Shown here: positions 1 through 64,000 of the stretch, in pieces | Position numbering within the stretch: position 1 is the stretch's first letter | How the letters are laid out: every line of letters starts with the position of its first letter | Virus record (IMG/VR): IMGVR_UViG_3300049460_000134 | Location: 32,001 to 96,000 of that record | Strand: one strand, 5' to 3' | Length of the DNA stretch: 64,000 nt | Source: a virus | Program-made: the position numbers and the translations under genes | The notes under the pieces: generated by a model | Seen by the model: only the letters and a program-made list of their open reading frames with translations | Database searches by the model: none | What the model was told of the DNA's origin: nothing

Positions 1-1248
1 TCGGAAGTGGACGATCAGGATGATGAGAGCGACGGCGACGCTGGCGGCGGTGATGCCGATGGTGAGACCGAAGAAGGTGATGAAGCCGACGACGAGAGCG
101 ACGCTGAAGGCGGCTCTGACGTTGCGGTAGAAACCGATAGTGACGACGACGGCGACGGAGCCGAAAAGCCTGAAGAGGAAAACGAAGAAGGCGTGGCTGG
201 TGTCGGCTACGACGAGCACAACCCCTTCGAAGCGCTCGATGACGATGACCTTGTCGACAAGGATCTGTCCTCGTCGATCGCAATCCTCATTCAGAAGGAA
301 GCGATCAAAGCCATCCTCTCGTCTGAATACTCCGTTCTGACGCGCCAATACGATCGCATCGAACCGCTTCCGGTTCCGGAGACATTCGCTCAGGAGCACG
401 TCACGCGGCTCGACGACGCAACGCGGCAGATGACCGGTGTCATGCAGAAGGACATTGAGCGCATGATGGCTGCTCAGTCGCGCGTCTTCAAGGTCGGCGG
501 TCAGCGCTCCGGTCGTCTGAACGGACCTGGTCTGCATCGCATCATGTCCAACGACGATCGCGTGTTTGCTCGCCGAGAAGAGATCAAGGCGAAGGACACT
601 GCCGTCTCGCTGCTGATGGACTGCTCCGGCTCGATGGAAGGTGCAAAGCAGGCGACCGCCGTGTCAGCCTCCTACGCGCTCGCAACGACCCTTGAGCGCG
701 TCAACATTCCTTGCGAGTGCCTGGGCTTCACGACGATGGGCTACATCGGTCGCAACAACACGCAGCAATGGCCCCTCTCCCATCGTCAGTGGGAAGAGCT
801 GATGGAGCATTTCAACGCCGAAGTCGCAAAGGGCGTCACGTTCCATCGGTTCATGCCGATCTTCATGCCGGTCTTCAAAGGCTTCCAGGAGCGCGTCAAC
901 GCCGAGATCAAGCGTCGCTTCGCCTACATGCAAATCAAGCAGCCACACCAGGGCGGCAACATCGACGGCGAGTCCCTGGAATATGCAGCGATGCGGCTCG
1001 CGCAGCGCAAGGAAAAGCGCAAGGTCATCATCGTTCTGTCAGACGGTCATCCAGCCGGCGCTCTGAACGATTCCGAGCATCTGAAGATGATGGCCGAGCG
1101 CCTGACGAAGCAAGGCTACGACCTCGTCGGTATCGGCATCAAGGATCACGCTGTCAGCCGCTTCTACGACAAGCATGTGGTGTTGCAGGACATCGCCGAT
1201 CTCCCTGGTGAAGTCATGAAGCAGCTTCGTGTCATCCTGCAGAAGTGA
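1..1248 (+). CDS. vWA-domain protein, CobT-like partner of MoxR AAA+ ATPase (5' end outside window)
   Basis: Acidic linker followed by MIDAS motif DCSGSM and VLSDG; close to a CobS-like ATPase, as is usual in phages. Confidence 0.85.
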   Translation, partial: SEVDDQDDESDGDAGGGDADGETEEGDEADDESDAEGGSDVAVETDSDDDGDGAEKPEEENEEGVAGVGYDEHNPFEALDDDDLVDKDLSSSIAILIQKEAIKAILSSEYSVLTRQYDRIEPLPVPETFAQEHVTRLDDATRQMTGVMQKDIERMMAAQSRVFKVGGQRSGRLNGPGLHRIMSNDDRVFARREEIKAKDTAVSLLMDCSGSMEGAKQATAVSASYALATTLERVNIPCECLGFTTMGYIGRNNTQQWPLSHRQWEELMEHFNAEVAKGVTFHRFMPIFMPVFKGFQERVNAEIKRRFAYMQIKQPHQGGNIDGESLEYAAMRLAQRKEKRKVIIVLSDGHPAGALNDSEHLKMMAERLTKQGYDLVGIGIKDHAVSRFYDKHVVLQDIADLPGEVMKQLRVILQK

Positions 1249-1255
1249 GGCGCTG

Positions 1256-1993
1256 ATGATCCGAGAGCTCATCAACCGCGGCGCGCTGTTCGTCATCAAC
1301 CACAGCGCCGGCAAGGACAGTCAGGCAATGAGCGTGCTTTTAAAGCGGCTCGTGCCTGCTGAGCAACTCCTGGTCATTCACGCGGATCTCGGCGAGGTCG
1401 AATGGGATGGCAATGTCGAGCATATCAAGAGCACGATTGGCGATCTGCCGCTGATCGTCTGCCGCAACGAGAACAAGACCTTGCTCGAAATGGTGGAGCG
1501 CCGCGGCATGTGGCCCTCCCCTTCTCAGCGCCAATGCACGAGCGACCTGAAGCGCGATCCGATCAATCGAGAGGTCCGGCGCTATCTGAAGGCCAATCCG
1601 CGCTACAACGGGCTTGTGGTGAACTGCATGGGCATTCGCGCTGCGGAGAGTCCCGCCAGGAGCAAGCAGAAGCCCTTCCGCTTCGACCAGCGCAACAGCA
1701 AGGCCGGACGCGAGGTCTATGATTGGCTGCCCATCTTCGAAAAGACGACGGAAGAGGTCTTCCAGATCATCGCCGATGCCGGTGAGCAACCGCATCCAGC
1801 CTATGCCGCCGGCATGTCCCGCCTCTCCTGCGTCTTCTGCATCATGGCGAGCCTGAAGGATCTGCGCACCGCCGCGCGCCTGAAGCCTGATCTTTATCGC
1901 AAATATGTGGAGCTCGAAAAGCGGATCGGCCACACGATCAATATGGAAGGTCGCCCTCTCGAAGAGGTCACAGGGATCCTCGCCGCAGCATAA
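1256..1993 (+). CDS. PAPS reductase family (PP-loop, adenine nucleotide alpha-hydrolase) protein
   Basis: HSAGKDS PP-loop, RQCTSDLK, GIRAAES and RLSCVFC motifs. Confidence 0.85.
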   Translation: MIRELINRGALFVINHSAGKDSQAMSVLLKRLVPAEQLLVIHADLGEVEWDGNVEHIKSTIGDLPLIVCRNENKTLLEMVERRGMWPSPSQRQCTSDLKRDPINREVRRYLKANPRYNGLVVNCMGIRAAESPARSKQKPFRFDQRNSKAGREVYDWLPIFEKTTEEVFQIIADAGEQPHPAYAAGMSRLSCVFCIMASLKDLRTAARLKPDLYRKYVELEKRIGHTINMEGRPLEEVTGILAAA

Positions 1994-2095
1994 TTTCCAA
2001 GTAAAAATTGACTTGCATCCCAAGTCGTTTGTCAGTAAAAATTGACAATAAGAAAAGCGAAGAAATCGCTAGATCAACACAACAAACGGAGCCGA

Positions 2096-3349
2096 ATGAA
2101 CATGACGACTGCTGTCGCCGCCGCCGATGATATGATTGTCTGCAAGATTGATGGCGCTCTCTGCCACTCGATCCGCGTTCACCTCAAGCATAACCACCCT
2201 GAATGGACGATTGACCGCTACAAGGAAGAGTTTCCTGGCGAGCCGCTGTTGTCGGCATTCGGTGAGGCGCAGGCTCGCAAGATCCGCGCACAGAAGCAGG
2301 CTGAAGAGCGCCGCAAGGAGCGCATGGCGCAGTTTCAGCCGTCGCAGCCCTGGGCGTTCGAAGAGCGCTATATGCACGAGGTCTTCGGCATCGACACGCC
2401 GATCGTCGGCTCTGCCGGTCAGCCGATCAAGATCAACTATCTGACGGAGTGCCATCCGGAGGCTGAAATCTACCTTCAGGATATCGATCCGGACTACGTC
2501 TTCAACATCGACCTGCTGAAGAAGGCCAACATCGCCTACGAACTCAACATGCCCTTCTATGCCTGGGGCTTTCACGGCACAGGCAAGACGACACTGCTTG
2601 AGCAGACGGCGGCTCGCACTGGCCGCCCATTCCTGCGCGTTCAGCACACCGGCAACACCGAAGAGGCGCACATCGTCGGCCAATATGTCGTCAAGACCAT
2701 CCCTGTCGAGGAAGAAGAGCTCGGCGCTGACGGCGTGAAGCACAGGGTCATCAAGCAGAAGGCCGTCACGGAGTTTCAGCCTGGTCCGCTCGCCGTCGCA
2801 ATGAAATACGGCATGGTCTACTGCGCCGACGAATACGACTTCGCAATGCCGTCAGTCATCGCGCTCTATCAGCCGGTGCTCGAAGGCAAGGCGCTCGTCA
2901 TCAAGGATGCACCGCCTGAATGGCGTGTGACGCGTCCGCACCCCGACTTCCGCTTCGTCGCGACTGGCAACACCAACGGTTCAGGCGACGAGACTGGTCT
3001 TTATCAAGGCACGATGATGCAGAACGCCGCGAGCTACTCGCGCTTCACCATCACGGAAGAGGTTAAGTATATGCCGAAGGAGCAAGAGGCGCTTGTCCTT
3101 CGCTCGCGCACCGGTCTGACGAAGGCTGACGCGATGAAGTTCGTGGAAGTTGCGACCGCGATCCGTGAGGCGTTCGCAACCGGCCTGATCTCGATGCCCG
3201 TATCGCCGCGCGAAATCATCGGCGCTGCTAAGCTGTCGATCATCTACGGCGACAATCCGAAGCAAGGTCTGCGCCTCGCATACACCAACCGCTGCACGCG
3301 CGTCGATCAAAAGGCGGTCGATGATGTGGCTCAGAGGTATTTCGGCTGA
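2096..3349 (+). CDS. MoxR/CobS-like AAA+ ATPase
   Basis: Walker A GFHGTGKT, Walker B YCADEYD, HPDFRFVATGNT, SPRE. Confidence 0.9.
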   Translation: MNMTTAVAAADDMIVCKIDGALCHSIRVHLKHNHPEWTIDRYKEEFPGEPLLSAFGEAQARKIRAQKQAEERRKERMAQFQPSQPWAFEERYMHEVFGIDTPIVGSAGQPIKINYLTECHPEAEIYLQDIDPDYVFNIDLLKKANIAYELNMPFYAWGFHGTGKTTLLEQTAARTGRPFLRVQHTGNTEEAHIVGQYVVKTIPVEEEELGADGVKHRVIKQKAVTEFQPGPLAVAMKYGMVYCADEYDFAMPSVIALYQPVLEGKALVIKDAPPEWRVTRPHPDFRFVATGNTNGSGDETGLYQGTMMQNAASYSRFTITEEVKYMPKEQEALVLRSRTGLTKADAMKFVEVATAIREAFATGLISMPVSPREIIGAAKLSIIYGDNPKQGLRLAYTNRCTRVDQKAVDDVAQRYFG

Positions 3350-3981
3350 TGCTCGATTACCGCGAAAGCGCACCTCGCATCGCAAGGATCGCGAACGCTG
3401 TTGCATACCAGCTCTCCGGATCTGGTGTGCATTCCATGACCAGGGACGACGTTGAGCAGGAGCTTTGGATCGTCTGGTGCATGGCGCGCGACAAGTATGA
3501 TCCCTCGCTCGGTGTTCCCTTTGAGGCCTTCCTCATCAACGGGATCAAGATGCACATCCGATCGAGCATCAAGCGCAAGGCATTCAAGCGAGCTGCCGAA
3601 GAGTGGGGCAAGAGCCTCGACGCTCCAGTCAGCAAGGATGAAGGCGGCGCGACGGTCGGCGAAACGATCGCGGAAGACTTCAGCTTCATGGATGACATCG
3701 AGGCTGAAGGACAGTTCCAGTTCATCGTCTCGCGTTTGACAGAGCGCGCCGCGACATTCGTTCGTCTGCTGCGCGACCAGCCGCAGATCCTGATCGATGC
3801 ACTGAAAGCTCTCGAAGAGCGCTCCAACTACGCAAAGGAACTTGGCGTCAGCAACATGCTGTTCCGCCAGGTGACGACGTCCATGATTTTCAAGCTGATG
3901 GGATGCGATCGTCCAGAGCGCACGCGCATCCTCGCTGAAGTCCGTCAAGTGACGGAGAAAGAACTGAGGAAGCTCGCATGA
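3349..3981 (+). CDS. Sigma-70 family RNA polymerase sigma factor-like protein
   Basis: Region 2-like DDVEQELWIVWCMARDKYDPSLGVPFEAFL; SLDAPV motif. Confidence 0.7.
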   Translation: MLDYRESAPRIARIANAVAYQLSGSGVHSMTRDDVEQELWIVWCMARDKYDPSLGVPFEAFLINGIKMHIRSSIKRKAFKRAAEEWGKSLDAPVSKDEGGATVGETIAEDFSFMDDIEAEGQFQFIVSRLTERAATFVRLLRDQPQILIDALKALEERSNYAKELGVSNMLFRQVTTSMIFKLMGCDRPERTRILAEVRQVTEKELRKLA

Positions 3982-4502
3982 CAATTCCAAGCTTCGCTCC
4001 TGGCTGTTTTGGTTCTGCAATGGGCTTTGACGATACGGCGCCGATCTGCGTGGTCTGCACTTTCCGCGAGACATGCAAGCCGATGCACGAGGCCAATCTC
4101 GTCAAGCTGCGCGAGGCGTGCGGTATCAAGAAGGTCGAGCGACGCAAGAAGGTTACGGCTGATCCCGCTCAGGAAGGCGGCCTGACTGTGCCGAAGAAGA
4201 CACTGGAGCTGGTCGACAAGTTCGAACAGGCTGGTCTGAGCGTCACGACCGCACTTGCTGAAGGCAAGAACCCCTTCGCGCAGACAGCCATGCACTTCAT
4301 GACGATCGCCTCACATCTGCTGCTCCGGCTCAACCGGCCGCTGCGCCAGGCGGATCTCTGCATGGCGTTGCAGACGAAGCTGCACTGGACCAAAGGCACC
4401 GCAGACAGTCACGCACGTATGGCAATCCAGGCGCTCGAATATGTCGGCGCAGTGCGCGTCACAGAAGGCGGCGTTAGATTGGCAGGTGTGAATGAGGGAT
4501 AA
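3978..4502 (+). CDS. Hypothetical protein with N-terminal Cys cluster and C-terminal winged-helix-like segment
   Basis: C-x12-CxxC-x4-C; WTKGTADSHARMAIQAL resembles the C-termini of 34678 and 55666. Confidence 0.5.
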   Translation: MTIPSFAPGCFGSAMGFDDTAPICVVCTFRETCKPMHEANLVKLREACGIKKVERRKKVTADPAQEGGLTVPKKTLELVDKFEQAGLSVTTALAEGKNPFAQTAMHFMTIASHLLLRLNRPLRQADLCMALQTKLHWTKGTADSHARMAIQALEYVGAVRVTEGGVRLAGVNEG

Positions 4503-4744
4503 GCCAGCCTACCGCATGTTCTTCACCTGCGAAGACGTCAACGAGCCGGCGATCCGGTGCGGCGTCATCGATGTTCGCGAAAACCTGATTGCAGCCGCCG
4601 GTCCAACGAGAGCCGAGCTCCAGGATATCGAAGAGTCCATCGAGCGCATGTGGAGCGTCAAGAACATCGCCATCCATGAGTGGTGCCGCCGCTCAGACGT
4701 CCACCAGTCCAGTTATCACCTCAATACAACTCTCAGGAGACCTT

Positions 4745-7700
4745 ATGCAATCGATCCTCGCAGCCCGGACAGACTTCTCGCTCGGCGAAAGCATTCTGAC
4801 GGCTGAAAAGCTGGTCGATATCGCCGTTGAGCAGAAAGCCACTGCCGTCGCGATCACCGACACCATGTCTGTTACAGGCATGATCGACTTCACCAATCGC
4901 GCCAAGAAGCAGAACGTCAAGCCGATCATCGGTGTTCGGCTGCGCATGTCTGACGATCCGACCTGGCGGCCGGCGAAGGGCGAGAAGAAGAAGCACATGC
5001 CGCCTGAGCACTTCCTTACGGCATATGTGCTGACTGAAGTCGGCATGAAGGCCATCTTCCGTCTGCTGACCAAGGCGAACGGTCCTGATCGCTTCTACTA
5101 CACCGCCAAGCTTTCTTATCAGGATCTCTACGACGAGCTTGGCAAGATGCTCTCCGGCAACCTCGCTATTCATCTCGGCGAGACGCACGGCGTCTTGATG
5201 CATCCAGCCTATGAGCAGATCATTGAGAAGCTGGTGCTGCACCTTGGCGAAGGCTACGTCTACACGCCGGCGATCCCGATCAACACACCCTACTTCGGCG
5301 CCGTCAATCAGCGATCGGAGCAGATCGCGATCAGATACAGCCTGCCGCCGCTTGTCGTGCGCCCCGCCTACTACGAAGCGAACCAGGCCGACGCGCACGA
5401 AATCATGGGTGCGATCTCCAACGGCAACAAGATCGAAGACGGCTGGCACCGCTCGGCGCACAATCGCGACTTCCATGTGCTCGGCGCGCAAGATCTCGCC
5501 AATGAGGTCATTGCCGCAGCAAAGCACCTGAAGCTGCGCGGTGTGCAGAACGCCGGCAACTTCTTCAAGCGTGGTCTCGCCAACACCGATCGCCTGGTCA
5601 ACGAGGTCGAATACGAATGGTCCAAGCAGCCGGTCTCGCTGCCACAGATGGCGCCTGACGAGTTCAAGGCTGTCGTCGATGAGTGCAAGAAAGGCTGGGC
5701 TGAGCGCTTCTCATCTGAAGCCTTCGGTCACGTTCCAACGAAGGAAGAGTTGGTCGAGGTCTATAAGCCGCGCCTCACGTATGAGCTGGAGATCCTGAAG
5801 AAGCTCAACTTCTCTGGCTACTTCCTACTCGTGCAGGACGTGGTGCAGTTCTCCAAGAAGGCAGGCATTCTCGTTGGACCAGGCCGCGGCTCTGTTGGTG
5901 GTTCGCTCGTCGCTTATCTGATGGGTATCACAGACTGCGATCCGATCCGCTTTGGCCTGCTTTTTGAGCGCTTCATCAATCCTGAGCGTCTCGACCTTCC
6001 TGACGCAGACTTGGACTTCATGTCTGAGCGCCGGCACGAGGTTGTCGAATATCTCATTCAGAAGCACGGCGAAAAGCGCGTCGCTGGTGTGTCGAACTTC
6101 GGCCGCCTGGCTGCAGCGTCTTCGATCCGCGACGTCGGGCGCACCTTCGGCATTCCTGAGAAGGAATATTCGGTCTCGAAGTATGTGCCAAAGCTTCACG
6201 GTGCCAACGTGCCGCTACCAGGCTGCGCAGAGCAGGTTCCGGAGATCCAGGCATTCGCCGACAAGTATCCGGCGCACTGGACCATTATGGAGCGCCTGGA
6301 AGGCACGATCCGCAACATGTCGCAGCACGCAGCCGGCATTGTCGTCGGTGGTGTGGATCTCGAAGAGCGCGCGGTCATCGAAAAGCGCAAGGGAGATTCG
6401 GCAGTCGTCTGCTGGGACAAGCGCATCGTTGAGGATCAAGGCCTGGTCAAGATGGATATCTTGGGTCTGAACACGCTCGACCTGATCTCGCTGGTGCTCC
6501 AATACATCATGGAGCGGCGCCAGAAGAAGATTAACCTGATGAAGATCCCGCTCGACGATCCGAAGGTGCTCGAAAACTTCGCCAAAGGGCTCACGACTGG
6601 CGTCTTCCAGTTCGAAAGCTCTGGCATGCGCAAGCTGCTGCGCGAGCTCGGCGCCGATGGCACGATTACCTTCGATGACGTGACTGCCGCGACCGCGCTC
6701 TATCGTCCAGGTCCAATGGAATCTGGCATGATGGACAGCTACTACAAGCGCAAGCAAGGCAATGAATACGTCGAATATGACCATCCACTCATGGAAGACG
6801 TGCTGAAGGAAACCTTCGGCGTTATCGTCTACCAGGAACAGGTCATGAAGATCTCCCAGGTCATCTGCGGCTACTCCGGCGCTGACGCCGACAAGCTGCG
6901 TAAGATCATGGGTAAAAAGCTGCCTGAAGAAATGAAGAAGGAGCGCGGCAAGTTCTGCGACGGTGCGGTCAAGACGATCCAATGCACTGAGGAATGGGCA
7001 GGCGCTCTCTTCGACAAGATCGAAGGCTTCGCTGGTTACGGCTTCAACAAGTCGCACTCGGTCGAATACTCGCTGATTTCCTGGCAGTCCATGTGGCTGA
7101 AGACTCACTATCCGGTCGAGTTCTTCGCGGCAGCACTCACGCTGATGGATCAGGACAAGCTACCGGCGATCCTGCGTGATGCTGCTCGCTTCGGCATTGA
7201 GGTATCGATGCCTGACATCAACATTTCGACCGGTCGTTTCGAGATCGCGACTGATGTGCGCCTGGTCATCCCCTTCCAGCGCATCAAGGGCATTTCAACC
7301 AACACGACGGCCGCCATCCTCGCCGCGCGCGAAGATGGACCCTTCAAGAACAAGGCTGACTTCCTCGATCGCGTCAACAAGACCAAGTGCAACAAGAAGC
7401 ATCAGGAGGCGCTCGACCTTGTCGGTGCGTTCTGTCGCATCGAGGTCGGTCAAGTTGCGTCGGCTGATCCCAGTCGCATTCGTGACCAGCTCGAGCTGTT
7501 GCCTGGCCTCGTGACAGCGACCGTGCCGATCAATCGCACCATGCCGCACGACAAAGCGACCAAGGAGGCAATCGCTGATGTGATCGCCGACTATAAGGAA
7601 GCTCTGTCTGAAGACGGCATCATGGTCCAGCCGTGCTTTGGCAAGCGTGCGCAATTCATGATCATTGCCGACGCGCCAACGAGCGCTGAAGAGCAGGAAG

Positions 7701-8098
7701 GCCTGATTGGCTATGGCAAGACGTCTGCGCCTGTCGTTGACGCTCTGGCGGCCCACGAGCTGTCACGCGATGACGCCTACTGGACGGCAATGCTGAAGCG
7801 GCCGAAGGCTGGCAAGCAAGTTACAGCGGAAGAGATCGAGATGTATTGGCCGTATCTCGAGCGCGAGATCCAGATCCTCGAGCCGCCGACCATCATCCTG
7901 ATCGGCACATCGGTCATCCGGAAGTTCTTCCCTGACATGCAAGGCAAGGCATCCGACAACGCCGGCAAGGTGATCTACCACAAGGAGCTCGATGCAAACA
8001 TCGTCATCGGCTTCAATCCCGGCGAGATCCACTACGCACCCGAAAAGCAGGAGATCCTCGAGGACGCATTCGCGTCGGTTGTCGATCTCCTTGATTAA
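4745..8098 (+). CDS. dnaE: DNA polymerase III alpha subunit with C-terminal uracil-DNA-glycosylase-like domain
   Basis: PHP domain, GPGRGSVGGSLVAY, FERFINPER, PDADLDF, GYGFNKSH; AGGAG SD before ATG 4745. Confidence 0.95.
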   Translation: MQSILAARTDFSLGESILTAEKLVDIAVEQKATAVAITDTMSVTGMIDFTNRAKKQNVKPIIGVRLRMSDDPTWRPAKGEKKKHMPPEHFLTAYVLTEVGMKAIFRLLTKANGPDRFYYTAKLSYQDLYDELGKMLSGNLAIHLGETHGVLMHPAYEQIIEKLVLHLGEGYVYTPAIPINTPYFGAVNQRSEQIAIRYSLPPLVVRPAYYEANQADAHEIMGAISNGNKIEDGWHRSAHNRDFHVLGAQDLANEVIAAAKHLKLRGVQNAGNFFKRGLANTDRLVNEVEYEWSKQPVSLPQMAPDEFKAVVDECKKGWAERFSSEAFGHVPTKEELVEVYKPRLTYELEILKKLNFSGYFLLVQDVVQFSKKAGILVGPGRGSVGGSLVAYLMGITDCDPIRFGLLFERFINPERLDLPDADLDFMSERRHEVVEYLIQKHGEKRVAGVSNFGRLAAASSIRDVGRTFGIPEKEYSVSKYVPKLHGANVPLPGCAEQVPEIQAFADKYPAHWTIMERLEGTIRNMSQHAAGIVVGGVDLEERAVIEKRKGDSAVVCWDKRIVEDQGLVKMDILGLNTLDLISLVLQYIMERRQKKINLMKIPLDDPKVLENFAKGLTTGVFQFESSGMRKLLRELGADGTITFDDVTAATALYRPGPMESGMMDSYYKRKQGNEYVEYDHPLMEDVLKETFGVIVYQEQVMKISQVICGYSGADADKLRKIMGKKLPEEMKKERGKFCDGAVKTIQCTEEWAGALFDKIEGFAGYGFNKSHSVEYSLISWQSMWLKTHYPVEFFAAALTLMDQDKLPAILRDAARFGIEVSMPDINISTGRFEIATDVRLVIPFQRIKGISTNTTAAILAAREDGPFKNKADFLDRVNKTKCNKKHQEALDLVGAFCRIEVGQVASADPSRIRDQLELLPGLVTATVPINRTMPHDKATKEAIADVIADYKEALSEDGIMVQPCFGKRAQFMIIADAPTSAEEQEGLIGYGKTSAPVVDALAAHELSRDDAYWTAMLKRPKAGKQVTAEEIEMYWPYLEREIQILEPPTIILIGTSVIRKFFPDMQGKASDNAGKVIYHKELDANIVIGFNPGEIHYAPEKQEILEDAFASVVDLLD

Positions 8099-8150
8099 AC
8101 CAGCGCAACCCATTGTTTGAGCGCTATTATCACTGAAACAGGAGTTTCAA

Positions 8151-8687
8151 ATGTCAGAACAGAAAAAGGCCAAGACCATTACGGTCGTGGATTACGTCGA
8201 TGCCGCACAGTTGAAGGCCGATCTAGCCTACTCCACCGCGGACTTGTCGACAGCCTTCATGAAACAGGCCAGCCTCTTTGCGCACTACGGCATTCTTGCC
8301 GCCAAGGCCTCGCGCCAGGTGAACAATATCAAGATGCTGGTCGAGAACACCGAGGCGCAAGTGTCGCGCATCATCCGAGACGAGCTCGCAGCCACCGGCG
8401 CGAAAGTGACAGAAGGCAACATTGCCGCCCAGGTCACACGCCACGAGCGCGTCAGAGCGGCGCAGCGTGCGCTCAACGAGGCTCGCCAGATCGAGGACGT
8501 GACGAAGACGGCTGTCGAAGCCTTCCGTCACCGCCGCGATATGCTAATCCAGCAAGGCTTTATCCAACGTGAGGAAATGAAGGGAGAGTTGAAGATCGGC
8601 GCCGCCAACGAGCGCGCTCAGGACGTCGAGGACTTGAAAGCCGCCTACATGGCTCGCGCCAAGAACAAAAGTGCAGAAGCCGCGTAA
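8151..8687 (+). CDS. Helical protein, possibly a UvsY-like recombination mediator
   Basis: Coiled-coil pattern; lies between dnaE and SSB. Confidence 0.4.
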   Translation: MSEQKKAKTITVVDYVDAAQLKADLAYSTADLSTAFMKQASLFAHYGILAAKASRQVNNIKMLVENTEAQVSRIIRDELAATGAKVTEGNIAAQVTRHERVRAAQRALNEARQIEDVTKTAVEAFRHRRDMLIQQGFIQREEMKGELKIGAANERAQDVEDLKAAYMARAKNKSAEAA

Positions 8688-8761
8688 AAAGACTAGCAGT
8701 CCGTGAATTTTTCGTTATTAACGTGTCAGTAAATACTGACTTACAAATCGGAGTGAAGGAA

Positions 8762-9009
8762 ATGAAAATCGAAACCATCGTAGACTTCTTCAGAGCCTCT
8801 TCGGCATCGAGGACACGGTCGAGAGCATCGTCTCGCCGATCACCAAGATCGTCGACAAGCTGGAAAAGCACGAGAAGAAGTCCCTGGACGAAGCCCAGCG
8901 CCACGAAGAGGCCGCTCGCAAGGCCAAGGAAGCTGCCCTCCAGAAGAAGATCGTCGCCAACCGTGCTGCCGGCCAGCGCGTGAAATATTCCGCTCTCGTC
9001 GCTGAATAA
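8762..9009 (+). pseudogene. Small coiled-coil gene with a 1-nt frameshift near 8792
   Basis: SD plus ATG 8762 gives MKIETIVDFF; the well-biased frame continues in -1 as SLFGIEDTVE...LVAE* ending at 9009. Confidence 0.6.
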
Positions 9010-9111
9010 AAGCGCGCAACCCTTCGAACTCTCGCTATTATGTTCTTAGCGAATTAGCGAATTCGCTAAGAACTAACGAACCAAAGAACCATCGAACCAA
9101 AGGACTTAGTT

Positions 9112-10053
9112 ATGGCTCTCTCTCCTGCTCTCCAGAAACTCGTTTCGAACGCTGCTAACAAGTATCAGCGCTCCAGCGGCGACCGCATCAAGCCGAAAGA
9201 AGGCATGAACCGTTACCGCATCGTCATTCCAAATCCTGACGAACAGTTCTGGGCAGATCTCGGCGTTCACTGGATCAAGGCTGAAGAAAACGGCAAGCCG
9301 TTCGCTGTCGTCGGTTGCTCCGACGTGTGCTTCGGTGAACCGTGCGAAATCGACACCGCGATCAACGAGGCGATCAAGAACGCCTTTGATGAAGAATCCC
9401 GCAAGCTCTATGAGAGCTGGCGCGCGAAGAAGACCGTTCTCCTGAACGTGCTCGATCGCTCCAAGGGCTCGTCTGATCCCGACAAGGTCCAGATCCTCGA
9501 AATCACCGGCGGCACGTTCGGTAACATCATGGGTCTGGTGCAGCAGTTCGCCGAAGAAGGCGTCGATCTTCTCGATGCAGTCGAAGGTATGGACATCATG
9601 ATTACGAAGACCGGCAAGGGTCTTCAGACCGAATACTCGGTCAACACGGCGCCTGGCGCTTCGAAGCCGGTCACGAAGGCTCATATGGGCGGCGTGAACG
9701 ACCTGAAGCAGCACATCAACCGTGAGTTCTTCAAGGGCGAAGAACAGAAGGCGCTGACCTTCATCGCGCAGACGGCACAGATCGACGTTCCGCGTCTCGG
9801 CTCTTCGGCCGCAAAGACGCCGACGGCTGCTCTGACTTCGCGTGCCGCTACCGTCAAGCAGCCGGTTGAAGAAGAACCTGCTGAAGAGCCGGTCGAAGTC
9901 GATGAAGGCGATATCGCTCAGGTCGAGCGTGAGGAAGCAGCTACCAAGCCTGCTCCGAAGAAGACTGTCGCTGCGGCAGTCGAAGAAGCCGCCGAAGCCG
10001 CCGTTGATGACGGTGACATCGACGACGTCCTCGCTGATCTGGACAACCTGTAA
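9112..10053 (+). CDS. Single-stranded DNA-binding protein (gp32-like)
   Basis: HW...C...C-EI Zn-type motif, KTGKGLQTEYSV, acidic tail DDIDDVLADLDNL-type. Confidence 0.7.
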   Translation: MALSPALQKLVSNAANKYQRSSGDRIKPKEGMNRYRIVIPNPDEQFWADLGVHWIKAEENGKPFAVVGCSDVCFGEPCEIDTAINEAIKNAFDEESRKLYESWRAKKTVLLNVLDRSKGSSDPDKVQILEITGGTFGNIMGLVQQFAEEGVDLLDAVEGMDIMITKTGKGLQTEYSVNTAPGASKPVTKAHMGGVNDLKQHINREFFKGEEQKALTFIAQTAQIDVPRLGSSAAKTPTAALTSRAATVKQPVEEEPAEEPVEVDEGDIAQVEREEAATKPAPKKTVAAAVEEAAEAAVDDGDIDDVLADLDNL

Positions 10054-10211
10054 CCGCCGCTGCGCCGCGCGAAAACGCGCAGTTGGTCGGCAGCTCGGAT
10101 AGTCGCGCATCCGAGCTTGTCATCTGAGGCAGAGAGCCGCTCCTACACCGCTCTCTGACCTCCAAGCCGGAAGTGCTGCCCCGTTCTCTGCACTTCCGGC
10201 TTACTCTTTTC
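10054..10211 (+). other. Tandem hairpin cluster ending in a terminator-like stem
   Basis: agctcggat/atccgagct, cagagagc/gctctctg and aagccggaagtgc/gcacttccggctt followed by a T-tract. Confidence 0.6.
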
Positions 10212-10225
10212 CAAAAGGTATTTCA

Positions 10226-11185
10226 ATGAACCGCTATCTGCTGATCGACGGCCCCAATATCACGCATGCCGCGAACAACACGAAAAAGCTGACTGTCGGC
10301 GACGTCCAGGTCCAGGCGGTCTATCAGTTTCTCCAAATTCTCCGGCGCATTCAGTCTGTTTACGCCTCCTACACGCCGATCGTTCTCTGGGACGGTGCTT
10401 CCTGGCGTCGCATGGCCTATCCTGAATACAAGGCTAATCGCGACAAGCCTGCCACCTCGCAGATTGAAATTCAGCAGAAGGAAGCTCGCGAGCAGGCACA
10501 GAAGCAGATGCCGGCAATCAAGAAGGCACTCGAGCTGCTTGGCGTTACGCAGATCAAGGCTGCGAACATGGAAGCAGACGACCTGGCCGCCATCGTTGGC
10601 GATCGCTACGCAGCCAAAGGCGCGAAGATCGTTCTCGTCTCCGGCGATAAGGATTGGGTGCAGCTCGTCAACGACAACATCATCTGGTTCGATCCGATCG
10701 TCGATCGCAAGATCCGCAAGTGGGAAGATATCAACGAGGCGCTCGGCTACGATCTCAAGGGCTTTCAGCAGTTCCTCGAAATGAAGTGCCTGTTTGGCGA
10801 CTCCGGCGACAACATTCCTGGCGTCGGTGGCGTTGGCGAGAAAGGCGCGATCGACTTCCTCAATCAGTATGGCTCGCTCGCGAACTTTTCCAACATGTGC
10901 ATCGACGGCTCGCTCGATCTGAAGAAGGTGCCGAAAAAGTATCGCAACCTTGTCGAAGACGAGGACCGGCGCATCAAGTTCGCTTTCAACATGAAGCTGA
11001 TGGACCTGCGCACGACGCAGCGCCCTGATCCGCTGAACCTCGCGGTCAACAAGGGCACGCCTGACATTCAGCGGTTCGAGAACTTCTGCAACCGCTTCCT
11101 CTTCAAGTCGATCACCAAGAACCTAACGGTCTGGGCGAGCGTCTTTCCAGCCCTCCATGAACTGCAACAGGAGCTAGCAGCATGA
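10226..11185 (+). CDS. 5'-3' exonuclease / flap endonuclease (T4 RNase H-like)
   Basis: LLIDG, YPEYKANR, EADD, SGDKD, GDSGDNIPGVGGVGEK. Confidence 0.93.
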   Translation: MNRYLLIDGPNITHAANNTKKLTVGDVQVQAVYQFLQILRRIQSVYASYTPIVLWDGASWRRMAYPEYKANRDKPATSQIEIQQKEAREQAQKQMPAIKKALELLGVTQIKAANMEADDLAAIVGDRYAAKGAKIVLVSGDKDWVQLVNDNIIWFDPIVDRKIRKWEDINEALGYDLKGFQQFLEMKCLFGDSGDNIPGVGGVGEKGAIDFLNQYGSLANFSNMCIDGSLDLKKVPKKYRNLVEDEDRRIKFAFNMKLMDLRTTQRPDPLNLAVNKGTPDIQRFENFCNRFLFKSITKNLTVWASVFPALHELQQELAA

Positions 11186-11382
11186 TTACCCTCTCAATCC
11201 TATCGGTCGCACTGTTTGCGTGCGGCTGGTGCCTCGCAGTCGCTGTCATGCACGAAATGACAGAGCACCGCGGATATCCGGTCTACCTCGCCTCTCTGCT
11301 CTGGCCGTTTGTCGTCCTCTTCGTTCTTCTCCAGGCGATCTACGACTGGCTCAAGCACCTTTACGCCAGGAGATACGCATGA
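11182..11382 (+). CDS. Small membrane protein
   Basis: Two hydrophobic stretches; start overlaps the upstream stop. Confidence 0.5.
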   Translation: MITLSILSVALFACGWCLAVAVMHEMTEHRGYPVYLASLLWPFVVLFVLLQAIYDWLKHLYARRYA

Positions 11383-11942
11383 GCGTCCAGAAGCTCGAAG
11401 AAGCGGTCTCGAAGGTCGCCGGTTCAGTCCAGGCACTGACGAAGTCCTTCGAGAAGATCGCCGCCGATGTCACTGAAGAAGATATGGAAAAGGCGTTCCA
11501 CTATCTCTACGGCATGTTCATCGCAGCGAAGGAACGCGCAGCACTCGATCACCGGATCGCGCAGGGCGTTTCACCGAAGTTCTCGCTGGCAGATATCAAG
11601 CTGCCGCCGAAGACAGTGATGATCCCGGCAGGCACCATTCAGCTCACGCCATCAGCCGCTCCGGCGCATCCCGTTCAGCAGGTTGTGGTCGCGGCGCCAA
11701 CCGAGACAGCCATTCCGGCGGAAGCAGTTGGCGCCGGTGGTGAAATCGATCTGAGCAAGGTCGATGGCAAGCAAGCAGCAAAGCTAATTGGCGGCCGCCT
11801 GACGCGTTCCGCCAAGGAAGCACTCCCCAGAACTCCTCGCGTGCGCAAATTCCAGTCAGTCAAAACTGACTTACACGACGAGGACGACGACGCTTCCGCC
11901 GATGACGAAAGCGAAGTCGATTTCATTGACGACAACGAGTAG
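11379..11942 (+). CDS. Hypothetical protein
   Basis: SD plus ATG, typical codon bias. Confidence 0.55.
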   Translation: MSVQKLEEAVSKVAGSVQALTKSFEKIAADVTEEDMEKAFHYLYGMFIAAKERAALDHRIAQGVSPKFSLADIKLPPKTVMIPAGTIQLTPSAAPAHPVQQVVVAAPTETAIPAEAVGAGGEIDLSKVDGKQAAKLIGGRLTRSAKEALPRTPRVRKFQSVKTDLHDEDDDASADDESEVDFIDDNE

Positions 11943-11952
11943 GAGACAAGAA

Positions 11953-13053
11953 ATGGCATCTGCAGACGATATCGCATCCGTTCTGGCAAGCGTCGTAGGC
12001 GAAAGCGACGAGCAATCGACGGTCACGCAGTATCTCGACACCGGCTTCCCGCCGCTCAATCATGCGCTCAGCCATCGCTGGGATGGCGGTCTGCCGGTCA
12101 AGCGCATCGTTGAAATCTACGGTCCTGAATCTTCCGGCAAGACCGCGCTCGCAACCTGCGCAATGGCTGATGCTCAGCGCCAGGGCGGCTTTGCCGGCTT
12201 CTCCGACCACGAGCGCTCCTTCGACCAGCCGCAGGGTGTCAACCTCGGCCTCTCGACCGATCCGAACAAGTGGCTCTACAAGAAGCCGAAGACGTTCGAA
12301 GAGTCGCTGGCTCTCTGCGTCAAGGTTGCAACCGCTCTGCGCGTCGGCAAGCTGATCGCTCCGGAAGCGCCGATCGCTTGGGTGTTCGACTCCCTCGCCT
12401 TCATGGTGCCGAACTCCGCACTCTACGAAATGAAGGCAGGCAAGGTCGTCAAGGAAAAGGATCCGAACGATCGTTCCATGCACGACAACACAGCTCTGGC
12501 TCGTGCAACGTCGGCTCACTTCCCGGCATTTGCTCAGCACGTCGAGGATCTCGGCATCTGCGCGATCTTCCTCAACCAGATCCGCATGAACATCGGCGTC
12601 GTCTACGGCAACCCTGAAACGACACCTGGCGGCAAGACGCCGAAATACGTGTTCTCGCAGCGTATTTCGCTCGGCTCTTCCAAGATCACCAAGGGCGACG
12701 GCGAGAATGCTGTGGTGCTCGGCGCACAGATCAAGGCCAAGGTCGTGAAGAACAAGGTCTCGCGTCCGTTCGAAACCGCCAAGTGGCGCTTCGAATTCCA
12801 GGACAACGGCCAGGGTCACTTTGCCATTGCTCGCTCGTTGATCGAGTTCCTCATCGGCGAGAAGATCCTCAAGCAGACCGGCGCCTACGTCCAGTGGACC
12901 GACGGCAAGAAGTATTTCGCAACCGCCCTTGCGAAGAAGGTCGAGGATGAAGGCCTCCTGGATGAGCTCAAGGCTCTGCTGCCGGCGGCTGAAGAATACG
13001 AGGCACCGGTCGAAGCTGGCAATGACGCCGAAGAGCAGGCTGAAGCCGCATAA
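11953..13053 (+). CDS. recA: RecA/UvsX recombinase
   Basis: EIYGPESSGKT, VFDSLA, FLNQIR, TTPGG, VVKNKV. Confidence 0.93.
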   Translation: MASADDIASVLASVVGESDEQSTVTQYLDTGFPPLNHALSHRWDGGLPVKRIVEIYGPESSGKTALATCAMADAQRQGGFAGFSDHERSFDQPQGVNLGLSTDPNKWLYKKPKTFEESLALCVKVATALRVGKLIAPEAPIAWVFDSLAFMVPNSALYEMKAGKVVKEKDPNDRSMHDNTALARATSAHFPAFAQHVEDLGICAIFLNQIRMNIGVVYGNPETTPGGKTPKYVFSQRISLGSSKITKGDGENAVVLGAQIKAKVVKNKVSRPFETAKWRFEFQDNGQGHFAIARSLIEFLIGEKILKQTGAYVQWTDGKKYFATALAKKVEDEGLLDELKALLPAAEEYEAPVEAGNDAEEQAEAA

Positions 13054-13137
13054 GGAAAAATAGCGTCCTGCGATTCACTTCCGCTGATTTCACGCTATTA
13101 GTCTGTAACGAATTAGCGATTTAGCGGGGTGATTTGC

Positions 13138-13650
13138 ATGAAGGTTATTTCAATCTGGCAGCCCTGGGCGACACTGATCGTCCGGGGCTTCAAAATCTTT
13201 GAAACACGCACTTGGGCGCCGCCTCGTTCGGTGATCGGTCAGCGTATCGGGATTGCTGCGACGAAGAACCTTTTGCCGCAGCAGATGGCAGCATACAAAG
13301 ATCCGGATTTCCAGTTCATGTATCAGACGCTGGATCTGCCGCCGATCGAAGAGCTGCCGCGTGGTTATCTGCTCGGCACGGCTGAGCTGAACTCCTACGA
13401 AGTCATCACGGATGAGTTCCTGGAGGAGATCACGCTCGAAGAGAAAGCCTACGGTTGGTATAAGCCTGGCGGGTTTGCCTGGCGCATGATGAAGCCGGAA
13501 CTTCTCGACCATCCGATCCCGATCAAGGGCGCTCAAGGCCTTTATGAATGGAAGGGCTTCGAGAATGGCACGCAAACCGAAGGTCAGGTCAACGATCGTC
13601 CGCAAGGGTCGGCGGATCTACGGCCACATCTTTCACTTTGCCAATCGTGA
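13138..13650 (+). CDS. ASCH domain protein
   Basis: SIWQPWATLIVRGFKIFETRTW and PIPIKGAQGL. Confidence 0.85.
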   Translation: MKVISIWQPWATLIVRGFKIFETRTWAPPRSVIGQRIGIAATKNLLPQQMAAYKDPDFQFMYQTLDLPPIEELPRGYLLGTAELNSYEVITDEFLEEITLEEKAYGWYKPGGFAWRMMKPELLDHPIPIKGAQGLYEWKGFENGTQTEGQVNDRPQGSADLRPHLSLCQS

Positions 13651-13963
13651 CGTCTACCTCGCCAGTCGGAAGCTCGATCAGATCTTCCGGTCTGGTGAGA
13701 AGACCAATTCTGACGCCGTGCGCAACGACGTCGCTTGCTGGGCGATCGATGAGGAGACGCTCGGTGAAATGCGCCTGATGGGTATTCGATACGTCGGCGT
13801 GCGCGTGCGGCAGAACAACGACATTTACGTCACCTGCATCGACAATTTCTTCAACCGCAAACTCTCGAAATTCCTTGATTATGGCAGACGTGGTGGTGCA
13901 CAACAGCGCTACCTTCCCCTGCAGCATTTCAAATACTTGCCGGGTAAAGTTAAGATTAGATAG
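13565..13963 (+). CDS. Hypothetical basic protein
   Basis: ORF with start overlapping the ASCH gene. Confidence 0.5.
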   Translation: MARKPKVRSTIVRKGRRIYGHIFHFANRDVYLASRKLDQIFRSGEKTNSDAVRNDVACWAIDEETLGEMRLMGIRYVGVRVRQNNDIYVTCIDNFFNRKLSKFLDYGRRGGAQQRYLPLQHFKYLPGKVKIR

Positions 13964-13972
13964 GAGCAAACT

Positions 13973-14383
13973 TTGAAGCATTTCACTATCCACGTTCCAA
14001 AAGGCACGGATCTTCAGGACCGCCACGGCAATCGGGTGCAATCGGAAGGCGTTAACGTCAGTCTGGCCGCGCCAACGGTTGAAGCCGCACTGCTGCTCGG
14101 CTCTGTGATCTACGCGACCAGGATCGACGAAGATCCAATCACCACCTTCATCACTTCCCCTGCGACCAAGGGAAGCGAAATCCTTTCGGAGCTGATTGAG
14201 CGCGCCTCCGATATCTCCGGCACGATCGCAATTGAAGGCGGTGTGATTGTCGACAACTCTGAAAGCCTCGAGCTGTTTATTAGCGCATCCGAAAATGGCA
14301 AGAAGCGTTGGCTGCGGATGAGCGGCAACGGTTCGAATATGTCACCTTGGGATGTGGTCGAAGGGCTTCAGAAGATCTTCTGA
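13973..14383 (+). CDS. Hypothetical protein
   Basis: AGGAG SD plus TTG start. Confidence 0.5.
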   Translation: MKHFTIHVPKGTDLQDRHGNRVQSEGVNVSLAAPTVEAALLLGSVIYATRIDEDPITTFITSPATKGSEILSELIERASDISGTIAIEGGVIVDNSESLELFISASENGKKRWLRMSGNGSNMSPWDVVEGLQKIF

Positions 14384-14472
14384 GAATCCAATGCGAAGCG
14401 ACTTGCATCCCAAGTCGCTTTTCGTATAACTGCATTAGTAAGTAAAAATTGACTGACGAACAAGGAGCAGCA

Positions 14473-15570
14473 GTGAGCTACGTCATCCTCTCAGATATCC
14501 ACGCTCATAAGTGGACAATGTTCTCCAAGCCGACGGCCGAAGGCGTCAACGGGCGGCTGCAGATCATCATCGACGAGATCCTGCGCGCTGCAAAGCATGC
14601 CGTCTCGATCAAGGCATCGCATATCGTCATCGCTGGCGACATTCTGCACGTTCGCGGCTCGATCGACCCTGAAGTTCTCAATCCGCTCGAAGAGACTTTC
14701 GAGCAGGTGCTGGAAATGGGGCTCGATATCGCTGCGATCCCAGGCAATCACGACCTGGCCGGCAAGGAAACGACGAAGCTCGGCAATGCCATTCGCACCT
14801 TCGGCAAGCTCTCGAAGAAGGGCAAGTGCTTCATTGTCGATGAAAAGCCGACGATCCGCTGGATGGGCGATCACCTCATCGCAATGTTCCCCTTCCGCGC
14901 TTCCTACACCGATCTGCTCGCGGACATGCAAGTCATCGCTGACGAGCTCGGCGAGCGCGTGAAGGAAACGGACGCATTCATCCACTCTGGTATCGACGGC
15001 GTGTTGCCTGCCATGCCGGATCACGGTCTGACGGCGCAGATGCTTCAGACGTTCGGCTTCAGGAACGTCTTTGCCGGCGACTATCACAATTACAAGGATC
15101 TCGGCGGCGGCATCTATTCAATCGGCGCACTCACGCATCAGACCTGGGGTGATGTCGGTTCACGCGCTGGCTTCCTGGTGGTCGAGGATGACGGCACCAT
15201 CAAGCATATGGCAACGCACGCGCCGCGCTTCGTCGATGTCACCGGCATGACTGACGAGGAAGAAATGCTGTCGGCGGTCGCCGGCAACTATGTCCGCTTC
15301 TCCGCAAAGGACATGACGACGACTGAGATTGCAGAGATCCGCAAGTTCTTCGAAGGCGCCAATGCTGCCGGCGTGTCGATCATCGCCACTAAATCAGTTG
15401 TCACCGCTCGGAGACCCGGAGCCGCAAAGGCTGGTGCCTCGCTCGATGACTCGGTCACGGCGTTCGTCGACAACGACACCAATCTGCCGACCTTCATCGA
15501 TCGAGCCAGGCTGAAGTCCGCATGCGCTGACGTGCTCGCAAAAGCCAGATCGGTGCACGAAGAAGCCTAA
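14473..15570 (+). CDS. SbcD/Mre11-like metallophosphoesterase nuclease subunit
   Basis: SDIH, AGD, PGNHD and GDYH motifs. Confidence 0.88.
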   Translation: MSYVILSDIHAHKWTMFSKPTAEGVNGRLQIIIDEILRAAKHAVSIKASHIVIAGDILHVRGSIDPEVLNPLEETFEQVLEMGLDIAAIPGNHDLAGKETTKLGNAIRTFGKLSKKGKCFIVDEKPTIRWMGDHLIAMFPFRASYTDLLADMQVIADELGERVKETDAFIHSGIDGVLPAMPDHGLTAQMLQTFGFRNVFAGDYHNYKDLGGGIYSIGALTHQTWGDVGSRAGFLVVEDDGTIKHMATHAPRFVDVTGMTDEEEMLSAVAGNYVRFSAKDMTTTEIAEIRKFFEGANAAGVSIIATKSVVTARRPGAAKAGASLDDSVTAFVDNDTNLPTFIDRARLKSACADVLAKARSVHEEA

Positions 15571-15660
15571 TGACAAAGCACAGACTTACAATAACCGAAA
15601 GCTTCCCTGCGCGTGACGCGCTAGTGTGCGTTAACACGTTGAATTAACTAAGGAAAGAAC

Positions 15661-16779
15661 ATGCAGCTTTTCAGCATTGAGTATGACCAGTTGACGCTTG
15701 AGAGCCTTTTCGACGCCGATGGCAACTACGTCGAAACGGTCGAGTTGCGTCAGCGCCGACGCATTCACGATCTGCCGCTTCAGACGATGGCTATGTATCG
15801 CGAGAAGATGCAGGGGCTGAACTTCACGGTCGAGCGCCAGAGCGAAGTCTCGAATGAGCCGCTGAAGCGCGAGCGCCGCACTTATTCGCATAAAGGCGCT
15901 GCAAAGGCGCCTGTCAGCACGACGCCGGTCAAGTCGCGCCAGCAACAGATCAACGAAGCCGCTGCGTCCGGCAACATCGCTGCGGCAATTACAGCAGGAG
16001 CACGCTGATGGCGACTTGGTTTGGAGTTCGAGTTGGCGCGTTGAAGAACATTTACGCGCACCGGGACGCCGGTGTGATCATAAGTGGTGCTTGGGCTGAC
16101 CGTGAATGGGTTGATGCAAGCGCTGAAGACGCCAAAGCAGACACGTCATGGAAGCTGATCGGGCGCGTTAGGATCAAAGCTCTCAAGGAGAAGGCTCAAT
16201 GACAAAACTCGTCACTCTCGCCGAATGCCCACCTGGCGCGTTCATGTTCAACGGCCACATGGGCTTCAAGACCGAGTATCGCCTCGAAGGCGGCCGAACT
16301 GAAGCCTACTGCATGTCGAGCGGCGAATGTTTCATTGGTGGCGCTGAAAGCAGCGAGGCGCGCGAAGAGCTCCTTGTTTATCCGGTCAATGCTGAGGCGC
16401 TCTATCTGCACTGCGCCAAGTTCAAGACCGATCAGCGCATCGACTGCTCCGAGACGGTCTACCAGACAGATCGCGTGATCCAGAACGCCTACGAATTCAT
16501 CGATGGCGTCTGCGAGATCATCGGCTACCCCAAAGACGAAGACGAGGAGGGTGACGAGTAATGCGTATGTGGACCCGCAAGAGCGGCTCGCAGCGCCGTT
16601 CCAAAATTCAAGCCGTCGAGATCGCACCCAATTTTTGCGGTCAGAACGGCAGTCAGAACCTCGCAATCAAAACCGAAGACGGTTGGTTGGTCCTCGAGCC
16701 TGAGAGTGAGGCCGAGACGCGCCAGCTCATGAGCACCGCGGCCATCATCTTTCGTAACTACCGGGAGCCACGCATTTGA
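15661..16779 (+). CDS. Four coupled small hypothetical ORFs (15661-16008, 16008-16202, 16199-16561, 16561-16779)
   Basis: Overlapping stop/start junctions between the sbcD-like and sbcC-like genes. Confidence 0.5.
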
Positions 16780-18725
16780 AATTCAAGACCCTAACCATTG
16801 AGAACTTCCTCGCGATCGCTGAAGGCAAGGTCGAGCTCGCAGACCGCGGCCTGGTGCTCATTCAAGGCGTGAACAATGACGACACGTCCGCTGCATCGAA
16901 CGGCGCCGGCAAGTCATCGCTCGCCGACAGTCTGTGCTGGTGCCTCTACGGCGAGACAGCACGCGGTGTTTCCGGCGACGACGTCATCAACGACACCGCT
17001 GGCAAGAACACGCGTGTCGAGGTGGTCATCGAGGACGATGGCAACATCTACACGATCGCGCGCCACCGCAAGCACAAGCCGAACAAGAACGCGCTGACCG
17101 TCTTCCATCAGGGCGCAACGCTCGGCTCTGCGCCGAAGGATCTGACGAAAGGCACCGACAAGCTGACGCAAGTCGTTGTCGACAAGATCATCGGCGCATC
17201 CCTCGAGGTGTTCCGTTCTGCCGTCTACGCCGGTCAGGAACAAATGCCAGACCTTCCGGCGATGACAGATAAGAGCCTCAAGCTCCTGATCGAAGAGGCG
17301 TCCGGCGTCACACTGCTTGAATCGGCCTATACAGAAGCACGCGAGCGGCTTGGTGTCGTCACTGGCAACGTCGAGCGCGTCAAGCAGGAGACGGAGCGCC
17401 TGGAACACAGCGCCAAGCATCACCGCGACAACGTGGCTGAATTCGAGCGCATCCGCGACGAATGGGATACGGCTCAGAAGAAGCGCGCCGAAGACGAGAA
17501 GGATATCGCGCGCACGAAAGTCTCTGACGTCAAGGTGATCGACGCCGAGCTCGCCAGGGATCCGAACGCCGAAGCCGACTATGAGGCTGCGATCGCCGTG
17601 ATCGACAACAAAATCGACTCGGTCGATTATCAGAACACGGAGCTTGCCGAGCACGAGACGCTCGTCGCCCAGGCGTCAGCCAAGATGCTCGCGCTCGATC
17701 GGCAGGTGAAGCTCGCGGCTGATGCAACGCGCAAGCACAAGACGGCATATGAGCAGATCAATCACAAGATCGGCTGCCCCTGCGACGGCTGCGGCCGCGA
17801 AATCACCGCGGAAGAGATCTCCGCAGCATCTGATGCTGCCAAGCGCGACCTGACGACGAAAGCAACTGAATATCGCTCGCTCAAGTCTGAGCTGGAAGCA
17901 GCTCAAAAAGAGACAGAGAAGCGCTGTGACGAGCGGGACGCGTTCAAAGCGTCAATGACTGATCTAAGCACAGTCACGCGCGACAGAGCGCATCTACAAG
18001 CTAAGCTCGACGAGGTCCGTCGCAAGGTTCAGGCGCGAAACACGCTGGCTGATGCAGCGAGAACGCATGTGAACCGGTCGAAGGCGATCATGGCCGAGGA
18101 GAATCCGCACCTGGCGAACATCGAGCGGCATAGGAAGCTGCTCGAAAAAGCCGAGAAGGATCTCGCAGGGCTCAAATCGACAGCCGAACAGCTCGAAACG
18201 GATCACGCGCACGCATCTGCTGTCGCCAAGGTGTTCTCGCCGGCCGGTGTCAGAGCGCACATCCTCGACCAAGTGACGCCGTTCCTCAACGATCGCACGG
18301 CGCACTACCTGGCGACGCTGTCCGACGGCAACATCACGGCGACCTGGACGACACTTGTGTTGAACGCCAAGAGTGAGCTTCGCGAAAAGTTCTCCATCGA
18401 GGTTGTCAATGAGAAAGGCTCGCAGAAGTTCGCCGGCCTCTCAGGCGGTGAGAAGCGCAAGGTCCGCGTGGCGACAGCATTGGCGCTGCAAGACCTGGTC
18501 GCGACACGCGCCGCCAAGCCGATCGAACTCTTCATCGGCGACGAGATTGACCATGCGCTCGATGAGCCTGGTCTGGAACGCCTGACGACGATCCTCGAAG
18601 AGAAGGCGCAAGAGCGCGGCTCAGTGTTCGTCATCAGCCATAACTCGCTGTCCGATTGGATTCCTCAGATCATCGAGGTTGAGAAGAAGAACGGCCAAAC
18701 CACACTCAGAGAGGTTACAGCATGA
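16776..18725 (+). CDS. SbcC/Rad50-like SMC ATPase
   Basis: NGAGKSS Walker A, CxxC zinc hook (CDGC), LSGGE signature, IGDE, ISH. Confidence 0.92.
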   Translation: MKFKTLTIENFLAIAEGKVELADRGLVLIQGVNNDDTSAASNGAGKSSLADSLCWCLYGETARGVSGDDVINDTAGKNTRVEVVIEDDGNIYTIARHRKHKPNKNALTVFHQGATLGSAPKDLTKGTDKLTQVVVDKIIGASLEVFRSAVYAGQEQMPDLPAMTDKSLKLLIEEASGVTLLESAYTEARERLGVVTGNVERVKQETERLEHSAKHHRDNVAEFERIRDEWDTAQKKRAEDEKDIARTKVSDVKVIDAELARDPNAEADYEAAIAVIDNKIDSVDYQNTELAEHETLVAQASAKMLALDRQVKLAADATRKHKTAYEQINHKIGCPCDGCGREITAEEISAASDAAKRDLTTKATEYRSLKSELEAAQKETEKRCDERDAFKASMTDLSTVTRDRAHLQAKLDEVRRKVQARNTLADAARTHVNRSKAIMAEENPHLANIERHRKLLEKAEKDLAGLKSTAEQLETDHAHASAVAKVFSPAGVRAHILDQVTPFLNDRTAHYLATLSDGNITATWTTLVLNAKSELREKFSIEVVNEKGSQKFAGLSGGEKRKVRVATALALQDLVATRAAKPIELFIGDEIDHALDEPGLERLTTILEEKAQERGSVFVISHNSLSDWIPQIIEVEKKNGQTTLREVTA

Positions 18726-19171
18726 TTATTCTCGACTGCCCATTTTGCTCCAAGCCGCCGATCTTCACGTCCATGCGCGATGTGGAAGACGGCTTCGATC
18801 ATTGCTTCTCGCTCGTATGTTCAGAGTGCGGAATCGAAATGACCGACGAGTATAAGGATGACCTCCTTGCGCGCTGGAATAAGCGATCGATTCCGACGAA
18901 CGCCATGCCAAGCGAGGAAGTTCTGAACGCCGGCTATGACGCGGCGCGCGATCAGAATGGTCTCCCGCCGGAAGGTCTGGTTCTCGGTCATGTCGGCAAG
19001 ATTTTCGTGGCGATGATCAATGCCGAAGTCGAAGAGCAGGTGAGCAAGCCGTCGATCCCATGCGAGCCTGATCCGGTCGGCATCTTCCATGCTTACGATC
19101 AGCCGATCGAGTATCTGCATAGCCACGATCTTCATGCAGGCGACCAGCTTTTTGTGAGGAAGGTAGCGTGA
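18722..19171 (+). CDS. Lar-like zinc-finger protein (restriction alleviation family N-terminus)
   Basis: CPFC...CSECG...ARWNKR pattern. Confidence 0.5.
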   Translation: MIILDCPFCSKPPIFTSMRDVEDGFDHCFSLVCSECGIEMTDEYKDDLLARWNKRSIPTNAMPSEEVLNAGYDAARDQNGLPPEGLVLGHVGKIFVAMINAEVEEQVSKPSIPCEPDPVGIFHAYDQPIEYLHSHDLHAGDQLFVRKVA

Positions 19172-19661
19172 CCGACATCGTCTACCACCTGGCACAGCTC
19201 CGGCACGCCTATGCAAAGCTGAAGGCCGGCGAGGTCATTCGCCAGGCTCAATTTGCCGATGGGCTGATCGCACCTGCGATCCGAGCCCTCGAGGAACTGG
19301 TCGATCAGCGCCACGATCATCGAGGCATGGAGCGCTGGGCTGAATACGATCCGAAGCCCTCGTTCCTTTCACGCGTTCTGAGGAGGAAGATATGAGCGGC
19401 CTAGAGGTCGTAGGAGCAGCCGCGATCTACATCGTGGCCGTCATCGTCGCTGGCTACATCGGCGCAGGCCTCACCGCGTTCCTCACTCGCAAGAGCGGCT
19501 TGGAAGGGCTCGCGCTGATCGTTGTCGTCCCGATGGCAATCTGGATCGTCGGCGCCATCGTCGGTCTCATCCTCCTGGGAGCGGCAATCGCGTGAAAAAT
19601 TCACGCAGCCCACGAATTCACTGACTATTATTGTCAGTAAACATTGACTGAAGGTTTGGAA

Positions 19662-20141
19662 ATGGCAAGAAAAACCCTTGATGAAGCCGAAAAGGCAAGG
19701 CTTCAGCGTATTGCCGACCGCATTTTCGAGAAGGTGAAGGCACTCGACGGCATCTATTACGTCGAAGGCATGCATCAGCTTCCGGTTCTGCGGCACGACA
19801 GTGAATACCGCCAGGCGCCGATCGATAGCTCGATCGAGTTCCTGCTCTCCTCCGTCCGCGTTGGCGGCCGCGGACAAATCATCTTCTGCTTCGAGCCGGC
19901 TGATAACCGTGAATTCAAGCATATTGAGGTCGAACAGCGGAAGATGGACGACGTCTTCCCTCTTTTCGGTCCCGCCTATGCTGAAGCAATCGGCTCCGAG
20001 CAAGAGAACTTCGAGGCTCTGATCAACGAGACGTCCGAGGCGCTCGAGCTTGAGGACGAAGCCGCCGAGATCCGCAAGGCTCAAGAAGCTGAAGAGGCTC
20101 TCGAAAACAATCGCAAACTCCAAAACTACGGGAGATTCTAA
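19662..20141 (+). CDS. Hypothetical protein with C-terminal NYGRF tag
   Basis: ORF ends KLQNYGRF*. Confidence 0.6.
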   Translation: MARKTLDEAEKARLQRIADRIFEKVKALDGIYYVEGMHQLPVLRHDSEYRQAPIDSSIEFLLSSVRVGGRGQIIFCFEPADNREFKHIEVEQRKMDDVFPLFGPAYAEAIGSEQENFEALINETSEALELEDEAAEIRKAQEAEEALENNRKLQNYGRF

Positions 20142-20734
20142 TGGCAAAGATCCGCATTGGCGGTCTCGATGGTTCGCTGCGCAACTTCGGCATAGCGAAG
20201 CTGGACTATGAAACGGACACCGGCGAGCTCGAGCTGGTTGGTCTGAAACTGATCGAGACGGAAAAGACGAAGGCAAAGCAGGTGCGCGCCTCGTCCGATA
20301 CCTATGAGCGCGCCAGGACGCTCGCGACCGAGGCAGACGCCTACCTCGAGGACTGCGATATCATCTTCGCCGAAATCCCGTTCGGCGGTAAATCCTATGA
20401 CGCCGTGCTTGGCTTCGGGATTGTGATTGGCGTCTATGGCGCGCTCTCGCTGAAGACCCCGCTGATCGAGGTCGCTCCGGCTGAGACGAAGAAGGCAGCC
20501 GTCGGCACGCGCACTGCGTCGAAGGAAGAAATGATTGCCTGGGCATTTGAGAAGTTCCCGGATGGTCCGTGGCTGCGACACGCCAAGAACGGCAAGGGCT
20601 ACAGCAAGGGCGATCCGACCAACGCAAACGAACACCTGGCAGACGGCTGCGGCGTTGCCTTTGCAGGTATCAAGACGCCGGCGTTCCGCCAGGCTGCCGC
20701 AATGCTCGCGACTTCGCTCAAGAAGGCAGCATAA
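20141..20734 (+). CDS. RuvC-like Holliday junction resolvase
   Basis: GLDGSLRNFG, AEIP, KKAAVG...ASKEEM, EHLADG. Confidence 0.8.
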   Translation: MAKIRIGGLDGSLRNFGIAKLDYETDTGELELVGLKLIETEKTKAKQVRASSDTYERARTLATEADAYLEDCDIIFAEIPFGGKSYDAVLGFGIVIGVYGALSLKTPLIEVAPAETKKAAVGTRTASKEEMIAWAFEKFPDGPWLRHAKNGKGYSKGDPTNANEHLADGCGVAFAGIKTPAFRQAAAMLATSLKKAA

Positions 20735-20807
20735 TCGTAAAATCAAGCCTGTTTAGTCAGTAAAAACTGACTTACAATGAGCACACCTTTCACTGCAGGA
20801 GCACCGA

Positions 20808-21770
20808 ATGCTTTTCGAACGCCAGGTCGAGCGTCTGCCCGACCATTATCCGTGGACACAGGACTACATCGAAGCCATGCAGGATGGCTTCTGGACCGCA
20901 AAGAAGTTCACTTTCGACACCGACAAGACCGACTATGAGCTCAATCTCAATGAGGCTGAGCGCCAGATGGTCACGCGCTGCCTTGCAGCGATCGCCCAGA
21001 TCGAGGTCTCCGTGAAGGAGTTCTGGAAACGCCTCGGCGATCATCTTCCGCATCCTTCGATTAAGGATCTCGGGATCACGATGGCCTACATCGAGGTCAT
21101 CCATAACAACGCCTACGAAAAGCTCCTGAAGAAGCTCGGTCTGATCGACGTCTTCAAGGACAACATGAGTGTTCCGGCTGTTGCTGGGCGCGTCGGCTAT
21201 CTCAACAAGCACGGCGAGCGCGTCTACAGCGACAACCGCAAGCAATACATCTACAGCCTGATCCTTTTCACGATGTTCGTGGAAAACGTCAGCCTCTTCA
21301 GCCAGTTCTACGTGATCCTCTGGCTCAACCGCTTTCAGAACGTGCTCAAGGATGCTGCGCAGCAGGTGAAATACACGCGCAACGAGGAGCTTCTACACGC
21401 CCAGGCCGGCGCCAAGATCATCATGACGCTCCGCAAGGAATATCCGGAGCTGTTCGATCAGGAAATGGAACGCAAAATCAAGCACGAATGCCACGTCGCG
21501 TTCGGCGCTGAATGCGAACTCATCAACTGGATGATCGGCGATTTCCAGGGCGACAAGCTCAATGCCGAAGTGCTCAAGGGCTACGTTGCTCAGCGCTTCA
21601 ACGAAAGCCTCGAAATGGTCGGCTACGAGCCGGTCTTCCACGTCGACAAGTCCGTCCAGGAGGCGACCTTCTGGATGACCGAGGGGCTCTACGCTCCATC
21701 GAAGGTCGATTTCTTCCACTCTGAACCCACCGAATACGCGCAGGCCGACTCTGCGGACGACGAATTTTAA
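20808..21770 (+). CDS. nrdB: Ribonucleotide reductase class I beta subunit
   Basis: EVIH, VENVSLFSQF and NEELLH di-metal motifs; DFF near C-terminus. Confidence 0.92.
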   Translation: MLFERQVERLPDHYPWTQDYIEAMQDGFWTAKKFTFDTDKTDYELNLNEAERQMVTRCLAAIAQIEVSVKEFWKRLGDHLPHPSIKDLGITMAYIEVIHNNAYEKLLKKLGLIDVFKDNMSVPAVAGRVGYLNKHGERVYSDNRKQYIYSLILFTMFVENVSLFSQFYVILWLNRFQNVLKDAAQQVKYTRNEELLHAQAGAKIIMTLRKEYPELFDQEMERKIKHECHVAFGAECELINWMIGDFQGDKLNAEVLKGYVAQRFNESLEMVGYEPVFHVDKSVQEATFWMTEGLYAPSKVDFFHSEPTEYAQADSADDEF

Positions 21771-21784
21771 AAGGACTGAAGATT

Positions 21785-23467
21785 ATGCGACAAGATTATG
21801 CCTGGCTGAACCAGGTGGCTCTAACTACGCTCTCGCGCGGCTATCTGCGCGAGGGCATCGCGCCTGAGAACCTCAAGGAAGAGGCGATCGCGCGTGTCAA
21901 TGCCATCGTAGATCGTGCAGAAGAAATCCTCGGTTTTGAACTGCCGACGCTGCGCCTGGGCGTCAAGCGCGGTTGGGTCTCACCCGCCTCTCCGATCTGG
22001 TCGAACTTCGGCGCTGGGCGCGGTCTGCCGATTAGCTGCAACGGCAGCTTCATGGCCGACGACATGGACTCCATTCTCTTCAAGAATGCCGAGATTGGCA
22101 TGATGACGAAGGAAGGCGCTGGCACTTCTGTCTATATGGGCAAGCTGCGTCCGTTCGGCTCTGCTATCTCTGGCGGTGGACGCTCGGAAGGTCCGACGCA
22201 TTTCGCTCGGCTGCCGCAGGAACAGGTGACTGTCGTCTCGCAGGGCAACACGCGCCGCGGCAATGCAGCCGTCTACCTCGATATCGAGCATGAAGACGCC
22301 GAGCGCTGGCTGGATATGCGTTCGATCTCTGGTGGCGTGCACCATCCGATCCAGCATCTTTCGTTCGGCGTGGTCATCGGCGACGACTGGATGAACGCGA
22401 TGCTCGCCGAAGAAAAGGGCGGTCCTAAGCGCAAGCTGATGGCGAAGATTCGCAACAAGCGGCGCGAGACTGGCTTTCCCTACATTGTCTTCCGCGACAA
22501 CGCCAACAATGCTCGCCCGGAAGTGCTGAAGCGGCTTGGTCTGCTGATCTATGCCTCGAACCTGTGCACTGAGGTCATGCTGCCGTCCGGTCCCGACGAA
22601 AGCTTCGTCTGTGATCTGTCCTCGGTCAATGCGCTCTATTACCACGAGTGGAAGAGCACGCCGTTCGTCCGCGAAATGATCTACATGCTCGACGCGGTGA
22701 TGACGGAATACATCGAGAAGATCCGCGGTGTCCGGCTGCTCGCTGATGCGCTTCGCTTTGCAGAACGCTGGCGCGCTCTTGGTCTCGGTGTTCTCGGCTG
22801 GCATTCGCTGCTGCAATCGCAGATGATCGCCATCGAAAGCGATGAGGCTCGAGCGCTGAATATCGAAATCAGCGAGTATCTCGCCACCGAGTCACACGCC
22901 GCATCCCGCGACCTCGCCGAACGTCTTGGAGAGCCGGAAGGGCTGAAGGGCACTGGCTACCGCAACCTGACGGTTAATGCGATCGCGCCTACCACATCCT
23001 CGTCGATCATCTGCGGCCAAGTTTCGCAGCAACGCGAGCCTTGGACTGCAAATATCTTCGAGAACGACAATGCCAAGGGCGTTTTCACGCAGCGCAACGT
23101 GTTCCTTGAGGAGCTGCTCGAAAGCAAGGGGCGCAACGACCAGCAGACTTGGCTCTCGATCTTGCAGAATGCCGGCTCCGTGCAACATTTGGACTTCCTG
23201 ACGCAGCACGAGCGCAACGTCTTCAAGACCTTTGCCGAGATCGACCAGGCAGAGCTGATCCGTCAGACTGCGGACTGCCAGAAGTATATCGATCAGGGCA
23301 TCAGTCATAACATCATCCTGCCGCCCGAAGCGACGATGAAGGAAGATATCGATCTGATCGTGTTGGCGTGGAGAAGCGGTTTGAAATCGCTCTACTATCG
23401 CAAGGGCTTGAACAAGGCACAGGAACTGGCTCGCCAGAATGCTTCCTGCGTGGCGTGTGAGGCGTAA
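21785..23467 (+). CDS. nrdA: Ribonucleotide reductase class I alpha subunit (short, no apparent ATP cone)
   Basis: PISC, SNLCTE, AIAPTTSSS, KSLYY, C-terminal CVAC. Confidence 0.92.
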   Translation: MRQDYAWLNQVALTTLSRGYLREGIAPENLKEEAIARVNAIVDRAEEILGFELPTLRLGVKRGWVSPASPIWSNFGAGRGLPISCNGSFMADDMDSILFKNAEIGMMTKEGAGTSVYMGKLRPFGSAISGGGRSEGPTHFARLPQEQVTVVSQGNTRRGNAAVYLDIEHEDAERWLDMRSISGGVHHPIQHLSFGVVIGDDWMNAMLAEEKGGPKRKLMAKIRNKRRETGFPYIVFRDNANNARPEVLKRLGLLIYASNLCTEVMLPSGPDESFVCDLSSVNALYYHEWKSTPFVREMIYMLDAVMTEYIEKIRGVRLLADALRFAERWRALGLGVLGWHSLLQSQMIAIESDEARALNIEISEYLATESHAASRDLAERLGEPEGLKGTGYRNLTVNAIAPTTSSSIICGQVSQQREPWTANIFENDNAKGVFTQRNVFLEELLESKGRNDQQTWLSILQNAGSVQHLDFLTQHERNVFKTFAEIDQAELIRQTADCQKYIDQGISHNIILPPEATMKEDIDLIVLAWRSGLKSLYYRKGLNKAQELARQNASCVACEA

Positions 23468-23468
23468 G

Positions 23469-23711
23469 ATGAGTATTCACGTTCTCATCCGATCCAATCC
23501 ACCCTGTCCTTCCTGCCTCAAGACAAAAGCGCTCCTTGAGCGGCGCGGTCTGGCCTTCACGGCAGAAGATCACGAGACGCCGGAGAAGGTTGAGACCTTC
23601 GTCGCTGCCGGCCATCGCACCTTTCCGCGCGTCTTCATTGACGACAAGCTGATAGGTGGCTTCGAAGATCTCGAACGCCATCTTGCTTCGCTGGAAGATG
23701 ACGATTTCTGA
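23469..23711 (+). CDS. Glutaredoxin
   Basis: CPSC, TFPRVFI, IGGF. Confidence 0.88.
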   Translation: MSIHVLIRSNPPCPSCLKTKALLERRGLAFTAEDHETPEKVETFVAAGHRTFPRVFIDDKLIGGFEDLERHLASLEDDDF

Positions 23712-23920
23712 GAAATAGCGCTTGCGTCCCAATCGCGCATCGTTATAAATGCTCTTGTAAGTAAATACTGACTGACACGAAAGCGATGTGTCAGTCAGTT
23801 CCAGCGATCGAAGATCAACCGCTCTACGAGGTGTCGCCTTATGAACCGCTAAGTCGGGTTTATCAGTCAAAATTGATTAAGAAAAAGACGTCGCCAGGAG
23901 CCGTCAGAAAATAAACCTGG

Positions 23921-24028
23921 CTCTTATGTGAGTGGAGCGCGAAGGCTGAGCTAAAGGCCTGTTGTATTCGCGATGCAGCGAAACGAGAAAACCGGATTCT
24001 CGCGTAGCGGGCTCCGCTCACATAAGAG
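23921..24028 (+). ncRNA. Candidate structured RNA (18-bp closing stem enclosing three hairpins)
   Basis: ctcttatgtgagtggagc (23921-23938) pairs with gctccgctcacataagag (24011-24028). Confidence 0.5.
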
Positions 24029-24099
24029 ACCTGACGAGGACTGCGGTGAAGTCTCTCGCTTACAAGCGTGGCTAGGGTTCGAGTCCCTTAAGGGTCGCC
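24028..24099 (+). tRNA. Degenerate tRNA-like element (TAC, Val-like anticodon loop)
   Basis: T-arm GGGTTCGAGTCCC, cgcTTACAAgcg arm, partial acceptor stem gacct/gggtc; loop sizes imperfect and no CCA. Confidence 0.4.
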
Positions 24100-24126
24100 T
24101 GTTCAACACCTACTGAGGAGAAGCGC

Positions 24127-25086
24127 ATGTCTGCCACCATTCTTGCATTCAAGCCGCGTTCTAAGCCAGAGCCGGAGTCCGTAAAGCAGCCGGCGCCTAA
24201 CCAGCTCGAGATTTCAAAGTTTGAGTGCGATCACCTCGACCGCGTGATTGATCGCGCCGTCCATGTGCTTGACGTCATCCACTCTGGTCCGGCGCTCATC
24301 AAGCAGTTCCTCGCCGGCCAGCGCACGATCGCCTCCACCGTCAAGCACGGCGGCGTCGAATACGAGCTGCAGATCAGCCTCGTCGAAAAGCATTCCCCTC
24401 GCTTCGCATAATAGGAGATTCCATTGCGAAACTTTCTTTCTCGCCTTTTCCGCCGCAACCAGACGATCGTCACGAACGTCTCGGTCAATCACCAGGTCAA
24501 CGTGATCCGTGATGACGCCGACTATATCGACGCGCTCGAAAACCGGATCGCCGATCTCCTGGTCGCCAACACCGACTACGTGATGCGCCTTCAGGCTCGC
24601 GGCATTCGCGTCAAGGAGCTCGAGACGGAAAACGCCGAGCTGCGCGCACAGATCCCTGTTGCGGCATAACGCACATGGGGCTTTCGGCTAACGGGAAGCC
24701 TATAACGCCCTACCAAGGCTCGTGGGCATGGAAAATGGAGCAGCGCCGCAAGCTCGGCGCGCTTCGCGAGCAAGAAACCACCCTCTTCATCAATGGCAAC
24801 AATCGCGAGGCTGCAGAGCGTCGCGACGAAGCCGCAGATCTCGAAAGGAGCTTACATGGCGGACAGACGCCTAACGACTGAAGACAGGCATACGCCGAAG
24901 TTGAAGCAGATCGCCGGTCTCATCCAGGGACTGACCTTCCGCGAAATGCAGCATATCTCGGAATTGCTGAGGGATGAGCTGCAAGTGAGCGGCTCAATGC
25001 CTGTTACCGATGCGCTGCTAAAAGTTGCCGACAATCTTCTCGGCTTCGACACGCAGACCGGAATTCCCTTTCGTTCCGCTTCCTGA
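24127..25086 (+). CDS. Four small hypothetical ORFs
   Basis: ORFs 24127-24411, 24424-24669, 24675-24881 and about 24856-25086, most with SD sites. Confidence 0.45.
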
Positions 25087-25105
25087 AACAATAAGGACAC
25101 CTCCT

Positions 25106-26101
25106 TTGACCTTTCTCATCAATGACCCTGTGACGAAGATCACCGGCGACTACAGCTTCGACGGCACGGTCGTCGCAGCATTCGACAAGCAGGACGGCAA
25201 GCAACGCTACGTCGTCGAGGACGATCGCGGCGCGCTGCATATCTACAGCGAACAGAACCTCCGGCTGATCGGCAACATGGCTGATCACCAGTATCTGCGT
25301 GTCCTCAAGAAGCTGCTCGACAAGGGCGTCTATCGCGAAGGTCGCAACGGCGGCACTTATGGTCTCTTCGGCGAACAGATGCGCTTCGACCTCTCTCGCG
25401 GCTTCCCGCTGCTGACGACCAAGAAGGTTCACTTCCACTCCATCGTCGTTGAATTGCTCTGGTTCCTCCGCGGCGAGACGAACATCAAGTTTCTGAAGGA
25501 CCATAACGTCTCGATCTGGGATGAATGGGCTGACGAGAAGGGTGATCTTGGTCCGGTCTACGGCGCGCAGTGGCGCACCTGGCCGACGATCGAGCATCAG
25601 TGCGCCGATATCTACTATCCCGGCCACATCGACCAGATCCAGAAGGTGATCGACGGCCTCAAGCGCGATTCATACGGTCGCCGGCACATCGTCTCGGCAT
25701 GGAATCCGGCTGAGATCGATGAAATGGCGCTTCCGCCCTGTCACTGCCTCTTCCAGTTCTTCGTGTCTGACAACAAGCTGAGCTGCCAACTCTACCAGAG
25801 GAGCGCAGATTGGTTTTTGGGGGTCCCATTCAACGTTGCCTCATACGCGCTGCTGACCATGCTGATTGCGCGCGAAACCGGCCTTCAGCTTGGCGAATTC
25901 GTGCATAGCTTCGGCGATCTGCACCTCTACGCCAATCACATCGAGCAGGCCAAGGAGCAGCTCACTCGCGAGCCGCGCAAGTTGCCGAAGGTGCTCATCA
26001 ATCCGGACATCGACAAGCACATCTTCGACCTGGAAGTCGGTGACGTCGCTCTCGTCAACTACGATCCCCATCCAGCGATCAAAGCGCCGGTCTCAGCGTA
26101 A
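25106..26101 (+). CDS. thyA: Thymidylate synthase with N-terminal DfrB-like SH3 domain
   Basis: [30 protein letters not shown]; about 57 extra N-terminal residues in frame after AAGGA SD plus TTG. Confidence 0.93.
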
Positions 26102-26185
26102 GATATCCACGCGCAACCCAACATTTCTTGCGCTATTGTGTCAGTAACAATTGACTGATAGCGCGAGCAAAGATAAGGACGATCC

Positions 26186-26389
26186 ATGTCAGAAAAGATC
26201 GACATTCACATCGACCACTACATCGCCCAGGAAGGCGGTGTTGGCTTCTACTATTCGGTGATGCCATCGACTGAGCTGTTTGGACCGTTCGAAACTGCAC
26301 AACTCGCCGCTGAAGGTGCTCTCGCAGCGCTTCAAGGGGCGATGGACGACATTGTAATGGCCGCACTCGGCATCGAAAAAGGAGAGTAA
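26186..26389 (+). CDS. Hypothetical protein
   Basis: SD plus ATG downstream of a promoter/operator. Confidence 0.5.
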   Translation: MSEKIDIHIDHYIAQEGGVGFYYSVMPSTELFGPFETAQLAAEGALAALQGAMDDIVMAALGIEKGE

Positions 26390-26391
26390 AC

Positions 26392-26859
26392 ATGGGCGGC
26401 ACGCTCATTGAACAGACCAAGGTTATCGTGAGCAAGGTTCACGAGAAGGCATTCATTCCGACATACGGATCTGACGAGGCGGCCGGCGCTGACCTTTACG
26501 CTGTTGTCGATGGTCCGGACGCTATCCCGGTTCCGGTCGGCGAGCGCGTGCTCGTCAAGACCGGCTTGTCGATCGAGCTCCTGCCTGGCTACGAAGCCCA
26601 GGTGCGTCCTCGTTCCGGTCTGGCACTGAAGCAGGGCATCACGGTCCTCAACACGCCTGGCACGATCGACAGCGACTATCGCGGCGAGGTTGGCGTCATC
26701 CTTTATAACGCTGGCAACCGGACGTATTTCGTCAACCACGGCGATCGCATCGCTCAGTTGGTGATTGCGCCTGTCGTGCGCGGTGTCTTCGTTGTCGGCG
26801 AACTCAGCGACAGTAACCGCGGCGAAGGTGGCTTTGGCTCGACTGGAGTTTCCGCCTAA
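26392..26859 (+). CDS. dut: Trimeric dUTPase
   Basis: AGADL, RPRSGLA, GTIDSDYRGE, RGEGGFGSTG. Confidence 0.96.
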   Translation: MGGTLIEQTKVIVSKVHEKAFIPTYGSDEAAGADLYAVVDGPDAIPVPVGERVLVKTGLSIELLPGYEAQVRPRSGLALKQGITVLNTPGTIDSDYRGEVGVILYNAGNRTYFVNHGDRIAQLVIAPVVRGVFVVGELSDSNRGEGGFGSTGVSA

Positions 26860-27479
26860 TGCTCTACGGCATCTGCGGTGCTCATCGCAGTGGAAAAACC
26901 ACACTTGCCAAGCGCGTCGCGGAAGAACTTGGTATCGAGTTCATCGATACCTCGTTCGGCTCCATCAGCAAGGGCAAACGCAATCCGGTCGCTCCCATGA
27001 CTCTCAGGGAGCGGCTCGACATTCAGGTTCACGGCCTGGAACGCCACCTGGAGCTCATCCTTCAGGCAAGCCGGCCGGCAATCGTCGATCGCACGCCGCT
27101 CGACATGTTCGGCTATCTCCTCGCAGAATTTCACATGACCTCCGATCGCCATGCTGATGCGGACGTCCTGGAAGGAGCTGCCTACCTCGCCGAGCAATAC
27201 CTCGAGGCTGTGAAGCTCAACTACGACATGGTCTTCTTCACGGAGATCCTGCCGGTCTACGAGGTCGATACCTCGAAGCCGACGCCGCCAAACAATCGTG
27301 CCTTCCAGCTTCACCTGGACGCGATCATCCGCGGCGGTCTGCATCGGCTCCATGACGAGATCAACCATGCCGTTGTGCCAGCGATACCGCTTGCGGAGCG
27401 CGTGGAACAGGTCTCGGAACTGATCGTGGAGCGGATGAACGAAATCGACGACCAGCGCAAAGCCGTCGGATTCCACTAA
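26859..27479 (+). CDS. P-loop nucleotide kinase-like (AAA_28 type) protein
   Basis: GAHRSGKTT, VDRTPLD. Confidence 0.7.
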   Translation: MLYGICGAHRSGKTTLAKRVAEELGIEFIDTSFGSISKGKRNPVAPMTLRERLDIQVHGLERHLELILQASRPAIVDRTPLDMFGYLLAEFHMTSDRHADADVLEGAAYLAEQYLEAVKLNYDMVFFTEILPVYEVDTSKPTPPNNRAFQLHLDAIIRGGLHRLHDEINHAVVPAIPLAERVEQVSELIVERMNEIDDQRKAVGFH

Positions 27480-27575
27480 GCCACACGAAAAAGCCACGCG
27501 CATCCCAACTGCGCGTGAGCTATTCAGTAATTATTGACTGACAACAAACAAGAACAGACACAAGGAGACAGAAGC

Positions 27576-29912
27576 ATGGAAGTTTCGCAGCTTGCGCAGC
27601 TCGACACACACGCCGTCATCGGCGGTGAAGATCCTGAAGCGTTCGGCATGGCTGATACTCCAGAATTCTATCAGATGCTCTCAGCCAGCATCTATCGCGA
27701 CAAGATCCGCGCAGTCGTGCGCGAGACGATCTGCAATGGCTGGGACGCGCATATCATGGGCGGCTGCACCGACAAGGCAGTGCAAGTTACACTCACGGAC
27801 GAGGAGCTTGTCATCAAGGACTTCGGTCCCGGCATTCCGCATGAGAAGATGCGGCCGATCTATTGCATCTACGGCGTTTCGACGAAGGTGAAGGATGAGA
27901 GCCAGACCGGCGGTTTCGGTCTCGGATCCAAGTCGCCATTCGCCGTCACCGATCACTTCTCCGTCGTCTCGTGCTTTGCAGGCACACGCTCTGTCTATGC
28001 CATCTCTCGCGGTGGCAAAGCTACAAGCGGCAAGCCTGACATGCGCCGCATGGTCGCCGTGCCGACAACCGAAAGCGGCGTCACTGTCACGGTCCCGATC
28101 AAAAAGGAAGAGCGCGAGAGCTTTGCCAAGCACATTCGCGCCGTTGCAAAGCAGGGCGGCATGCTGGTGACGCTGAACGGCGAACTTCTGGAGCGCTTCG
28201 ATTACGAGGAGGCGCGCAAGACTGAGTTCTGCGTCGTCGCGCCTCACTGGATGCACGAAAGCCGCATCTATACGCTCTACGGCACCGTCCTCTATCCGGT
28301 GATGACGACCGACCCTGATATCTCCAAGCTGACACGCGATATCGAAGGCCTGATCGGCTACGGCTCGACGCTGGTTATCGTTGCCCCGCCGAATTCAGTC
28401 GAAGTCACGCCGTCGCGCGAGTCCCTCTCTTTTACGGATGGAACCACCGACACCATCAAGCGGCTGCTCGACAAGGCATGCACGCGCATCAGCAAGGCAA
28501 TTCCGGCAGCTACTAAGCTCGCTGTCGATGCACGCGTTGCAAAGAACGGCCGCCTAGCGCTCGCGAGCAAGATCCACGCGATCAGAGAGGTGCCTGAGAA
28601 GGTTCTCTCCAGTGCGCTCGCGATCGCCGAGCACGCCGTCCGCTCGAATCCTGATAACCATATCCAGTATGATCGACAGCGGCGCCTATGCCTTCAGGCA
28701 GCGCAGCGACTGTTCAAAGATGATCGCCGCACCTTCCGCCGTGCGCTGAAGCGTGGTTACAACGCTGGCGAGGACAGCTTCAAGGCGTCGAGCAAGCCGC
28801 TCATCCGCATTGCCTCGAAGATGGGCATGCTGAAGGATGCGCACCTCTTCAACATCTACGCCTATCGCTACCAGACGATCGGCTCCAAGACCAATCCGCT
28901 GAAGGAGCACGACACCGGGGTCGTTAGGCCTGTCCTTTGCGTGGCGCGCAATCTGCGCGATCTGCGACCGACGATGAGCGGTGCAAGCAGCGGTTTTCCG
29001 CCGGACAAGGATAGCTTCATCGCCGGCCTGGTCATGCGCCAGTGGACTGCGGAGCGCCTGAAGCAGCTTCGCGCGCTCGCCGAGCACTACAAGCTGAAGC
29101 TGGTCATCTTCGATTACGAAGCAGCGAAGAAGCCGAAGAAAGCACCGGTCAAGCGCGAAAAGATCGTCGACAAGTATTTCGCCCTTGGTGATTTCAGGGG
29201 AACGACTTGCGAAACGGCAAACCTCGAAAATCCGAAATACTTCCTGATGAGCTTTGCGCGCGAAGGCATGCGTTCGCCCTTTCAGGATGAAGGCCATCAA
29301 TACCACCACCTTCTTGCGAAGCGCTATCCGGAGACGGCTGTCATTTCGTCCAAGACAGACGCTGAGAAGCTGATGAAGCGCGGCGCAGTCAATCTGACCG
29401 GTGTCATTGCCAAGCGCATTGCGGAGCTCGCTGGGGTCCGTGAGGTCCAATACGCTTACGCGATCCGCGAAGGCCTGATGTGCAACGGCAATTATCACCA
29501 CTACCCATCAGACCTGGCCATTTCGTTCGCCAAGCTCGACATGCGGATTGCAAAGCGCCTGTTCCCCGACAAGGCGACGCCTGGCGCTCTCGCTGAAGAA
29601 GGCTTGCTTCTGAACGACGTGATGAACTCGCTGCGGCTCGATTATCAGGACCGCAACTGCGGCGGCAATGAAGCCAAGCTCAAGATCTGGACGTCTGCGA
29701 GAGAGACCTACAAGGCCATGACCACGTCATATGCCGACCAGAAATTCAGTTACTTGAGCGTCCTGGCAGGCATCAGAGTTACCGGCGGCATCAAACGCAA
29801 GATCGATGATCTCCACGACATCATCGTCTTTTTGCAGGACCGCGAGAGTAAGTCAAAATTGACTGAATCCCTTTTGAACCCAATTGCTAACGCCCAGAAG
29901 GAGGCAGCATGA
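27576..29912 (+). CDS. rIIA: rIIA-like protein (GHKL ATPase N-terminus)
   Basis: RETICNGWDAH, DFGPGI, GGFGLGSKSPF, TPSRESL. Confidence 0.85.
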   Translation: MEVSQLAQLDTHAVIGGEDPEAFGMADTPEFYQMLSASIYRDKIRAVVRETICNGWDAHIMGGCTDKAVQVTLTDEELVIKDFGPGIPHEKMRPIYCIYGVSTKVKDESQTGGFGLGSKSPFAVTDHFSVVSCFAGTRSVYAISRGGKATSGKPDMRRMVAVPTTESGVTVTVPIKKEERESFAKHIRAVAKQGGMLVTLNGELLERFDYEEARKTEFCVVAPHWMHESRIYTLYGTVLYPVMTTDPDISKLTRDIEGLIGYGSTLVIVAPPNSVEVTPSRESLSFTDGTTDTIKRLLDKACTRISKAIPAATKLAVDARVAKNGRLALASKIHAIREVPEKVLSSALAIAEHAVRSNPDNHIQYDRQRRLCLQAAQRLFKDDRRTFRRALKRGYNAGEDSFKASSKPLIRIASKMGMLKDAHLFNIYAYRYQTIGSKTNPLKEHDTGVVRPVLCVARNLRDLRPTMSGASSGFPPDKDSFIAGLVMRQWTAERLKQLRALAEHYKLKLVIFDYEAAKKPKKAPVKREKIVDKYFALGDFRGTTCETANLENPKYFLMSFAREGMRSPFQDEGHQYHHLLAKRYPETAVISSKTDAEKLMKRGAVNLTGVIAKRIAELAGVREVQYAYAIREGLMCNGNYHHYPSDLAISFAKLDMRIAKRLFPDKATPGALAEEGLLLNDVMNSLRLDYQDRNCGGNEAKLKIWTSARETYKAMTTSYADQKFSYLSVLAGIRVTGGIKRKIDDLHDIIVFLQDRESKSKLTESLLNPIANAQKEAA

Positions 29913-31279
29913 CAAATAAGGTTCGCATTGCCGGTGCTATCGCATCGAACACCGGCGTAACGTTTTATCTCGACAATGGCGGCGAGCTTAACCTCGCCAA
30001 AGACCACCCGACGACGATCAAGGTCATGGACCTCGTAGTCGAGGCGCTGAAGCGCAATGAACAGGTTACGATCAACCTGGATGACTTCTCGGTCGAGAAG
30101 AAGCTGGAGAAGCAGACCAGGGGCGCGATCCGTCTCGTTCGCGGCGCTTTCTCGAAGATCAAGGCGATGCTCGGTGGTTCGACCGAAGACGCCGACGTCG
30201 AAAAGCTTGGACAGGTTCGACTTGCATCGCCGGCGAGTCCCGCCGCGCCTGTCAGCTCGCCGATGCCGATCGAGCCGGAAGAGCTGCACGCCATTGTCGA
30301 CGGCAAGATCATTCCAGGCGTAGAAGCGCTCTCGACGCACATCGAGCACGCCGTCGAGACCAACGACACCGAAGGCTTGCAGCGCTTCATGGAACGCATT
30401 GCAGCCGTCATCGACACGCGCTCACACTCTGTCAAGGAGCTGCTTAATTTCATGAGGCGCGGTGATCTGCCGATCGCGAAGGACGGCTCGATCGTCGCTT
30501 ACAAGGTGCTGCAGTCGAGAGCCACTGGCTTCGTCGATTGCCACTCGAAGAAGGTGACGCAGAAGCTCGGCTCTTTCGTGCAGATGGACGAAAAACTCGT
30601 CGATCCGAACCGTCGCAACGAATGCTCGACTGGCCTGCATATCGCGCGCCGTGCTTATCTCAGCGGCTTTGGTGGCGACATCATCACACTGGTCAAGGTC
30701 GCACCTGAAGACGTGATCGCGGTTCCGCCAGGTGAGCCGAACAAGATGCGCGCCAAAGGCTATCACATCTGCGCTGTGCTGCCGAAGGACGTTCACCAGA
30801 CCCTACGCAACAACCAGCCGATGACTGGCAATGAGAAGGCGGCAAAGCTGCTCGCTGACGTGATCGCCGGCAATCACACGCCCATCCTCGAGTTCGTCAA
30901 TATCGGCTCTGCAATGGGCGGCAATGTGACCGTCACGCCCGTCGAAGGCGCCAAGAAGATTGCTCGTGCTGCAGTCGGCACCTCTGGCACCGCAAAGGCG
31001 CTCGATGACAAGGCGCCTGAAGAGAAGGTCGAGCTGTCGCTCAAGGAAGTCCGGAAGAAGGTCGATGATGCTTACGTAGAGGCCAAGAAGGTCAAGAAGC
31101 CAAAGGCAGTGAAGACTACGAAGGCCAAGGCTCCTGCGAAATCGGCACCTGTCGCACGGCAGATCCCTGAGAAGTATCAGAAGGCGCTCGATCTGATTGC
31201 AGCCGGTCAGTCCCAGCGCGAGGTGGCGAAGCTCCTCAACGTCTGCCCCAAGACGATGCGCAAATACCTGAAGGGCTGA
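29909..31279 (+). CDS. rIIB: rIIB-like protein with C-terminal HTH
   Basis: DGSIVAYK, ECSTGLH, VKVAPEDVIAVP; follows rIIA. Confidence 0.85.
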   Translation: MTNKVRIAGAIASNTGVTFYLDNGGELNLAKDHPTTIKVMDLVVEALKRNEQVTINLDDFSVEKKLEKQTRGAIRLVRGAFSKIKAMLGGSTEDADVEKLGQVRLASPASPAAPVSSPMPIEPEELHAIVDGKIIPGVEALSTHIEHAVETNDTEGLQRFMERIAAVIDTRSHSVKELLNFMRRGDLPIAKDGSIVAYKVLQSRATGFVDCHSKKVTQKLGSFVQMDEKLVDPNRRNECSTGLHIARRAYLSGFGGDIITLVKVAPEDVIAVPPGEPNKMRAKGYHICAVLPKDVHQTLRNNQPMTGNEKAAKLLADVIAGNHTPILEFVNIGSAMGGNVTVTPVEGAKKIARAAVGTSGTAKALDDKAPEEKVELSLKEVRKKVDDAYVEAKKVKKPKAVKTTKAKAPAKSAPVARQIPEKYQKALDLIAAGQSQREVAKLLNVCPKTMRKYLKG

Positions 31280-31429
31280 CATGACGCGCATTGAAGCTCG
31301 CATCCAACGCAATCGAGTGATCGCCAGGTTCCTTTTCGTGGCGGCACTCATCGCTCTCGCAGCCGACTTCGCTCAGCAAGCCGGCCTCATCCCTCACCTC
31401 GAGCCTGCACCGCTCACACGGAGTATCAA

Positions 31430-31837
31430 GTGAGTAGGCCTTCGCTCTACGGGACTTGGGGCTCGATGATGCAGCGCTGTTACAACACAGAACGCGATTC
31501 CTACCCCAAATACGGTGGTCGCGGCATCAAGGTCTGCGATCGCTGGCACGACTTCCGGAACTTCGAGGCGGATATGTCGCCTCGACCAGATAACACAAGC
31601 CTCGATCGTATCGACAACGAAGGAGACTATGAACCTTCAAATTGTCGATGGGCTACGCGCACTGAACAAGCGCGCAACCGCATGTCGAATGTTCCCCTCG
31701 AATTTGAAGGCGTCACCAAGCTTGAGTGCGAATGGTGCGAGGAGAAGGGAATGAAACCAGGAGCCATCAGAAAACGTCTGAGACGCGGCTGGACCGTCGA
31801 GCAGGCTATTTCTCTACCACAAGGAGTTAGACTTTGA
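31430..31837 (+). CDS. HNH homing endonuclease-like protein
   Basis: MMQRC, YGGRGIKVCDRW, SLDRIDNEGDYEPSNCRWAT. Confidence 0.85.
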   Translation: MSRPSLYGTWGSMMQRCYNTERDSYPKYGGRGIKVCDRWHDFRNFEADMSPRPDNTSLDRIDNEGDYEPSNCRWATRTEQARNRMSNVPLEFEGVTKLECEWCEEKGMKPGAIRKRLRRGWTVEQAISLPQGVRL

Positions 31838-32490
31838 ACACTGAACGCAAATCCAATTACATGCACACTTCGAACGGCAAGAAATACTGGCCGCTCGATC
31901 CGCGCCCTGAAGAAGTCCACCTCGAGGTCGTGGCGCACCACCTGGCAACGCGTGCTCGCTACAACGGCGCAACGCAGCATCCGGTCTTCAAGTCGCGCAT
32001 CCTTTTCTCGGTGGCTGAACACTCGGTTTTGGTGTCTCGCTTCATCGAGGAAGAGCTTGGTCGCCCTGATCTGGCGCTCGAAGGTCTCATGCACGACGGC
32101 TCCGAAGCGTTCAACGGCGATCTCATCCGGCCGCTGAAGTATGACGACAGCTTCCGTGCGCCATTCCAGCGCGTCGAGGTTCTGAACGAGAAGGCCAATG
32201 CTCTGCGCTTCGGTCTGGTCTATCCCTATCCGGAAGAGATCAAGATCGCCGACGAGGCTGTTACCGCGGCTGAAGTCAATCAGATCATCGTCAAGGCGCC
32301 TGAAGATGACTGGAGCTTCGGCAAGCTGCATGACGACACGCGCGTCGCGCCATACGAGATCGAAATGCTCCTGCCCTACGAGGCCAAGGTGCTCTTCCTC
32401 GATCGCTTCTATGAATTGGCTCGTCGGCGGAAGGTTGAGGGATATGAAAGATATTTCGACGCCTCGCTTGCATCCCAATCTGCTGCGTGA
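31834..32490 (+). CDS. HD-domain 5'-deoxynucleotidase (YfbR-like)
   Basis: RYNG, SVAEHSV, LMHDGSEA, PLK, KIAD. Confidence 0.8.
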   Translation: MNTERKSNYMHTSNGKKYWPLDPRPEEVHLEVVAHHLATRARYNGATQHPVFKSRILFSVAEHSVLVSRFIEEELGRPDLALEGLMHDGSEAFNGDLIRPLKYDDSFRAPFQRVEVLNEKANALRFGLVYPYPEEIKIADEAVTAAEVNQIIVKAPEDDWSFGKLHDDTRVAPYEIEMLLPYEAKVLFLDRFYELARRRKVEGYERYFDASLASQSAA

Positions 32491-32502
32491 CATTGTCAGT
32501 AA

Positions 32503-32763
32503 ATGCTGACTGACAACTTTAAGCAATCGAACGACGAATGGGTGAGCTTCAACTCGGAGCTCACCCGTAAACTTGAGACGGTGATGGAGCGGTGGGTGAC
32601 GAACCACACGCAAGGCAAGATCACCGATCGCGAGCTTTACATCCTGACGAGTGCGCTCTGGGACACATGCTCAGGGCTCACACAAGAACAGCCTTTGCGC
32701 CTCCTCGAGCAAATCAACAAGGAGCTGCGCCTGAAGATGAAAGCAGAACGGTCCAAGGCATGA
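32503..32763 (+). CDS. Hypothetical protein
   Basis: ORF whose start lies within an operator copy. Confidence 0.45.
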   Translation: MLTDNFKQSNDEWVSFNSELTRKLETVMERWVTNHTQGKITDRELYILTSALWDTCSGLTQEQPLRLLEQINKELRLKMKAERSKA

Positions 32764-33335
32764 GCGAGAAGTTCGACAAAGATTCCTGGATCCTCTCTGC
32801 GATCAAAGCGAAATACATCGTGCCGCAGGAAGACGGCACGATCTACCGCCGCATTAGCTGCACGCGCGACGGCAAGCGCATGAGCGCTGAAGTCCGCAGC
32901 GTCAAATACACGACGCACAAGAAGTCCGGTCGCGTGTTCTTCAACATGACCTGGCTCGGCATCACGAAGTCGGTGCTCGTCAATCGCGTGATCGCGCTGG
33001 CCTTCCTGCCGAACCCCGACAATCTCCCCCAGGTCAACCATGTGGACGGCGAGAAGCAGCACAACTACCTGCGTCAGCCGACCGAAGAGCTGAAAGCCAA
33101 GTGGGGTGAATACCAGCTCGAATGGTCCACCGGCCAGGACAATGAGAAGCACGCTCACCGCACCGGTCTGAAGACAGGCCGCGGATCTCAGAATTCGAAC
33201 GCCAAGCTGACCGCCAACGACGTCGTGGCAATCCGCGCATCCCAGGCGGGAGCTGCTGATCTCGCCAAACAATACGGCGTGGCGCGCTCGACCATCACCA
33301 ACATCATCAACAAGAGGACATGGACGCACGTATGA
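32760..33335 (+). CDS. HNH endonuclease with C-terminal HTH
   Basis: VNRVIALAFLPNPDNLPQVNHVDG, LEW..N..HA, LAKQYGVARSTI. Confidence 0.8.
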   Translation: MSEKFDKDSWILSAIKAKYIVPQEDGTIYRRISCTRDGKRMSAEVRSVKYTTHKKSGRVFFNMTWLGITKSVLVNRVIALAFLPNPDNLPQVNHVDGEKQHNYLRQPTEELKAKWGEYQLEWSTGQDNEKHAHRTGLKTGRGSQNSNAKLTANDVVAIRASQAGAADLAKQYGVARSTITNIINKRTWTHV

Positions 33336-33682
33336 TCGACATTTTCGTCTTCGGCTCAAACCTAGCCGGCCGACATGGCGCTGGCGCTGCAAAGTTCGCA
33401 GTCGAACACCACGGCGCGGTCTACGGTCGCGGCATTGGTATCCAGGGTCACAGCTACGGCATTCCGACGAAGGACCAGTTCATCAAGACACTGCCGCTCA
33501 ACATCATCGAGCGGCACGTCGAAGTCTTCAAGACGTTCGCGCGCAACCATGATGAGCTGACCTTCTACGTCACGCCGATCGGTTGCGGTCTCGCCGGCTA
33601 CAAGCGCGAGCAGATCAAGCCGTTCTTCGAGGACATGCCGTGCAACTGCCGCTTCGCTGAAACCTGGGAGGAGGTGGAATGA
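33332..33682 (+). CDS. Macrodomain-like phage protein (A1S_2505-type)
   Basis: IFVFGSNLAGRHGAGAA, SYGIPT, FYVTPIGCGLAG. Confidence 0.7.
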   Translation: MIDIFVFGSNLAGRHGAGAAKFAVEHHGAVYGRGIGIQGHSYGIPTKDQFIKTLPLNIIERHVEVFKTFARNHDELTFYVTPIGCGLAGYKREQIKPFFEDMPCNCRFAETWEEVE

Positions 33683-34014
33683 AGATGAACTGGCAAAAGG
33701 CGCGGAGCGTCGAACGCAGCCGTGCGTGCTTTGAACCCATGCGCACCGCAGAACTTCCATCCGAAGAGCTTAGAGAGTTTCAGCGTCGCCCTAGTGGCGA
33801 AAAGCATGAGGCTACAATGACAATTCCAAAGGAAACACAAGAGAGACGCAGACAACATCGCAGAAGCGGTCCAGCTCGCGGTCGCAATTTCAAAGGAGCG
33901 ATCGACTGATGGAGCCTTTCGTCCTCGGTCTCATCGCAGCCATCGGCGCCGCACTCGTCTTCATCCCTCTCCTCGTCACCTGCTCTTCCTGTTTTGAAAT
34001 CTGGAGAACCATCC

Positions 34015-34584
34015 GTGGAACCAATTATTGCAGCCCTCGACACCGAAACCACCGGCCTAAGGCCGGGAGATCATAGGTTCGTCGAAATCTATATCAGCCT
34101 TTGGCGCGGCAGCACCAAGATCTACGAATATCACACGTTGATTGATCCGCAGCGCTCCATCCCGGCTGACGTCCAGGCCATTCACGGCATCACGCCGTCT
34201 GACGTCGCCGGCAAGCCGACCTGGCAGCAGGTAGCGAAGAACGTCCAGGCGGTGCTCGCCAAGGCTGACGCTCATATGGCGCACAATGCCGCGTTCGATA
34301 TGGAATTCATCGAAGTCGAGCTGAAACGCCTGAAGCTCGACATGCCGAAGCGACCGGTCATCGACACTATGGACTATGTCTGGGCAACGCCGGACGGAAA
34401 GAAGCCTTCGCTCCTGGAGCTCTGCACGGCTTGCGGCATTGCTTACGACAAGAGCCAGGCTCACCGCGCCGACTACGACGTTGGCGTCATGGTGCAAGCC
34501 TACCACAAGGCGATCGAATTCGGCTTTGCACAGCCGTTCGTGAAGCCGGCAGCGGAAACTGAAGAAACCGCTCTTGCTGCCTGA
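34015..34584 (+). CDS. DEDDh 3'-5' exonuclease (DnaQ/epsilon-like)
   Basis: LDTETTG, AHNAAFD, AHRADYD. Confidence 0.9.
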   Translation: MEPIIAALDTETTGLRPGDHRFVEIYISLWRGSTKIYEYHTLIDPQRSIPADVQAIHGITPSDVAGKPTWQQVAKNVQAVLAKADAHMAHNAAFDMEFIEVELKRLKLDMPKRPVIDTMDYVWATPDGKKPSLLELCTACGIAYDKSQAHRADYDVGVMVQAYHKAIEFGFAQPFVKPAAETEETALAA

Positions 34585-34677
34585 CATATCCACCCGAACC
34601 CCTGCGTGCGCTTCGCTATAACGTATTTGTAAACGAAAACAACGCGCTAGCGAAGCGCACAGCAAGGAGCTTTTGAA

Positions 34678-35493
34678 ATGAAGAACGCACAAATGGCAGG
34701 AAACGTAGTCAACGGCGTGTCGGCAGAAAGCATCGATGATCTCCTCGAAGATCTCGACCTGGGCATCGAGCCGGCGCGTGGCGAAGAAATTGAAACGATC
34801 GTCGCCTCGGAAGAAGTGATCGAGGACGTCGATACGATCGTCGAGGAAGTTGTTGCCGCTGACGTCTCCGGCGACGACGATCTGTCCATCGACGAACTCG
34901 AAATGGGCATCGAGCGCGCTCAGGGCTACCAGGAGCAGGACGGCGGTGAGCAGCTCGCCGGCAATGCGACTGAGACCGTAGCTTCGAAGAAGGCAAACGC
35001 ACCGAAGGCAGACTCGACTGTCAAGACAGTGAAAGCGCCGCGTGCATCTACGCCGCGTCAGCCGCGCGACGTGTCTGCGATCGCCGCTGAAGTCTTCGTC
35101 CTCGAAGGCGACGCCTCGCAGATGTCGGCTGACGAACTCGAAAGCAACAAGAAGGCGGTGATCGACGCTGCGCCGACGCAGAAGAAGATCGCCGAGAAAT
35201 ACGAAAACCTCTTCATGTCGCTCTCGGTCGGCAAGCAGCCTTCGACCTACGTCGTCCAGGCGTTCAAGTTCCTGGACCAGAAGAAGACGCTGTCCTCGAC
35301 GGATATCGTCGCGATGCTTAAGGGCTCCTACAAGCAGGGCACTGCTCAGAGCCAGGCCGGTCAGATCATGAAGCTCTTCGAGGCGACGAAGATCGCGACG
35401 CGGACCAAGAACTCGCTGGAGCTGAACGACAACTCGGTCATCGCCGGCAAGCTGCGCGACATTCTCAACAACGCGAACAAAGCCGCCGCGTAA
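34678..35493 (+). CDS. Acidic N-terminus plus putative winged-helix DNA-binding protein
   Basis: C-terminal YKQGTAQSQAGQIMKLF motif similar to 3978 and 55666. Confidence 0.5.
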   Translation: MKNAQMAGNVVNGVSAESIDDLLEDLDLGIEPARGEEIETIVASEEVIEDVDTIVEEVVAADVSGDDDLSIDELEMGIERAQGYQEQDGGEQLAGNATETVASKKANAPKADSTVKTVKAPRASTPRQPRDVSAIAAEVFVLEGDASQMSADELESNKKAVIDAAPTQKKIAEKYENLFMSLSVGKQPSTYVVQAFKFLDQKKTLSSTDIVAMLKGSYKQGTAQSQAGQIMKLFEATKIATRTKNSLELNDNSVIAGKLRDILNNANKAAA

Positions 35494-35569
35494 GCGACGG
35501 CTCATTCACCGGAGCGGCGGCGCGTCCCAGGCGCGCTGCCACCATCAACCACCCCTGAAAGGAAAGATC

Positions 35570-35833
35570 ATGAAGAAACTCGCAGTAGCGGGTGTGGCTG
35601 TTCTCGTCTCATCGTGCAGCAGCCTATTGCCATCCTACGACTACGCCAAGGTGCGGTCGAACGAATACAAGATGACTGACCATCCGTGGAAATCGGCGAA
35701 AGACTGCGTTCGCAAGGAGCCGAAAGGCAAGTTCGACGCGCGCTGTGACATTCCGGTCGTTGGCTATCGTGGCGACGGCGACATCACACCTCACTTCGGC
35801 GTCGGCTCCAGCGCTGGCGGCTTCAGCTTCTAA
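35570..35833 (+). CDS. Putative small lipoprotein
   Basis: MKK, hydrophobic stretch, then SSC lipobox-like site. Confidence 0.5.
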   Translation: MKKLAVAGVAVLVSSCSSLLPSYDYAKVRSNEYKMTDHPWKSAKDCVRKEPKGKFDARCDIPVVGYRGDGDITPHFGVGSSAGGFSF

Positions 35834-35844
35834 GGAGCACGACA

Positions 35845-36963
35845 ATGCCACAGACAATTAATGGCAGTAAGTTTCCGGCCATCGGCGACGAAGTCGTCTT
35901 CCTCGCGGCGAACGGCCATGACTACCAGCTCGAGGCAGCGAAGAAGGTCTTCGTCAAGGACCAGATCCTCACGGTCAAGGATATCTTGATCGGCGACTGG
36001 TATAGCAGCATCGAGTTCCTCGAGCGGCCAGGCCAGACCTTCAACAGCGTCATGTTCGAGCTCCTCGGCGATGACGTGCAGCCTGAAGAACAGCCGGAGG
36101 AGCTGGTGACGCTCCAAGTCACCGAGGCGCAGCGCGACACTATCCTCGCGGCTCTGCGACTGTGGAAAAACGATCTGGTTGGCGAGTCTCCGGACAACGC
36201 CATGCTCGATGACATCGCCACGAACGGCGGGCAGCACGAGAAGCTGGATGATGAGGCGGTTGATGTGCTCTGCGAGGCGATCAATGTCTAACATCACCAA
36301 CGCTGGTCGCGCAGCCTGGGCTGCAATCGCACTCGGTGCCTTCAAGAGCGTCTGCCAGTGCGACGAAGACGAGGTCGCCAACATCAAGGATCTCATCACG
36401 GATCTCTTGCACCTGGCACGCCGGGAGTTCGGCGTCACCGGCGACGATCTCTATCACCTCACCCTCTCGGCAGCAGACATGCACTTCGCCGAGGAAATCG
36501 AAGATCCGGAGGAATAGACATGTGGATCGCATTTGACGACAGACAGCGCGCCGTCATCAAGAAGGTGCTCCGCGATCGCATCGACGCTCACACCGAGGGC
36601 GACGTGGTCGATGCTACGGTCGCTGACGAGGTTTCGGCGCTCATTCACATTGAGCGCACGGAGAAGACCTTCGATCCGGCTGATCCCTACCGCGCCTACC
36701 TGCAGACGCAGGCTGACGACGACATGGAAGTCGATGACGACGCCATCGTCTCGCCAGGCGACGATCCTGGTGCCTTTGTGCACGCCTGGATTTGGGTCCG
36801 CAACGATGAGGCCGGCGTGCCGGATGAAGACGAGGACTGCTGCGACACCTGCGGCTCGCCGCTCGACGAGGCCGGCGACGGCTATGATGGCAAGTGCGCA
36901 GACTGCGCCGACAAGGCGGATAAAGACACCTACCCCGCCAACTGGACGAAGGACGACGGCTAA
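35845..36963 (+). CDS. Three small acidic hypothetical ORFs
   Basis: 35845-36291, about 36284-36517 and about 36520-36963, followed by a terminator. Confidence 0.5.
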
Positions 36964-36978
36964 AAGAATAGCGATAAC

Positions 36979-37004
36979 AATGGCGGGCTCGAAAACCCGC
37001 CATT
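36979..37004. terminator. Intrinsic terminator
   Basis: aatggcggg/cccgccatt stem. Confidence 0.6.
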
Positions 37005-38314
37005 TCTAGTCGGCGCGTCCCATGGCAAGCCTCGACTTAGGGATGTCCTGTCTTATTTACCCTTTAGTAAATATTGACTGACCGTCCGCATCGCCGAGAC
37101 TGGCGGTCAGATTGGATTTTAGAATAAACGATTAACCATCATCAGTATCCACCCGAAATCCTCTATAGCGTGTATCAATGTATGAACGCGCTAACGAAGT
37201 AGAAAGGTTGAGTGATGGGATTAATATACGATGAAACATCTGTCCGCGCCGCGAGTAATATTCGCGTTCACGATATGGACGGCACGAAGAACTATCTAAA
37301 GCACTATGGCTATAAATTAGAGCTTAGTTTCTTCGCCAAAAACGGCACACGCCAAGAGCGGTGGCAAGCCGAGAAAGAGCTTGTCATCTGCGAGCGGAAG
37401 CCGACCTATTGGGAAAAACATCCTAAGTTTGTCGGAGAGGATGCGCGCCGAGGAATGGAGGCACTGAACAGGGCATTGGAAAGAGGCGAGCGCCCGTTAG
37501 ACACTCGCCGAGAAATGCACTTGGGTTAGGCTGCTACGATCGTCGGCTCAAACTCCGACGAGTCTTCTCTGATGGTGATGCCGGCACCGAAAACCATTAC
37601 GTATCGGGCAAAGTCGTCTAATTGGTCGGCGATCGCGGTCGCCAGGGTCTCGGTATCTACAACGCGTCCACGCTCTGCGAAGAAGCGTGCCGCGTTTGCG
37701 ACAATGAAGGATTGGTATTCATTGACAGTCTGTTCGAACACTCGCCGGTGCATTTCTGTTATCTTCCTTTTCAGATCATCGCCTAGGATAAAATTCCTAC
37801 CATCTTTGCAGATCGGTTGCAACTGCCCAAAAAGTTGTCCCCGGCCCAGGCTTGGCGCTGAGATAGCAAGCGCCAAATGTTCCGACAATAGGGTGCTAGA
37901 AAAAAGTGAGCATCCCTACGTTTAGTGAACTATTATGATGCACTAATTAAACAGATATCAATCGATAGCGTTGCCGCTATGTTACAGTTAGGAGAGGTAG
38001 AATGCTGACCAACGCCGCAAAAACGATCAACAATGAGTTGCGCACAGGCAATGGGCAAAAAGAGTTCTCGGTTCAGCAGGGCGACTGCGGCATCGTCATC
38101 CGCAAGGATGGCACTGTGGATATCTTTCAGTATGGCATGGACGTCGAGACATTGGAGACGGTCGGTCAGTCAGATATGACTGACGAGCAGCGCCAGATTC
38201 TGAAAAATGGGGAGCTTTTGTTTGCGCTAGGTGTCGTAGCTCAGAACGAGGTTCTCAAGCAGGGCATTCTCGACGCGGCAAAGGTCGAAGGTCTCATTGG
38301 TTATGAGGCCGCCA

Positions 38315-38737
38315 ATGCCAACTAGGAAGATGATCTACAAGGCGCTCGAAGCGCTGCCCCACCAAGAGCGGGATGTCGAACGTATATTCGAGGTCATCCG
38401 TGATGTGATCGAGCGCTCTCCCGGCTCGGTCGAAGAGCTATTTCCAGGCATGGCGCTCGTTCCACGGCAGTTGTCGCGGAAGGAAATCTCGACCAAGGCA
38501 GCCAAGGCGTCTGTCGAACGGCGCCAGCGCCAGACCGACGAGCGATACAACGAGATTGTGCCGCATCTGCGGCGCTGGCTCGAGGAGGATCCAGAGATCA
38601 CGCTCTCGAAGATCCGCCAGAAACTGACCGACATGGGCTTGAAGCCACTCCGGTCTGACAAGTGGAACCGCGCTTCCATCCTCTTCATGCTGAAAAAGGC
38701 AGGACTACGAAACGACGATGAACAGAAAGAGACTTGA
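38315..38737 (+). CDS. Recombinase-associated HTH-like protein
   Basis: TLSKIRQKLTDMGLKPLRSDKWNRASI pattern. Confidence 0.45.
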   Translation: MPTRKMIYKALEALPHQERDVERIFEVIRDVIERSPGSVEELFPGMALVPRQLSRKEISTKAAKASVERRQRQTDERYNEIVPHLRRWLEEDPEITLSKIRQKLTDMGLKPLRSDKWNRASILFMLKKAGLRNDDEQKET

Positions 38738-39248
38738 GTTCGCAGCCGAGAAGTTCCTGCTCTCTATGGGGCAGGAGTTTCTCAAGGCCAATCCAGACGC
38801 CACCTCCCCTATCAAGAAGCTCGCCGACTACTCTCCTGAGCAGCGCTCACTGCTGATGAGGGCGGTCGGCCATACCATTAAGGCGTCGCTGCCAGCGGCC
38901 GACGGCGAGTTCCAGGCCTGGCTAGATCGCCAGCGCCAGGCCGCCGAGTAATCGTTTGCGGCAATGTGTCAGTAAAAATTGATTGACGATATCCGCACGA
39001 CCGGCTAGGCGTGCGGTCAACCAGGAGAAACAAATGTTCGCCATTTTGAAAGGTATCGCCGAGCGGCAGAAGAAGGACGACGACAGGCAAGCCGTCTTGC
39101 GCTTCCGTTCCGGCGCCGTATCGCATGTCGAGGAGTGGATCGAGGTCCGCACCAATCTTGTCAAAGTCGTTGTCAACTACAGCCAGAAGTCCACGGAAGT
39201 CTCGTTCCTGCCGGAAGCCGTCGAATCCGTCGAATACAGGTGGCGATA

Positions 39249-39494
39249 ATGGCTCTACCGCTCGCGAACGCCAACCTCCCTATCTTGCCCCTCGATCGTG
39301 AGAGTGATTGGTCCAAGGGCATCAACTTCCTCACCGAGCATCGCTATGGCCTGAGCGTCATGAGGCCAAACATCTACGGCAGCGCCGGCGCCGACAGCTT
39401 CGAGATCCGCCAGGCCAAGAAGACCGCCGACAAACTGAGCGAGGAAGAGCTCGCTGAGCGTCGCAAAGATCAGCCGAACTTCGCCAAGTTCTAA
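39249..39494 (+). CDS. Hypothetical protein with C-terminal PNFAKF variant tag
   Basis: ORF ends DQPNFAKF*. Confidence 0.5.
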   Translation: MALPLANANLPILPLDRESDWSKGINFLTEHRYGLSVMRPNIYGSAGADSFEIRQAKKTADKLSEEELAERRKDQPNFAKF

Positions 39495-39571
39495 TACGCA
39501 CTATCCGCGCGCTTCCCTGCGTGCGCTGTGCGATAAGTAATTATTGACTGACAAATCAAGGAGATAGTCGA

Positions 39572-40159
39572 ATGCACTATAGCAGTGTCGGCATGATCGC
39601 GATCCAACAGGCCAAACTGTTTGCGATCGCCGCCCACGCAGCCGTCGGCCAGAAGCGCAAATACGGCGGTGAGGACTACATCACGCATCCGGTGCGCGTC
39701 GCTGAAATGGTCAAGCAGCTCCGTGGCCACACCTGGGAAATGGTGGCGGTAGCACTCCTGCATGACGTCGTCGAAGACACCGCGATCGACCATGAGCTGA
39801 TTGCCGACCTGTTCGGCACCACAGTCGGCGGCATGGTTCGCTCGTTGACGAACATCGACAAGGCGGCCGGCAACAGCAAGCACCGGCTCGAGCTCGATAT
39901 CCAGCGCCTGAAGATGGCGACGCCCGAGACGAAGACCATCAAGGTCGCGGACATCTACGACAACCTCTACAACCTGGTCGAGCTCGACTTCCGCCACGCA
40001 CGCTACTTCGTGCCGAAGGTCAAGCGGATCATGCTTGAGGCTCTGCACGACTGCAGCGACGCCTGCCTCTGGGGTCTAACGATGATCCGCGTCAACGACA
40101 TGGAAGCTCAGATCGCCAAGATCGAGGCGGGGCAGCAGGAGGCGAAACTTGCCAGCTAA
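39572..40159 (+). CDS. Small alarmone hydrolase (RelA/SpoT HD, Mesh1-like)
   Basis: AH..QKRK..EDYITHP, LLHDVVEDT, IKVADIYDN. Confidence 0.82.
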   Translation: MHYSSVGMIAIQQAKLFAIAAHAAVGQKRKYGGEDYITHPVRVAEMVKQLRGHTWEMVAVALLHDVVEDTAIDHELIADLFGTTVGGMVRSLTNIDKAAGNSKHRLELDIQRLKMATPETKTIKVADIYDNLYNLVELDFRHARYFVPKVKRIMLEALHDCSDACLWGLTMIRVNDMEAQIAKIEAGQQEAKLAS

Positions 40160-41226
40160 CATCCTGAAGACCATGCCGGTGATCACTCGTTGGACCCAAT
40201 GCACGCTTTGCGACCATGTTCAGATGGACGTGATCGTATGCGTCGAGCCGACCGCCGTCGCCGAAATGGAATGCGGTCATACCTATGCGGACGGTCGCGA
40301 GATCTCTGCCAACCGCGCCTTTGACGCCGACGTGCGCCAGATCATCGAGCACGCATGAAGAAGCAGCGGAACAAGATGCGCGCAAACCAGAAGAAAGCGC
40401 GCGAGAAACAGACACAGCGAGTCACCAGCGCGCGCCGTGAGCTTCCGAGGTCTCAGAGTGCGTCGCGCGACCGGATGCTCGCTATGAACGCTGCTATGAG
40501 CGGTCACTCATTGGCTGCAGGCCTTGGCGCCGTCGCTCTCGCCCAGGCTATGTTCTGGGGAAAAAGGAAGGCCGATGTTTCTTAAGGTCGAGAAACCAAG
40601 CTCCACGCTCTACGCCGCGCACGAAGCGGAGAAGGAACGGATCATTGCCGCCGCGATCTTCTTCGGCGGCATTGTCTCGCTTCCACCGCCGGCCAGGCAC
40701 CATACCATCATTCAGACGATGGATCGCGGCATGCACCTCGACGGCGCGGCTGTCTTGCCGCAGATGCAAGGCTTCATCACCAGCACAGGCCGCTACGTCA
40801 ACCGCGTCGAGGCCTACTACCTCGCATATAGCGCCGGTCAGCTCATCAGCGAGACCAAAGGACCGGAGCTCTACTCGGAGGATTTGTGGTGATCCACACT
40901 GAAGTTCTGCGAAAGGGCGAGGCACGCTTCAACATGGTTGGTCAGAGGCTGCCGGACAGCCTTCACGACACCGACCAGGAGATTTCCCCTGGTCTGGCCT
41001 ATCGCCTCTATCGGTATTGCTACGTGCGCCTCACCGAGAATGGCTTCAATCTGGAGGGCTGGAAGGTCCACGTCTACACGATGGACGGCGATCTGCCACG
41101 CTCCGATCGGTATTACTGCGTCGAGTTCGTCCACCAGAAGGGCGGCATGATCGGCTTGCAAGGGATTCTAATCGGCAAGGGTGGCTGGCCTACCCTCGAT
41201 CACGGCGTCAGCACAGGAGAAGGATA

Positions 41227-41511
41227 TTGAGCCTACCTGTTCTTCCGACCGGCTGGGAATGGATCGAGGGGATATCGACGAACGGCGACATCTACCTCGC
41301 CTTTAGAGGCAGGCCAGCGGTTGACTTGGAGGTAGGCATTTTCGTCTGCGGCCTTGGTATGAACCACTGGCGCGTCATCGAGCGCCCATCGCGCATCATT
41401 CTCGGCAAGAAACGCATGAAAGAGATCCGTAACGACATCCAGCTCGGCAAATACACGATCGCCGACCTTGTGCCGGCGCCAGCAACGCAGAAGAATTGGG
41501 GAAGATTTTGA
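41227..41511 (+). CDS. Hypothetical protein with C-terminal NWGRF tag
   Basis: ORF ends TQKNWGRF*. Confidence 0.5.
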   Translation: MSLPVLPTGWEWIEGISTNGDIYLAFRGRPAVDLEVGIFVCGLGMNHWRVIERPSRIILGKKRMKEIRNDIQLGKYTIADLVPAPATQKNWGRF

Positions 41512-41855
41512 GCGACAACGAACACCTTTCCGAGCGCACCGACCGAATCCGCCAGCTCAACGACCAGCTCCGGCGCACAGGCAAGGGCGGTCAGATCGTC
41601 GCGACAGGCGCGCTCACTCAGGCCGATCCAGAGCTGATCTACCAGGCTTCCGTCCAGGTGCGCGACTATGCGGCTTTCGACACTGGCGATGATCCTTATG
41701 GCGAGCATGACTTCGGCTCGTTCGTGATCGGCGGTCAGAAATTCCATTGGAAGATCGACTATTACGATCGGAGCATGGAGTTCGGCGCTGACGATCCGGC
41801 TGATTCCGCCAATTGCGTTCGCGTGCTCTCTATCTTCTACGCCGAGGACTACTGA
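41508..41855 (+). CDS. DUF3768 family protein
   Basis: IRQLNDQLR, DPYGEHDFG, WKIDYYD. Confidence 0.8.
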   Translation: MSDNEHLSERTDRIRQLNDQLRRTGKGGQIVATGALTQADPELIYQASVQVRDYAAFDTGDDPYGEHDFGSFVIGGQKFHWKIDYYDRSMEFGADDPADSANCVRVLSIFYAEDY

Positions 41856-42184
41856 TGAATCGGCACGACTCCCTTATCGCCTCGAGCCAGTGCGACAACA
41901 TCATCGCCCTCCTCTTCTTCGAGGATACGGACGAGGTGATTAAGGTCGTCGAGCCGAGCTACCGGATCGACCTGATTGATCCGATTTCGAATGTGACGCA
42001 CCGGTCGAAGCGCTTCAACGCCAAGGACGACACCGACGCCAAGCGAAAGTTCCGGATAGTCTGCCAGCAGGCCGTCACGACAACCTTTCAGGAGGCAGTC
42101 GCTGAAATCGCGCCGGAGCCTGAGCCGCAAATCCAGGAACCAAGCGCTCCTGCCCCTAAGCCTGCCCAATGGGGACGCTTCTGA
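41855..42184 (+). CDS. Hypothetical protein with C-terminal QWGRF tag
   Basis: Pro-rich linker then PAQWGRF*. Confidence 0.55.
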   Translation: MNRHDSLIASSQCDNIIALLFFEDTDEVIKVVEPSYRIDLIDPISNVTHRSKRFNAKDDTDAKRKFRIVCQQAVTTTFQEAVAEIAPEPEPQIQEPSAPAPKPAQWGRF

Positions 42185-42510
42185 TGGCGATCCGCGTGGT
42201 CCAAGAGGTGACTGATAGAGGCTATCGCTTCACCTGGGAGGAAGAGACCAAGGAGATCGAAACTGCCTCTCACGGTCGCGTGATCGTCGTTAAGGGCTGG
42301 CAAGCAGTTGTCGAGGCGCAGAAAGGCGACATTGTCAGCACGACTGATATCTTTCCCCTACCCGACAAGTTCACGGCGACCCAGGCTGAGTTTGTGAAGC
42401 TGACCAACACCTATCCTGCCTACAGATATGAGGCAGGGCAATTTCCGACGGTCATCATCAAGAAGCCACCCAAGGACTACGAAAAACTCCCCAATTACGG
42501 CCGCTTTTAG
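42184..42510 (+). CDS. Hypothetical protein with C-terminal LPNYGRF tag
   Basis: ORF ends YEKLPNYGRF*. Confidence 0.55.
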   Translation: MAIRVVQEVTDRGYRFTWEEETKEIETASHGRVIVVKGWQAVVEAQKGDIVSTTDIFPLPDKFTATQAEFVKLTNTYPAYRYEAGQFPTVIIKKPPKDYEKLPNYGRF

Positions 42511-43455
42511 CCACGCGTAACCCAACGGGCGCTATGCGAAAACAATCATGTCAACAGCAACAAAGAGGTTACATGAGCAATCGCATTAAGCTTCCGAAGC
42601 GCGTCAAGCAGGCACTCGAACAGGTCGGGAGCTACAGGCTCGAGCAGGGTGGGAAGCATGTTCGGATCTACGTTAACGAAGTGCTGGCAGGAATCGTGCC
42701 ACATGGAGTGCGAGGCGACGGCGAGATCCCTGGACGCGCGATGCTGAACGTGGTCTCCCAGATTCGAAGAGCAGGAAGGGCGGTGACATGCTGACAAGAA
42801 TTGGCGTTTGGGTCTGGCGACTGATGAAGCTCGGCGTGGCTCTTGGCGCGATAGCTGCCGTAAGAGAGGTAGGCAACAATGCCGTCTATCACTTTTCGGG
42901 CCCCGAGAGTTCACCAAGCAATTGGGTGCTCGTGCGGCAGCTCGAAAGCGGCATTCAGGTGCTCGATACCTCAACCGGTCGGCTCTGCTTTATCCTGAAT
43001 GACCCTAAACTGTTCGCGCCTGACTGCTCTCGGACGGCGGTGACGAAGTGACCGAGACAGAAGACTTCAACGAGAAGGAGACGAAGCGGAAAGTGCTCGT
43101 GCGCAACGAGCAGCGGAAGCTTCGTGCCAGCTTTGGGAACACCATAGGCGGTGGCGTCGTTTCTGTCGGAACCGCCGGTCCTGTTGTAGCCTGGTTTGCA
43201 GGCACTATATCTCAGCTACCGGTCCTAGGAATCATGATTTGGTTCTGCATCGGCGTTGTGATACACAGTTTGGCAATGGACGTCTTAGAAGGGATGGAAA
43301 TCTGATGGACTTCAACCAGGCCTATACTACGACCGGCGTTGTCGTTCTCGCTGCGCTTTGCGGCGTGCTCTTCTATCGGAAGCTGGCGCGCGCGAACTGG
43401 AACGTGATGGAAGCGCTCAACAGCTTCATCCATATGACGCGCATCTGATTTTGCC

Positions 43456-43480
43456 AAGGGCGCTTGACGGCGCCCTTTTT
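43456..43480 (+). terminator. Intrinsic terminator
   Basis: aagggcgc/gcgccctt stem plus T-tract. Confidence 0.7.
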
Positions 43481-43624
43481 CGGCTCTAGTTGTGTCAGTA
43501 AATCCTGACTGACTCCTGACATATCCACCCGAACTCCTGTCTCAGACATGCGATAACAAATCATCGAAAGAGACGACGCATGTCCGCATGCGTCAGTAAA
43601 CACTGACTGACAAGAGGATTTGGC

Positions 43625-44134
43625 ATGACTGAACACATCATAAACGAGCAGCGCATCGACGTTCCGGATGACATGACGGTCGTCCTCGAGACAGGCTTCG
43701 CCGGAGCATTCGATCACATTCGCTACCGCGGCGTCGAGATCTGCACCTACGAGCAGGATGACGACCAGGCTTACACCAGCGGATTTGCTGTCTGCATCAA
43801 TGGCGACCCCGAGCATGTGAATGAGCTCGCCGAAGCGCGCACCATGATCGACGCCTACCACGCGGAAATGCTCCTGGCGTTCACTTGCAAAGACTGCGCG
43901 GTCAACACCTCGGCGATCGGCGAATATTACATGGTGACTGACGACCTCTGGGCGAAAGCAGGCATGGCGCCTGACGGCGGCATGCTGTGCATCGGCTGCC
44001 TGGAGACGCGGATCGGCCGGCAGCTCATTGCAAAGGACTTTCCGGACTATCCGGTCAACGCGATCGGCTTCTCTTCCAAATCGGAACGCCTCATGTCGCG
44101 CATCACATGCGCCGAAGTCCTCGAGGCTGCGTGA
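43625..44134 (+). CDS. Hypothetical protein with C-terminal Zn-finger-like domain
   Basis: CKDC...YYMV..DLW...LCIGCLETRIGR. Confidence 0.55.
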   Translation: MTEHIINEQRIDVPDDMTVVLETGFAGAFDHIRYRGVEICTYEQDDDQAYTSGFAVCINGDPEHVNELAEARTMIDAYHAEMLLAFTCKDCAVNTSAIGEYYMVTDDLWAKAGMAPDGGMLCIGCLETRIGRQLIAKDFPDYPVNAIGFSSKSERLMSRITCAEVLEAA

Positions 44135-44923
44135 TGGTGCGTTGGTTCGGCTCGAGACCAACCAATCCAGCCTCCGAGGCTGATAAGATCGACGTTCTGC
44201 TGCTGGCTCGGCGGGACGAAGGCGTGAAGATCGCCGCAAACAATCATGGCGTGGTCGAGCTGCTGTTTCAGCTCGGCATGCTCAAGCACAAAGGTAAACA
44301 GACGGTTCGTGCCACAAAGGCAGGCCGCGCATACTTGGAGAGATTCGAATGGGCGCGCTAGGTCGCATCAGCAAGAAAATGCATAAGCACACCGCCAAGA
44401 TCGACTCGCTACGGATGGGCTCGACTCCGAAAGATCCGCCACGGCGCAAGGAGCTGTTCATGCCGGCTGGATACCAGCCTGGCGAGCTGAACATCGTGCC
44501 GACGCCAGGCATGAGAAGCAACCGCATGTCGATGTCTGTTGGCGATCATGCGCGTCATGGGAGCCAGATCGTGCTCGTTGACATGGAGATCGCCAGGCAT
44601 GACCTAGACGAGCGCATGGCCGGCTACGACGCCGAGATCATCTACGTCGATGAGCTGGAACAGGTCGTGCCACCACACGGACAGAAATATCCGAAACATG
44701 CCCTGGCGCGCAAAGGCTCGATCTTCCAAGGCATCTGCAATCGCACGGCATGCGACAACGTCGACGCGCGCTTCTACAACAAGGGCACGTTTGGCTACTA
44801 TTGCACGTCATGCGGCTGGGCAATCAACGGGCGCAAGACCGGCGACGAGCGGCTCTGCATCGAGGTCGATCACAACCTCACCCATGACGAAATGAACCAG
44901 CTCTACAGAGGACACACGTTCGC

Positions 44924-45124
44924 ATGAGAGAGCACGCCGACGGCACACGCATTCGCCTGATTGAAATGACGGACCCTTATCCGGCCCCGGTCGGCACAGA
45001 AGGCACGATCACCGGCTACGAGCCGAGCATCGGCTATCTGAACGAGGCCTACCACGTCAATTGGGACAACGGCAGCAGACTCAAGGTGCTGGTCGATGTC
45101 GATCACTGGGAGGTCATCGAATGA
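44924..45124 (+). CDS. DUF4314 family protein
   Basis: GTRIRLIEMTDPY..PVGTEGT...VNWDNGS. Confidence 0.75.
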   Translation: MREHADGTRIRLIEMTDPYPAPVGTEGTITGYEPSIGYLNEAYHVNWDNGSRLKVLVDVDHWEVIE

Positions 45125-45503
45125 CGGTTAGCGATCAGCTCATCAAGGATCTCACGTTCTCGCTGGCATGCGGCCATGACGAAGGCTACATCAGAAATCA
45201 GGCCTGGAGCCTTCACTGGCGACTTAAGGTGCGTCGCATCGAGGACAAGGCGCGCGATAACGTCTTCTCGATCGCTACCATCGCTCTCCGCGAGAACCTG
45301 TGCGGCCGCGGACACTTCACGGCGCTGATCCGGCACCTGGTCGAGCATCCAACGATCGCCGGCCGGTCCCTGGACTGGCTTTACATCGAGCAGTGCCGCT
45401 TCAGGCTCGGTGAGCATTTGCGCCGCGAGCTCGGCTTCAAAATCGACGACGGCATGGTCATAGACGCCTGGCGCCGCACGACCTCGCAGATGGAGCTCGG
45501 CCT

Positions 45504-45857
45504 ATGAGCGCAATAGCGGCGCCACCACGCGATCCAGATGGCCTCTGGCATGAGGTCGCAACCAAGTTCAACGGCAAGCATTGGTATGTCCTGCTCGAAG
45601 GCAGAGGCCGCAATCGAAACCTGGCTTCGATCAACCGCCACATCGAAGGCGAGTGGGAAATGTTCGAACACGGCGCCTATGCCGATATCGAAGTGGTTTG
45701 GCTCAGCCTGAAGGACGTCAACGCGCCGGTCGTGGTTGCGGCGAAGCCGGAGATCGAATGGGAAGAGGCTGGCGATTTGCTGGATGAGGCTGAGATCATT
45801 CCAGCCGAGCCGCCGGTCGATCCATACGCCGCCCTGCCGAACTACGGGAGATTCTGA
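45504..45857 (+). CDS. Hypothetical protein with C-terminal LPNYGRF tag
   Basis: ORF ends YAALPNYGRF*. Confidence 0.55.
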   Translation: MSAIAAPPRDPDGLWHEVATKFNGKHWYVLLEGRGRNRNLASINRHIEGEWEMFEHGAYADIEVVWLSLKDVNAPVVVAAKPEIEWEEAGDLLDEAEIIPAEPPVDPYAALPNYGRF

Positions 45858-46075
45858 TGGGTGAGGACGACTATGATCTGCTCGATCGCGGCTGCACCTG
45901 TCACACAAGTCATCCACCCTGCAGCTTTTGCACGGAGCTCGGCGAGGATGAGATCGAGGTTTATCATGACGGCGGCGCCGAGGCTGTGCGCGATCGGCGT
46001 ATCGCTCTGGAGAATGGCGAGACCTGGCCGCCACCGTCGCCATACGCCGACAATCCGGATTATGGGAGGTTCTGA
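45857..46075 (+). CDS. Cys/His-rich small protein with C-terminal PDYGRF tag
   Basis: CTCH..PPCSFC; ends YADNPDYGRF*. Confidence 0.55.
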   Translation: MGEDDYDLLDRGCTCHTSHPPCSFCTELGEDEIEVYHDGGAEAVRDRRIALENGETWPPPSPYADNPDYGRF

Positions 46076-46383
46076 TGATTGAATCCGGTGTTGGTCCAGA
46101 GTCCTGGCGCAAGATCTATCCGTCGTCTGAGTGGGAGACCTACAGGCGGCATCAGTTTCCAGCCGGCGACCGGCTCGTCATGGTCCGGCACAAGGAGAGC
46201 ATGCGCGCCGCGGTGCTGTCGTTCTTTCACAAGGAAGGCGATCTGCATTGGATTGTCCATTGGGACGGTCACTCGATGGGCACGCTGACCTGCTTTGAAC
46301 AGATGGTCGCGCGTGGTGTCACCGCCATGGACTCTGCGCCTGCCGCCGAATACGCGGAACTGCCTAATTTCGGCAGGTTCTAG
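46075..46383 (+). CDS. Hypothetical protein with C-terminal LPNFGRF tag
   Basis: ORF ends YAELPNFGRF*. Confidence 0.55.
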   Translation: MIESGVGPESWRKIYPSSEWETYRRHQFPAGDRLVMVRHKESMRAAVLSFFHKEGDLHWIVHWDGHSMGTLTCFEQMVARGVTAMDSAPAAEYAELPNFGRF

Positions 46384-46487
46384 GTATCTATTAAGCCAAC
46401 AATTCCAGCAGCTTAGCCGACTCTATCCAGTCGGACGCCTTTGTGCGTCGCGCTAAGATGCATCATCAACAACGAAAGCGACACGAC

Positions 46488-47838
46488 ATGAAGAAGACGC
46501 TTTCCACCCTCTTAAAGCACTGCGCATCGCTCGGCATGACGTTCGTCTGCTACTACGACGACTTCAGCGATCCAGACTACAGGGGCACGAGCCAGCCCGC
46601 CGCCAAGGAGGCGCTTGAGGCTTGCGACGTCATGAACCTCGTTGTCCTCGACAGCGAAGGCAAGCGTTGGGGCTGGGCGCTCATCGTCAATGAACACGGC
46701 CAGAATCCAGAAGAGCAGGTCGCCGACTACACGGCGAGGGATCCAATCAATTTTTGGTTCAATCCGGAGGAGGCGGCATGAGCACGGTCAAGATCCGGTT
46801 TACCAATATCGATGCGAGACCCAAGGAGGTTTCGTTCGACATTTCCAAGGATGGTGTCAAAGACGTGATGGCCTGGTATGGCGGCTATCACTCCGGCGAT
46901 CGCTATTCCGTCCACATCGACGGCGCGAAGGTTAAGAAGGATCTGAACGGCGAGCTGGTCGGAGAGCTGGCATGAGCGCTGAAGCAACCGAGATCCAGGT
47001 GTTCGGCATGACCACCAACGGAAAGACAGGGGACAGCCGCATCGCTCAGCGCGGCGAGGTTGTCGAATACTATGACATTCTCGTGCGCGGCGATCCCGAT
47101 GAGGAGACCGGCGAAATTCCGGAGATCGAGGAGTTCGAGGATCTGACCTATCTGCAGATGGTCGAGAAGGTCGCGGAGCTGGAGCGGAAATACGATCTTT
47201 GCTCCGAAGAGGTATGGGGATTCTGATGAAAAATCCAAAGTATTTCGTCCTCAACGAGCACACGCTGGGCTACACAATCGAGGAGACGTCTGGCTGGTTT
47301 GGCATCTTGCACGCCAGCATTCTCAAGGGCAGCACCTACGACCGACTGAGTGGTCCAGTCGTGATCTCGCCGAGCGACACGCTGCGGCCTGCCACCAAGG
47401 CTGACTTCGATGAATATCGCGTATCCTGGAAGGGGCATTTGGATGACTGAACTTATATCTATCGCCGACGACGCGGCTATCGAGCCAGTCTTTGACTTCT
47501 CCTCGCCTGAAGACGTGCTGATCGAGGTCATCATGCACGACCTGGCCGGCTCCAAGACCGACTGGAAGAACTTCGGCATCGAGTCCACGACGATCATCAA
47601 CGGCAAGGAAGGCGTGATCGGCGCTGCCGAGTATGAGCGCACCGAAGGCGGCTTCCTCGACTACACGATCAAGGACATGATCGACCCGCCTGGCGAAGGC
47701 TGGTTCGTAATCGTCGGTGTCACCGCCACCTATCATCGCGGCGATGGATGGATGACCGATGACAATATGAGCTTCGAACATCAAACCGTGCGGCCTGCGA
47801 CGCCGGACGAGATTGCCTCGGAGAGCGTGACTCAATAG
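46488..47838 (+). CDS. Operon of five small hypothetical ORFs
   Basis: Coupled stop/start overlaps at 46778, 46972, 47226 and about 47443. Confidence 0.5.
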
Positions 47839-48287
47839 CTTGCTGCCAATGATTCACATGGGGGATAAGCATGCTCAAAGGACCGCTTAAATGGTGGATC
47901 CTCTTCTTTCTCGTGATGGCCGCTGTGATCATCCACGATCAGAGCCGACGTCGCATCAAGGACGGCGTAGACTGCACGAACATCAAAAATTGGGGTCGCC
48001 AAATCTGTGAAGACACTTGGCGCGACGGCTCTGGTAGCGACGACGTCAAGAGCTAAGGCTCATTTCCGACAAGCGATAGTTATCGATAGTCAGCCACACC
48101 GGCGCCGAATCCCATGGACGACAGAACAGATTGAGCCGTTCGCTTCTTGATCGAGGCGAGCGGCATTTCTTTACAATGCGTTAACGCCACGGCGAGCCGC
48201 AGGGTTAACAAGTGGTTAACGGCCATTCTCCTTGCAGACCCTATCTAGGGCTTCTATTAGACCAGCCTGCAACAACAGAGGTCACAC

Positions 48288-48560
48288 ATGAAGTCCATTC
48301 TCACCGCCGCACTCGTCGCTCTCAGCGCTCTCCCCTCTTTCGCCTATGAGGCAGACACGCCGAGCCGCGCCATCATGATCTATCCGGATTCCACGCCTGA
48401 CGACCGCATCAACGTCTCCGGCATCATGCCCTGGAGCGATTGCGAAAAGGTCGTGGCACAGCCGGCAGACGAGAACAACAAAGGCTCGATCGTCTTTTGC
48501 GTGCCTGCCGACATGCGAGAAGGCTCGATCAGCGGCGCCGTGCCGTTCACGCGCAATTAA
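48288..48560 (+). CDS. Small secreted protein
   Basis: Signal peptide MKSILTAALVALSALPSFA; followed by terminator 48567-48594. Confidence 0.55.
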   Translation: MKSILTAALVALSALPSFAYEADTPSRAIMIYPDSTPDDRINVSGIMPWSDCEKVVAQPADENNKGSIVFCVPADMREGSISGAVPFTRN

Positions 48561-48663
48561 GTGACCAGGCCGCCACGGAGCGGCCTTTTCTTTTGGTCTG
48601 GTTAGTCAGTCAATATTGACTTACAATAACGGAAAGATTTCCCCTTTCTATTGGAGACACGAC

Positions 48664-49299
48664 ATGCCAGCGCCGAAAAATGACATCAGACAGTTCCGCT
48701 TTAAGGTGCGGATCACCGCTCTCGGGCGAGAAGAATACACCGGCAAGATCGCCAAGGTCTCCTTTAAGGACGGGCTTTCCGAGAATTTCGTCAGCTATCA
48801 AGAGGCGATGTCCGTCTGTGCGACTATCACCGCCGAGATCTCTCCGGATTACGGCGACGGCGATCTGAATTTCAGCCCCGCCAGCCCCGCCCTTCTTGCG
48901 GCTCAATTTGCTACCGAGCGCGAAGACGATGCGCCCGATACGGTAGCAACGAAGGTTGTCCTGCCCAATGTCGAACCGCTCGCCATCAAGACCATCCAGG
49001 GTTCTGAATACTTGCTGAGCGACAGCGACGCCGGCTATCTGCTCGACTTCGAGGAGGGCTGTGAAATCACTGTGCCGAGCGGTTTGAAGGAAGGCTTCTA
49101 CTGCTCGCTGCGACAGGGCGGCGACGATCAGATCGAGGTCGCCGGTGATGATCCCGAGATCGGGCGTGCCGTGATCGTCGAGGAAATCGACGACCTGTTC
49201 TTCTCCGAAAAGCGCCTGGCGATCCTGCACCTGGCACGATTCCCTGATGGCAGCTTCCAGCTTACCGGCCGCACCGGCGAAGAGCAGGAGTCGGCGTAA
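48664..49299 (+). CDS. Putative virion accessory/fibre-associated protein
   Basis: YLLSDSDAGYLL...ITVPSGL..GFYC..RQGG pattern recalled from phage fibre-associated domains. Confidence 0.4.
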   Translation: MPAPKNDIRQFRFKVRITALGREEYTGKIAKVSFKDGLSENFVSYQEAMSVCATITAEISPDYGDGDLNFSPASPALLAAQFATEREDDAPDTVATKVVLPNVEPLAIKTIQGSEYLLSDSDAGYLLDFEEGCEITVPSGLKEGFYCSLRQGGDDQIEVAGDDPEIGRAVIVEEIDDLFFSEKRLAILHLARFPDGSFQLTGRTGEEQESA

Positions 49300-51473
49300 T
49301 GCGTCACCCCTTCCTCTCCCGCTTCGATCATAGCGGCCGCTCCGGATCTTCCGGTGGCGTGCCGCGCTTCACCCTTGACTACGACTCGATCGCCGAAGAT
49401 TTCGAGATCGGCTGGTCTGTTACCAGCCTCCTGATCAACGGCGATACCAACGATCCTAACTACACCAGCTTCGTCATCGTCGATGACCCGGATGGGAGGT
49501 TCTCGATCAGCGGAAGCACTCTGTTCCTTGCTGCTCTGGTGGATTACGAGACCAAGTCGAGCCACGACGTGTCGATCATGGCTATTCACGCTACCGACCC
49601 GACCAAGAACATCGTCAAGACCTTCACCATCCAGGTCGAGAACCTTGCAGAAGGCCTGCTTGGCCCGACCGTGGCGAGCTTCATCTCGGGTGCGGCGCCT
49701 GGCACGGTCGTTTGCGACATCACCGGTCTAGACGTCAGCGTGAACGAGCGGCTTTTGGCGATCCTGTATCCCGCGAACAACAAGGTTGTCATCAGTCCGG
49801 ACGGCATGCAGCTCCTTGTGGGCACAAACCTTCAGTCGGCAGGACAGACGGAAACCCTCAGCATTGTTACCAACCGTGGCCGGAATCTCAACATCGATGT
49901 CACCGCCCAGTCGGCAGAGCAGCCGATCTACCGCGTGGCAACGCGTCAGTATGGCACCGGCTACAACGCCGAAAGCGTTGCGCTGACTGGCGATGGCTCG
50001 ACCAAGACCTATACGACCTCGCTCGTCAACGAGAGTGGTCGGCAGATGGATACGGTCGCGATCGCATTCCAGGGCTGGGGTCTCATCACGACTGGCACGC
50101 AGCCTGTCGGGAACGACAACACCATGTCTGGCACGATCACCTACAATGGCGTGACGCAGAACTTTCAGGACGTTGTGGTGCCCAATGGTGACGACACGCA
50201 GAATGCGGATCTTGCTCTCTCGACGCCGATCCCGGCAGGCGCAAGCTTCAGCATCAACCTTAGCTCTCCGGTCGCAAGCGGTGCCAAGTATCCGCCGCGG
50301 CTTGGCTTTGCTGGCGTGCTGACCAAGGCTCTCGAGTCCGAGCTGGAGCCTGCCTTCTACGGCATCGGTGACTCGATCGCGACCAACAATGGCGCAGCAC
50401 TCATGAACGCCTCGATCGGCAAGTGCCCTGTCTACCAGGCGTCGATCGTCGGAACGACCGCACAAGCCTATGGCGAGAATACCGCCAACTTCCTGCGCCA
50501 GAAGAACCTGGCAAAGCGGCTTGGTGCGGACTTCTTCTGCGACTTCGGCACCAACGACCTGATCGCCAGCAAGACGCCGGCGCAGATCCTCGGCTGGCTG
50601 AAGAACATGCGCGATCTCGCCAAGGCAGACGGTATCGGCTGGATCCAGACGACGATGCTGCCGCGCGTCACCAAGAAGGCAGCGGTCGCCGTGACCAGCC
50701 TGACGTCCGATGGCATCAGCAACAGGATGAAGATCAAGGTTGCGGACGCGTCGATCTTCACGATCGGTCAGGCCTACTCGGTGGCAGGCGCAACACCGGC
50801 TGGCTACAACGGCTCGACGATCTGTGACGGACTCGACCTTGCACAGAACGAGGCAACCTTCATCTGCGCCAATGGTCTCGCGAGCCCCGCGACCGGCACG
50901 ATCACCATCACGGCTCGTAATCCGACCAACACGGCCTACTGGCAGCAGCCGGCGAACTCCAACTACAATCCAGGCGCGGCAAGCCCTCGTGGCGTGTTCA
51001 ACACGGCAGTTCGAAATGGACCATCCAGCGGTGACTTCGACGCCTTTGTAGATTGGGCGGATGCCGTAGAGCCCTTCCGTGACAGCGGCCGCTTTGCCGT
51101 GGCTGGCGAAAAGGGCAAACTGCCGTTGCCTGTCATCGCGACCGTCATCGCCGGCGGCACCAGGACGACCACGCGTTTCAATACCGACTACGGCGTTGGG
51201 TCGAGCACGACGGCAAACGGTCTGGTGCAGTTCATCACCGGCGCCAATGCCGGCCAGCTCAAGGGCGCATCGAACAACACCGCCGGCGACATCACGTTGC
51301 TGACGGCTCTGACCGCGGCTCCGGCTGTCGGCGACAAGATGTGGGTTTGGCCTGGCGTCTGCTACCAGTCCGACGACGGTATCCACGACCGCGTCTCGAC
51401 AGGCGGCATGGGTGGGCAGGTGCTCCTCGATGATGAGACCCAAGAGTTCCTCATCGAAGCGATTGCCGCCTAG
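49299..51473 (+). CDS. Cadherin/Ig-like plus SGNH hydrolase protein (putative carbohydrate esterase)
   Basis: LVDYETKSSH cadherin-like motif; GDSI, GTND and DGIH SGNH blocks. Confidence 0.65.
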   Translation: MRHPFLSRFDHSGRSGSSGGVPRFTLDYDSIAEDFEIGWSVTSLLINGDTNDPNYTSFVIVDDPDGRFSISGSTLFLAALVDYETKSSHDVSIMAIHATDPTKNIVKTFTIQVENLAEGLLGPTVASFISGAAPGTVVCDITGLDVSVNERLLAILYPANNKVVISPDGMQLLVGTNLQSAGQTETLSIVTNRGRNLNIDVTAQSAEQPIYRVATRQYGTGYNAESVALTGDGSTKTYTTSLVNESGRQMDTVAIAFQGWGLITTGTQPVGNDNTMSGTITYNGVTQNFQDVVVPNGDDTQNADLALSTPIPAGASFSINLSSPVASGAKYPPRLGFAGVLTKALESELEPAFYGIGDSIATNNGAALMNASIGKCPVYQASIVGTTAQAYGENTANFLRQKNLAKRLGADFFCDFGTNDLIASKTPAQILGWLKNMRDLAKADGIGWIQTTMLPRVTKKAAVAVTSLTSDGISNRMKIKVADASIFTIGQAYSVAGATPAGYNGSTICDGLDLAQNEATFICANGLASPATGTITITARNPTNTAYWQQPANSNYNPGAASPRGVFNTAVRNGPSSGDFDAFVDWADAVEPFRDSGRFAVAGEKGKLPLPVIATVIAGGTRTTTRFNTDYGVGSSTTANGLVQFITGANAGQLKGASNNTAGDITLLTALTAAPAVGDKMWVWPGVCYQSDDGIHDRVSTGGMGGQVLLDDETQEFLIEAIAA

Positions 51474-51775
51474 CGCGGCAGTTGGCCAAGGATCCACATG
51501 TTATGATCCTTGGCCCCACACTTTCGGCACCTAAGCATGTGCTTCAAGGAGCCAATATACGTATTGGCTCCATATTTCCTGACCAGCTCCCAGCGATCCA
51601 CCCATCCGTCATGCTCGCATTTGATGCAGTGTCCGCCGAGCGCATAATACTCAGGCAGATCATCAAAAACCGTGTGCTGTGGATCCATGAGTGGTCCCAG
51701 GTAGGTGATGCCGTCAGACGGTCGCCGCACCAGTTCCACACCTCGCCGGTGTTTCATTGTTCCTATTTTGTTCAC
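51470..51775 (-). CDS. Small Zn-ribbon protein
   Basis: CIKC and CRKC pairs. Confidence 0.5.
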   Translation of the reverse strand: MNKIGTMKHRRGVELVRRPSDGITYLGPLMDPQHTVFDDLPEYYALGGHCIKCEHDGWVDRWELVRKYGANTYIGSLKHMLRCRKCGAKDHNMWILGQLPR

Positions 51776-51788
51776 TAAACAGCCGGAG

Positions 51789-52145
51789 TCAATTAGCCTC
51801 TGGTGATATGGCAGGTTTTCTTTTCCTCGAGCCCTTCAGTTTCAGCCGTGGCTCAGGGCGCAACTGGATATACTCTTCCAGCATCATGAGCATTTCAGCA
51901 GCCGCGGCGGCCGCCACGAACGCAGCTCTTGCCTCTTCCGGATCAACCTTGCCTTCCATAGCGGCCAGGCACACCAGTTGCGCGTTCTGCCACTCCTCGC
52001 CGCGGTCATCTTCAGGCCAGCGGAAGACCAGGCTGTAAGCCAGGTCGCCAAGGGTAGCGTGCCGGCGCATGTTCACGCCTTTGCGCTTCTCGATGCAGAC
52101 GATGGCATCGCGGATGCTCATGTGCTCGCCAATGTATTCAGCCAT
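51789..52145 (-). CDS. DUF982 family protein
   Basis: WP....W..A..VCLAAMEG...PEEARAAFVAAA..A; family typical of Rhizobiales. Confidence 0.75.
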   Translation of the reverse strand: MAEYIGEHMSIRDAIVCIEKRKGVNMRRHATLGDLAYSLVFRWPEDDRGEEWQNAQLVCLAAMEGKVDPEEARAAFVAAAAAAEMLMMLEEYIQLRPEPRLKLKGSRKRKPAISPEAN

Positions 52146-52299
52146 ACGCATTACCTCCAAGGGAGTCCAAGGTAGGCGTCACATGTTACGAATCCAAGAG
52201 CCATATTAGAGTCGCCTAAAAGAATCTTCCGAACATAGCCGCGAGCTTCCCAGCAGCGAGCATGCGATAACAAATCATCAAAGACGAAGAGAGAAAGAG

Positions 52300-52665
52300 A
52301 GCTAACAGTGAGATCGCCATGTGAACGATGAGGGTAGCTACCTCGACCGCAAATAGCTCGGCTCCGATTAAGCTCGTCACGCTCATACGGTAGGCAGACC
52401 GCTACAATAGAGGATGGGATAGATATGCGCCCTACCCTCCGGCTGCTGAGTCCGCTTTGTCGCCCACTCGCTTAGAGATCCGGGGTGAAATCAATCCACC
52501 TGTATGCCTTGCGCCGAACCCTTGACCCCGGCAGGCGCATTGTCACAGCGAGCCATCGCTTGATTGCTCACGATCCACTCCCTACGCGGTGAAGAATGTA
52601 GCCTCGTTGTGAACCGAAGGACCGCTCGGAGTGAGATCAATGAACAATCGCCGCAAATAGCCACT
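52300..52665 (+). ncRNA. Candidate large structured non-coding RNA
   Basis: ORF-free region after a promoter motif, with several long-range stems and internal direct repeats. Confidence 0.45.
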
Positions 52666-52728
52666 TGGACGCCGTTCTCAAGTGTCGTATTCAGTAATTA
52701 TTGACTGACAAACACGAAAGAGCGAGCT

Positions 52729-53578
52729 ATGAAGCGCAAACCGACAAAGACCATAGAATTCACAGCGGCTGAGCACCGCGTCATCACGGCAATCGTCAAC
52801 GCTATCCAGTTCGGCGGCGACGTCGTCGTGGCAGCTCAGCGCGCCGAAGAGCGCAACAACGATGTGAAGCCGGTCGCTGAAGGTTCCGAGGAGGAACTAA
52901 TCATCTGGGGTAACATCACCGATCTCTTCCAAAAGATCCGGCTCGCCTGAAAGGAACAACAATGACCAAGGAACAAATCGCCGAGATCTGGGACCGGTAT
53001 TTCGAGATCGTCAGCGAGGACGATGATGACGTCGTGCCGGTGCATGGCGAGCTGGCTGAGAAGCTCAAGGCTCTGATCGCTGAGGCGCCATACCAGGGCA
53101 AGGATCCGATGTTCTGCACTGGCTTCTGGACATACGAGGACGGCAACCGTGCCTTTGAGATCAGCCTCCACCTCAACAGCGGCGAATCTGCCATCTGCGA
53201 CGCCGACGTCCCTGATGTGGATAAGCGCAGCGATCGCCTCGACAAGCTGCGCTGGGCCCAGATCCGCGCATTGCTGACGGTGGACGAGGCAAACGCCCTA
53301 GTCGAGTGTGCTGAGGCAATGGACCAGTTCGCCGACGAATGCGAGTCTCAAGGCAACGAGGTGTCAGCAGACGAGCTTTGGACCAAGGCAGGACTCGTGC
53401 AAAGCATGATGGCGTGCGCTCCATGATGACGGCAGCATATCAGACCAAGCTCCTCAAAGACCGTCGCACCTTGGCGCAGAGTAAGGTAAAGGCGTTGGCA
53501 GAGGGCGACGCCAAGCGAGCCGCTTACGAGAAGTGGATCGCCGAGCTCGACGAACAGATAATGGCTCTAGGAGGCTAG
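52729..53578 (+). CDS. Three small hypothetical ORFs
   Basis: 52729-52950, 52962-53426 and about 53423-53578. Confidence 0.45.
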
Positions 53579-54051
53579 GTATGATTGGCACAATTGAGCT
53601 CATGGCGTTCTTCTTCGTCGGCGGACTGATGTTCTGCACCGGCGTTCACTTCGAGCGCTGGCAGGTTCGCCAGGAGCAGAGGAGAGAATGGAATGACCGC
53701 TGATCCACGCCTAACCCGATCATTCGGCATCAAGTGGCCGCGGATCTTCCCTGGGACTATCTGATCCCTGGGTGTGTCACTGCCATCAAGAAGAGGCGCG
53801 AGCAAGCTGGGCACGACTTCATCCGGCTCTACGAGGCCTTCTACAAGAGCCGATAACAGTTTCAGGTAGGGGATCTGTCCGTGCTTCCCCTACAGCGCGC
53901 AGCCGGCGGTCGTGCTACCAAACAACACCGGCAGACTGCAGCCGTTCTCTTTCGGCGGTGATGCAGCATAGAGAGCCACGCCATACCCCAGGCGTGTGAA
54001 GTAAAGAGCGACTGTTGGCTCTTTCTCTCTATAGCCAGGTAGAGCCGTGGC

Positions 54052-54519
54052 ATGCCATATCTCTCGCAGAGGGAGATACAGATGATTGACCAGGCGAAAT
54101 ACGACAAAGAGCTCGAGGAATGGCTCGAGAATACACCGACCTTGGCTCACGAGCGCCGCGCACTCGATAAGCTTAGAGCTGCCTACCAGGCGGTATTAAG
54201 CGATCCGCGGTTCAAACTCTCCCCTTGGCTTGCAAATGTGGTCCGCAGCGACGCCAATAACTATCTGTGGCTCGATATTCGCACGCATGCCTGGAACGAG
54301 AACGACGATGCGCAGTGGGTGATGAACTACGACCTTGGGCTCGGCGCCTATTTTCAATGGGTGAGAAACGACCAGGACCACCAAGTGGTGCGCAGCCGGA
54401 TCGACGAGAAGGACGTAATCGACCTCGCCATTCAGTTCTGCCTGAAAGCGCTGGAGAAAGGATGGCTACCGCCACGGTCCTTGACAGGCCAGGCCACGGC
54501 ACCACTCACAGGCGATTAA
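54052..54519 (+). CDS. Hypothetical protein
   Basis: ORF with plausible SD. Confidence 0.45.
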   Translation: MPYLSQREIQMIDQAKYDKELEEWLENTPTLAHERRALDKLRAAYQAVLSDPRFKLSPWLANVVRSDANNYLWLDIRTHAWNENDDAQWVMNYDLGLGAYFQWVRNDQDHQVVRSRIDEKDVIDLAIQFCLKALEKGWLPPRSLTGQATAPLTGD

Positions 54520-55030
54520 CAGCCAATCTCCACAACCTCATCCGCTTAACATTAGACCGCCCTAATGTTAACTCGAAACCGCGCAGTTAACATCCAATCG
54601 TTTAGTGAACATCGCGCCATGCTTAATAGTTTAACCTTAGTTTAACACTAACTTACCCTCAAATGACCGAAATCGAATTTTTCCCTCGAATGTTAAACTC
54701 CCCAGAGCACAACCTGCTGACAACGGAATCGCTATAGAAGCTCACACAATCGATCCGCTCACGTCTAACGATACAGACAGCGCTCTCTATAGCGGATGAA
54801 GCTCAGCAACGCTCTCAGCGTCAAACAGCACACAGGTCTCGTCGTATCTAAACGCTATAGAAACCAGTGCAGAAAACATTCACAGCAACACCGGCTAGAA
54901 ACAGCTCAATCCATAGAGAGACAGCGACCAGCATAGAGAGCCAATAGACCTAGAGAGAGGCTATAGAGCACATAAGCGCATAGCGGGGAGAGAGCATAGA
55001 GAGGTCCGCGGTATAGAGAGGGAGCTATTG
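54520..55030. repeat. AT-rich non-coding region with TTAAC and (CT)ATAGAG repeats; possible origin or packaging region
   Basis: Clustered ttaac/gttaa at 54515-54700; repeated atagag(ag) at 54910-55020. Confidence 0.4.
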
Positions 55031-55368
55031 CAAAGAGTCGATGGTGGAAATGCGTCGGCGCCGATCCTGTCTCGCCAGCCCAATCCACGCCTCGCCTCAC
55101 CCATCCTGTGCACAGCCGACTTAACCCTTTCGCAACCCGACGCGCGACGCGCTACTGTCATTCTGTGACGAGCAGGTGCTCACACGCAGCGAATGATCTG
55201 GGGCTGGGGCATTGGATCATCACCTTAGAGGCGGTCTTCACAGGATCGCCTCTCTTTTTGACCTCCAGGAAAATAGGAACCACGCCAACTCGCCGTCGCA
55301 GACGCCAAACCGTAGGGTGCTCCTAATTGCGGACGTGCCTGATGAGCCGGACCTTAGCCTCTCTATAG

Positions 55369-55440
55369 CCGCGGCATGCCACCTTAAGCCGGAGTGATCC
55401 TAGGATGACCGAGGCGTGCCTTGGAAATCCTCGGCGAGAC
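55369..55440. repeat. 10-bp phased CC(NN)GG array
   Basis: CC at 55369, 55379, 55389, 55399, 55409, 55419 and 55429; five of the seven are CCNNGG. Confidence 0.75.
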
Positions 55441-55453
55441 CTTCTTTCCGAGT

Positions 55454-55511
55454 CCGTGTTCTCACTAATATAATCTTCTTATCTACGTATTATCTATTAG
55501 TGAGAACATGG
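55454..55511. repeat. 17-bp inverted repeat around a 24-nt AT-rich loop
   Basis: ccgtgttctcactaata ... tattagtgagaacatgg (16/17 match). Confidence 0.75.
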
Positions 55512-55665
55512 CTCCGGATATGTCCGGAATGTGTCCGTGGCTCTCCATACGCCGGAACGAGCCTAAACGTGCCGTGAAAAGCCGATTTCTATCCTAAAAT
55601 CAAAGACTTATGTTCTTCTCATCGAAAGCGAGCGCACTCGAAGCGCGTCACAGAGGAGAAAGAGC

Positions 55666-56346
55666 ATGCAGTCCACGTCCAACCAGGCACCGGCCACGTC
55701 CAAGAAGATAGAGGCCTACGACTTCAAGCAGGCGGCACAGAGCCATACATCTGACGAGTTGGCGGCGTTTGCCTTGCGTGTCGAGCAGGCGTTCACCGCA
55801 AGAGCGCAGTTCGAGCTCGACCAGACGAGCAACGCCGACGAGCCGATCCAGAAGAAGCTCGCCACCGCACGCAAGTCCTTCTCTATGCCGGACACACTGC
55901 GCGGCATGATCGAACTCAACCTCGATCCGGAGTTCATCAACGGCACGCTCTCCAAAGACGGCAAAGGCAAGCGCCTGAACGTCTATGCCATCAAGAAGGC
56001 GCAGCAGATCGTGGACTTCATGCTCGGCAAGGACAAGCTGCCGGAGGTGCTGATCGCCTGCCTCAAGTCGATGGTGGCATTCAAGGCGGCCGGCGAGAAG
56101 TTCACGGCAGAGTTTTCCAAGGCTGCAGTCTCAGACAAGATCAGGCTCGCGCCATCTGCCGGCCTTAAGCTCCTTGTCAGGCACAACGTCGATAAGGCTA
56201 CCGCCTCGACGCAGGCAAGTAGTAATATGCGCATTCTGCAGGCTCTTGGTCTGGTGAAGAACGTAGGCAGTGCACGCTCCGGTGTGTATGAGCTGACGGA
56301 TACAAAGCAGGCGGTAGCGCTTGTGGATCTTCTGAGGTCAGCCTAG
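55666..56346 (+). CDS. Putative DNA-binding protein, paralog of 58471-59055
   Basis: Shared blocks NVYAIKKA, LKSMVAFKAAGEKFT and MRILQALGLV. Confidence 0.6.
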   Translation: MQSTSNQAPATSKKIEAYDFKQAAQSHTSDELAAFALRVEQAFTARAQFELDQTSNADEPIQKKLATARKSFSMPDTLRGMIELNLDPEFINGTLSKDGKGKRLNVYAIKKAQQIVDFMLGKDKLPEVLIACLKSMVAFKAAGEKFTAEFSKAAVSDKIRLAPSAGLKLLVRHNVDKATASTQASSNMRILQALGLVKNVGSARSGVYELTDTKQAVALVDLLRSA

Positions 56347-56379
56347 GCCTCGCCGGCTAGGCGAAACTGCAGAGGGGAA

Positions 56380-56419
56380 GAGGCGGTAGGCACCCAAACC
56401 TACCGCCTCGCTTTGTTTT
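56380..56419 (+). terminator. Intrinsic terminator
   Basis: gaggcggtagg/cctaccgcctc stem plus T-rich tail. Confidence 0.7.
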
Positions 56420-56540
56420 GGCTATAGAGAGACCAAGGATATCCGTGGCAGCGGCCATTAGGAACCGGTGGGGTCCAAGGGACCGGCCGCTAGAAACCAC
56501 GCATGTCCGCTCCAGGTGTAGGGGAAGGATTGGGTTGATG

Positions 56541-56586
56541 CCGCGGCGATCCTAGGCGATCCGTGGCAGGCCGCGGCAAACCTTGG
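56541..56586. repeat. 10-bp phased CCNNGG array
   Basis: ccgcgg 56541, cctagg 56551, ccgtgg 56561, ccgcgg 56571, ccttgg 56581. Confidence 0.8.
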
Positions 56587-56707
56587 CTGAGGCATCGCCT
56601 CCCCTCTCCTATCCGTGCCTCGCCGGAGTGATCCAGAGATTGCCGATTGCATGCCTCTCTCTATCATCGTATCAGTAATTATTGACTGACAAACACAAGA
56701 GAGACAC

Positions 56708-57040
56708 ATGAAGATCATTACTGAAGCCGAACTGACGAGCGCTATCGAAGACTGCCTGTGCGAAGTGTTTGAGCTCGTCGTAGGCCAGCGCGCATATCTC
56801 GAAGTGCTCACGAATGAGACGGACTACGTCGGCACGCTCATCGAGTATGAGACGGACCTTGGCTTTCACAACGCGACAAACGTCTTCGATCTGGACCTAG
56901 AGACGCGCAAGTATGCCTTTGAGCGCGCAGTGACTGCCGGCGATGCGAAACAGTCGTTCTTTGCATATGACAGCCTATCTGATGCGAAAGCACACGCCAC
57001 GGCGCTGCTATTCGCAAAGCTCGACGGCTACGAAGAATAG
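56708..57040 (+). CDS. Acidic hypothetical protein
   Basis: ORF after an operator; GAGAG-type SD. Confidence 0.55.
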   Translation: MKIITEAELTSAIEDCLCEVFELVVGQRAYLEVLTNETDYVGTLIEYETDLGFHNATNVFDLDLETRKYAFERAVTAGDAKQSFFAYDSLSDAKAHATALLFAKLDGYEE

Positions 57041-57282
57041 GCCATAGCGAGCGTCGCTGACCGCGGCGCTTTCATTTGGCTTGTCGAGTGCCGTGGCGAT
57101 CCTTGGAACCCGCCGAGGGGCAGTCCACGCCACACCAGGCCGGTCCAGTCCTCATCCGGCCAGGCCAGGTCCACGGCACGTCAGGCCGCCTCACCCTGCA
57201 AGACCCCTGCAATGCCGATTTGATCGCCTTTAGCGACTTCGCTAAAACAATAATTAGCGAAACACGAAAGAGAGACACGCGC

Positions 57283-57606
57283 ATGACCAACGAACTCGTA
57301 AAGACCGCCGCCATTGCTCTGCTCAATCATCTGTCCACGATGAACGATGATGCCTTTGAGCGCGTCGATACCGACTACATCGACTATTCGCCTGACGCGC
57401 ACTTCACAGTCGCCTTGTTCGACGCGATCGAGCCAGCCAAAGACCGCAACTACTTCGACATGATTACCGAGTTCACCTACGAGCTCGCCAGTGTCACCAA
57501 GAGCGATGACGATCGTGCCGACGTCGATCGCTTCTGCACCAAGCTCTTCTCCGCCCTCCTCCGTTTCGAAATGAGCGAGAACATCCAGAGTCTCGACGCC
57601 TCATAG
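57283..57606 (+). CDS. Acidic hypothetical protein lacking Gly and Trp
   Basis: 107 aa; no GG on the coding strand. Confidence 0.55.
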   Translation: MTNELVKTAAIALLNHLSTMNDDAFERVDTDYIDYSPDAHFTVALFDAIEPAKDRNYFDMITEFTYELASVTKSDDDRADVDRFCTKLFSALLRFEMSENIQSLDAS

Positions 57607-57682
57607 CGCCGACAACATCCATTTGAACGCCTTTAGCGAATTCGCTAAATATTTAAGTGTCAACAACGTGAGAGCGAGACAC

Positions 57683-57853
57683 ATGCAAACGATCATTCCA
57701 GCGCCGACCGTCAGATACCACATAAAAGAAATGACGCCGCGCCAGTCGAACTTCGCAAGCCAAGCCCTGTCGCTTGCCAAGGAGACTGCCGCCTTCATTG
57801 CCTTTATCGTCTTCGTCTGTGCTGTCATCGCCGTGTGCGTGATAATCCACTAA
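57683..57853 (+). CDS. Small membrane protein lacking Gly and Trp
   Basis: C-terminal hydrophobic helix; followed by terminator 57860-57902. Confidence 0.45.
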   Translation: MQTIIPAPTVRYHIKEMTPRQSNFASQALSLAKETAAFIAFIVFVCAVIAVCVIIH

Positions 57854-58018
57854 GTCGAGAGCCAGGTCCGGACACCGCCATGTCACCGGACCTGGCTTTT
57901 TCATTGCCTGAAACCATGGCATGCCACGGTTGCCAAAATCAGGAACCGAGGCTATTCGTGCCAAGGGGATCCAGTCCGGCGAGTCCCGCTGGCGATGCCT
58001 GTCAATATATGAGCGCTC

Positions 58019-58083
58019 GCTACATCGCTCGACGCTTCATTAGTCGATGCTACATTACGCGCTGCTGCATTAGTCGACGCTTC
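58019..58083. repeat. Degenerate 15-bp tandem repeat (about 4 copies)
   Basis: gctacatcgctcgac / gcttcattagtcgat / gctacattacgcgct / gctgcattagtcgac. Confidence 0.6.
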
Positions 58084-58164
58084 GAAAGCGCACGCTCTCA
58101 CACCTCTTGCTCAATTAGCGCATGCTCACAGACACGCGCTCGCGAGCCTGTCCGTTTCCGCACC

Positions 58165-58203
58165 AAAAACAAAGAAAAGCACACGCTTGTTTAGCGTGTG
58201 CTT
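58165..58203 (-). terminator. Intrinsic terminator for the minus-strand genes
   Basis: aagcacacgct/agcgtgtgctt stem preceded by an A-tract; the stem contains no GG or CC. Confidence 0.65.
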
Positions 58204-58221
58204 GTATCTGCTTTTGCTGTT

Positions 58222-58401
58222 TTATTCAGCGCTCATGCGCTCGCGTTCTGTGGTGCGCACATAGTCGCGCATGTCGAAATACTCGCTTTCATAGTCGCGC
58301 TCTAACAGCGCAACGTCTGAGGTGTTAGCAAACGACATGCTAAGCGCTTGTCTGAAGTTGTCGCGCTCGCGACGCTCTTTCTTTGTCATGTGTATGCGCA
58401 T
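58222..58401 (-). CDS. 59-aa charged protein not in the ORF track, lacking Gly, Pro and Trp
   Basis: MRIHMTKKERRERDNFRQALSMSFANTSDVALLERDYESEYFDMRDYVRTTERERMSAE*; GAGAG SD; lies between an operator and a terminator. Confidence 0.5.
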   Translation of the reverse strand: MRIHMTKKERRERDNFRQALSMSFANTSDVALLERDYESEYFDMRDYVRTTERERMSAE

Positions 58402-58470
58402 TATCTAAATCTCTCGTTGGTGTTTCGTGTGAGTGTCAGTCAATTAAGACTGACACTCGTTTCTGTGGTG

Positions 58471-59055
58471 TTACGCGCTCAGCTTCGCTTCAATGAGCGC
58501 AAAGATTGCGTTGTTGTTGACTGCATATTCAGTCTTGTTTTTCTGCTCAATCAGATTGAGCGCATGCAGTGCGCGCATGCTCATGTTTGCATGTCGTGCA
58601 TAGTTCGCGAATTGCGTGCGACGCTGATAGATGAGCGCTTTTTTGGTGTCGTCGATTTTCGCGCTCGCGTTCAAGCTGTCTTCAATGTCGCGCACAGTGA
58701 AGTTTACATTAGCGTTCTTGAAGTTAACAAGCGTGCGCAACACTTCTTCGAGATTGCTCTTGAGGTGTTTTACATCGTCGCGCGTTGCGAACTTGAGCAA
58801 GCTATCAACACTGTTGATTGCTTTCATGCACATATACTTATTTTCGACGCGCTTGTCGTGCGAAAACACCTCAGAAACGTTGCTCTTCTTGAGCAACGCA
58901 GCAACGCTTTTCTGCGATACTGTGAGCGTTACATCAGTGATGAACTTGAGCGATGCAGCGCATGCACCATTTTTCAGTTCATCGTCATAGCGCTTGTTCA
59001 AATCTGCAGCGTATGCGTTGATCTTGACTTCGTTGTTCTTCGTTACTTCAGTCAT
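58471..59055 (-). CDS. Putative DNA-binding protein, GG/CC-depleted paralog of 55666-56346
   Basis: 194 aa with 1 Gly, 0 Pro and 0 Trp; alignable blocks with 55666. Confidence 0.65.
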   Translation of the reverse strand: MTEVTKNNEVKINAYAADLNKRYDDELKNGACAASLKFITDVTLTVSQKSVAALLKKSNVSEVFSHDKRVENKYMCMKAINSVDSLLKFATRDDVKHLKSNLEEVLRTLVNFKNANVNFTVRDIEDSLNASAKIDDTKKALIYQRRTQFANYARHANMSMRALHALNLIEQKNKTEYAVNNNAIFALIEAKLSA

Positions 59056-59612
59056 TTGCTTGTCTTTCTTTCGTTGTGCTGTTTAATCAGCGTTGTTAAC
59101 ATGTTCACTAAACACTTATTCGCAAAAACAGTCAAGCGTATCAGTCAAAAATAACTGACATTTTGCGAAAATAATTCGATGCACTCTATTTGACACATAG
59201 ACGCGCACTGACGCGCGTTGTGTGTCGTGCGCTGTCATCTATCGTTTTTGTGCGTCGCTGCATCCCTCGTGCAACGTCGTGACAATGCGCGCGTGATTGA
59301 TTCTCTAGTGTCGCGTGACAGTGTTGCTAGCGTGAGTTTTCGAGGTGAAAGCGAAGTCTTAGAAAAAAGTGCGTCGCTCGAAAGGGATGCCTCCTGCTGC
59401 GCCGACACTTCCCGGCTCGGACTACCTGTCCTCATTCCCGGCCTGGACGGACAGCATAGGTGCGGTATGCCGAGGCCCCTCCCCTGCTCTCCCCTCTACC
59501 AGACCGCCCAGATTCCCGGATCCCGGACTACCTATCCTTATGTGTCAGTAACTATTGACTGACATTCGACGCGCGGCTACAGTCGCCTCATCATCAACGC
59601 AGGATCTCTCCT

Positions 59613-60542
59613 ATGGAAATCACTAACTCCGGCAACCTCCAGGTCAGAACGCACGAGAACGGCGTTCAGGAATTCCTCGAGGCCCCGCTCAGCATGTCGC
59701 TGTTCAACGACTTTGAGGACCGGCTGCTGACACGCCACACGGACGGCCGCTACGTCTTCAGGGACGATCGCGGCAACGTGCTGATCTACATGAGCACTGG
59801 CCTCTCCGCGCTCGACGGCTTCCAGCGCGTCGGTCTGGAGCTCAAGAGCTACTACGACGTGGAGCGCAACCTCTACCAGACCGCCTTCCCTCCCCTCTCC
59901 CTGACGATGAGCGACGTTCTCGTGCCGAACAGGCTTCTCCAGGAGCTGACATTCGTTCCGACCGAGGAGCCGTTCGTCTACAAGCGCACTGCTGGTCCGT
60001 TTGGCTTCCCTGTGCTCGATCTCTTCGGTCAGCTTGCCGACAGCATTCCCCTCGAGGACGCCGTAACAGCAGCCCCTGGCTATCTCAGCGGCGAGCCGAC
60101 CGAACAGGAGCCTGTCACCGCCGGCTCGCTCTCGAATGCGGACGGCAGCTTCAAGATTGACCTGGACGAAGGCGCGATCGAAATTAGCGAAAGCCAGAAT
60201 TCGCTAACTCGCGTTTCCGTTCACTATGACGATCGCCGCGACCTGGTCTTCGTCGGCTATGACGTCTTGGATCACATCGACGACGACGGCGGCGCCCTGG
60301 CGCTCGAGATCGATGGCAAGGCGATCGTGCCGGCCTTTGGCTGGACGCACTACACCTTCGAGGCGCTCGACAATCCGCTTGTGGACGAAGAGGCGCCGCT
60401 TGCTTCTGTCGCGAAAGAGCGAATTAGCGATCCGATCTGCGAAGGACCGGTCTTTCCGGATGGCAGCTTCACCAAGGATCAGATCGAAGAGGCTTTCCGC
60501 TTCCTCGTCGCCGACAAGCTCACCGATCGCAAGGCAGCCTGA
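59613..60542 (+). CDS. Acidic hypothetical protein
   Basis: Long ORF after an operator, with AGGA SD. Confidence 0.55.
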   Translation: MEITNSGNLQVRTHENGVQEFLEAPLSMSLFNDFEDRLLTRHTDGRYVFRDDRGNVLIYMSTGLSALDGFQRVGLELKSYYDVERNLYQTAFPPLSLTMSDVLVPNRLLQELTFVPTEEPFVYKRTAGPFGFPVLDLFGQLADSIPLEDAVTAAPGYLSGEPTEQEPVTAGSLSNADGSFKIDLDEGAIEISESQNSLTRVSVHYDDRRDLVFVGYDVLDHIDDDGGALALEIDGKAIVPAFGWTHYTFEALDNPLVDEEAPLASVAKERISDPICEGPVFPDGSFTKDQIEEAFRFLVADKLTDRKAA

Positions 60543-60665
60543 GCATGGACGCTGTCTCGCTCGCCGGCGATACGACTGACCTGGTGGTGAAGTCCATTGA
60601 CTTCACCTTGGTGCTCATCGTCGTGATCGCCTTCATGCTCCACGATACCAAGAATAGGATCTGAA

Positions 60666-60950
60666 ATGACGGACACCGTCAAAGGACTGCCCATAAAGGG
60701 CTACAAGAACGAGCAGCCGATCCACCTGGTCGAGCTGGTCAACGAGAACAAGGTTCTCGAGGAAATGGTTCTGCGCCAGATCGACCGGCACGTCGCACTC
60801 GGCGCCGAGGTCAATGGTCGTGACGTGCAGATGGCTCGTGGTCTGATCGAGGATGCGTTCATGCGCCTCAACCGCGGCGTATTCCAGCCGCAACGTCTCG
60901 AAGGCGAGCTCGGCGGGGCTGTCCTTGCTGATATGCTGGGAGCTGCCTGA
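60666..60950 (+). CDS. acb2: Acb2-like anti-CBASS cyclic-nucleotide sponge
   Basis: IKGY, N..K.LE and R....A....E.AFM.L.R...QP pattern, and about 90-aa size, match Acb2 as recalled. Confidence 0.65.
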   Translation: MTDTVKGLPIKGYKNEQPIHLVELVNENKVLEEMVLRQIDRHVALGAEVNGRDVQMARGLIEDAFMRLNRGVFQPQRLEGELGGAVLADMLGAA

Positions 60951-61103
60951 TGAGCGTCGTCGCCCTACTCTACGTCTGGCTGGCGCTCTGGCTCCTGATC
61001 GGCATCTTTGTCGCCGGTCTGGTGCTGCTCTTCCTGCGGTTCATCTGGCGAACCTATCGCTTTATCCAGAAAGAGCGATTTCGCGATTTAGCGAATGCAC
61101 GAT

Positions 61104-61131
61104 AAAAGAAAGGGCGCTTAGAGCGCCCTTT
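61104..61131. terminator. Bidirectional terminator between convergent units
   Basis: aaagggcgct/agcgcccttt. Confidence 0.7.
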
Positions 61132-61132
61132 G

Positions 61133-61414
61133 TCATTTCTGCGTCTTCTTCCAGGCCGCGAAGCACTCCTCGAGGAGTTCCTTCATCGACATGCCTCTCG
61201 CGGTCGCGGTCATCTTGAACTCCCGGCTGAATGCGCCGTCCACCTTGAAGTTCAGATCTTTGTAGATCTTCTTGACCTTCATGTTGTCGGCCACGAATGG
61301 CGTCTCGGCGGTATCGGCGATCGTCGCCAGCAGCTTGAACTCGTCGGCCTTCTTGCTTGGCGGCTTGCCTACCGGTGCCTTGGTAGCTGCCGTTTCAACT
61401 GGTGCCTTTGTCAT
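61133..61414 (-). CDS. Ribbon-helix-helix centromere-binding protein (ParG-like)
   Basis: Flexible N-terminus plus DLNFKV...EFKMTA..RGMSMKELL; coupled to parA. Confidence 0.7.
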   Translation of the reverse strand: MTKAPVETAATKAPVGKPPSKKADEFKLLATIADTAETPFVADNMKVKKIYKDLNFKVDGAFSREFKMTATARGMSMKELLEECFAAWKKTQK

Positions 61415-62055
61415 GCTGCTTCCTCCGCGGCCTGGTTGATCCTGGTGACGATCTCGCTGGCGAGAGCCTCAGCGCGCTCGTTGAGCGACGGATACTTGGT
61501 CTCGGAGATCGCAAAGCCGGTGTTTTGAGCGGACTGATACCCTGCCCTGGTGCCTAGATCGGTATCGGCGACGTCGAAGCCCTGCTTCTTGATGAGCGCT
61601 GCTGCCTCGCGAACCGCGGCCTCACTGTCGGCCGTCTTGTTGAGGACGAAGAAGATCTTGTCTCGGCTGACGCCTTTGGCCGCGAGCTCCTGGGCAAAGC
61701 CAAGCTGCGGCTTCAGATCGTCCACGGTCACGCCGGTCGGCACGATGACTTGGTCGGCGACCAGGGCAGCCTCGAGCGAGGTCTGAACAGAGTCCGGCGC
61801 GCCATCGACGATCAGGCAGTCGGCCGTCTCATTCTTCAGCTTCTTGACCGAGTTGAACGGCTGCGCCTCGATCTCCGGCTGGATCACACCGCGGATGCGT
61901 GCCGCCACCCAATCAACCGAAGTGAGCTGGTTGGTGTTGAAGTCGCAGATCTTCACCGACCACTCAGCCGATGCGTAGGTTCTAGCCATCAGCCGAGCGA
62001 GCGTGGACTTGCCGACGCCGCCTTTCTGGGACAGGCACGCGATTATCAGGGTCAT
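61411..62055 (-). CDS. parA: ParA Walker-type partition ATPase (type Ib)
   Basis: SQKGGVGKST deviant Walker A, IVDGAP; short, with no N-terminal HTH. Confidence 0.9.
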   Translation of the reverse strand: MTLIIACLSQKGGVGKSTLARLMARTYASAEWSVKICDFNTNQLTSVDWVAARIRGVIQPEIEAQPFNSVKKLKNETADCLIVDGAPDSVQTSLEAALVADQVIVPTGVTVDDLKPQLGFAQELAAKGVSRDKIFFVLNKTADSEAAVREAAALIKKQGFDVADTDLGTRAGYQSAQNTGFAISETKYPSLNERAEALASEIVTRINQAAEEAA

Positions 62056-62056
62056 G

Positions 62057-62104
62057 GTCGCTAATTCCCGTTTGAACGATTTCGCTAAATCGTTACTTAG
62101 CGGA
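62057..62104. promoter_or_regulatory. TTAGCGA(A)-type repeats upstream of parA (candidate parS/autoregulatory site)
   Basis: tcgctaa, ttcgctaa and ttagcg immediately upstream of parA; the same unit recurs at 61074, 63731, 60181, 60421, 57230, 57633, 13108 and 9046. Confidence 0.5.
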
Positions 62105-62239
62105 TTCGGGTTAACGAGACACTACCAAATTTGAAGGGAGAGGTTGGCGCAGCCCATTTGTGTCAACAACGAAACAACAAACGAGAGAGACCGGGATCTC
62201 AAACGAGAGATTTCTAGGGCTGCGCCGGGGTATTTAGTT

Positions 62240-62734
62240 TCACGAGCTGGTGGTTTTGTCGAGGTTCTTTCGGGACACAAGACGCATCTTTTTCTCCTCC
62301 TGGATGGACTTCATGAAGCCCCAGAGGAAGCCGTAGTCGAAGAGCACCGGTCGGCCTTCGTAAAGACCCCAATTGCGGTCGTGGCAGTCGCTGAAGAAGT
62401 GCGGCACGACGGATGGAATGTCCTTGGGGTCTATCCATTCGCAGCGCTTCTGGATGAGGATTGAGCCCTGGCGTGAGATTCCGCAGCACGGCGCCAGCCA
62501 GTGCGCGTATGGGCTCTCACAGAGATAATTCCAGACCTTGTGCTCGATGACGTTGCAGAAGGCTGCCTGATCGGACGGCCGCTCGACCTTGATGACGAAC
62601 TCGCTAGGCTGCCAGGAGCTCTCATAGACGGCGCGATGCCTGCCGCCGCCCAGGTATTCGCCGAGCATGAAGCCGTTAAACTCCTCCTGGATCTCACGAA
62701 GGAAGTCATACATGGGTGTAGGAGAGTTGCTCAT
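62240..62734 (-). CDS. Minimal protein-kinase-like protein
   Basis: LGGGRHRAVY Gly-loop, VIK, E, DCHDRN catalytic loop, DYG. Confidence 0.65.
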   Translation of the reverse strand: MSNSPTPMYDFLREIQEEFNGFMLGEYLGGGRHRAVYESSWQPSEFVIKVERPSDQAAFCNVIEHKVWNYLCESPYAHWLAPCCGISRQGSILIQKRCEWIDPKDIPSVVPHFFSDCHDRNWGLYEGRPVLFDYGFLWGFMKSIQEEKKMRLVSRKNLDKTTSS

Positions 62735-63105
62735 AGCGGCTCAAACTCCGGCATATCGAAGATTTCCTCGTAGATCTCCGGTGTCTGGGCGTCGAGCGCC
62801 TCCCAGGTCAACCGCATGGCGTCCTGGTTACACATCGTCTCGGTGCAGCAGGTGGCGATATCGACCTTGTGCTTCTCAGCCACGAAGCCGGCGAGGTCAT
62901 TGCCACGCATCATCAGATCGAACCGATCGACCTTGGCGTTGCGCTTGGTTCGCGCAATCGCGAAATCGCTATTTACCGAATTCGTTGGATCGCTAGGTCC
63001 AAGCCCATAATCGGAGTCTCGAAATATGCAGTGCGTCGGCGTGCTCCCATGGGGCTCCCGATCGAGGAACCCCTTGAGCTGGCCTTTAAACCAGACTTGC
63101 ATCAT
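62731..63105 (-). CDS. Hypothetical protein
   Basis: Coupled ORF. Confidence 0.45.
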   Translation of the reverse strand: MMQVWFKGQLKGFLDREPHGSTPTHCIFRDSDYGLGPSDPTNSVNSDFAIARTKRNAKVDRFDLMMRGNDLAGFVAEKHKVDIATCCTETMCNQDAMRLTWEALDAQTPEIYEEIFDMPEFEPL

Positions 63106-63677
63106 GCCGCTTCACTCGACGGGACGGAGCCGATGACCGCGAAGAGCTTCTCAGCCAGGTCTTTGCGCGCAGCTTCCGGCGACAGACCGCGCGCCAGGCC
63201 GTCGTTCTTGATCTTGGCATGCGCATAGGCCGGATTGTAGGTGTCGAATTCGAACTTGGAGGGGCCAGCGAGAGGATTCTCGATCTCCAGCACCAGAGCA
63301 TCTTGTTCGCGCCAGTAGCGGCCTTGCTCGCGACGCACGGAGCCAAAGACGGAGTAGGAGCCCTTGGGGCGCGCGTTGTCGCTCATGATCGGGATGATAT
63401 CGCCGCCAAACTTCTCCTCGAAGGCATTGCCGATCTCGCCGAGGATCTCGCGCACCTGCCATTCACGGCCATTGATGGTGACAAATTCGAGCTTGCCGGC
63501 CTGAGTGAAGACCTGGTCAGCGGTCAATCCCAGGTAATCCATGGCAATCTTGCGCAATGGAAGGCCGTCATCGGCGAGCTCATGCCCGTAGGCGGCGTTG
63601 ATGATTTCAGCGGCCGTGGTTTTGCCGGAAGTCGGGTTGCCGCAAAGGGCGATCTTGCGAGGGAGGTTTGACGACAT
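63102..63677 (-). CDS. Deoxynucleoside monophosphate kinase (T4 gp1-like)
   Basis: ALCGNPTSGKTT, PLRK, VREILGEIG. Confidence 0.75.
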   Translation of the reverse strand: MSSNLPRKIALCGNPTSGKTTAAEIINAAYGHELADDGLPLRKIAMDYLGLTADQVFTQAGKLEFVTINGREWQVREILGEIGNAFEEKFGGDIIPIMSDNARPKGSYSVFGSVRREQGRYWREQDALVLEIENPLAGPSKFEFDTYNPAYAHAKIKNDGLARGLSPEAARKDLAEKLFAVIGSVPSSEAA

Positions 63678-64000
63678 AGAAAAGCTCCTGCGTTTGTCAG
63701 TCAATATTTACTGACACTACAACAGGAGCTGATTTAGCGGAAGCACGAATTAGCGAATTCGCTTAAGCAGGATCGATTTCCTCAATGAAACCGGCCTGTT
63801 TGGCCTTGCGCACGAGCTTGGAAAGCTTGGCGTTGTCCTTCAATAGCTCGTCGATCGAGTCCAGCAGGAACTTTTCCGTGACAGCGGCAAGACCGGTTGT
63901 GTTGAAGAAGTGGATCGGGTCCACAAGGCGACGTTCTGCGGTCATGCTGCTTTCCTCTGTGCTGCAAAGATGGACCAATCGAAATCCTGGTTGGCCGGCA

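Follow-up and report, generated by a model that had tools for sequence, protein, structure and literature searches.

Bacterial and phage replisomes are organised by short C-terminal address peptides, such as the SSB tip, the clamp motifs and the tails of T4 and T7 proteins. The T4 tails that bind the gp45 clamp (gp43, gp55 and gp33), the bacterial QL[SD]LF peptides and the archaeal C-terminal PIP motifs place a short hydrophobic or aromatic tail on unrelated proteins, and one ring-shaped hub on DNA reads replication, repair and transcription proteins through it. On the OB-fold protein SSB an acidic run leads into I/L-P-F-COOH (the tip D-D-D-I-P-F), and T7 gp2.5 and gp4 have acidic tails that also end in Phe; in both cases a terminal aromatic residue with its free carboxylate follows a disordered linker and organises replication and repair proteins. 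The chemoreceptor pentapeptide NWETF (xWxxF), which CheR and CheB recognise, ends a flexible tether at a free C-terminus and serves purely to tether the enzyme. Peptide capture is also discussed for vWA-MoxR systems such as RavA-ViaA, CbbQ-CbbO and NorQ-NorD: the MIDAS sites of vWA domains are reported to bind extended peptides, it has been proposed for other systems that the vWA protein captures a substrate peptide which MoxR then releases (PMC7159879), and some vWA-MoxR systems are accompanied by conserved small C-terminal peptides (Kaur et al. 2020, PMC7159879).

The stretch of DNA analysed here (64,000 nucleotides, hereafter the window) corresponds to positions 32001–96000 of the 115.5-kb genome of a RHEph10-like Rhizobium phage-plasmid. 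The first-pass annotation had reported eight ORFs in it that share a GRF-type C-terminal tag. All eight lie on the plus strand with the reported ends and terminal residues, and the codons quoted for the tag (GGG AGA TTC, GGC CGC TTT, GGC AGG TTC, GGA CGC TTC) are correct; GGA AGA TTT and GCC AAG TTC also occur. The features of the window used below are the following.

1..1248, plus strand: C-terminal half of a CobT-like protein, vWA domain with intact MIDAS (DCSGSM ... GFTT ... SDG), Pfam CobT_C/VWA; candidate reader of the tag
2042..3349, plus strand: CobS-like MoxR-type AAA+ ATPase, partner of CobT, Pfam AAA_5 and CbbQ_C; candidate motor of the reader
4589..8098, plus strand: phage DnaE (Pol III alpha), clamp-binding-type hexapeptide QLELLP at residue 967
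19662..20141, plus strand: tagged protein A, 159 aa from ATG 19662, between an SbcC-like exonuclease and a RuvC-like resolvase; ends KLQNYGRF
39249..39494, plus strand: tagged ORFan, 81 aa from ATG 39249 (alternative GTG start 39135); ends DQPNFAKF; no coupled downstream start
41227..41511, plus strand: tagged ORFan, 94 aa from TTG 41227 preceded by GGAGAAGGA (alternative start 41017); ends TQKNWGRF; uncoupled
41855..42184, plus strand: tagged ORFan, 109 aa, Pro-rich linker; ends PAQWGRF; stop overlaps the next ATG
42184..42510, plus strand: tagged ORFan, 108 aa; ends YEKLPNYGRF (GGC CGC TTT TAG); uncoupled downstream
45504..45857, plus strand: tagged protein, 117 aa; ends PYAALPNYGRF
45857..46075, plus strand: tagged protein, 72 aa; ends PYADNPDYGRF
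46075..46383, plus strand: tagged ORFan, 102 aa; ends EYAELPNFGRF (GGC AGG TTC TAG); uncoupled downstream

The whole genome holds ten tagged ORFs against eight in the window, the other two ending at genome positions 24487 (a WGR-domain protein) and 24762. The pattern [YFW][GA][RK]F occurs 13 times in the three plus frames of the genome, ten times as the final residues before a stop, and four times in the minus frames, never at a stop. The tag reads (Y-x-x-[NHL])-P-N-[FYW]-G-R-F and usually follows a helical or Pro/Glu/Ala-rich spacer; the sole Ala/Lys variant, DQPNFAKF, belongs to an ORF without a Pfam or PHROG family. None of the eight window carriers matched Pfam or PHROGs. The lack of similarity between the protein bodies, as first proposed, is borne out: once 12 residues had been trimmed from each C-terminus, BLASTP (E<1e-3) placed the ten carriers in ten separate clusters. 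Five of them have no tagged relative among the other genomes compared. The 117-aa protein has body relatives in RHEph10, Y2_11 and N1_10 that are likewise tagged, and the orthologue of the 72-aa protein in N1_10 ends PYHDNPNFGRF.

Position-by-position counts across carriers give the general motif as aromatic-G-x-aromatic-COOH. RHEph10-like phages have it as P-N-[FY]-G-R-F and X66/B1VFA as [FY]-G-[AGT]-F; the phages of Stenotrophomonas and Xanthomonas show Y-G-x-W, Pseudomonas phage nickie has F-G-x-W-[AS], and in a Klebsiella SSU5-like phage-plasmid two proteins end W-A-T-W. The conserved core is this motif with its invariant Gly, and the Arg is only a clade-specific detail. Searched as [YFW]G.[FW]([ASG])-COOH against a deliberately generous null of all ORFs of at least 40 aa in six frames, the source genome has nine carriers where 0.77 are expected (P=1e-7). 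Eight relatives give similar results, so that C-terminal enrichment in related phages, on which the original proposal had staked itself, is strong: each of the nine lineage genomes has 6–11 carriers for 0.5–0.9 expected (P from 1e-5 to 1e-10). No carrier was found in the unrelated rhizobiophages RHEph01, RHEph04, RHEph08 and NV1.1.1, and a strict DNA pattern searched in IMG/VR matches almost only this lineage. The tag is thus specific to the lineage and not to the host. It is also modular, since 67 carriers fall into 38 unrelated body clusters, with two carriers in one cluster only in RHEph10, and the protein after DnaE is tagged in X66/B1VFA and untagged in the source genome. Many carriers are small accessory proteins encoded in arrays, including eight in a row in ANB28.

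The annotation had further argued that the motif is kept as a peptide and is not a by-product of an overlapping Shine-Dalgarno (SD) sequence, and this holds up well. All four Gly codons are used (GGA 27, GGG 23, GGC 15, GGT 8) and about half of the carriers lack an overlapping downstream start, which shows selection on the peptide; relatives also use variants without SD content, such as GGC GCC TTC and GGT GGT TGG. Of 77 carriers, 39 have a stop that overlaps a start codon, and the other half are uncoupled. In the window, the count of three uncoupled cases needs correction to four (ORFs ending at 39494, 41511, 42510 and 46383); the remaining four end in TAATG or TGATG, where GGGAGA, GGGAGG or GGACGC could act as SD.

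Two carriers are ancient, one in the gap between primase and ligase and one in the gap between SbcC and RuvC, that is, in the replication and recombination modules. Tagged ORFs lie upstream of the ligase in 56 of the 79 IMG/VR loci that carry the ligase of this lineage; in most of them the ORF encodes a WGR-type protein of about 175 aa and ends about 600 nt before the ligase. Comparison of 37 of these proteins left Gly as the only invariant column. Protein A, in the SbcC-RuvC gap, has kept its tag in orthologues from all six Rhizobium phages, and its positional equivalents end TDFGGWA in nickie and VWATW in Klebsiella pJN2-26 (gene 0005); both of these elements have tagged positional equivalents in the primase-ligase gap as well. 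The WGR carrier is recognised by Pfam (E 2.6e-14) and matches the fold of the PARP1–3 WGR domains, two ANB28 carriers contain a BRCT domain, and a Resolvase-family serine recombinase ending Y-x-x-H-P-N-F-G-R-F is found in Sinorhizobium sp. 8-89 and another Rhizobiales genome. Every carrier with a recognisable domain handles DNA. The proposed picture of diverse effectors is right as to the unrelated bodies, but the recognisable ones are DNA-handling modules (WGR, BRCT, serine recombinase) and not generic effectors. Rhizobial chromosomes hold tagged small proteins beside prophage tail genes in addition to the recombinase; these genomes have only one or two tags each and lack the p188 family, which weighs against a reader confined to the lineage and points to one that the host encodes or that more than one type of mobile element carries.

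We found no published description of an aromatic-G-x-aromatic C-terminal tag, and a C-terminal address peptide of this type appears to be undescribed so far. In shape it resembles NWETF, with five residues at a free C-terminus after a flexible tether, an aromatic at -3 from the terminal aromatic and often Asn or Asp just before it. Unlike NWETF, however, the middle of the tag consists of an invariant Gly and a free position instead of acidic, Ser or Thr residues, and nothing connects its carriers (WGR, BRCT, resolvase, ORFan; no MCP domain in Pfam) to CheR or CheB. With the SSB tip and the T7 tails it shares the terminal aromatic and free carboxylate after a linker, but the polarity is reversed, the tail being on many clients and not on the hub; it is non-acidic with an invariant Gly, and the gp32-like SSB of the phage ends DLDNL.

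Taken together, these observations make it reasonably probable, in our judgement, that the tag is a short linear docking motif at a free C-terminus with one reader tied to DNA replication or repair. The tag has been gained by and lost from many unrelated proteins within one old lineage, the DnaE/CobST-encoding siphophage-plasmids of about 105–120 kb (the supergroup of RHEph10, X66, nickie, ANB28 and SSU5), and selection on the peptide holds it in place. A single reader, whose existence and identity we infer, would grip the tails of all carriers through two aromatic pockets. Docking could thereby link the WGR nick or break sensor, the BRCT modules and the SbcC-RuvC gap protein to one replication/repair-associated machine, to which a changing set of small accessory proteins would also be joined. 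The variation between clades weighs against such docking: the tag ends in F or W, gains A, S or G in nickie and has Ala for Gly in SSU5-like phages, all of which a pocket anchored on the free carboxylate would need to tolerate.

The leading single candidate for the reader, tentative as it is, is the CobT (vWA)/CobS (MoxR) pair of the phage. The gene order CobT-CobS-DnaE is conserved across the lineage, of which the pair is a hallmark; the MIDAS residues DxSGS...T...SDG are kept in CobT of all members, and CobS of this type is confined to the same phage supergroup, the cobaviruses and a few others. In cobavirus T5S1, which is unrelated and shares only CobS/CobT, genes for about 16 small proteins that have a different C-terminal tail in common are interspersed with cobS and cobT; no recurrent tail was found in CRP-810, a second phage with CobS/CobT. 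The possible, though doubtful, mechanism would be that the CobT MIDAS captures the tails of DNA-bound sensors and accessory proteins, and that CobS loads, remodels or strips them at replication or repair sites; the clients would include the WGR, BRCT and SbcC-RuvC gap proteins as well as the small accessory proteins. The resemblance to vWA-MoxR peptide capture lies in the encoded pair and its intact MIDAS, but here the tagged genes are scattered and do not adjoin cobT and cobS, which counts against this candidate, there is no peptidase, the motifs are others, and binding is putative. Another phage replication or repair protein (the ligase, the gp32-like SSB, DnaE, or a RecA-like or DnaB-like protein) is a rather doubtful reader, and the probability left over from all named candidates goes to readers of other kinds.

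An unlikely alternative to docking is that the tag is a degron, an exposed aromatic C-terminus read by a host AAA+ protease (ClpXP, ClpAP, Lon, FtsH or HslUV) or an adaptor; as a reader, the protease could also be that of the phage. Replication-accessory and host-takeover proteins would then be short-lived, as would suit an element that stays quiet as a plasmid, and a shared degron would leave the same sequence statistics as a docking motif. Lambda O and MuA are well-established cases of replication and recombination proteins of phages that bear protease tags, the aromatic tag is exposed C-terminally behind a spacer on early or accessory proteins, and the gene set of RHEph10-like phages includes a peptidase of the HslV family. 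Another strong C-terminal bias in the same rhizobiophages, towards -AA on other proteins, resembles ssrA-type ClpX signals (L/V-A-A-COOH) and would fit proteolytic control; the tag itself ends in F or W and is not known to resemble any signal for ClpX, ClpA, Lon, FtsH or HslU. Moreover, ANB28 and nickie are tagged, yet no HslV-family homologue is recorded in the corresponding region of either, and host proteases are highly conserved, whereas the motif differs within one host genus (GRF versus GAF) and is absent from four other rhizobiophages.

Quite unlikely, too, is a variant motif that binds the beta sliding clamp of the host, or some other DNA hub of the host, by which DNA proteins of mobile elements would ride the host replication machinery. 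Shared C-terminal clamp tails are a classic phage precedent (the clients of T4 gp45), the shape of the tag, an Asn or Gln-like residue followed by hydrophobic, small, variable and terminal aromatic positions, loosely recalls the QLGLF C-terminus of E. coli Pol II, and the identifiable carriers all act in DNA transactions, a chromosomal resolvase from beyond the phage lineage among them. The clamp motifs QL[SD]LF and QLxLxL call for Gln at position 1 and for Leu or another hydrophobic residue at positions 2 and 4–5 (or 4 and 6). Against both, the tag has no Gln, the residue preceding its last aromatic, where clamp motifs hold Leu, can be any of several (R, A, G, T, D, E, V, S), and the i, i+3 spacing of the aromatics fits neither the pentapeptide nor the hexapeptide class. 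DnaE has an ordinary QLELLP, which each of the eight genomes compared retains, so the polymerase of this phage uses a motif other than the tag; no phage clamp gene was found, and the motif is not the same among phages of one host genus.

A capsid-loading signal is very improbable; it would bind the procapsid interior or scaffold and thereby bring binders of DNA ends or nicks, together with anti-defence proteins, into the particle for injection with the DNA. Encapsulins, which have the HK97 fold, take up cargo that bears a C-terminal peptide behind a flexible linker, arrays of small accessory proteins such as that of ANB28 account for many of the carriers, and the capsid protein is conserved across the lineage (49–57% identity). 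However, the encapsulin cargo peptide (G-S-L-x-I-G-S-L-K-like) has a different sequence pattern, the major capsid protein is untagged, no tagged ORF lies in the head-gene region (genome about 100–112 kb), the ancient carriers belong to replication and recombination operons, the same tag is on a chromosomal serine recombinase, and the motif varies a lot where the capsid protein varies little. No virion proteome was found in the literature for any lineage member.

Finally, a by-product of nucleotide constraints, either an SD with an overlapping next start or a conserved recombination joint at gene ends, is barely credible and largely refuted: five of the ten source-genome carriers end GG(G/A)(A/C)G(A/G/C)TTCT(A/G)ATG, where GGGAGA or GGGAGG could be the SD of the overlapping ATG, and GGA and GGG are the most frequent Gly codons, but half of the carriers have no coupled start, every codon position varies, TTC GGC GCC TTC and TAT GGT GGT TGG contain no SD, and no SD reaches the conserved Y-x-x-x-P-N that precedes the core.

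In a widespread supergroup of large phage-plasmids, the tag is found on 6–11 proteins of each genome. The supergroup includes the SSU5-type elements of Klebsiella, Salmonella and E. coli, in which two core proteins probably bear the tag. It offers a handle on dozens of ORFans, since its reader would define what they share, and a 12-residue peptide would be a sufficient bait for that reader. Under the docking reading, these phages would be joining modules that sense DNA lesions (WGR, BRCT) to a common machine in trans. The tag also opens a testable route to the role of phage cobS and cobT: if the pair is the reader, these long-unexplained genes of SSU5-type phage-plasmids and cobaviruses would gain a function, and MoxR-vWA chaperones a new client-tag system.

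The phage genome is a single contig of 115,555 bp, of which the window represents bases 32001-96000. The first-pass annotation had described eight window ORFs with N-[YFW]-G-R-F-type ends, and all eight were recovered with exactly the same ends and coordinates. Over the whole genome, we counted ten carriers, i.e. proteins ending in the tag, a short C-terminal aromatic-Gly-x-aromatic peptide; two of them lie just before the window.

Carriers referred to by position
genome 23927-24487: WGR-domain protein, additional carrier just before the window
just before the window: 73-aa neighbour of the WGR protein, additional carrier
window 19662-20141: protein A, ending KLQNYGRF, in the gap between SbcC and RuvC

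A search for [YFW][GA][RK]F returned 13 matches in the three plus frames, ten of which lie directly at the end of an ORF, and four in the minus frames, none of them terminal. The protein bodies proved to be as unrelated as had been claimed: deprived of their last 12 residues, the ten carriers show no mutual BLASTP similarity, and Pfam and PHROGs gave no match for the eight in the window. In five of the ten, the end of the ORF overlaps a coupled ATG, for which GGGAGA or GGGAGG may double as an SD; the other five lack such an overlap.

The nearest relatives are the Rhizobium phages RHEph10, RHph_Y2_11 and RHph_N1_10 (DnaE 78% identical), RHph_X66 and B1VFA being more distant (66%). Next out come other DnaE-encoding siphophages of ~105-120 kb, namely Stenotrophomonas ANB28, Xanthomonas JGB6, Pseudomonas nickie and the SSU5-type phage-plasmids known from Klebsiella, Salmonella and E. 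coli. Common to this lineage is a replication/recombination module of conserved gene order.

Genes of the module
group 1: PhoH, DnaB-like helicase, primase, ATP-dependent ligase
group 2: CobT, CobS, DnaE
group 3: gp32-like SSB, 5'-3' exonuclease, RecA-like protein
group 4: SbcD, SbcC, RuvC-like resolvase, RNR

De novo inspection of the relatives' C-termini revised the motif: the terminal peptide stands, with aromatic-Gly-x-aromatic rather than G-R-F as its conserved core.

Form of the tag and number of carriers in relatives
RHEph10-like: Y-x-x-[NH]-P-N-[FY]-G-R-F; 10, 7, 6 and 8 per genome
X66 and B1VFA: [FY]-G-[AGRTK]-F; 7 and 9
ANB28 and JGB6: P-E-x-Y-G-x-W; 10 in ANB28 (eight consecutive ORFs), 6-8 in JGB6
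nickie: [FWY]-G-x-[WF], often plus A/S/G; 10

Terminal copies number 6-11 in each of nine genomes, against 0.5-0.9 expected (P 3e-5 to 6e-10) under a deliberately generous null in which the motif is randomly placed over all ORFs of at least 40 aa in six frames. No carrier was found in four unrelated Rhizobium/Sinorhizobium phages (RHEph01, RHEph04, RHEph08, NV1.1.1), nor in CRP-810 and T5S1, which share only CobS/CobT. The 67 carriers of the eight genomes compared fall into 38 body clusters, and only in RHEph10 do two carriers of the same genome share a cluster. The Gly of the tag is encoded by each of its four codons, and of 77 carriers roughly half end in a stop that no start codon overlaps. 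Neither of the outcomes that the first-pass annotation had held against its own proposal, a lack of C-terminal enrichment in relatives or conservation only as a nucleotide-level SD/start overlap, was thus observed. Taken together, the enrichment, the unrelated bodies, the codon variety and the uncoupled stops indicate a peptide-level, terminal and lineage-wide tag. We found no published description of it in the literature on the motif, related phages and shared motifs. The tag is solid as an observation, its mechanism less so.

Every carrier with a recognisable domain is a DNA-handling protein. The WGR carrier (Pfam E 2.6e-14) has an AF2 model that matches the WGR domains of PARP1/2/3 and is confident to the C-terminus (pLDDT 83 for the last ten residues), and two adjacent ANB28 carriers contain BRCT. 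Outside the lineage, a chromosomal Resolvase-family serine recombinase of Sinorhizobium sp. 8-89 ends in DYQHHPNFGRF, and that of Rhizobiales bacterium AFS003181 shares the extended tag Y-x-x-H-P-N-[FY]-G-R-F; in one of these two genomes, the recombinase has a C5-methyltransferase and a Vsr-like gene nearby. In Mesorhizobium, two small tagged proteins adjoin prophage tail genes. Such ends number only one or two in each of the four rhizobial genomes that encode tagged proteins, so host proteins do not generally have the tag. A scan of a genome collection for P-N-[FY]-G-R-F-stop gave 47 matches, mostly chance singles in unrelated phyla; three, in Amylibacter, lie in ORFs of only 7-12 codons.

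Only two proteins of the SSU5-like Klebsiella pJN2-26 fit the tag, both ending in W-A-T-W, and they occupy the SbcC-RuvC and primase-ligase gaps, the positions of protein A and of the WGR protein here. The nickie genes in both gaps are tagged too. Scanning IMG/VR with a ligase alignment yielded 79 loci (a single-protein query gave no match), with a tagged ORF upstream of the ligase in 56, for the most part a WGR-type ORF of ~175 aa ending ~600 nt before the ligase. The tag there varies from NPNFGRF through NPLFGAF to NENWGSW, and its Gly is the sole invariant column in an alignment of 37 of these proteins. A homologue search with protein A gave only two matches. Here the post-DnaE protein lacks the tag that it has in X66 and B1VFA, and five of the carriers here are without a tagged relative in other genomes. 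Because both gap positions are tagged in pJN2-26 and nickie, and the position before the ligase in 56 of the IMG/VR loci, sequence comparison indicates that two carriers are old core genes and that the remainder come and go.

Between the WGR gene and the ligase lies a conserved gene, p188 (genome 24762-25328, outside the window), which always directly precedes the ligase in the lineage; remotely homologous proteins occur in ANB28, JGB6 and pJN2-26. At the IMG/VR ligase loci, p188 and the tag occur together in 53 cases, the tag alone in three, p188 alone in two and neither in 21, a co-occurrence that largely reflects shared synteny. We do not claim p188 as the reader, the hypothetical protein gripping the tags, as none of the four rhizobial genomes that encode tagged proteins has it. 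A complex prediction that paired p188 with the 62 C-terminal residues of the WGR protein, each supplied as an alignment, scored 0.00 in a run made without controls and speaks neither for nor against binding. An HslV-family peptidase was likewise rejected as reader, no homologue being recorded in ANB28 or nickie, both tagged. The ~140 N-terminal residues of p188 are Cys-rich (NQFxFxCPIF...GCQACM...KCP), and nothing in the PDB matches their very confident AF2 model (pLDDT >95; Foldseek E>1, best VIA Z 3.2). What looks like a p188 paralogue, located between SbcD and SbcC, resembles it at least in the C-terminal motif AAxTGD[LI]AAAI. A second short motif, [IV]-N-x-A-A-x-[ST]-G-[DN]-[LIM]-x-A-A-[IL]-[NT], is shared by several proteins.

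Carriers of the second motif
window 15661-16008: 115-aa protein between SbcD and SbcC
genome 24762-25328: p188
in relatives: rIIB, where the motif is internal

In all six Rhizobium phages it stands 3-6 residues from the C-terminus of otherwise differing proteins, and the primase-ligase and SbcCD modules each have one carrier of this motif and one of the aromatic tag.

Other C-terminal patterns were observed. Ala-Ala ends 25 of the 330 ORFs of at least 100 aa in the whole genome, against 3.5 expected (e.g. window ORFs ending at 8687, 11185, 13053, 29912 and 51473). RHEph10 (26), X66 (26) and NV1.1.1, an unrelated Sinorhizobium phage (23 vs 2.4 expected), show comparable numbers, and such ends are scarce in ANB28, nickie and pJN2-26 (1-2). 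Many of these proteins are core enzymes (ligase, FEN, RecA, SbcC, RuvC, DnaQ, UvsW) whose gamma-proteobacterial orthologues have no AA end. This strong bias may represent a signal of the ssrA/ClpX type used in alphaproteobacterial hosts, or may in part stem from the SD (GAG GCN GCN). In four RHEph10-like phages, RNR beta (window 20808-21770) ends in SADDEF and glutaredoxin (23439-23711) in LEDDDF; to judge from these sequences, glutaredoxin seems to imitate the acidic tail, ending in Phe, with which beta subunits of class I RNR bind alpha. The 149-aa protein directly after the SbcC-like gene (window 18722-19171) has a weak match to Lar (restriction alleviation; Pfam E 5.7e-6, slightly below the gathering score). 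Phage T5S1-k141_653015 (Cobavirinae) encodes at ~4.0-15.0 kb some 16 small proteins of 60-74 aa that begin alike with MK(L)(Y)D... and end in a shared [VIL]-P-x-E-F-[LF]-x tail, their genes lying interspersed among cobS, cobT and the gene for DNA polymerase; they are probably a highly divergent paralogue family.

Carriers are built as a domain, a spacer and a terminal peptide of 6-11 residues that contains two aromatic residues as anchors and a required Gly. This anatomy and the many-to-one logic match the SSB tip, the T4 clamp-binding tails and the chemoreceptor NWETF tether, which argues for docking. A candidate reader is CobT/CobS, the phage vWA/MoxR pair, which is a hallmark of the lineage, adjoins DnaE and has an intact MIDAS site. 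Such a role fits published proposals that vWA domains capture peptides (PMC7159879), and an unrelated cobavirus with only these two genes in common interleaves them with ~16 small proteins that have a different C-terminal tail in common; however, no tagged gene adjoins cobT/cobS, and CRP-810 encodes the pair and shows no recurrent tail. A degron would predict the same sequence statistics as docking, and we consider it the less probable reading of the two. The host beta clamp is disfavoured as reader by the residue pattern of the tag and because the phage DnaE (window 4589-8098) retains a canonical QLELLP. This conserved peptide lies at residue 967, reads QIELLP, QLELMP or QKELLP in relatives and conforms to the hexapeptide consensus for beta-clamp binding; as no phage clamp gene was found, the phage polymerase probably works with the host clamp. 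Candidates for a hidden phage clamp were the conserved 271-aa protein after DnaQ, for which the ESM Atlas gave no clamp-like neighbour, and the 178-aa post-DnaE protein; a sequence comparison with the PDB gave no significant match for either. Capsid loading is unlikely, given the positions of the ancient carriers and the tagged chromosomal recombinase.

Docking as proposed here has the shape of the NWETF tether, from which it differs in middle residues, carriers and reader; clamp and SSB tails follow the same logic with a different pattern, and vWA-MoxR peptide capture shares its gene pair with this phage, tag binding being a candidate role only. Our analysis suggests that the tag is probably a docking motif for one reader, which would be linked to DNA replication and repair.

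Follow-up and report, generated by a model that had tools for sequence, protein, structure and literature searches.

Why should a short word, CCNNGG, recur at about one helical turn in successive intergenic gaps of a virus genome, immediately beside a zone that is poor in GG and CC, and what could bind there? An earlier note on this DNA proposed that such same-face phasing reflects cooperative protein binding or DNA wrapping (packaging initiation, injection stop or nucleoid organisation), or else decoy or modification sites, and that the arrays and the neighbouring zone are parts of one system. The window analysed here is the whole stretch of DNA, 64,000 nucleotides long, and its coordinates are used throughout. 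All the array coordinates in the earlier note were checked against the sequence, and every one of them was correct. The elements of the locus are, by position:

55227-55253, + strand: intrinsic terminator ending the upstream non-coding stretch (terminator scan)
55369-55434, strand not applicable: main array, with CC each 10 bp, seven units
55458-55508: inverted repeat lying between the main array and the P0003 gene, its 12-bp arms separated by 26 bp of AT-rich spacer
55666-56346, + strand: P0003 gene, 226 aa, top coding score in the locus
56380-56409, + strand: terminator of the P0003 gene (terminator scan)
56433-56448: two-unit pair CCAAGG-N4-CCGTGG (sites 56433/56443), with a terminator 24 bp before it
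56461-56489: block GGAACCGGTGGGGTCCA, invariant in all six aligned lineages (alignment A8)
56541-56586: five-unit array CCGCGG, CCTAGG, CCGTGG, CCGCGG, CCTTGG in 10-bp steps (56541/51/61/71/81)
57055-57068: weak terminator, ahead of the pair 57091/57101
57091-57106: two-unit pair CCGTGG-N4-CCTTGG (sites 57091/57101)
57862-57898, + strand: hairpin terminator of a 56-aa gene (10-bp stem, long loop, T-run), the hairpin being conserved (alignment A3)
57914-57989: boundary element between convergent terminators, starting with the phased pair CCATGG-N4-CCACGG (sites 57914/57924) and also holding AGGAACCG, GCCAAGG, CCGGC and GTCCC
58000-59383, - strand: zone poor in GG and CC by dinucleotide counts, with two genes (58222-58401 and 58471-59055)
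59383-59540: CC-rich stretch at the far zone edge, with TTCCCGG three times and without a CCNNGG pair

In the main array the CC dinucleotides start at 55369, 55379, 55389, 55399, 55409, 55419 and 55429, and five of these seven units (55369, 55399, 55409, 55419 and 55429) carry the full CCNNGG word. Codon-usage scoring places the array runs in non-coding DNA, where the phased pairs start 16-24 bp past the hairpin terminators at 56380-56409, 57055-57068 (the weak one) and 57862-57898. Across the genome of the window CCNNGG occurs 405 times, against 409 +/- 19 in block-wise dinucleotide shuffles. A spacing of exactly 10 bp separates 12 pairs, where shuffles average 1.4 and reach at most 6; 7 pairs are spaced 20 bp and 5 are spaced 30 bp. 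Of the twelve, ten fall between 55399 and 57924, the remaining two (52157 and 63529) corresponding to the chance expectation. The locus itself (55169-57966) holds 28 CCNNGG sites where 9.8 are expected, and 10 ten-bp pairs where 0.05 are expected (maximum of 2 in 2000 shuffles); in an unrelated control plasmid none of the 80 CCNNGG sites forms a 10-bp pair. The arrays are real and far beyond chance.

The phasing is nevertheless local, confined to runs of 2-7 units. The expected periodicity near 10 bp was recovered for CCNNGG pairs against shuffles, but not in a Fourier test of CC or GG over every whole gap, which gave no significant 10-bp peak. The arrays had been described as filling the intergenic gaps, whereas they take up 16-66 bp in gaps measuring 240-1150 bp. 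Runs of three and five units are common, and the period is therefore not 20 bp (two turns). Rfam (E up to 1) and tRNA scans of 51000-61500 returned nothing credible.

The units retain CC and GG at fixed places, whereas the central NN and the spacers vary. Their make-up, from 396 distinct phased units, is a degenerate 6-bp palindrome, CCDHGG, with CCRYGG as the consensus and most frequent form and CCATGG accounting for 33% of the units. The first N is C in only 4% of them, against 18% in unphased sites of these loci; for G at the second N the figures are 4% and 15%.

The same array layout is found in more than 30 related loci, from RHEph10-like Rhizobium phages, plasmids and IMG/VR contigs. The loci compared comprise seven close lineages, a Shinella plasmid, pLM21S1, a Methylobacterium plasmid, 4 genome-contig and 27 viral-contig loci, and the plasmid hosts among the array-bearing relatives are Pararhizobium, Shinella, Sinorhizobium and Methylobacterium. 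The array carriers are a family of 110-120 kb phage-plasmids of soil bacteria, which lives both as phage and as plasmid (PMC4447125). The main array is positionally orthologous to arrays of 4-6 units in relatives, and its column identity across lineages is 0.65 for CC/GG but near random for NN (0.34) and the spacers (0.29). Relatives also hold a pair at the place of 56433, shifted by one unit (alignment A8), and at the place of 57091 a close relative (L006) has CCGTGG-N4-CCATGG, with another spacer (alignment A2). The pooled spacing histogram has 195 pairs at 10 bp, where neighbouring spacings have about 15-30, and further peaks at 20 bp (97 pairs) and 30 bp (72 pairs). One lineage with the same layout (L137) lacks 10-bp pairs and instead shows 9 pairs spaced 11 bp, so that helical phasing, rather than an exact number, is what is kept. 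Four members of the gene family discussed below (L127, L136, L144 and L118) have few or no phased pairs.

The prediction that phasing would be kept in relatives while the sequence drifts is thus borne out in more than 30 loci, and the same conservation disposes of the opposite case that the earlier note had named, namely arrays that are recent and non-conserved duplications. Recent tandem duplication is rejected also because TRF does not call the array runs as tandem repeats and because orthologous arrays of different lineages diverge in NN and spacers. A pattern in which phase and CC/GG stay constant while the other bases drift is what cooperative protein binding on one face of the helix should leave behind.

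The arrays are tightly tied to one gene family, that of P0003. The density of phased pairs is 3.8 per kb in the 800 bp upstream of the family's genes and 4.9 per kb in the 500 bp downstream, compared with 0.09 per kb inside the gene and 0.30 per kb elsewhere; a phased pair lies upstream in 25/29 loci and downstream in 25/29 loci. This co-occurrence is no independent proof of a binder, because gene and arrays are syntenic in one element family. P0003 has no Pfam or PHROG family, and its own family comprises 294 sequence clusters. Its AF2 model (pLDDT 85) consists of an N-terminal helical bundle and a C-terminal winged helix: residues 113-226 match winged-helix proteins (Z 7-9.6), and residues 20-120 form a generic helical bundle (matches of Z 6.4 or below), with no second winged helix evident. 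Foldseek of the model against the PDB gave no match at E <= 0.001, and PDB sequence and profile searches a marginal ArsR-family match only. The most conserved peptide of the family, TA[PS]TQ[AKV]SS, sits on the predicted recognition helix, which fits a DNA target that is likewise invariant across the family.

We consider it moderately probable that the arrays are cooperative same-face sites for P0003, as candidate binder, controlling the rightward early module; P0003 as the binder, the cooperativity of its binding and the transcriptional output are what we infer here. Each CCDHGG unit (most often CCRYGG) would be one docking site. Given the unit spacing of 10 bp (11 in one lineage), successive units lie on the same side of the helix, and subunits bound there could therefore touch via the N-terminal helical bundle. 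Bound P0003 would then form short nucleoprotein stacks of 2-7 units, placed up- and downstream of its own gene, at the near edge of the convergent GG/CC-free operon, and also behind terminators, ahead of the promoters of the next small early genes. Such stacks, as one element in deciding between lytic growth and life as a plasmid-prophage, may set or insulate the transcription of the rightward early module. Several points count against P0003, among them the family members with few or no phased pairs. A dimer of winged-helix proteins usually contacts a pair of half-sites in neighbouring major grooves, whereas here there is a single 6-bp palindrome every 10 bp, and the distance of about 200-300 bp from the main array down to the P0003 start is large for a simple operator. 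The binder could also be the paralog P0001, another phage protein or a host factor.

Several other explanations have to be weighed against docking by P0003. We regard as unlikely, if still to be taken seriously, that the arrays are an iteron-like origin and copy-control system, in which P0003 would bind the origin, the upstream array and the AT-rich inverted repeat would form it, and the downstream arrays would serve for handcuffing. Arrays on both sides of the gene (in 25/29 loci each), an AT-rich element between main array and gene, winged-helix matches of P0003 that include ORC/Cdc6 WH domains (Z 7.1-7.6) and the double life of the element family as phage and plasmid (PMC4447125) would all suit it. 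Nonetheless, the units are degenerate palindromes spaced 10-11 bp and not directional iterons of 17-22 bp, P0003 shows a generic helical bundle in its N-terminal half and no hint of another winged helix there, it has no match to a Rep family in Pfam, and a DnaA-box scan found no cluster at the arrays. The element family, besides, already has a RepC replicon, further pairs follow terminators of small, unrelated genes and also occur at the edge of the zone, and the AT-rich inverted repeat was found in just 9/26 loci by a strict test (window included). The cumulative GC skew is monotonic and uninformative about an origin. A role as dispersed centromere-like sites for the ParA partition system of the element, as in N15, whose centromere-like sites are dispersed, appears very unlikely. 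A ParA gene (61411-62055, Pfam CbiA/ParA) with a small downstream gene does lie 3.5-6 kb from the arrays, and short repeats phased at one turn are typical of ParR/ParG-type centromeres; the arrays, however, are not adjacent to the par operon and follow the P0003 gene rather than parA, whose upstream region has other repeats (CTCTCGTT and TTAGCGA), and the TTTAGCGA-NN-TCGCTAAA palindromes, which occur close to the par operon as well as in two promoters, would better suit a ParB/KorB-type protein.

We give equally little credence to recognition by a host factor or by a binder that depends on methylation, in which a clustered, degenerate Type II-like palindrome would serve as a SeqA/GATC-like or pac-like switch, or to restriction decoys, even if CCNNGG is a known restriction-modification word and the retention of CC/GG across host families would suit a conserved host protein. 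The arrays follow a phage gene, and the decoy or modification sites of the earlier note are made improbable by a genome-wide count that shows neither depletion nor excess (405 vs 409), as well as by pLM21S1, which has no methyltransferase gene according to a published survey (PMC5537653); none is annotated in RHph_Y2_11 either. A packaging-initiation or injection-stop signal at a genome end, also put forward in the earlier note, found no support and seems to us highly improbable. The nucleoid organisation named there likewise gained no support. The boundary element is strongly conserved between its convergent terminators and a T5 A1-like protein is annotated in relatives, but the arrays occupy four or more gaps and not one site, the terminase gene is about 13 kb away from them in RHph_Y2_11, and they track a regulator-like gene, flanking it in 25/29 loci on each side, rather than a genome end. 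The possibility to which we attach the least weight is a protein-independent curvature or stiffness of the DNA that would tune nearby promoters: helically phased GC-rich steps can bend DNA, but each unit has two steps 4 bp apart in a palindrome-like arrangement instead of one per turn, CC/GG shows no gap-wide periodicity by Fourier analysis, a strict rule acts against C or G at the inner unit positions, and a protein lattice is suggested by the way lineages differ in having a spacing of either exactly 10 or exactly 11 bp.

Several known systems come closest to the putative P0003 arrays. The ParR-parC and ParG-parH systems (R1, pSK41, pB171 and TP228) also have short repeats about one turn apart, bound cooperatively on one face, and in pB171 centromere arrays flank the binder's operon on either side. 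The ParR/ParG binders are, however, ribbon-helix-helix proteins encoded next to a ParA/ParM motor, whereas the gene flanked here specifies a winged-helix protein and has no motor gene as its neighbour, and only the CC..GG of each unit is kept. P1 (incC-repA-incA) and F (oriS-repE-incC) likewise have sites flanking a winged-helix gene, an AT-rich element nearby and a plasmid life; their iterons are 17-22 bp long, directional and well conserved in sequence, their Rep proteins have two winged helices, and neither a Rep-family signal, nor DnaA boxes, nor a second winged helix was found here. In TubR-tubC (pBtoxis and Clostridium phage c-st) a winged-helix protein coats phased 12-bp repeats in a phage-plasmid-like element, but there is no TubZ-like gene adjacent here (no tubulin-like GTPase among the neighbours of P0003 at 56708-57853, which have no Pfam family) and the match of P0003 to TubR is weak (Foldseek probability 0.25). 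The met boxes of MetJ and the Arc/CopG operators are tandem short palindromes on which neighbouring dimers are in contact; these are ribbon-helix-helix proteins, with MetJ units 8 bp apart and a single operator per operon, in contrast to the several arrays along the module described here. Finally, the OB sites of KorB in RK2 show how the sites of one protein can be dispersed over several plasmid promoter regions for global control, although OB is a single 13-bp palindrome and the OB-like TTTAGCGA-NN-TCGCTAAA is here separate from the arrays. We found no paper on phased CCNNGG arrays in phages.

What relates the arrays to the adjacent zone is the product of its gene at 58471-59055, P0001, which is distantly paralogous to P0003 (A4 aligned to A5 by hhalign with 89% probability and E 2e-6; cross-family hmmsearch matches of 1e-6 to 2e-4). 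The paralogy is visible only with profiles, BLASTP of P0001 against P0003 giving no alignment. The arrays end at the near edge of the zone: of 21 zone-bearing relatives, 14 have a phased pair no more than 350 bp from the zone on its near side, and none has one on its far side. The proposal that arrays and zone form one system gains from the paralogy and from these near-edge pairs, and loses from four relatives that have arrays without the zone; two relatives have neither, and two have the zone with few or no phased pairs. A link between the arrays and the GG/CC-free zone is plausible. The CC-rich stretch that had been pointed out at the far boundary is real (29 CC within 59401-59600) but unphased. 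We think it quite unlikely that arrays and zone make up one dinucleotide-code switch, in which a protein of the P0003/P0001 family would nucleate on CCRYGG stacks and silence the early module. Such a putative binder would spread over, or bridge, DNA offering GG/CC steps, and the two-gene convergent operon, which has been purged of GG and CC, promoter and terminator included, would therefore be uncoatable and would remain expressed. If this were true, the zone would be a sequence-encoded immune island that chooses between lytic growth and the plasmid-prophage state. Glycine and proline codons are also removed from the zone operon in places.

Returning to the arrays as putative P0003 docking sites, they define a conserved cis-element together with a candidate binder from an uncharacterised family (294 clusters and no Pfam model), in widespread and barely studied 110-120 kb alphaproteobacterial phage-plasmids of the RHEph10 and pLM21S1 types. 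This gives a direct handle on early-gene control in these elements, and opens the neighbouring GG/CC-free island, with its recoded P0003 paralog, to experiment.

The locus holds further conserved elements around the arrays. Downstream of the terminator at 55227-55253 a conserved AGGAACCA motif lies at about 55275, and a T-run and GGAACC near 55227-55275 are invariant in 6 lineages (alignment A7). A sigma-54 or ECF-type promoter reading of the TGGCA and GGAAC words was rejected for unsuitable spacings. The arms of the inverted repeat at 55458-55508 differ between the window and its relatives yet remain complementary (A7), and a TATCTAC-like motif is common to the inverted-repeat spacers. The block at 56461-56489, which includes a CCAAGG at 56475, extends as AGGGACCGGCCG in 4/5 relatives, with one base different in Pq_p5 and a deletion in N1_15. 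Its invariant 17-mer has 102 exact matches in unrelated taxa (596 Gb of genomes), about the chance rate, and was discarded as a host site on that ground. A sigma-70-like promoter (-35 TTGCCG, -10 TATCAT) has its hexamers within about 56640-56667, with 54 bp (56587-56640) separating it from the end of the five-unit array upstream, and the genes that follow (56708-57853) encode proteins of 56-110 aa without a Pfam family. The positions of the boundary element are invariant in 6 lineages (alignment A3). Some genes annotated in relatives, such as EVC19_009 and RHEph10 gp141, are probably conserved non-coding DNA.

Genome-wide, CCNNGG sites are not in excess (405, versus 409 ± 19 in dinucleotide shuffles), but exact 10-bp pairs of them are, with 12 found and 1.4 expected from the shuffles. 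Ten of these 12 fall within window 55399-57924, the two stray pairs outside this locus being the number expected by chance, and the locus itself holds 28 CCNNGG sites (9.8 expected) and 10 such pairs (0.05 expected). Every array coordinate in the earlier note proved correct on re-reading of the sequence. The arrays are non-coding according to codon-usage scoring, lying in the gaps 54520-55665, 56347-56707, 57041-57282 and 57854-58221, with the two-unit pairs located 16-24 bp behind hairpin terminators; the runs were not called as tandem repeats by TRF. The 10-bp phasing is a local feature: the periodicity proposed as a check gave no significant 10-bp peak in Fourier analysis of CC or GG across whole gaps, and the CC-rich stretch 59383-59540, which had been listed with the arrays, is without phasing.

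The source genome (115,555 bp) has the Rhizobium phages RHph_Y2_11, RHph_N1_15 and RHEph10 as DNA-level relatives, although the proteins in common are only 35-66% identical. RHEph10 and the Sinorhizobium plasmid pLM21S1 have been grouped as plasmid-like prophages that replicate through RepC and carry a partition system (PMC4447125; PMC7969092) and the locus is also present on a Pararhizobium plasmid of 115.6 kb, which together indicate that the window is part of a phage-plasmid. In the three Rhizobium phages, phased CCNNGG runs occur in the same gaps as in the window and hardly anywhere else in the genome. The same distribution was found in two IMG/VR relatives (one close, one further), in the Pararhizobium plasmid, a Shinella plasmid, pLM21S1 and a Methylobacterium plasmid, in Faunimonas, Methylocystis and Chelativorans contigs, and in most viral contigs of 110-120 kb; one unrelated control plasmid has 80 CCNNGG sites and no pair at 10 bp. 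In a histogram of spacings combined from 30 loci, the 10-bp class counts 195 pairs, versus about 15-30 for its neighbours; the harmonics number 97 (20 bp) and 72 (30 bp), and 11 bp forms a shoulder. In lineage L137 the layout is unchanged, but the step is 11 bp (nine pairs, against zero at 10 bp):
L137 5528-5613, 11-bp CCNNGG array
L137 7087-7109, 11-bp CCNNGG array
L137 9645-9680, 11-bp CCNNGG array
L137 10562-10584, 11-bp CCNNGG array

When orthologous arrays are aligned in register, the CC and GG columns are kept (identity to the window 0.65), while the central NN (0.34) and the 4-bp spacers (0.29) are near random, and units come and go between lineages at the array ends. The comparison of phasing with sequence in relatives, proposed in the earlier note, shows that the conserved property is the helical phasing and the CC..GG frame, not the sequence, which rules out recent tandem duplication. 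The phased arrays are a real, deeply conserved cis-element and, in principle, a new variety of a known class, phased cooperative binding arrays. Separately, a terminator and the sequence ahead of it, about 130 nt in all (RHph_Y2_11, 3540-3680 of its locus), are near-identical in nucleotides there, in RHph_N1_15 and in RHEph10; they lie within the annotated CDSs EVC19_009 and RHEph10 gp141, which are doubtful calls, and probably represent a small RNA or regulatory DNA.

Compared with unphased CCNNGG sites from the same loci, the 396 distinct phased units avoid C as first inner base (4% versus 18%) and G as second (4% versus 15%); one third are CCATGG and two thirds CCRYGG. Runs mostly have two units (n=109), with three (n=37), four (n=12), five (n=3) and six (n=3) progressively rarer. 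A degenerate 6-bp palindrome once per turn is what a same-face lattice of symmetric protein subunits would select, and not what intrinsic DNA curvature would, because every unit carries two GC-rich steps 4 bp apart.

The gene for P0003 (226 aa, 55666-56346, plus strand) has the main array upstream of it and the next arrays directly behind. Over 29 loci, phased pairs are dense on both flanks of the P0003-family gene (800 bp upstream, 3.8 per kb; 500 bp downstream, 4.9 per kb) and sparse within it (0.09 per kb) or elsewhere (0.30 per kb); an upstream pair is present in 25 of the 29, and a downstream one likewise in 25. This uncharacterised family (294 clusters, without a Pfam model in profile searches) comes nearly entirely from contigs of about 100-120 kb. 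The AlphaFold model of P0003 (pLDDT 85) has a generic helical bundle as N-terminal part and a C-terminal winged helix (Z 7-9.6 to MarR, ArsR and ORC-type domains), whose predicted recognition helix carries the most conserved peptide of the family, TA[PS]TQ[AKV]SS, as would fit a DNA target likewise invariant across the family. On this comparative evidence of association, fold and peptide, we read the arrays as candidate cooperative binding sites of P0003. Gene and arrays share synteny in a single element family, so the binder may instead be a paralog, a host factor or some other protein of the phage.

The arrays adjoin a very unusual compositional island, the GG/CC-poor zone, which we confirmed as real and which spans a whole two-gene minus-strand operon with its promoter and terminator. 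Among many further loci, examples are:
window 58000-59383, zone
RHph_Y2_11 locus 6400-7600, zone
related locus L113 12800-14000, zone

With a zone strictly defined as 700 bp or more and no more than 3 GG/CC, 21 of 28 relatives have one; the window's own zone falls outside this count, because its longest such stretch is only 618 bp. Several host families are represented among the carriers of the zone, which most of the phage-plasmid superfamily has kept; it is absent from M. oryzae and a few IMG/VR lineages. Among the 21 relatives with a zone, 14 have a phased pair no more than 350 bp from it towards P0003; none has one on the far side. P0001, the product of the larger zone gene, is distantly paralogous to P0003 (by hhalign, probability 89% at E 2e-6; also cross-family hmmsearch matches) and has a different predicted recognition helix, RHA.M.MRAL. 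This paralogy strengthens the claim that arrays and zone are parts of one system, but M. oryzae and the lineages L123, L137 and L142 have arrays without a zone, so that the two are separable; in M. oryzae, the second paralog and the P0003 ortholog point the same way, and the second paralog is no more than GG-poor, on its coding strand. One system is a fair hypothesis on these comparisons, while its strongest version, a silencer that reads CC/GG, paired with an immune island purged of both dinucleotides, seems improbable. The RHEph10 annotation puts plus-strand genes on the zone (7540-8381 of its locus; gp147, gp148), where every other record has the homologous protein family encoded on the minus strand; both strands of the RHEph10 zone are open because stop-rich words are rare. 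Two plus-strand genes beside the zone (57283-57853; 107 and 56 aa, zero glycine) have abundant CC, nearly no GG on the coding strand and GAGAGA-type ribosome-binding sites without GG, a strand bias that also adjoins the zone in relatives.

Arrays stand upstream of the P0003 gene, behind its terminator and before the sigma-70-like promoters that serve the small genes following it, with a further one at the end of the rightward module. We favour control or insulation of early transcription as what the bound arrays would bring about. The main rival, replication-origin or copy-control sites, would account for a gene with sites on both sides, a layout known from the P1 and F replicons, and for an AT-rich inverted repeat with covarying arms between the main array and the P0003 gene; however, the units are not iteron-like, a second winged helix, a Rep signal and DnaA boxes were looked for and not found, and the element family already has RepC. 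A centromere of the ParA partition system is unlikely, as ParA is 3.5 kb distant and has different repeats upstream of it, and a separate palindrome, TTTAGCGA-NN-TCGCTAAA, marks the par operon and two promoters. Restriction decoys or methylation sites, also proposed in the earlier note, lack support, given the ordinary genome-wide CCNNGG count, and a packaging or injection-stop signal, which would leave the tie to one gene unexplained, seems unlikely.

The palindrome recalls the KorB operator half-site, TTTAGC:
window 57229-57246, palindrome within a promoter spacer
window 57632-57649, palindrome within a second promoter spacer
window 61088, related half-site, around the ParA operon
window 62058-62082, related half-sites, around the ParA operon

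Downstream of ParA, a 93-aa protein (61133-61414; no match in a Pfam search) has a basic disordered N-terminus and, judged by eye, a ribbon-helix-helix (ParG-like) C-terminus. A 94-aa protein (60666-60950) has a Pfam match, at E 6e-10, to the Acb2/Tad1 hairpin domain; members of that family are anti-CBASS/anti-Thoeris sponges, so we mark this region as an early anti-defence module. A 1.1-kb stretch without convincing ORF contains further repeat families (54520-55230), with about seven GTTAACA-like words at 54540-54700 and ATAGAGAG at 54783-55013 and other nearby sites; CTATAGAGAG adjoins arrays at 54025, 55355 and 56420. The 20-bp motif TCAGTAAnTATTGACTGACA, a candidate phage-specific promoter or operator, occurs about 20 nt ahead of start codons at 52691, 56672, 59545 and about 10 more sites genome-wide, with a related perfect palindrome at 58430-58456.

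Follow-up and report, generated by a model that had tools for sequence, protein, structure and literature searches.

Glycine replaced mainly by asparagine in the GG/CC-poor member of a distant paralog pair from a Rhizobium-type siphophage or phage-plasmid

Two convergent genes about 2 kb apart, designated here A and B, were analysed in a window of 64,000 nt (positions 32,001 to 96,000 of IMG/VR record IMGVR_UViG_3300049460_000134), which is part of a Rhizobium RHEph10/RHph-type siphophage or phage-plasmid. The two are very probably distant paralogs, of which B, coded in DNA almost free of the dinucleotides GG and CC, was forced to give up glycine, proline, and tryptophan and mostly took asparagine where glycine had been conserved. 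Both ORFs were verified at the coordinates and on the strands given in a first-pass annotation of this DNA. The features of the region are as follows.

55666..56346, + strand: ORF A, 226 aa, the ordinary-composition member of an unnamed two-part family with a helical N-terminal part and a predicted C-terminal winged helix
58471..59055, - strand: ORF B, 194 aa, by profile comparison a distant paralog of A, with one Gly and no Pro or Trp
57992..59383, no strand assigned: GG/CC-poor zone, a whole expression cassette with promoter, B, small ORF, terminator, and short repeats
58222..58401, - strand: small ORF of 59 aa, highly charged and without Gly, Pro, or Trp, in the B cassette, downstream of the B gene
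59138..59160, no strand assigned: palindromic operator-like motif GTATCAGT-N7-ACTGACA in the promoter region of B, repeat family D2
58177..58203, - strand: terminator-like hairpin that ends the B cassette, its stem without GG/CC
58019..58093, no strand assigned: iteron-like repeats, five 15-bp tandem units at the far edge of the zone, family D1
57185..57781, + strand: half-zone of 597 bp with no + strand GG and 47 CC

The first-pass annotation had proposed A and B as related on the basis of three short aligned blocks. BLASTP gave no alignment between the two proteins. The Smith-Waterman score was 60 against 34.8 +/- 5.3 for shuffled sequences (none of 500 shuffles reached 60), a result that alone is borderline because the pair was chosen from many. 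The profile evidence settles the homology. When the B family was aligned with the A family in hhalign, a probability of 96% and an E value of 4.8e-9 over 179 columns were obtained, and with larger alignments the match was nearly full length (E 4.3e-9, 176 columns). Furthermore, the B gene of RHEph10 was matched directly by A of the window in tblastn (E 3e-6), and the predicted folds are alike. According to these comparisons, A and B are true, distant paralogs, old duplicates of one uncharacterised phage protein. Blocks 2 and 3 of the earlier alignment are in profile register (F139=F112, A184=A156, L194=L166), while block 1 was placed four residues out of register, as the profile pairs A108 and not A112 with A79.

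That A and B are unrelated and alike by chance, or that the true gene is the antisense ORF 58348-59154(+), is scarcely credible: BLASTP finds no match between them, and the window does contain an open antisense frame of 268 aa, on the strand that RefSeq annotates in RHEph10, but the profile and tblastn matches and the common fold and best PDB chain contradict the first, and the antisense frame has only 64-109 residues in L002, L005, and L009 and is broken in several loci, whereas the sense frame of B is open in nine of nine. Codon differences between B and its L001 counterpart (50 synonymous, 31 non-synonymous) indicate that B is under purifying selection. The RefSeq gene call at the B locus of RHEph10 is likely on the wrong strand.

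The family comprises about 350 representative clusters at 50% identity, on contigs of up to about 100-120 kb that include Rhizobium siphophages and phage-plasmids. The convergent order of A and B was seen again in six relatives with both genes, including B1VFA. Nothing meaningful was found for A or B in Pfam or PHROG, no Pfam family was at or near the cut-off for these two or for 10 long relatives, and no match was obtained in a PDB sequence profile search or when the region was compared with phages in megablast. A metagenome scan gave two loci only, one of them a duplicate, and further scans, for P0160, P0161, and ORFs 3978 and 34678 singly, were unproductive. A larger family, with the products of 3978-4502 and 34678-35493 as third and fourth members, had also been suggested. 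It was abandoned, as hhalign gave E values of 0.0078-0.27 and probabilities of at most 5% over 16-49 columns, and only a short recognition-helix-like motif aligns with A and B. The two ORFs match other PHROGs (3616, and 5235 with 3932). The product of 3978-4502 has four invariant Cys of its own near the N-terminus, and its homolog in RHph_Y2_11 is located downstream of a sigma-factor gene.

The composition of the two types differs sharply. B-type proteins have 0-1 Gly, no Pro, and no Trp, while A-type proteins have 12-20 Gly and 4-14 Pro. All B orthologs examined are in GG/CC-free DNA; all A orthologs are in ordinary DNA and have kept their glycines, so the comparison of Gly, Pro, and Trp usage bears out the earlier view that the copy in GG/CC-free DNA was reshaped. 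Both Gly-to-Asn pairs named in that view, G143 to N116 and G195 to N167, are correct, and the pattern is wider, with G101 to N72 and the columns of G55, G121, and G201 in addition. Substitutions were counted among 146 A-type (ordinary) and 24 B-type (Gly/Pro/Trp-poor) representatives. Gly is present at column 170 in 142 of 145 A-type sequences, against Asn in 20 of 24 of B-type; at column 176 in 140 of 145, against Ser in 14 and Asn in 8; at column 119 in 119 of 145, against Asn in 11; and at column 74 in 118 of 146, against Asn in 15. Conserved Gly is thus replaced mainly by Asn, and also by Ser and Asp. In DSSP assignments of the AlphaFold (AF2) models, G55, G121, G143, and G195 are two residues past helix ends, and so are N116 and N167 in B; the replaced glycines as a whole occupy such sites after four helix ends as well as two hairpin turns. 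Three members of the B family (P0004, P0005, and the RHEph10 copy) kept one Gly each, in each case at a different Gly column. Gly is taken as the ancestral state on the basis of the A-type majority and these rare retentions, the tree being unrooted.

A mere effect of the lower G+C content of the zone, with more AAY codons, is a very improbable cause of the asparagines. The zone has indeed 45-50% G+C against about 58% in the flanks, and B-type proteins are richer in Asn overall, but Asn fills 54 of 96 B-type cells at the four best Gly columns compared with roughly 6-10% of these proteins overall. Moreover, Pro columns in B-type proteins were filled by K, A, T, and E, not by Asn, and the rare retained glycines lie on the same columns.

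The same replacement was found in a second lineage. P0160 has no Gly, Pro, or Trp but is A-like, with N, D, and N at the positions of three glycines in its sister P0153. By its sequence relationships it is a second, independent Gly/Pro/Trp-free member that arose inside the A lineage; in the FastTree tree, a shared odd composition may draw B-type rows together. Asn as the main stand-in for conserved Gly is therefore seen both across the family and in this second lineage.

The zone that encodes B is the only such stretch in the 115.5-kb genome. Positions 58201-59350 have 7 GG and 4 CC in 1150 bp. The odds ratio of GG/CC is 0.03 in the zones of nine loci, compared with 0.79 in the flanks, and GC and CG are raised in compensation. 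The zone was kept at nine related loci with 547-1348 bp free of any GG/CC, and B of the zone-bearing relatives is only 26-47% identical. In the phage of the window and in L001, GGTG(T) partly escapes the ban; at 58252-59344 the GGTG/CACC context holds 7 of 7 GG and 4 of 9 CC. The other CC fall in the terminator region (58147-58158) and within ATCCCTCG (59262-59269), a motif that relatives have kept. The ban extends over the promoter, the spacers, the junctions between codons, and the stems of terminators, and judged by these long stretches and their non-coding parts the ban acts on DNA. No GG/CC-free or Gly/Pro/Trp-free phage cassette was found described in the literature searched.

The content of the cassette is simple, with B and one or two small ORFs only. 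In relatives, reading of the DNA by eye revealed small open frames in the interval from B to the terminator of the cassette, and equivalent GCGCGC-type hairpins are present. Promoter-like hexamers TTGCAT/TTGACT-17-TTTAGT, also recognized by eye, are conserved upstream of B in eight loci. Further copies of the palindromic D2 motif are at 56669, 58433, and 59542. The neighbouring half-zone encodes two + strand ORFs without Gly or Trp, but with Pro kept, and relatives retain part of it (476 bp in L004, 292 in L006, and 285 in L001). Its one-strand ban does not fit a simple duplex-DNA reader.

The AF2 models of A and B have pLDDT of 87.6 and 90.0, respectively, with helices and strands in the same order. 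Residues 110-226 of A were superposed on winged-helix proteins in VIA-align, with 2qvo_A as the best chain (Z 9.6, rmsd 3.3, 83 residues) and many further wHTH chains at Z 7-8. For residues 93-194 of B, the best chain was also 2qvo_A (Z 6.0, rmsd 2.8, 81 aligned), and many other winged-helix matches are common to both; these comparisons were made with predicted models, and Z of 6-9.6 is a range that shows a common fold only. Foldseek against PDB gave weak winged-helix rows only (best E 0.08). The winged-helix-like character proposed for the pair is thus upheld by the models for the C-terminal half of each protein, and both are predicted to have a winged-helix DNA-binding fold. Their C-terminal part of about 100 residues resembles wHTH proteins such as AF1382 (2qvo), RosR, ArsR/SmtB, MarR, PadR, and HxlR, with three helices, the recognition helix being followed by a hairpin wing. 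In contrast to those regulators, A and B have no Pfam, PHROG, or PDB sequence match, and they have additional elements, namely a C-terminal helix and, at the N-terminus, about 100 residues of helical structure whose fold is unmatched. No significant family profile match to MarR, ArsR/SmtB, PadR, or HxlR was obtained in the Pfam and PDB profile searches. The invariant residues of the recognition helix are T-Q-A-S-S in B against R-H-A-x-M-x-x-R in A. According to its fold and the promoter-like sequence, B may be a sequence-specific DNA-binding regulator, and, given the different invariant residues in the two recognition helices, it would have another specificity than A. Candidate targets of A and B are the CCNNGG arrays, the palindromic operator, and the TTAGCGA repeats. 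This role of B together with a cause for the GG/CC ban is proposed tentatively, at somewhat less than even chances.

The explanation that we prefer starts from the genetic code, in which Gly is coded by GGN, Pro by CCN, and Trp by TGG. A is the copy in ordinary DNA, and B the copy in a cassette that is complete in itself and has a host-type promoter, where these codons are unusable because GG and CC are excluded on both strands. Asn is the next-best residue after Gly for left-handed backbone angles, and the fold of B very probably survives because the critical glycines were replaced mostly by Asn, otherwise by Ser or Asp. By the ban, the cassette would escape a putative factor that reads GG/CC on duplex DNA, and the likely setting would be its expression ahead of the remaining genome or separately from it. 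In this reading, which is possible but falls a little short of probable, the bare GG/CC step on DNA is recognized by some factor inside infected or lysogenic cells, large siphophages and phage-plasmids hide one small regulatory cassette from it, and the constraint has been so strong and so old that the same winged-helix protein was rewritten free of Gly, Pro, and Trp at least twice.

Avoidance of short words by phages is, to our knowledge, genome-wide, statistical, and met by synonymous codon choice. The zone shares with restriction-site avoidance and PAM depletion the selective loss of a short word on both strands, but here the word is lost absolutely, within a local stretch of about 1-1.4 kb out of 115 kb, and at the price of changed amino acids. 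The PAM of type I-F CRISPR systems is CC, and PAM depletion was set aside as the cause because a ban confined to one locality gives no protection to a genome that has the word everywhere else, unless entry or exposure is sequential.

The rival that survives best, although doubtful, is that the ban marks the DNA that is first exposed or expressed, as in the first-step transfer of T5, and that this DNA escapes a GG/CC-dependent host defence or an early nuclease of the phage itself. The first-step-transfer (pre-early) DNA of T5 has no EcoRI sites, and the two cases would be alike in a small early gene unit that avoids an otherwise exposing word. In the present case the avoided word is a dinucleotide, and therefore the encoded proteins themselves were rewritten; for the zone, a position at a DNA end and an entry in two steps are conjectural. 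The host-type promoter of the cassette and its position apart from the long + strand operons agree with early exposure, and so does a gene annotated as T5 A1 protein in relatives, but this gene is distant from the zone, about 40 kb in RHph_Y2_11. Neither A1 nor A2, the pre-early genes of T5, was found in the cassette. The ends of B1VFA are fixed, with a direct terminal repeat of 3,605 bp (PMC12509600), which would suit such an order of entry, but the start of the B1VFA record is arbitrary and lies inside an operon. When contigs L001 and L006 were compared for a physical DNA end near the zone, their ends mapped about 200 bp apart and not to a common site. The genome record also has a 127-bp terminal repeat, which appears to be an overlap left by assembly and not a physical end.

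It is improbable that the phage modifies its own DNA at words containing GG/CC and that the cassette must stay unmodified. The tolerated GGTG context resembles the edge of a longer target word, and 7-deazaguanine modification of the DpdA type, with short target words, would explain a zone free of a guanine word. However, no TGT/DpdA gene (PF01702) was matched in the complete 115.5-kb genome, where the controls were matched, and no C5, N4/N6, or D12 methyltransferase was matched in searches with the families PF00145, PF01555, and PF02086. None of these genes is annotated in RHph_Y2_11 either.

A constraint on RNA or translation, for example to evade a ribonuclease that cuts at GG or to do without tRNA-Gly, tRNA-Pro, and tRNA-Trp, is given as little chance as self-modification. 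The half-zone, with GG banned on the coding strand only, and the Shine-Dalgarno-like leaders without GG (GAAAGA or GAGAGA) are in agreement with it. The main zone, however, lacks GG and CC on both strands, including promoter DNA upstream of any transcript, and its spacers, terminator stems, and codon junctions are equally free of them, while a cause based on tRNA would not ban cross-codon or non-coding GG/CC.

Taken on the preferred reading, that a cassette is hidden from a reader of GG/CC on duplex DNA, the pair would be a natural experiment in maintaining a fold with neither glycine nor proline. A DNA rule of kilobase scale deprives a folded and conserved protein of three amino acids, and the controls are its paralog of ordinary composition, at a distance of 2 kb, and about 146 ordinary relatives. 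So clean a case is rare because selection on short words is usually met by synonymous changes. The replacements suggest a rule for protein design, in which Gly past helix ends or in hairpin turns is exchanged for Asn, then for Ser or Asp. The family itself, which has no Pfam family, is defined here. As B was reshaped and kept so for long, the ban is argued to be a hard functional constraint, and such a constraint would point to an undiscovered reader of the GG/CC step in phage-host biology.

Two convergent genes lie in the window where the first-pass annotation had placed them:
55666-56346, + strand: ORF A, a 226-aa protein of ordinary composition
58471-59055, - strand: ORF B, a 194-aa protein stripped of glycine, proline and tryptophan (G/P/W)

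Three small ORFs on the + strand and one on the - strand are located between them. The two proteins are paralogs, as had been proposed. No alignment of A and B was obtained in BLASTP. Their Smith-Waterman score is 60, compared with 34.8 ± 5.3 for shuffles, none of which (0/500) scored as high, but this excess is only suggestive because the pair was picked out of many. The sets of homologs are small (seven for B, six for A), and the profile-profile comparison of the families reached a probability of 96% and E 4.8e-9 over 179 columns, or E 4.3e-9 when sequences of seven IMG/VR loci were added. Also, tblastn with ORF A as the query found the B gene of Rhizobium phage RHEph10 directly (E 3e-6, 33% identity over 94 residues). 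The convergent arrangement is kept in six relatives holding both genes, including the distant B1VFA. The second and third alignment blocks suggested originally agree with the profile register, while the first is four residues off.

On sequence grounds, B is a real gene and not an antisense frame. Its frame is open in nine of nine related loci, and the antisense frame is shortened to 64-109 residues in three of them; B of the window and of related locus L001 differ in 50 synonymous and 31 non-synonymous codons. In RefSeq, the RHEph10 gene is called on the strand antisense to the B homolog (gp097, NC_034248.1 99105-99785; L008 5965-6645). This is probably an error, as the conserved, A-family-homologous strand is that of B.

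A four-member family with ORFs 3978-4502 and 34678-35493 was not recovered (hhalign E 0.008-0.27, probability ≤5%, and still ≤5% for 3978-4502 with a 15-sequence profile). The short piece of both that aligns with A/B is the recognition-helix region, so a common fold type is possible. ORF 3978-4502 has four invariant Cys close to the N-terminus and matches PHROG 3616 (function unknown). Its homolog in phage RHph_Y2_11 comes directly after the gene for a phage sigma factor of the sigma-70 family, so the ORF may encode an anti-sigma-like partner that binds zinc.

AlphaFold2 models of A (pLDDT 87.6, pTM 0.82) and B (pLDDT 90.0, pTM 0.85) have an identical order of helices and strands. The C-terminal winged helix proposed for both proteins is present in the predicted models. 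In an exhaustive VIA-align search, residues 110-226 of A superposed on winged-helix domains, with 2qvo_A at Z 9.6 and RosR, MarR, ArsR, ORC/Cdc6, and MukF winged helices at Z 7-8, and residues 93-194 of B superposed on the same chains (2qvo_A, Z 6.0). Foldseek gave weak rows only (best E 0.08), nearly all of them winged-helix proteins, and the ESM Atlas search gave unnamed clusters at the top, followed by wHTH regulators (TM about 0.35). The structure searches gave no match for the roughly 100 N-terminal residues, and A and B had none in Pfam, PHROG, and PDB sequence searches.

B-type proteins contain 0-1 Gly and neither Pro nor Trp, against 12-20 Gly and 4-14 Pro in A-type proteins of the same loci. 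The replacement of Gly by Asn, noticed at two positions in the initial reading, extends to the conserved Gly columns of A, which are mostly Asn in B. In the merged alignment, with 13 B-type proteins, Asn stands at G55 in 10, G101 in 11, G121 in 7, G143 in 7, and G195 in 12, and the G201 column has 5 Asn and 8 Ser. A lone Gly is kept in three B-family members, each in another column (G101 in metagenome protein P0004, G143 in RHEph10, and G195 in metagenome protein P0005). According to DSSP on the models, G55, G121, G143, and G195 are two residues past helix ends and G99/G101 and G201 are in hairpin turns. In the B model, N116 and N167 are at corresponding places. Left-handed backbone angles favour Gly at such sites, with Asn usually next in preference.

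A family search with a profile of all 24 sequences, with representatives taken as 50% identity clusters, found 350 representatives at E ≤1e-3 and 246 at E ≤1e-10. The members sampled are unnamed and lack Pfam domains. Eleven newly listed representatives are wholly free of Gly, Pro, and Trp. Columns were compared between 146 ordinary and 24 G/P/W-poor domains.

Conserved glycine columns in ordinary and G/P/W-poor domains
Column 170: ordinary Gly 142/145; G/P/W-poor Asn 20/24
Column 176: ordinary Gly 140/145; G/P/W-poor Ser 14, Asn 8
Column 119: ordinary Gly 119/145; G/P/W-poor Asn 11
Column 74: ordinary Gly 118/146; G/P/W-poor Asn 15

Pro columns changed to K, A, T, or E in the G/P/W-poor members. 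In a FastTree tree built without the Gly/Pro columns under comparison, G/P/W-poor rows are nearly all in one clade, although shared composition may inflate this grouping. Metagenome proteins P0160 and P0153 form a pair apart from it. P0160, 215 residues long and free of Gly, Pro, and Trp, shares 32% identity with A and 20% with B; its recognition helix is A-type, and tblastn matches only A genes of Rhizobium phages. The three Gly of P0153 are N, D, and N in its sister P0160. At the protein level, P0160 is read as a second independent case of Gly replacement, which would imply that the A-type gene of another phage lies in a separate GG/CC-free zone of its own.

The zone around B, 57992-59383, is almost without GG and CC and is the sole such stretch in the whole genome. 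The B gene is inside such a zone in nine of nine related loci, with runs of 547-1348 bp wholly without GG or CC and G+C content of 45-50%; B1VFA is among them though its B is only 26% identical. By a simple independent-position estimate, the chance of the 1348-bp run of locus L002 (45.5% G+C) is about 1e-64. The GG/CC odds ratio is 0.03 in zones vs 0.79 in flanks; no other dinucleotide is depleted, and GC and CG are raised, compensating for the loss. Besides B and one or two small, charged ORFs, the zone contains promoter-like hexamers that are conserved, a palindrome resembling an operator, a leader without GG, short repeats, and a terminator of GCGC type. As the zone spans the entire cassette, the ban acts on DNA, beyond codons. 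Residual GG/CC in the zone of this phage and its closest relative is nearly all GGTG(T)/(A)CACC, and the single Gly codons of B (GGT then G) and of the RHEph10 copy obey the GGTG rule. This motif, perhaps tolerated as a context, perhaps selected, has about ten copies in 1.1 kb (58252-59344; also in L001 and L007) and none in L002-L004. A literature search found no description of such a cassette.

The palindrome GTGTCAGT-N7-ACTGACA (21-23 bp; 56669, 58433, 59138, and 59542) is directly upstream of four transcription units, two within the zone. It is free of GG/CC and overlaps the -35-like hexamer TTGACT. GG/CC-rich segments with repeated CC..GG motifs border the zone and a neighbouring half-zone (57040-57200, 57860-57990, and 59390-59540), with up to 72% G+C and 11 GG and 18 CC per 100 bp; the zone boundary in relatives has 26-37 GG per 200 bp. 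The half-zone, 57185-57781, has 597 bp with no GG and 47 CC on the + strand, and this one-strand ban fits no simple model. Similar runs are in L004 (476 bp), L006 (292 bp), and L001 (285 bp). Further features are:
58019-58093: iteron-like tandem repeat of five 15-bp units at the far zone edge, past the cassette terminator (different short repeats at this position in relatives)
57283-57606, + strand: half-zone ORF without Gly or Trp, Pro kept
57623-57853, + strand: half-zone ORF without Gly or Trp, Pro kept

GTAC occurs at 0.0 per kb in zones and in flanks of several kb on either side of every locus (9 loci; window 52001-64000, L001-L009); the genomes as a whole may be avoiding a restriction enzyme that cuts at GTAC.

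The source virus record is 115,555 bp long (window at 32001-96000) with G+C content of 57%, and its two ends are joined by a 127-bp repeat taken as an assembly overlap. DNA polymerase III alpha of this virus shares 78% identity with the enzymes of RHph_N1_10, RHph_Y2_11, and RHEph10, all phages of Rhizobium, and 66% with that of B1VFA. The genes parA, parB, and repC are present in this phage group, which has been discussed in terms of phage-plasmids (PMC7969092; PMC12509600). Rhizobium genome assemblies include 116-119 kb contigs with close relatives.

Most likely, A and B are predicted sequence-specific DNA-binding regulators with differing targets, given that A and B do not share the invariant residues of their recognition helices (T182, Q183, S185, and S186 in A; R154, H155, M158, and R161 in B). 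TGT/DpdA and common DNA methyltransferase families were absent from the genome. An attractive candidate reading is that the GG/CC-free cassette would have a T5-like first-entry role: the relative B1VFA has fixed DNA ends and a 3.6-kb terminal repeat (PMC12509600), and an A1-like gene is annotated in RHph_Y2_11.

Follow-up and report, generated by a model that had tools for sequence, protein, structure and literature searches.

A GG-free run on one strand flanks a GG/CC-depleted island in a Rhizobium phage-plasmid

The plus strand of the viral contig analyzed here contains a stretch of 597 nt without any GG dinucleotide (57185..57781), whereas CC occurs about 46 times on the same strand of the same stretch. 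Our results support the conclusion that this strand asymmetry is real and driven by selection, and we show that the depletion is accompanied by recoding at several levels and recurs in relatives of the phage. The run adjoins an island in which both strands are depleted of GG and CC. What is new is the strand-specific shoulder of this island, together with its recurrence and, across a few lineages, its independence from gene orientation. The window, i.e. the whole stretch of DNA that was analyzed, comprises 64,000 nt and corresponds to bases 32001-96000 of one 115,555-bp contig; all positions given below are those of the window.

In the whole 115,555-bp genome, the run ranks first in length among the GG-free runs of the plus strand, followed by one of 580 nt (58765-59344) that lies within the adjacent island. 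The top seven runs of this kind are all located at 52.1-59.4 kb, and a scan of the whole genome found GG-free runs of at most 146 nt everywhere outside this region, with a genome-wide mean gap between GGs of 16.7 nt. The initial annotation had placed the GG absence at 57186-57780, which is correct apart from the exact bounds, and had considered that similarly long GG-free runs might be common elsewhere in this genome, which they are not. Given the segment's own composition (126 G in 597 nt), the probability of finding no GG is approximately 2e-15, and 20,000 mononucleotide shuffles of the segment contained 26 GG on average and never fewer than 12. Compared with the genome, the plus strand of the run contains less G (21% vs 28%) and more A (27% vs 23%), and its share of C is also raised. 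CC, which had been described as frequent, is indeed present at ordinary levels, with 25 copies in the 107-aa gene and 15 in the 56-aa gene of the run (observed/expected ratios, o/e, of 0.69 and 0.88; genome median 0.70). Because CC is abundant in the same DNA, neither a palindromic site nor a property of the GG/CC step in double-stranded DNA can be the cause; the strand specificity thus narrows the search, and the earlier argument that the asymmetry does not stem from a palindromic restriction site holds.

By sequence comparison, the source of this DNA is a siphovirus phage-plasmid of Rhizobium related to RHEph10. Its DnaE-type polymerase shares 78% identity with those of RHEph10, RHph_N1_10 and Y2_11 and 66% with that of B1VFA. 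The RHEph10-like group consists of siphoviruses with the plasmid genes RepC and ParA, i.e. phage-plasmids (PMC4447125, PMC7969092, PMC12509600), and B1VFA possesses fixed ends with 3.6-kb direct terminal repeats, the map position of which is not given (PMC12509600). The starts of the sequence records are arbitrary. In Y2_11, the annotated genes include a sigma factor as well as one resembling T5 A1. When the region was compared by megablast with phages and plasmids, no match was obtained. The adjacent island was found in RHEph10, Y2_11, N1_10, B1VFA, a Pararhizobium plasmid (the 115.6-kb plasmid of Pararhizobium qamdonense, which has the same island gene) and one IMG/VR contig, referred to as L007.

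The GG-free run covers most of one small transcription unit, the elements of which, together with the flanking spacers, are as follows:

57069..57184, no strand assigned: GG/CC-rich spacer forming the left boundary of the GG-free run, partly conserved in L007
57220..57248, plus strand: first promoter of the unit, putatively of the sigma-70 type (TTGATC-17 nt-TAAAAC) as read from the sequence, with the same layout in L007
57230-57245: palindromic operator TTAGCGACTTCGCTAA in the spacer of the first promoter
57266..57275, plus strand: ribosome-binding site GAAAGAGAGA, GG-less, with the ATG 7 nt downstream
57283..57606, plus strand: P0006 gene, 107 aa, with 0 GG and 25 CC on the sense strand
57623..57651, plus strand: putative second promoter (TTGAAC-17 nt-TAAATA), with the same layout in L007
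57633-57648: operator TTAGCGAATTCGCTAA in the second promoter
57683..57853, plus strand: P0007 gene, with a tail-anchored membrane protein of 56 aa as product and a single sense-strand GG (AAGGAG at 57781)
57860..57897, plus strand: hairpin terminating the unit, with perfectly paired arms of 12 bp and a subsequent T run, carrying GG and CC
57898..57991, no strand assigned: GG/CC-rich spacer separating the unit from the island

Upstream of both genes, TTGAyC-17-TAAAnn is present, with the 16-bp palindrome TTAGCGAnTTCGCTAA in the spacer. These sites would represent host-type promoters with an operator; a consensus promoter scanner made no call at either of them. The palindrome occurs in three further copies in the window, one of which lies 18 nt upstream of the ParA gene, and the two promoters of the unit have their operator in common with the partition region. 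No terminator was found between the P0006 and P0007 genes, the hairpin being located only after the second gene, and this hairpin is kept in L007 with compensatory changes in the stem. The ribosome sites had been given as GAGAG, which captures their character roughly, the actual sites being GAAAGAGAGA and GAGAGCGAGA, both without GG. In alphaproteobacteria, such GAAAG/GAGAG sites could presumably pair with the 16S rRNA, the tail of which reads CUUUCU. Arrays of CCNNGG were considered as a special motif and rejected, as the genome contains 405 copies against 404 expected and the arrays reflect the GG/CC-rich spacers.

P0006 is acidic (pI 4.2) and is predicted to form a five-helix bundle (pLDDT 86.7), while P0007, which is present in all relatives examined, has a C-terminal membrane helix. 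No significant match to Pfam or PHROGs was obtained for P0001-P0007, and for the fold of P0006 neither the ESM Atlas provided a usable match nor Foldseek any match in PDB and BFVD. The small acidic proteins encoded here are candidate first-acting counter-defence factors.

At the protein level, P0006 and P0007 contain neither Gly nor Trp but retain Pro (2 and 3 residues, respectively), as the initial annotation had claimed. At the amino-acid frequencies of the genome, the chance of 161 residues without Gly and Trp is 8e-7. At the codon level, the protein sequences were kept fixed and the codons redrawn according to genome usage; under these conditions 8.3 GG are expected in the 107-aa gene, where none is observed (P=5e-5), and 5.5 in the 56-aa gene, where one is observed (P=0.002). 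In the P0006 gene, none of the 39 codons ahead of a G-starting codon ends in G, though 21 of 108 do so overall. A codon alignment of the P0007 gene reveals the synonymous removal of GG at codon junctions directly, with CCG|GCG and AAG|GAA in relatives being replaced here by CCA|GCG and AAA|GAA. AAG accounts for 87% of the Lys codons of the genome, yet AAA is used at the recoded junction. At the non-coding level, both promoters, the operator, the ribosome sites and the intergenic DNA of the run are likewise free of GG, whereas the ribosome sites of other genes mostly contain it, as seen in the start regions of the motif listing. Since GG is missing from codons, codon junctions and non-coding DNA alike, protein composition alone is insufficient as an explanation. 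A cause at the tRNA level, i.e. the loss of Gly or Trp tRNAs, was rejected, as most of the missing GG lie at codon junctions and in non-coding DNA.

The same data bear on the possibility that the run is a mere by-product of small acidic helical proteins that happen to lack Gly and Trp. P0006, as an all-helical acidic bundle, does belong to a class tending to Gly poverty. However, the GG numbers expected from the fixed proteins, the very low chance of the Gly/Trp absence itself, the clean promoter, operator, ribosome-site and intergenic DNA and the normal CC content of the same strand all speak against this explanation, to which we give almost no credence.

A second alternative is a mutational footprint left without selection by a CC-specific cytosine deaminase of ssDNA (APOBEC3G-like) or by a strand-biased mutagen, which would attack the complementary strand where it is exposed and thereby convert GG to AG or GA on the plus strand. 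It would fit the lowered G and raised A of the plus strand, the elevated frequency of GA (o/e 1.58 vs 1.26) and the finding that both synonymous differences at conserved codons are changes of GG to AG. At these two sites, however, A is the sole option (Lys) or one of three (Pro), AG is not enriched (o/e 1.03 vs 0.96) and C is raised as well. Moreover, both ORFs are intact and have good coding scores, and the absence of Gly and Trp holds across the family, in homologues of P0006 with 38-51% identity, as well as in a non-homologous gene of L007. The loss of every GG with promoters, ribosome sites and proteins being spared needs selection, and hypermutation of this kind is in our view very improbable.

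To the right of the unit lies the two-strand island, and to its left a further partially depleted gene, so that the following features complete the low-GG zone:

56708..57040, plus strand: P0001 gene, 110 aa, acidic, partially depleted (o/e of GG 0.35, of CC 0.39), outer edge of the gradient
57992..59384, no strand assigned: island with two-strand depletion of GG and CC, conserved in loci L001-L004, L006 and L007
58019-58093: five 15-nt iterons, in the island
58177-58203, minus strand: GG/CC-free terminator, in the island
58222-58401, minus strand: P0003 gene, 59 aa, in the island
58471-59055, minus strand: P0002 gene, 194 aa, predicted tandem winged helix (pLDDT 86.5), in the island

A count of GG and CC by strand for every gene, as had been proposed, was performed on 114 likely coding ORFs. 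The lowest sense-strand GG ratios are those of P0006 (0), P0003 (0), P0002 (0.06), P0007 (0.12) and P0001 (0.35), the next-lowest being 0.41 and the median 0.74. These five genes are contiguous, GAAAG/GAGAG-like ribosome sites precede all of them as well as the genes of L007, and the depletion fades leftwards from the island. Island and run together make up about 2.2 kb of plus strand with almost no GG. The contiguity of the low-GG genes and the clustering of the longest runs at 52.1-59.4 kb identify the run as the one-strand shoulder of a graded zone centered on this island of 1.1-1.4 kb. The run had been described as a half-strict version of the adjacent double-strand depletion, and it does indeed extend the neighboring island on one strand. 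The few GG/CC left in the island are nearly all in the context GGTG/CACC, both in this phage and in L007, whereas in the islands of the RHEph10 clade GGTG/CACC is not the predominant context of the residual GG/CC. With respect to the island protein P0002, Foldseek gave just weak winged-helix matches (MukE, BpuJI, ORC and MarR; E >= 0.09) and a profile search against PDB gave no match; paralogy of P0002 and P0005 was considered and dropped because BLASTP produced no alignment.

The island itself is confirmed in the six Rhizobium-group loci and in three Nickievirus genomes. In the six relatives it measures about 1.0-1.2 kb and contains 0-3 GG/CC, even where the identity of P0002 falls to 26%. 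No island was detected in Stenotrophomonas phage ANB28 at 1-14 kb and 86-108 kb, and a search for further clades via HslV returned only the Rhizobium group and unrelated phages.

The one-strand shoulder recurs within the Rhizobium group. In L007, the closest relative, the P0002 of which is 84% identical to that of the window, 558 nt of the equivalent strand contain one GG, with the same layout of promoters and operators and with GG-less ribosome sites. The gene in the slot of P0006 encodes an acidic 103-aa protein, P0023, without detectable homology to P0006. An exhaustive profile search for homologues of P0006 itself yielded three proteins (P0017-P0019, with identities of 51, 38 and 39%), one of which is encoded on a 119-kb contig of Ensifer sp. 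ENS10. The three contain 0, 0 and 1 Gly, respectively, and no Trp. Loci related to these homologues were not found in viral, metagenome or genome contigs, and tblastn against plasmids was negative. The genes that occupy this slot in B1VFA and in the RHEph10 clade exhibit only a mild depletion on the same strand (o/e of GG about 0.3-0.7). The RHEph10 clade does without a strict shoulder, which therefore is not required universally. Taken together, the strict one-strand shoulder is lineage-specific, yet it is no accident of a single gene.

Three Nickievirus genomes of Pseudomonas (nickie, phiK7B1 and Nican01) served as a distant comparison set. Their global gene order is the same, with small plus-strand genes, the island, HslV, a minus-strand helicase, ParB and terminase, and the orientation of the island operon is inverted between the Rhizobium and the Pseudomonas group. 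All three genomes have a GG-poor shoulder, which again lies on the plus strand and to the left of the island. The plus strand of nickie is free of GG for 1438 nt, of which just 1155 nt are also free of CC. The excess of about 300 nt lacking only GG lies to the left of the island, over a gene on the minus strand. The membrane protein that this gene encodes (63 aa) contains Gly and Trp but lacks Pro, and the mRNA of the gene thus carries GG and lacks CC. The corresponding shoulder of phiK7B1 (about 330 nt) contains no convincing ORF, while in Nican01 a GG-poor stretch covers a plus-strand gene (85-aa acidic protein) to the left of a G-rich spacer.

These observations bear on an explanation at the RNA level, according to which the mRNA of the unit avoids an endoribonuclease specific for a GG word, a GGA-binding repressor or internal pairing of the Shine-Dalgarno type, and thereby escapes at a time when other mRNAs are cut or stalled. 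In its favor, the depletion affects the sense strand of the unit's first gene both in the window and in L007, which taken alone would point to an RNA-level cause in this lineage, and the left shoulder of Nican01 is a sense-strand case as well; the ribosome sites, too, use GAAAG/GAGAG instead of GG, and the P0006 family is Gly/Trp-free. The shoulder of nickie over a minus-strand gene and that of phiK7B1 without a convincing ORF do not fit such an explanation, nor does the island, which is clean on both strands despite transcription in one direction. In the window, GG returns at 57781 within the second gene and again in the terminator of the same transcript, and the tolerated word is not the same across lineages. 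In the annotation of Y2_11 over 1-100 kb (two-thirds of the genome) we noticed no candidate RNase, and no guanine-modifying toxin, RNase or repressor was identified in this analysis. We therefore regard an RNA-level cause as unlikely, albeit clearly less so than the two alternatives discussed above. The GG/GGA-directed RNase and the RNA-binding repressor offered by the initial annotation are thus ill-suited to the Nickievirus shoulders, whereas its other option, an oriented DNA motif, agrees better with a shoulder that keeps its strand irrespective of gene orientation.

Because the shoulder stays on the same strand whatever the orientation of the genes and GG returns within the transcript, reading of the DNA strand is favored. 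The comparison would favor a constraint of fixed polarity on the DNA strand over one on the transcript, across few lineages whose shoulders are perhaps not homologous features; the Nickievirus part of this argument consists of a single annotated gene (63 aa), a stretch in which no ORF is convincing and one deep comparison.

We take the run to be a small, putatively early transcription unit of a Rhizobium phage-plasmid, which selection has rewritten at the level of its proteins, codons, promoters and ribosome sites such that GG is missing from one DNA strand. A factor would read a short GG-containing word on DNA strand by strand, with a polarity that we infer to be fixed along the genome, and the early region would have to escape detection by this reader, with both strands needing to be clean in the island and only the plus strand in its left flank. 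On the basis of the genome comparisons, we consider a polar reader of a short GG word acting on the DNA strand a serious candidate for the force behind the shoulder, at slightly less than an even chance. The reader could be a host defense nuclease that nicks or tracks DNA, an enzyme acting on the strand exposed at entry or at end-resection of a fixed genome end, or a DNA-marking enzyme of the phage itself that is coupled to packaging, for which the ParB / ABC-ATPase genes are candidates; these genes adjoin the terminase in Y2_11 and nickie. The different tolerance of GGTG between lineages suggests, by analogy with restriction/modification enzymes, that the specificity of the reader may drift. 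A single strand-aware reader alone does not account for the cleanness of the island on both strands. With somewhat more reserve, we propose that a superfamily of siphoviruses and phage-plasmids of about 110-120 kb may have been shaped by an undescribed one-strand reader of fixed polarity that recognizes a GG word of two to four bases, with the earliest-acting genes being written in a restricted alphabet. This broader reading names the Rhizobium RHEph10-like phages, the Pseudomonas Nickievirus and others as members of the superfamily, and either a packaging- or entry-coupled DNA-marking enzyme (the ParB / ABC-ATPase cassette) or a host nicking defense as the reader.

Local word avoidance is the footprint of what a phage most needs to evade, and this footprint is extreme here, with Gly and Trp gone from proteins and GG from ribosome sites. 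In combination with the Nickievirus comparison, the strand specificity suggests that the reader is polar and acts on a single strand of DNA, and it opens a route to a possibly new defense or DNA-marking activity in rhizobia and pseudomonads. If a reader of fixed polarity is indeed responsible, the one-strand shoulder would provide direct evidence, for the first time, that this reader distinguishes the strands.

Several known forms of sequence avoidance can be compared with this pattern. Avoidance of palindromic Type II sites would deplete both strands equally, which is not the case in the run. The depletion of CRISPR GG/CC PAMs on both strands would fit the island alone, CC being abundant in the shoulder. 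APOBEC-like hypermutation and an mRNA free of cleavage sites, the latter bound to the sense strand and to the limits of the transcript, disagree with the AG content, intact ORFs and family-wide Gly absence and with the nickie and phiK7B1 shoulders and the returning GG, respectively. In the literature, nothing relevant on GG-dinucleotide avoidance in phages and no paper describing this case was found.

The closest precedent in terms of strand is Type III restriction. In phage T7, all EcoP15I sites reportedly have one orientation, by which the phage evades a Type III enzyme. Similarly, an asymmetric word is kept off one strand here, where an orientation-dependent DNA reader would be unable to act, and every GG word of the 597 nt is on the minus strand, although this arrangement is local and not genome-wide. 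In contrast to T7, the word is as short as GG (with GGTG tolerated in the island), the affected DNA comprises about 0.6-2.2 kb instead of the whole genome, and the cost includes the loss of Gly and Trp from proteins and of GG from ribosome sites. We know of no Type III enzyme or site that would correspond to this GG-word avoidance.

With regard to location, the first-step-transfer (pre-early) DNA of T5, which is part of its terminal repeat, and the leading early region of T7 enter the cell first and are without certain restriction sites, those avoided by T5 being specific 6-bp palindromes. Our case resembles both in its small, putatively early genes with their own putative promoters and in the local absence of a word. 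The TTGAyC-17-TAAAnn sites in the window and in L007 would correspond to promoters of the pre-early type, but without a call by the consensus scanner. The likeness to T5 extends to the type of virus, a large siphovirus whose ends are fixed and carry direct terminal repeats (B1VFA, PMC12509600), and to the T5 A1-like gene annotated in relatives. It differs in that a dinucleotide is avoided and, in the shoulder, on one strand only.

As regards RNA, transcripts without ACA resist MazF, and RegB of T4 cuts GGAG in early mRNAs. Common to these systems and the present one are the absence of a short word from the sense strand only, the inclusion of the ribosome site and synonymous recoding. Here, however, the Nickievirus shoulder does not change its DNA strand with the orientation of the genes, the cleanness of the island extends to both strands, and the stretch of Y2_11 annotation inspected above contained no cognate RNase that was noticed. 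By this comparison, the case differs from all three precedents in the shortness of the word, in its locality, in the cost to protein alphabet and ribosome sites and in having a core affected on both strands next to a flank affected on one.

The island depleted of GG and CC on both strands (window 57992-59384) holds the minus-strand gene P0002 and a tandem repeat array.

58471-59055, minus strand: P0002, a protein with two predicted winged-helix domains (pLDDT 86.5)
58019-58093: array of five 15-nt units in tandem, GCTnCATTAGTCGAy, at the island's downstream end

The predicted fold of P0002 weakly resembles MukE, the BpuJI recognition domain, ORC/Cdc6 and MarR, and Gly, Pro and Trp are almost absent throughout the P0002 family. 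The structural model indicates that P0002 is a DNA-binding protein, possibly acting as a repressor or an initiator. The 15-nt repeats are iteron-like and could be binding sites of the tandem winged-helix protein. A paralogy of P0002 with P0005, the protein of the gene at 55666-56346, involving replacement of Gly by Asn, was also considered, but BLASTP aligned nothing between the two. A possible resemblance of their C-termini was noted by eye.

The GG and CC dinucleotides remaining in this island and in that of the closest relative, the IMG/VR contig L007 (5800-6990), lie nearly all within GGTG/CACC, most commonly preceded by the triplets TGA or TGT. The plus strand carries seven of the nine copies, and several positions are kept between the window phage and L007 despite available synonymous alternatives. 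In the islands of the RHEph10 clade of Rhizobium phages, the remaining GG/CC is found mostly in contexts other than GGTG/CACC. Across the genome there is a strong deficit of GGNCC. It occurs 183 times, compared with 321-396 times for GG-Nk-CC with any other spacer length between 2 and 8 nt and 481 times for GGCC. CCGG is over-represented (666 copies). Judged from these counts, the GGNCC deficit looks like ordinary restriction-site avoidance across the whole genome.

The island is flanked on either side by GG/CC-rich spacers, which also separate early transcription units and are partially conserved in relatives. In the spacer to the right of the island, the plus strand is C-rich in the Rhizobium and the distant Pseudomonas (Nickievirus) groups alike.

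56400-56620, 57069-57184, 57898-57991 and 59385-59540: GG/CC-rich spacers of 100-200 nt
59418 and 59524: two copies of an 18-nt repeat, CGGACTACCTrTCCTyAT
9054-9069, 57230-57245, 57633-57648, 62073-62088 and 63750-63765: 16-bp palindrome TTAGCGAATTCGCTAA
56670-56691, 58434-58455, 59139-59160 and 59543-59564: example copies of a 22-bp quasi-palindrome, TGTCAGTAAATAnTGACTGACA

The 16-bp palindrome is located within the spacers of the putative promoters of both GG-free genes, P0006 and P0007, and directly 5' of the ParA operon. This shared placement suggests that the three are co-regulated by one repressor, perhaps a small partition or regulatory protein.

The quasi-palindrome occurs in about 40 copies in the whole genome. 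Nearly all copies are positioned 10-40 nt 5' of a start codon, preceding early, replication and structural genes as well as both island genes. The element could be a phage-specific promoter element or a dispersed operator resembling that of P1 C1; the sigma factor encoded by relatives bears on the former reading.

The island and its synteny are shared with L006 (NZ_CP119570.1), the circular 115,652-bp plasmid p5 of the sequenced bacterium Pararhizobium qamdonense. This group of phages therefore has at least one representative in the plasmid state. The relative RHph_Y2_11 is annotated with a homologue of the T5 'A1 protein' and a sigma-70-family factor (record 52062-53924 and 68029-68664). Both are relevant to the idea of an infection that proceeds stepwise, as in T5.
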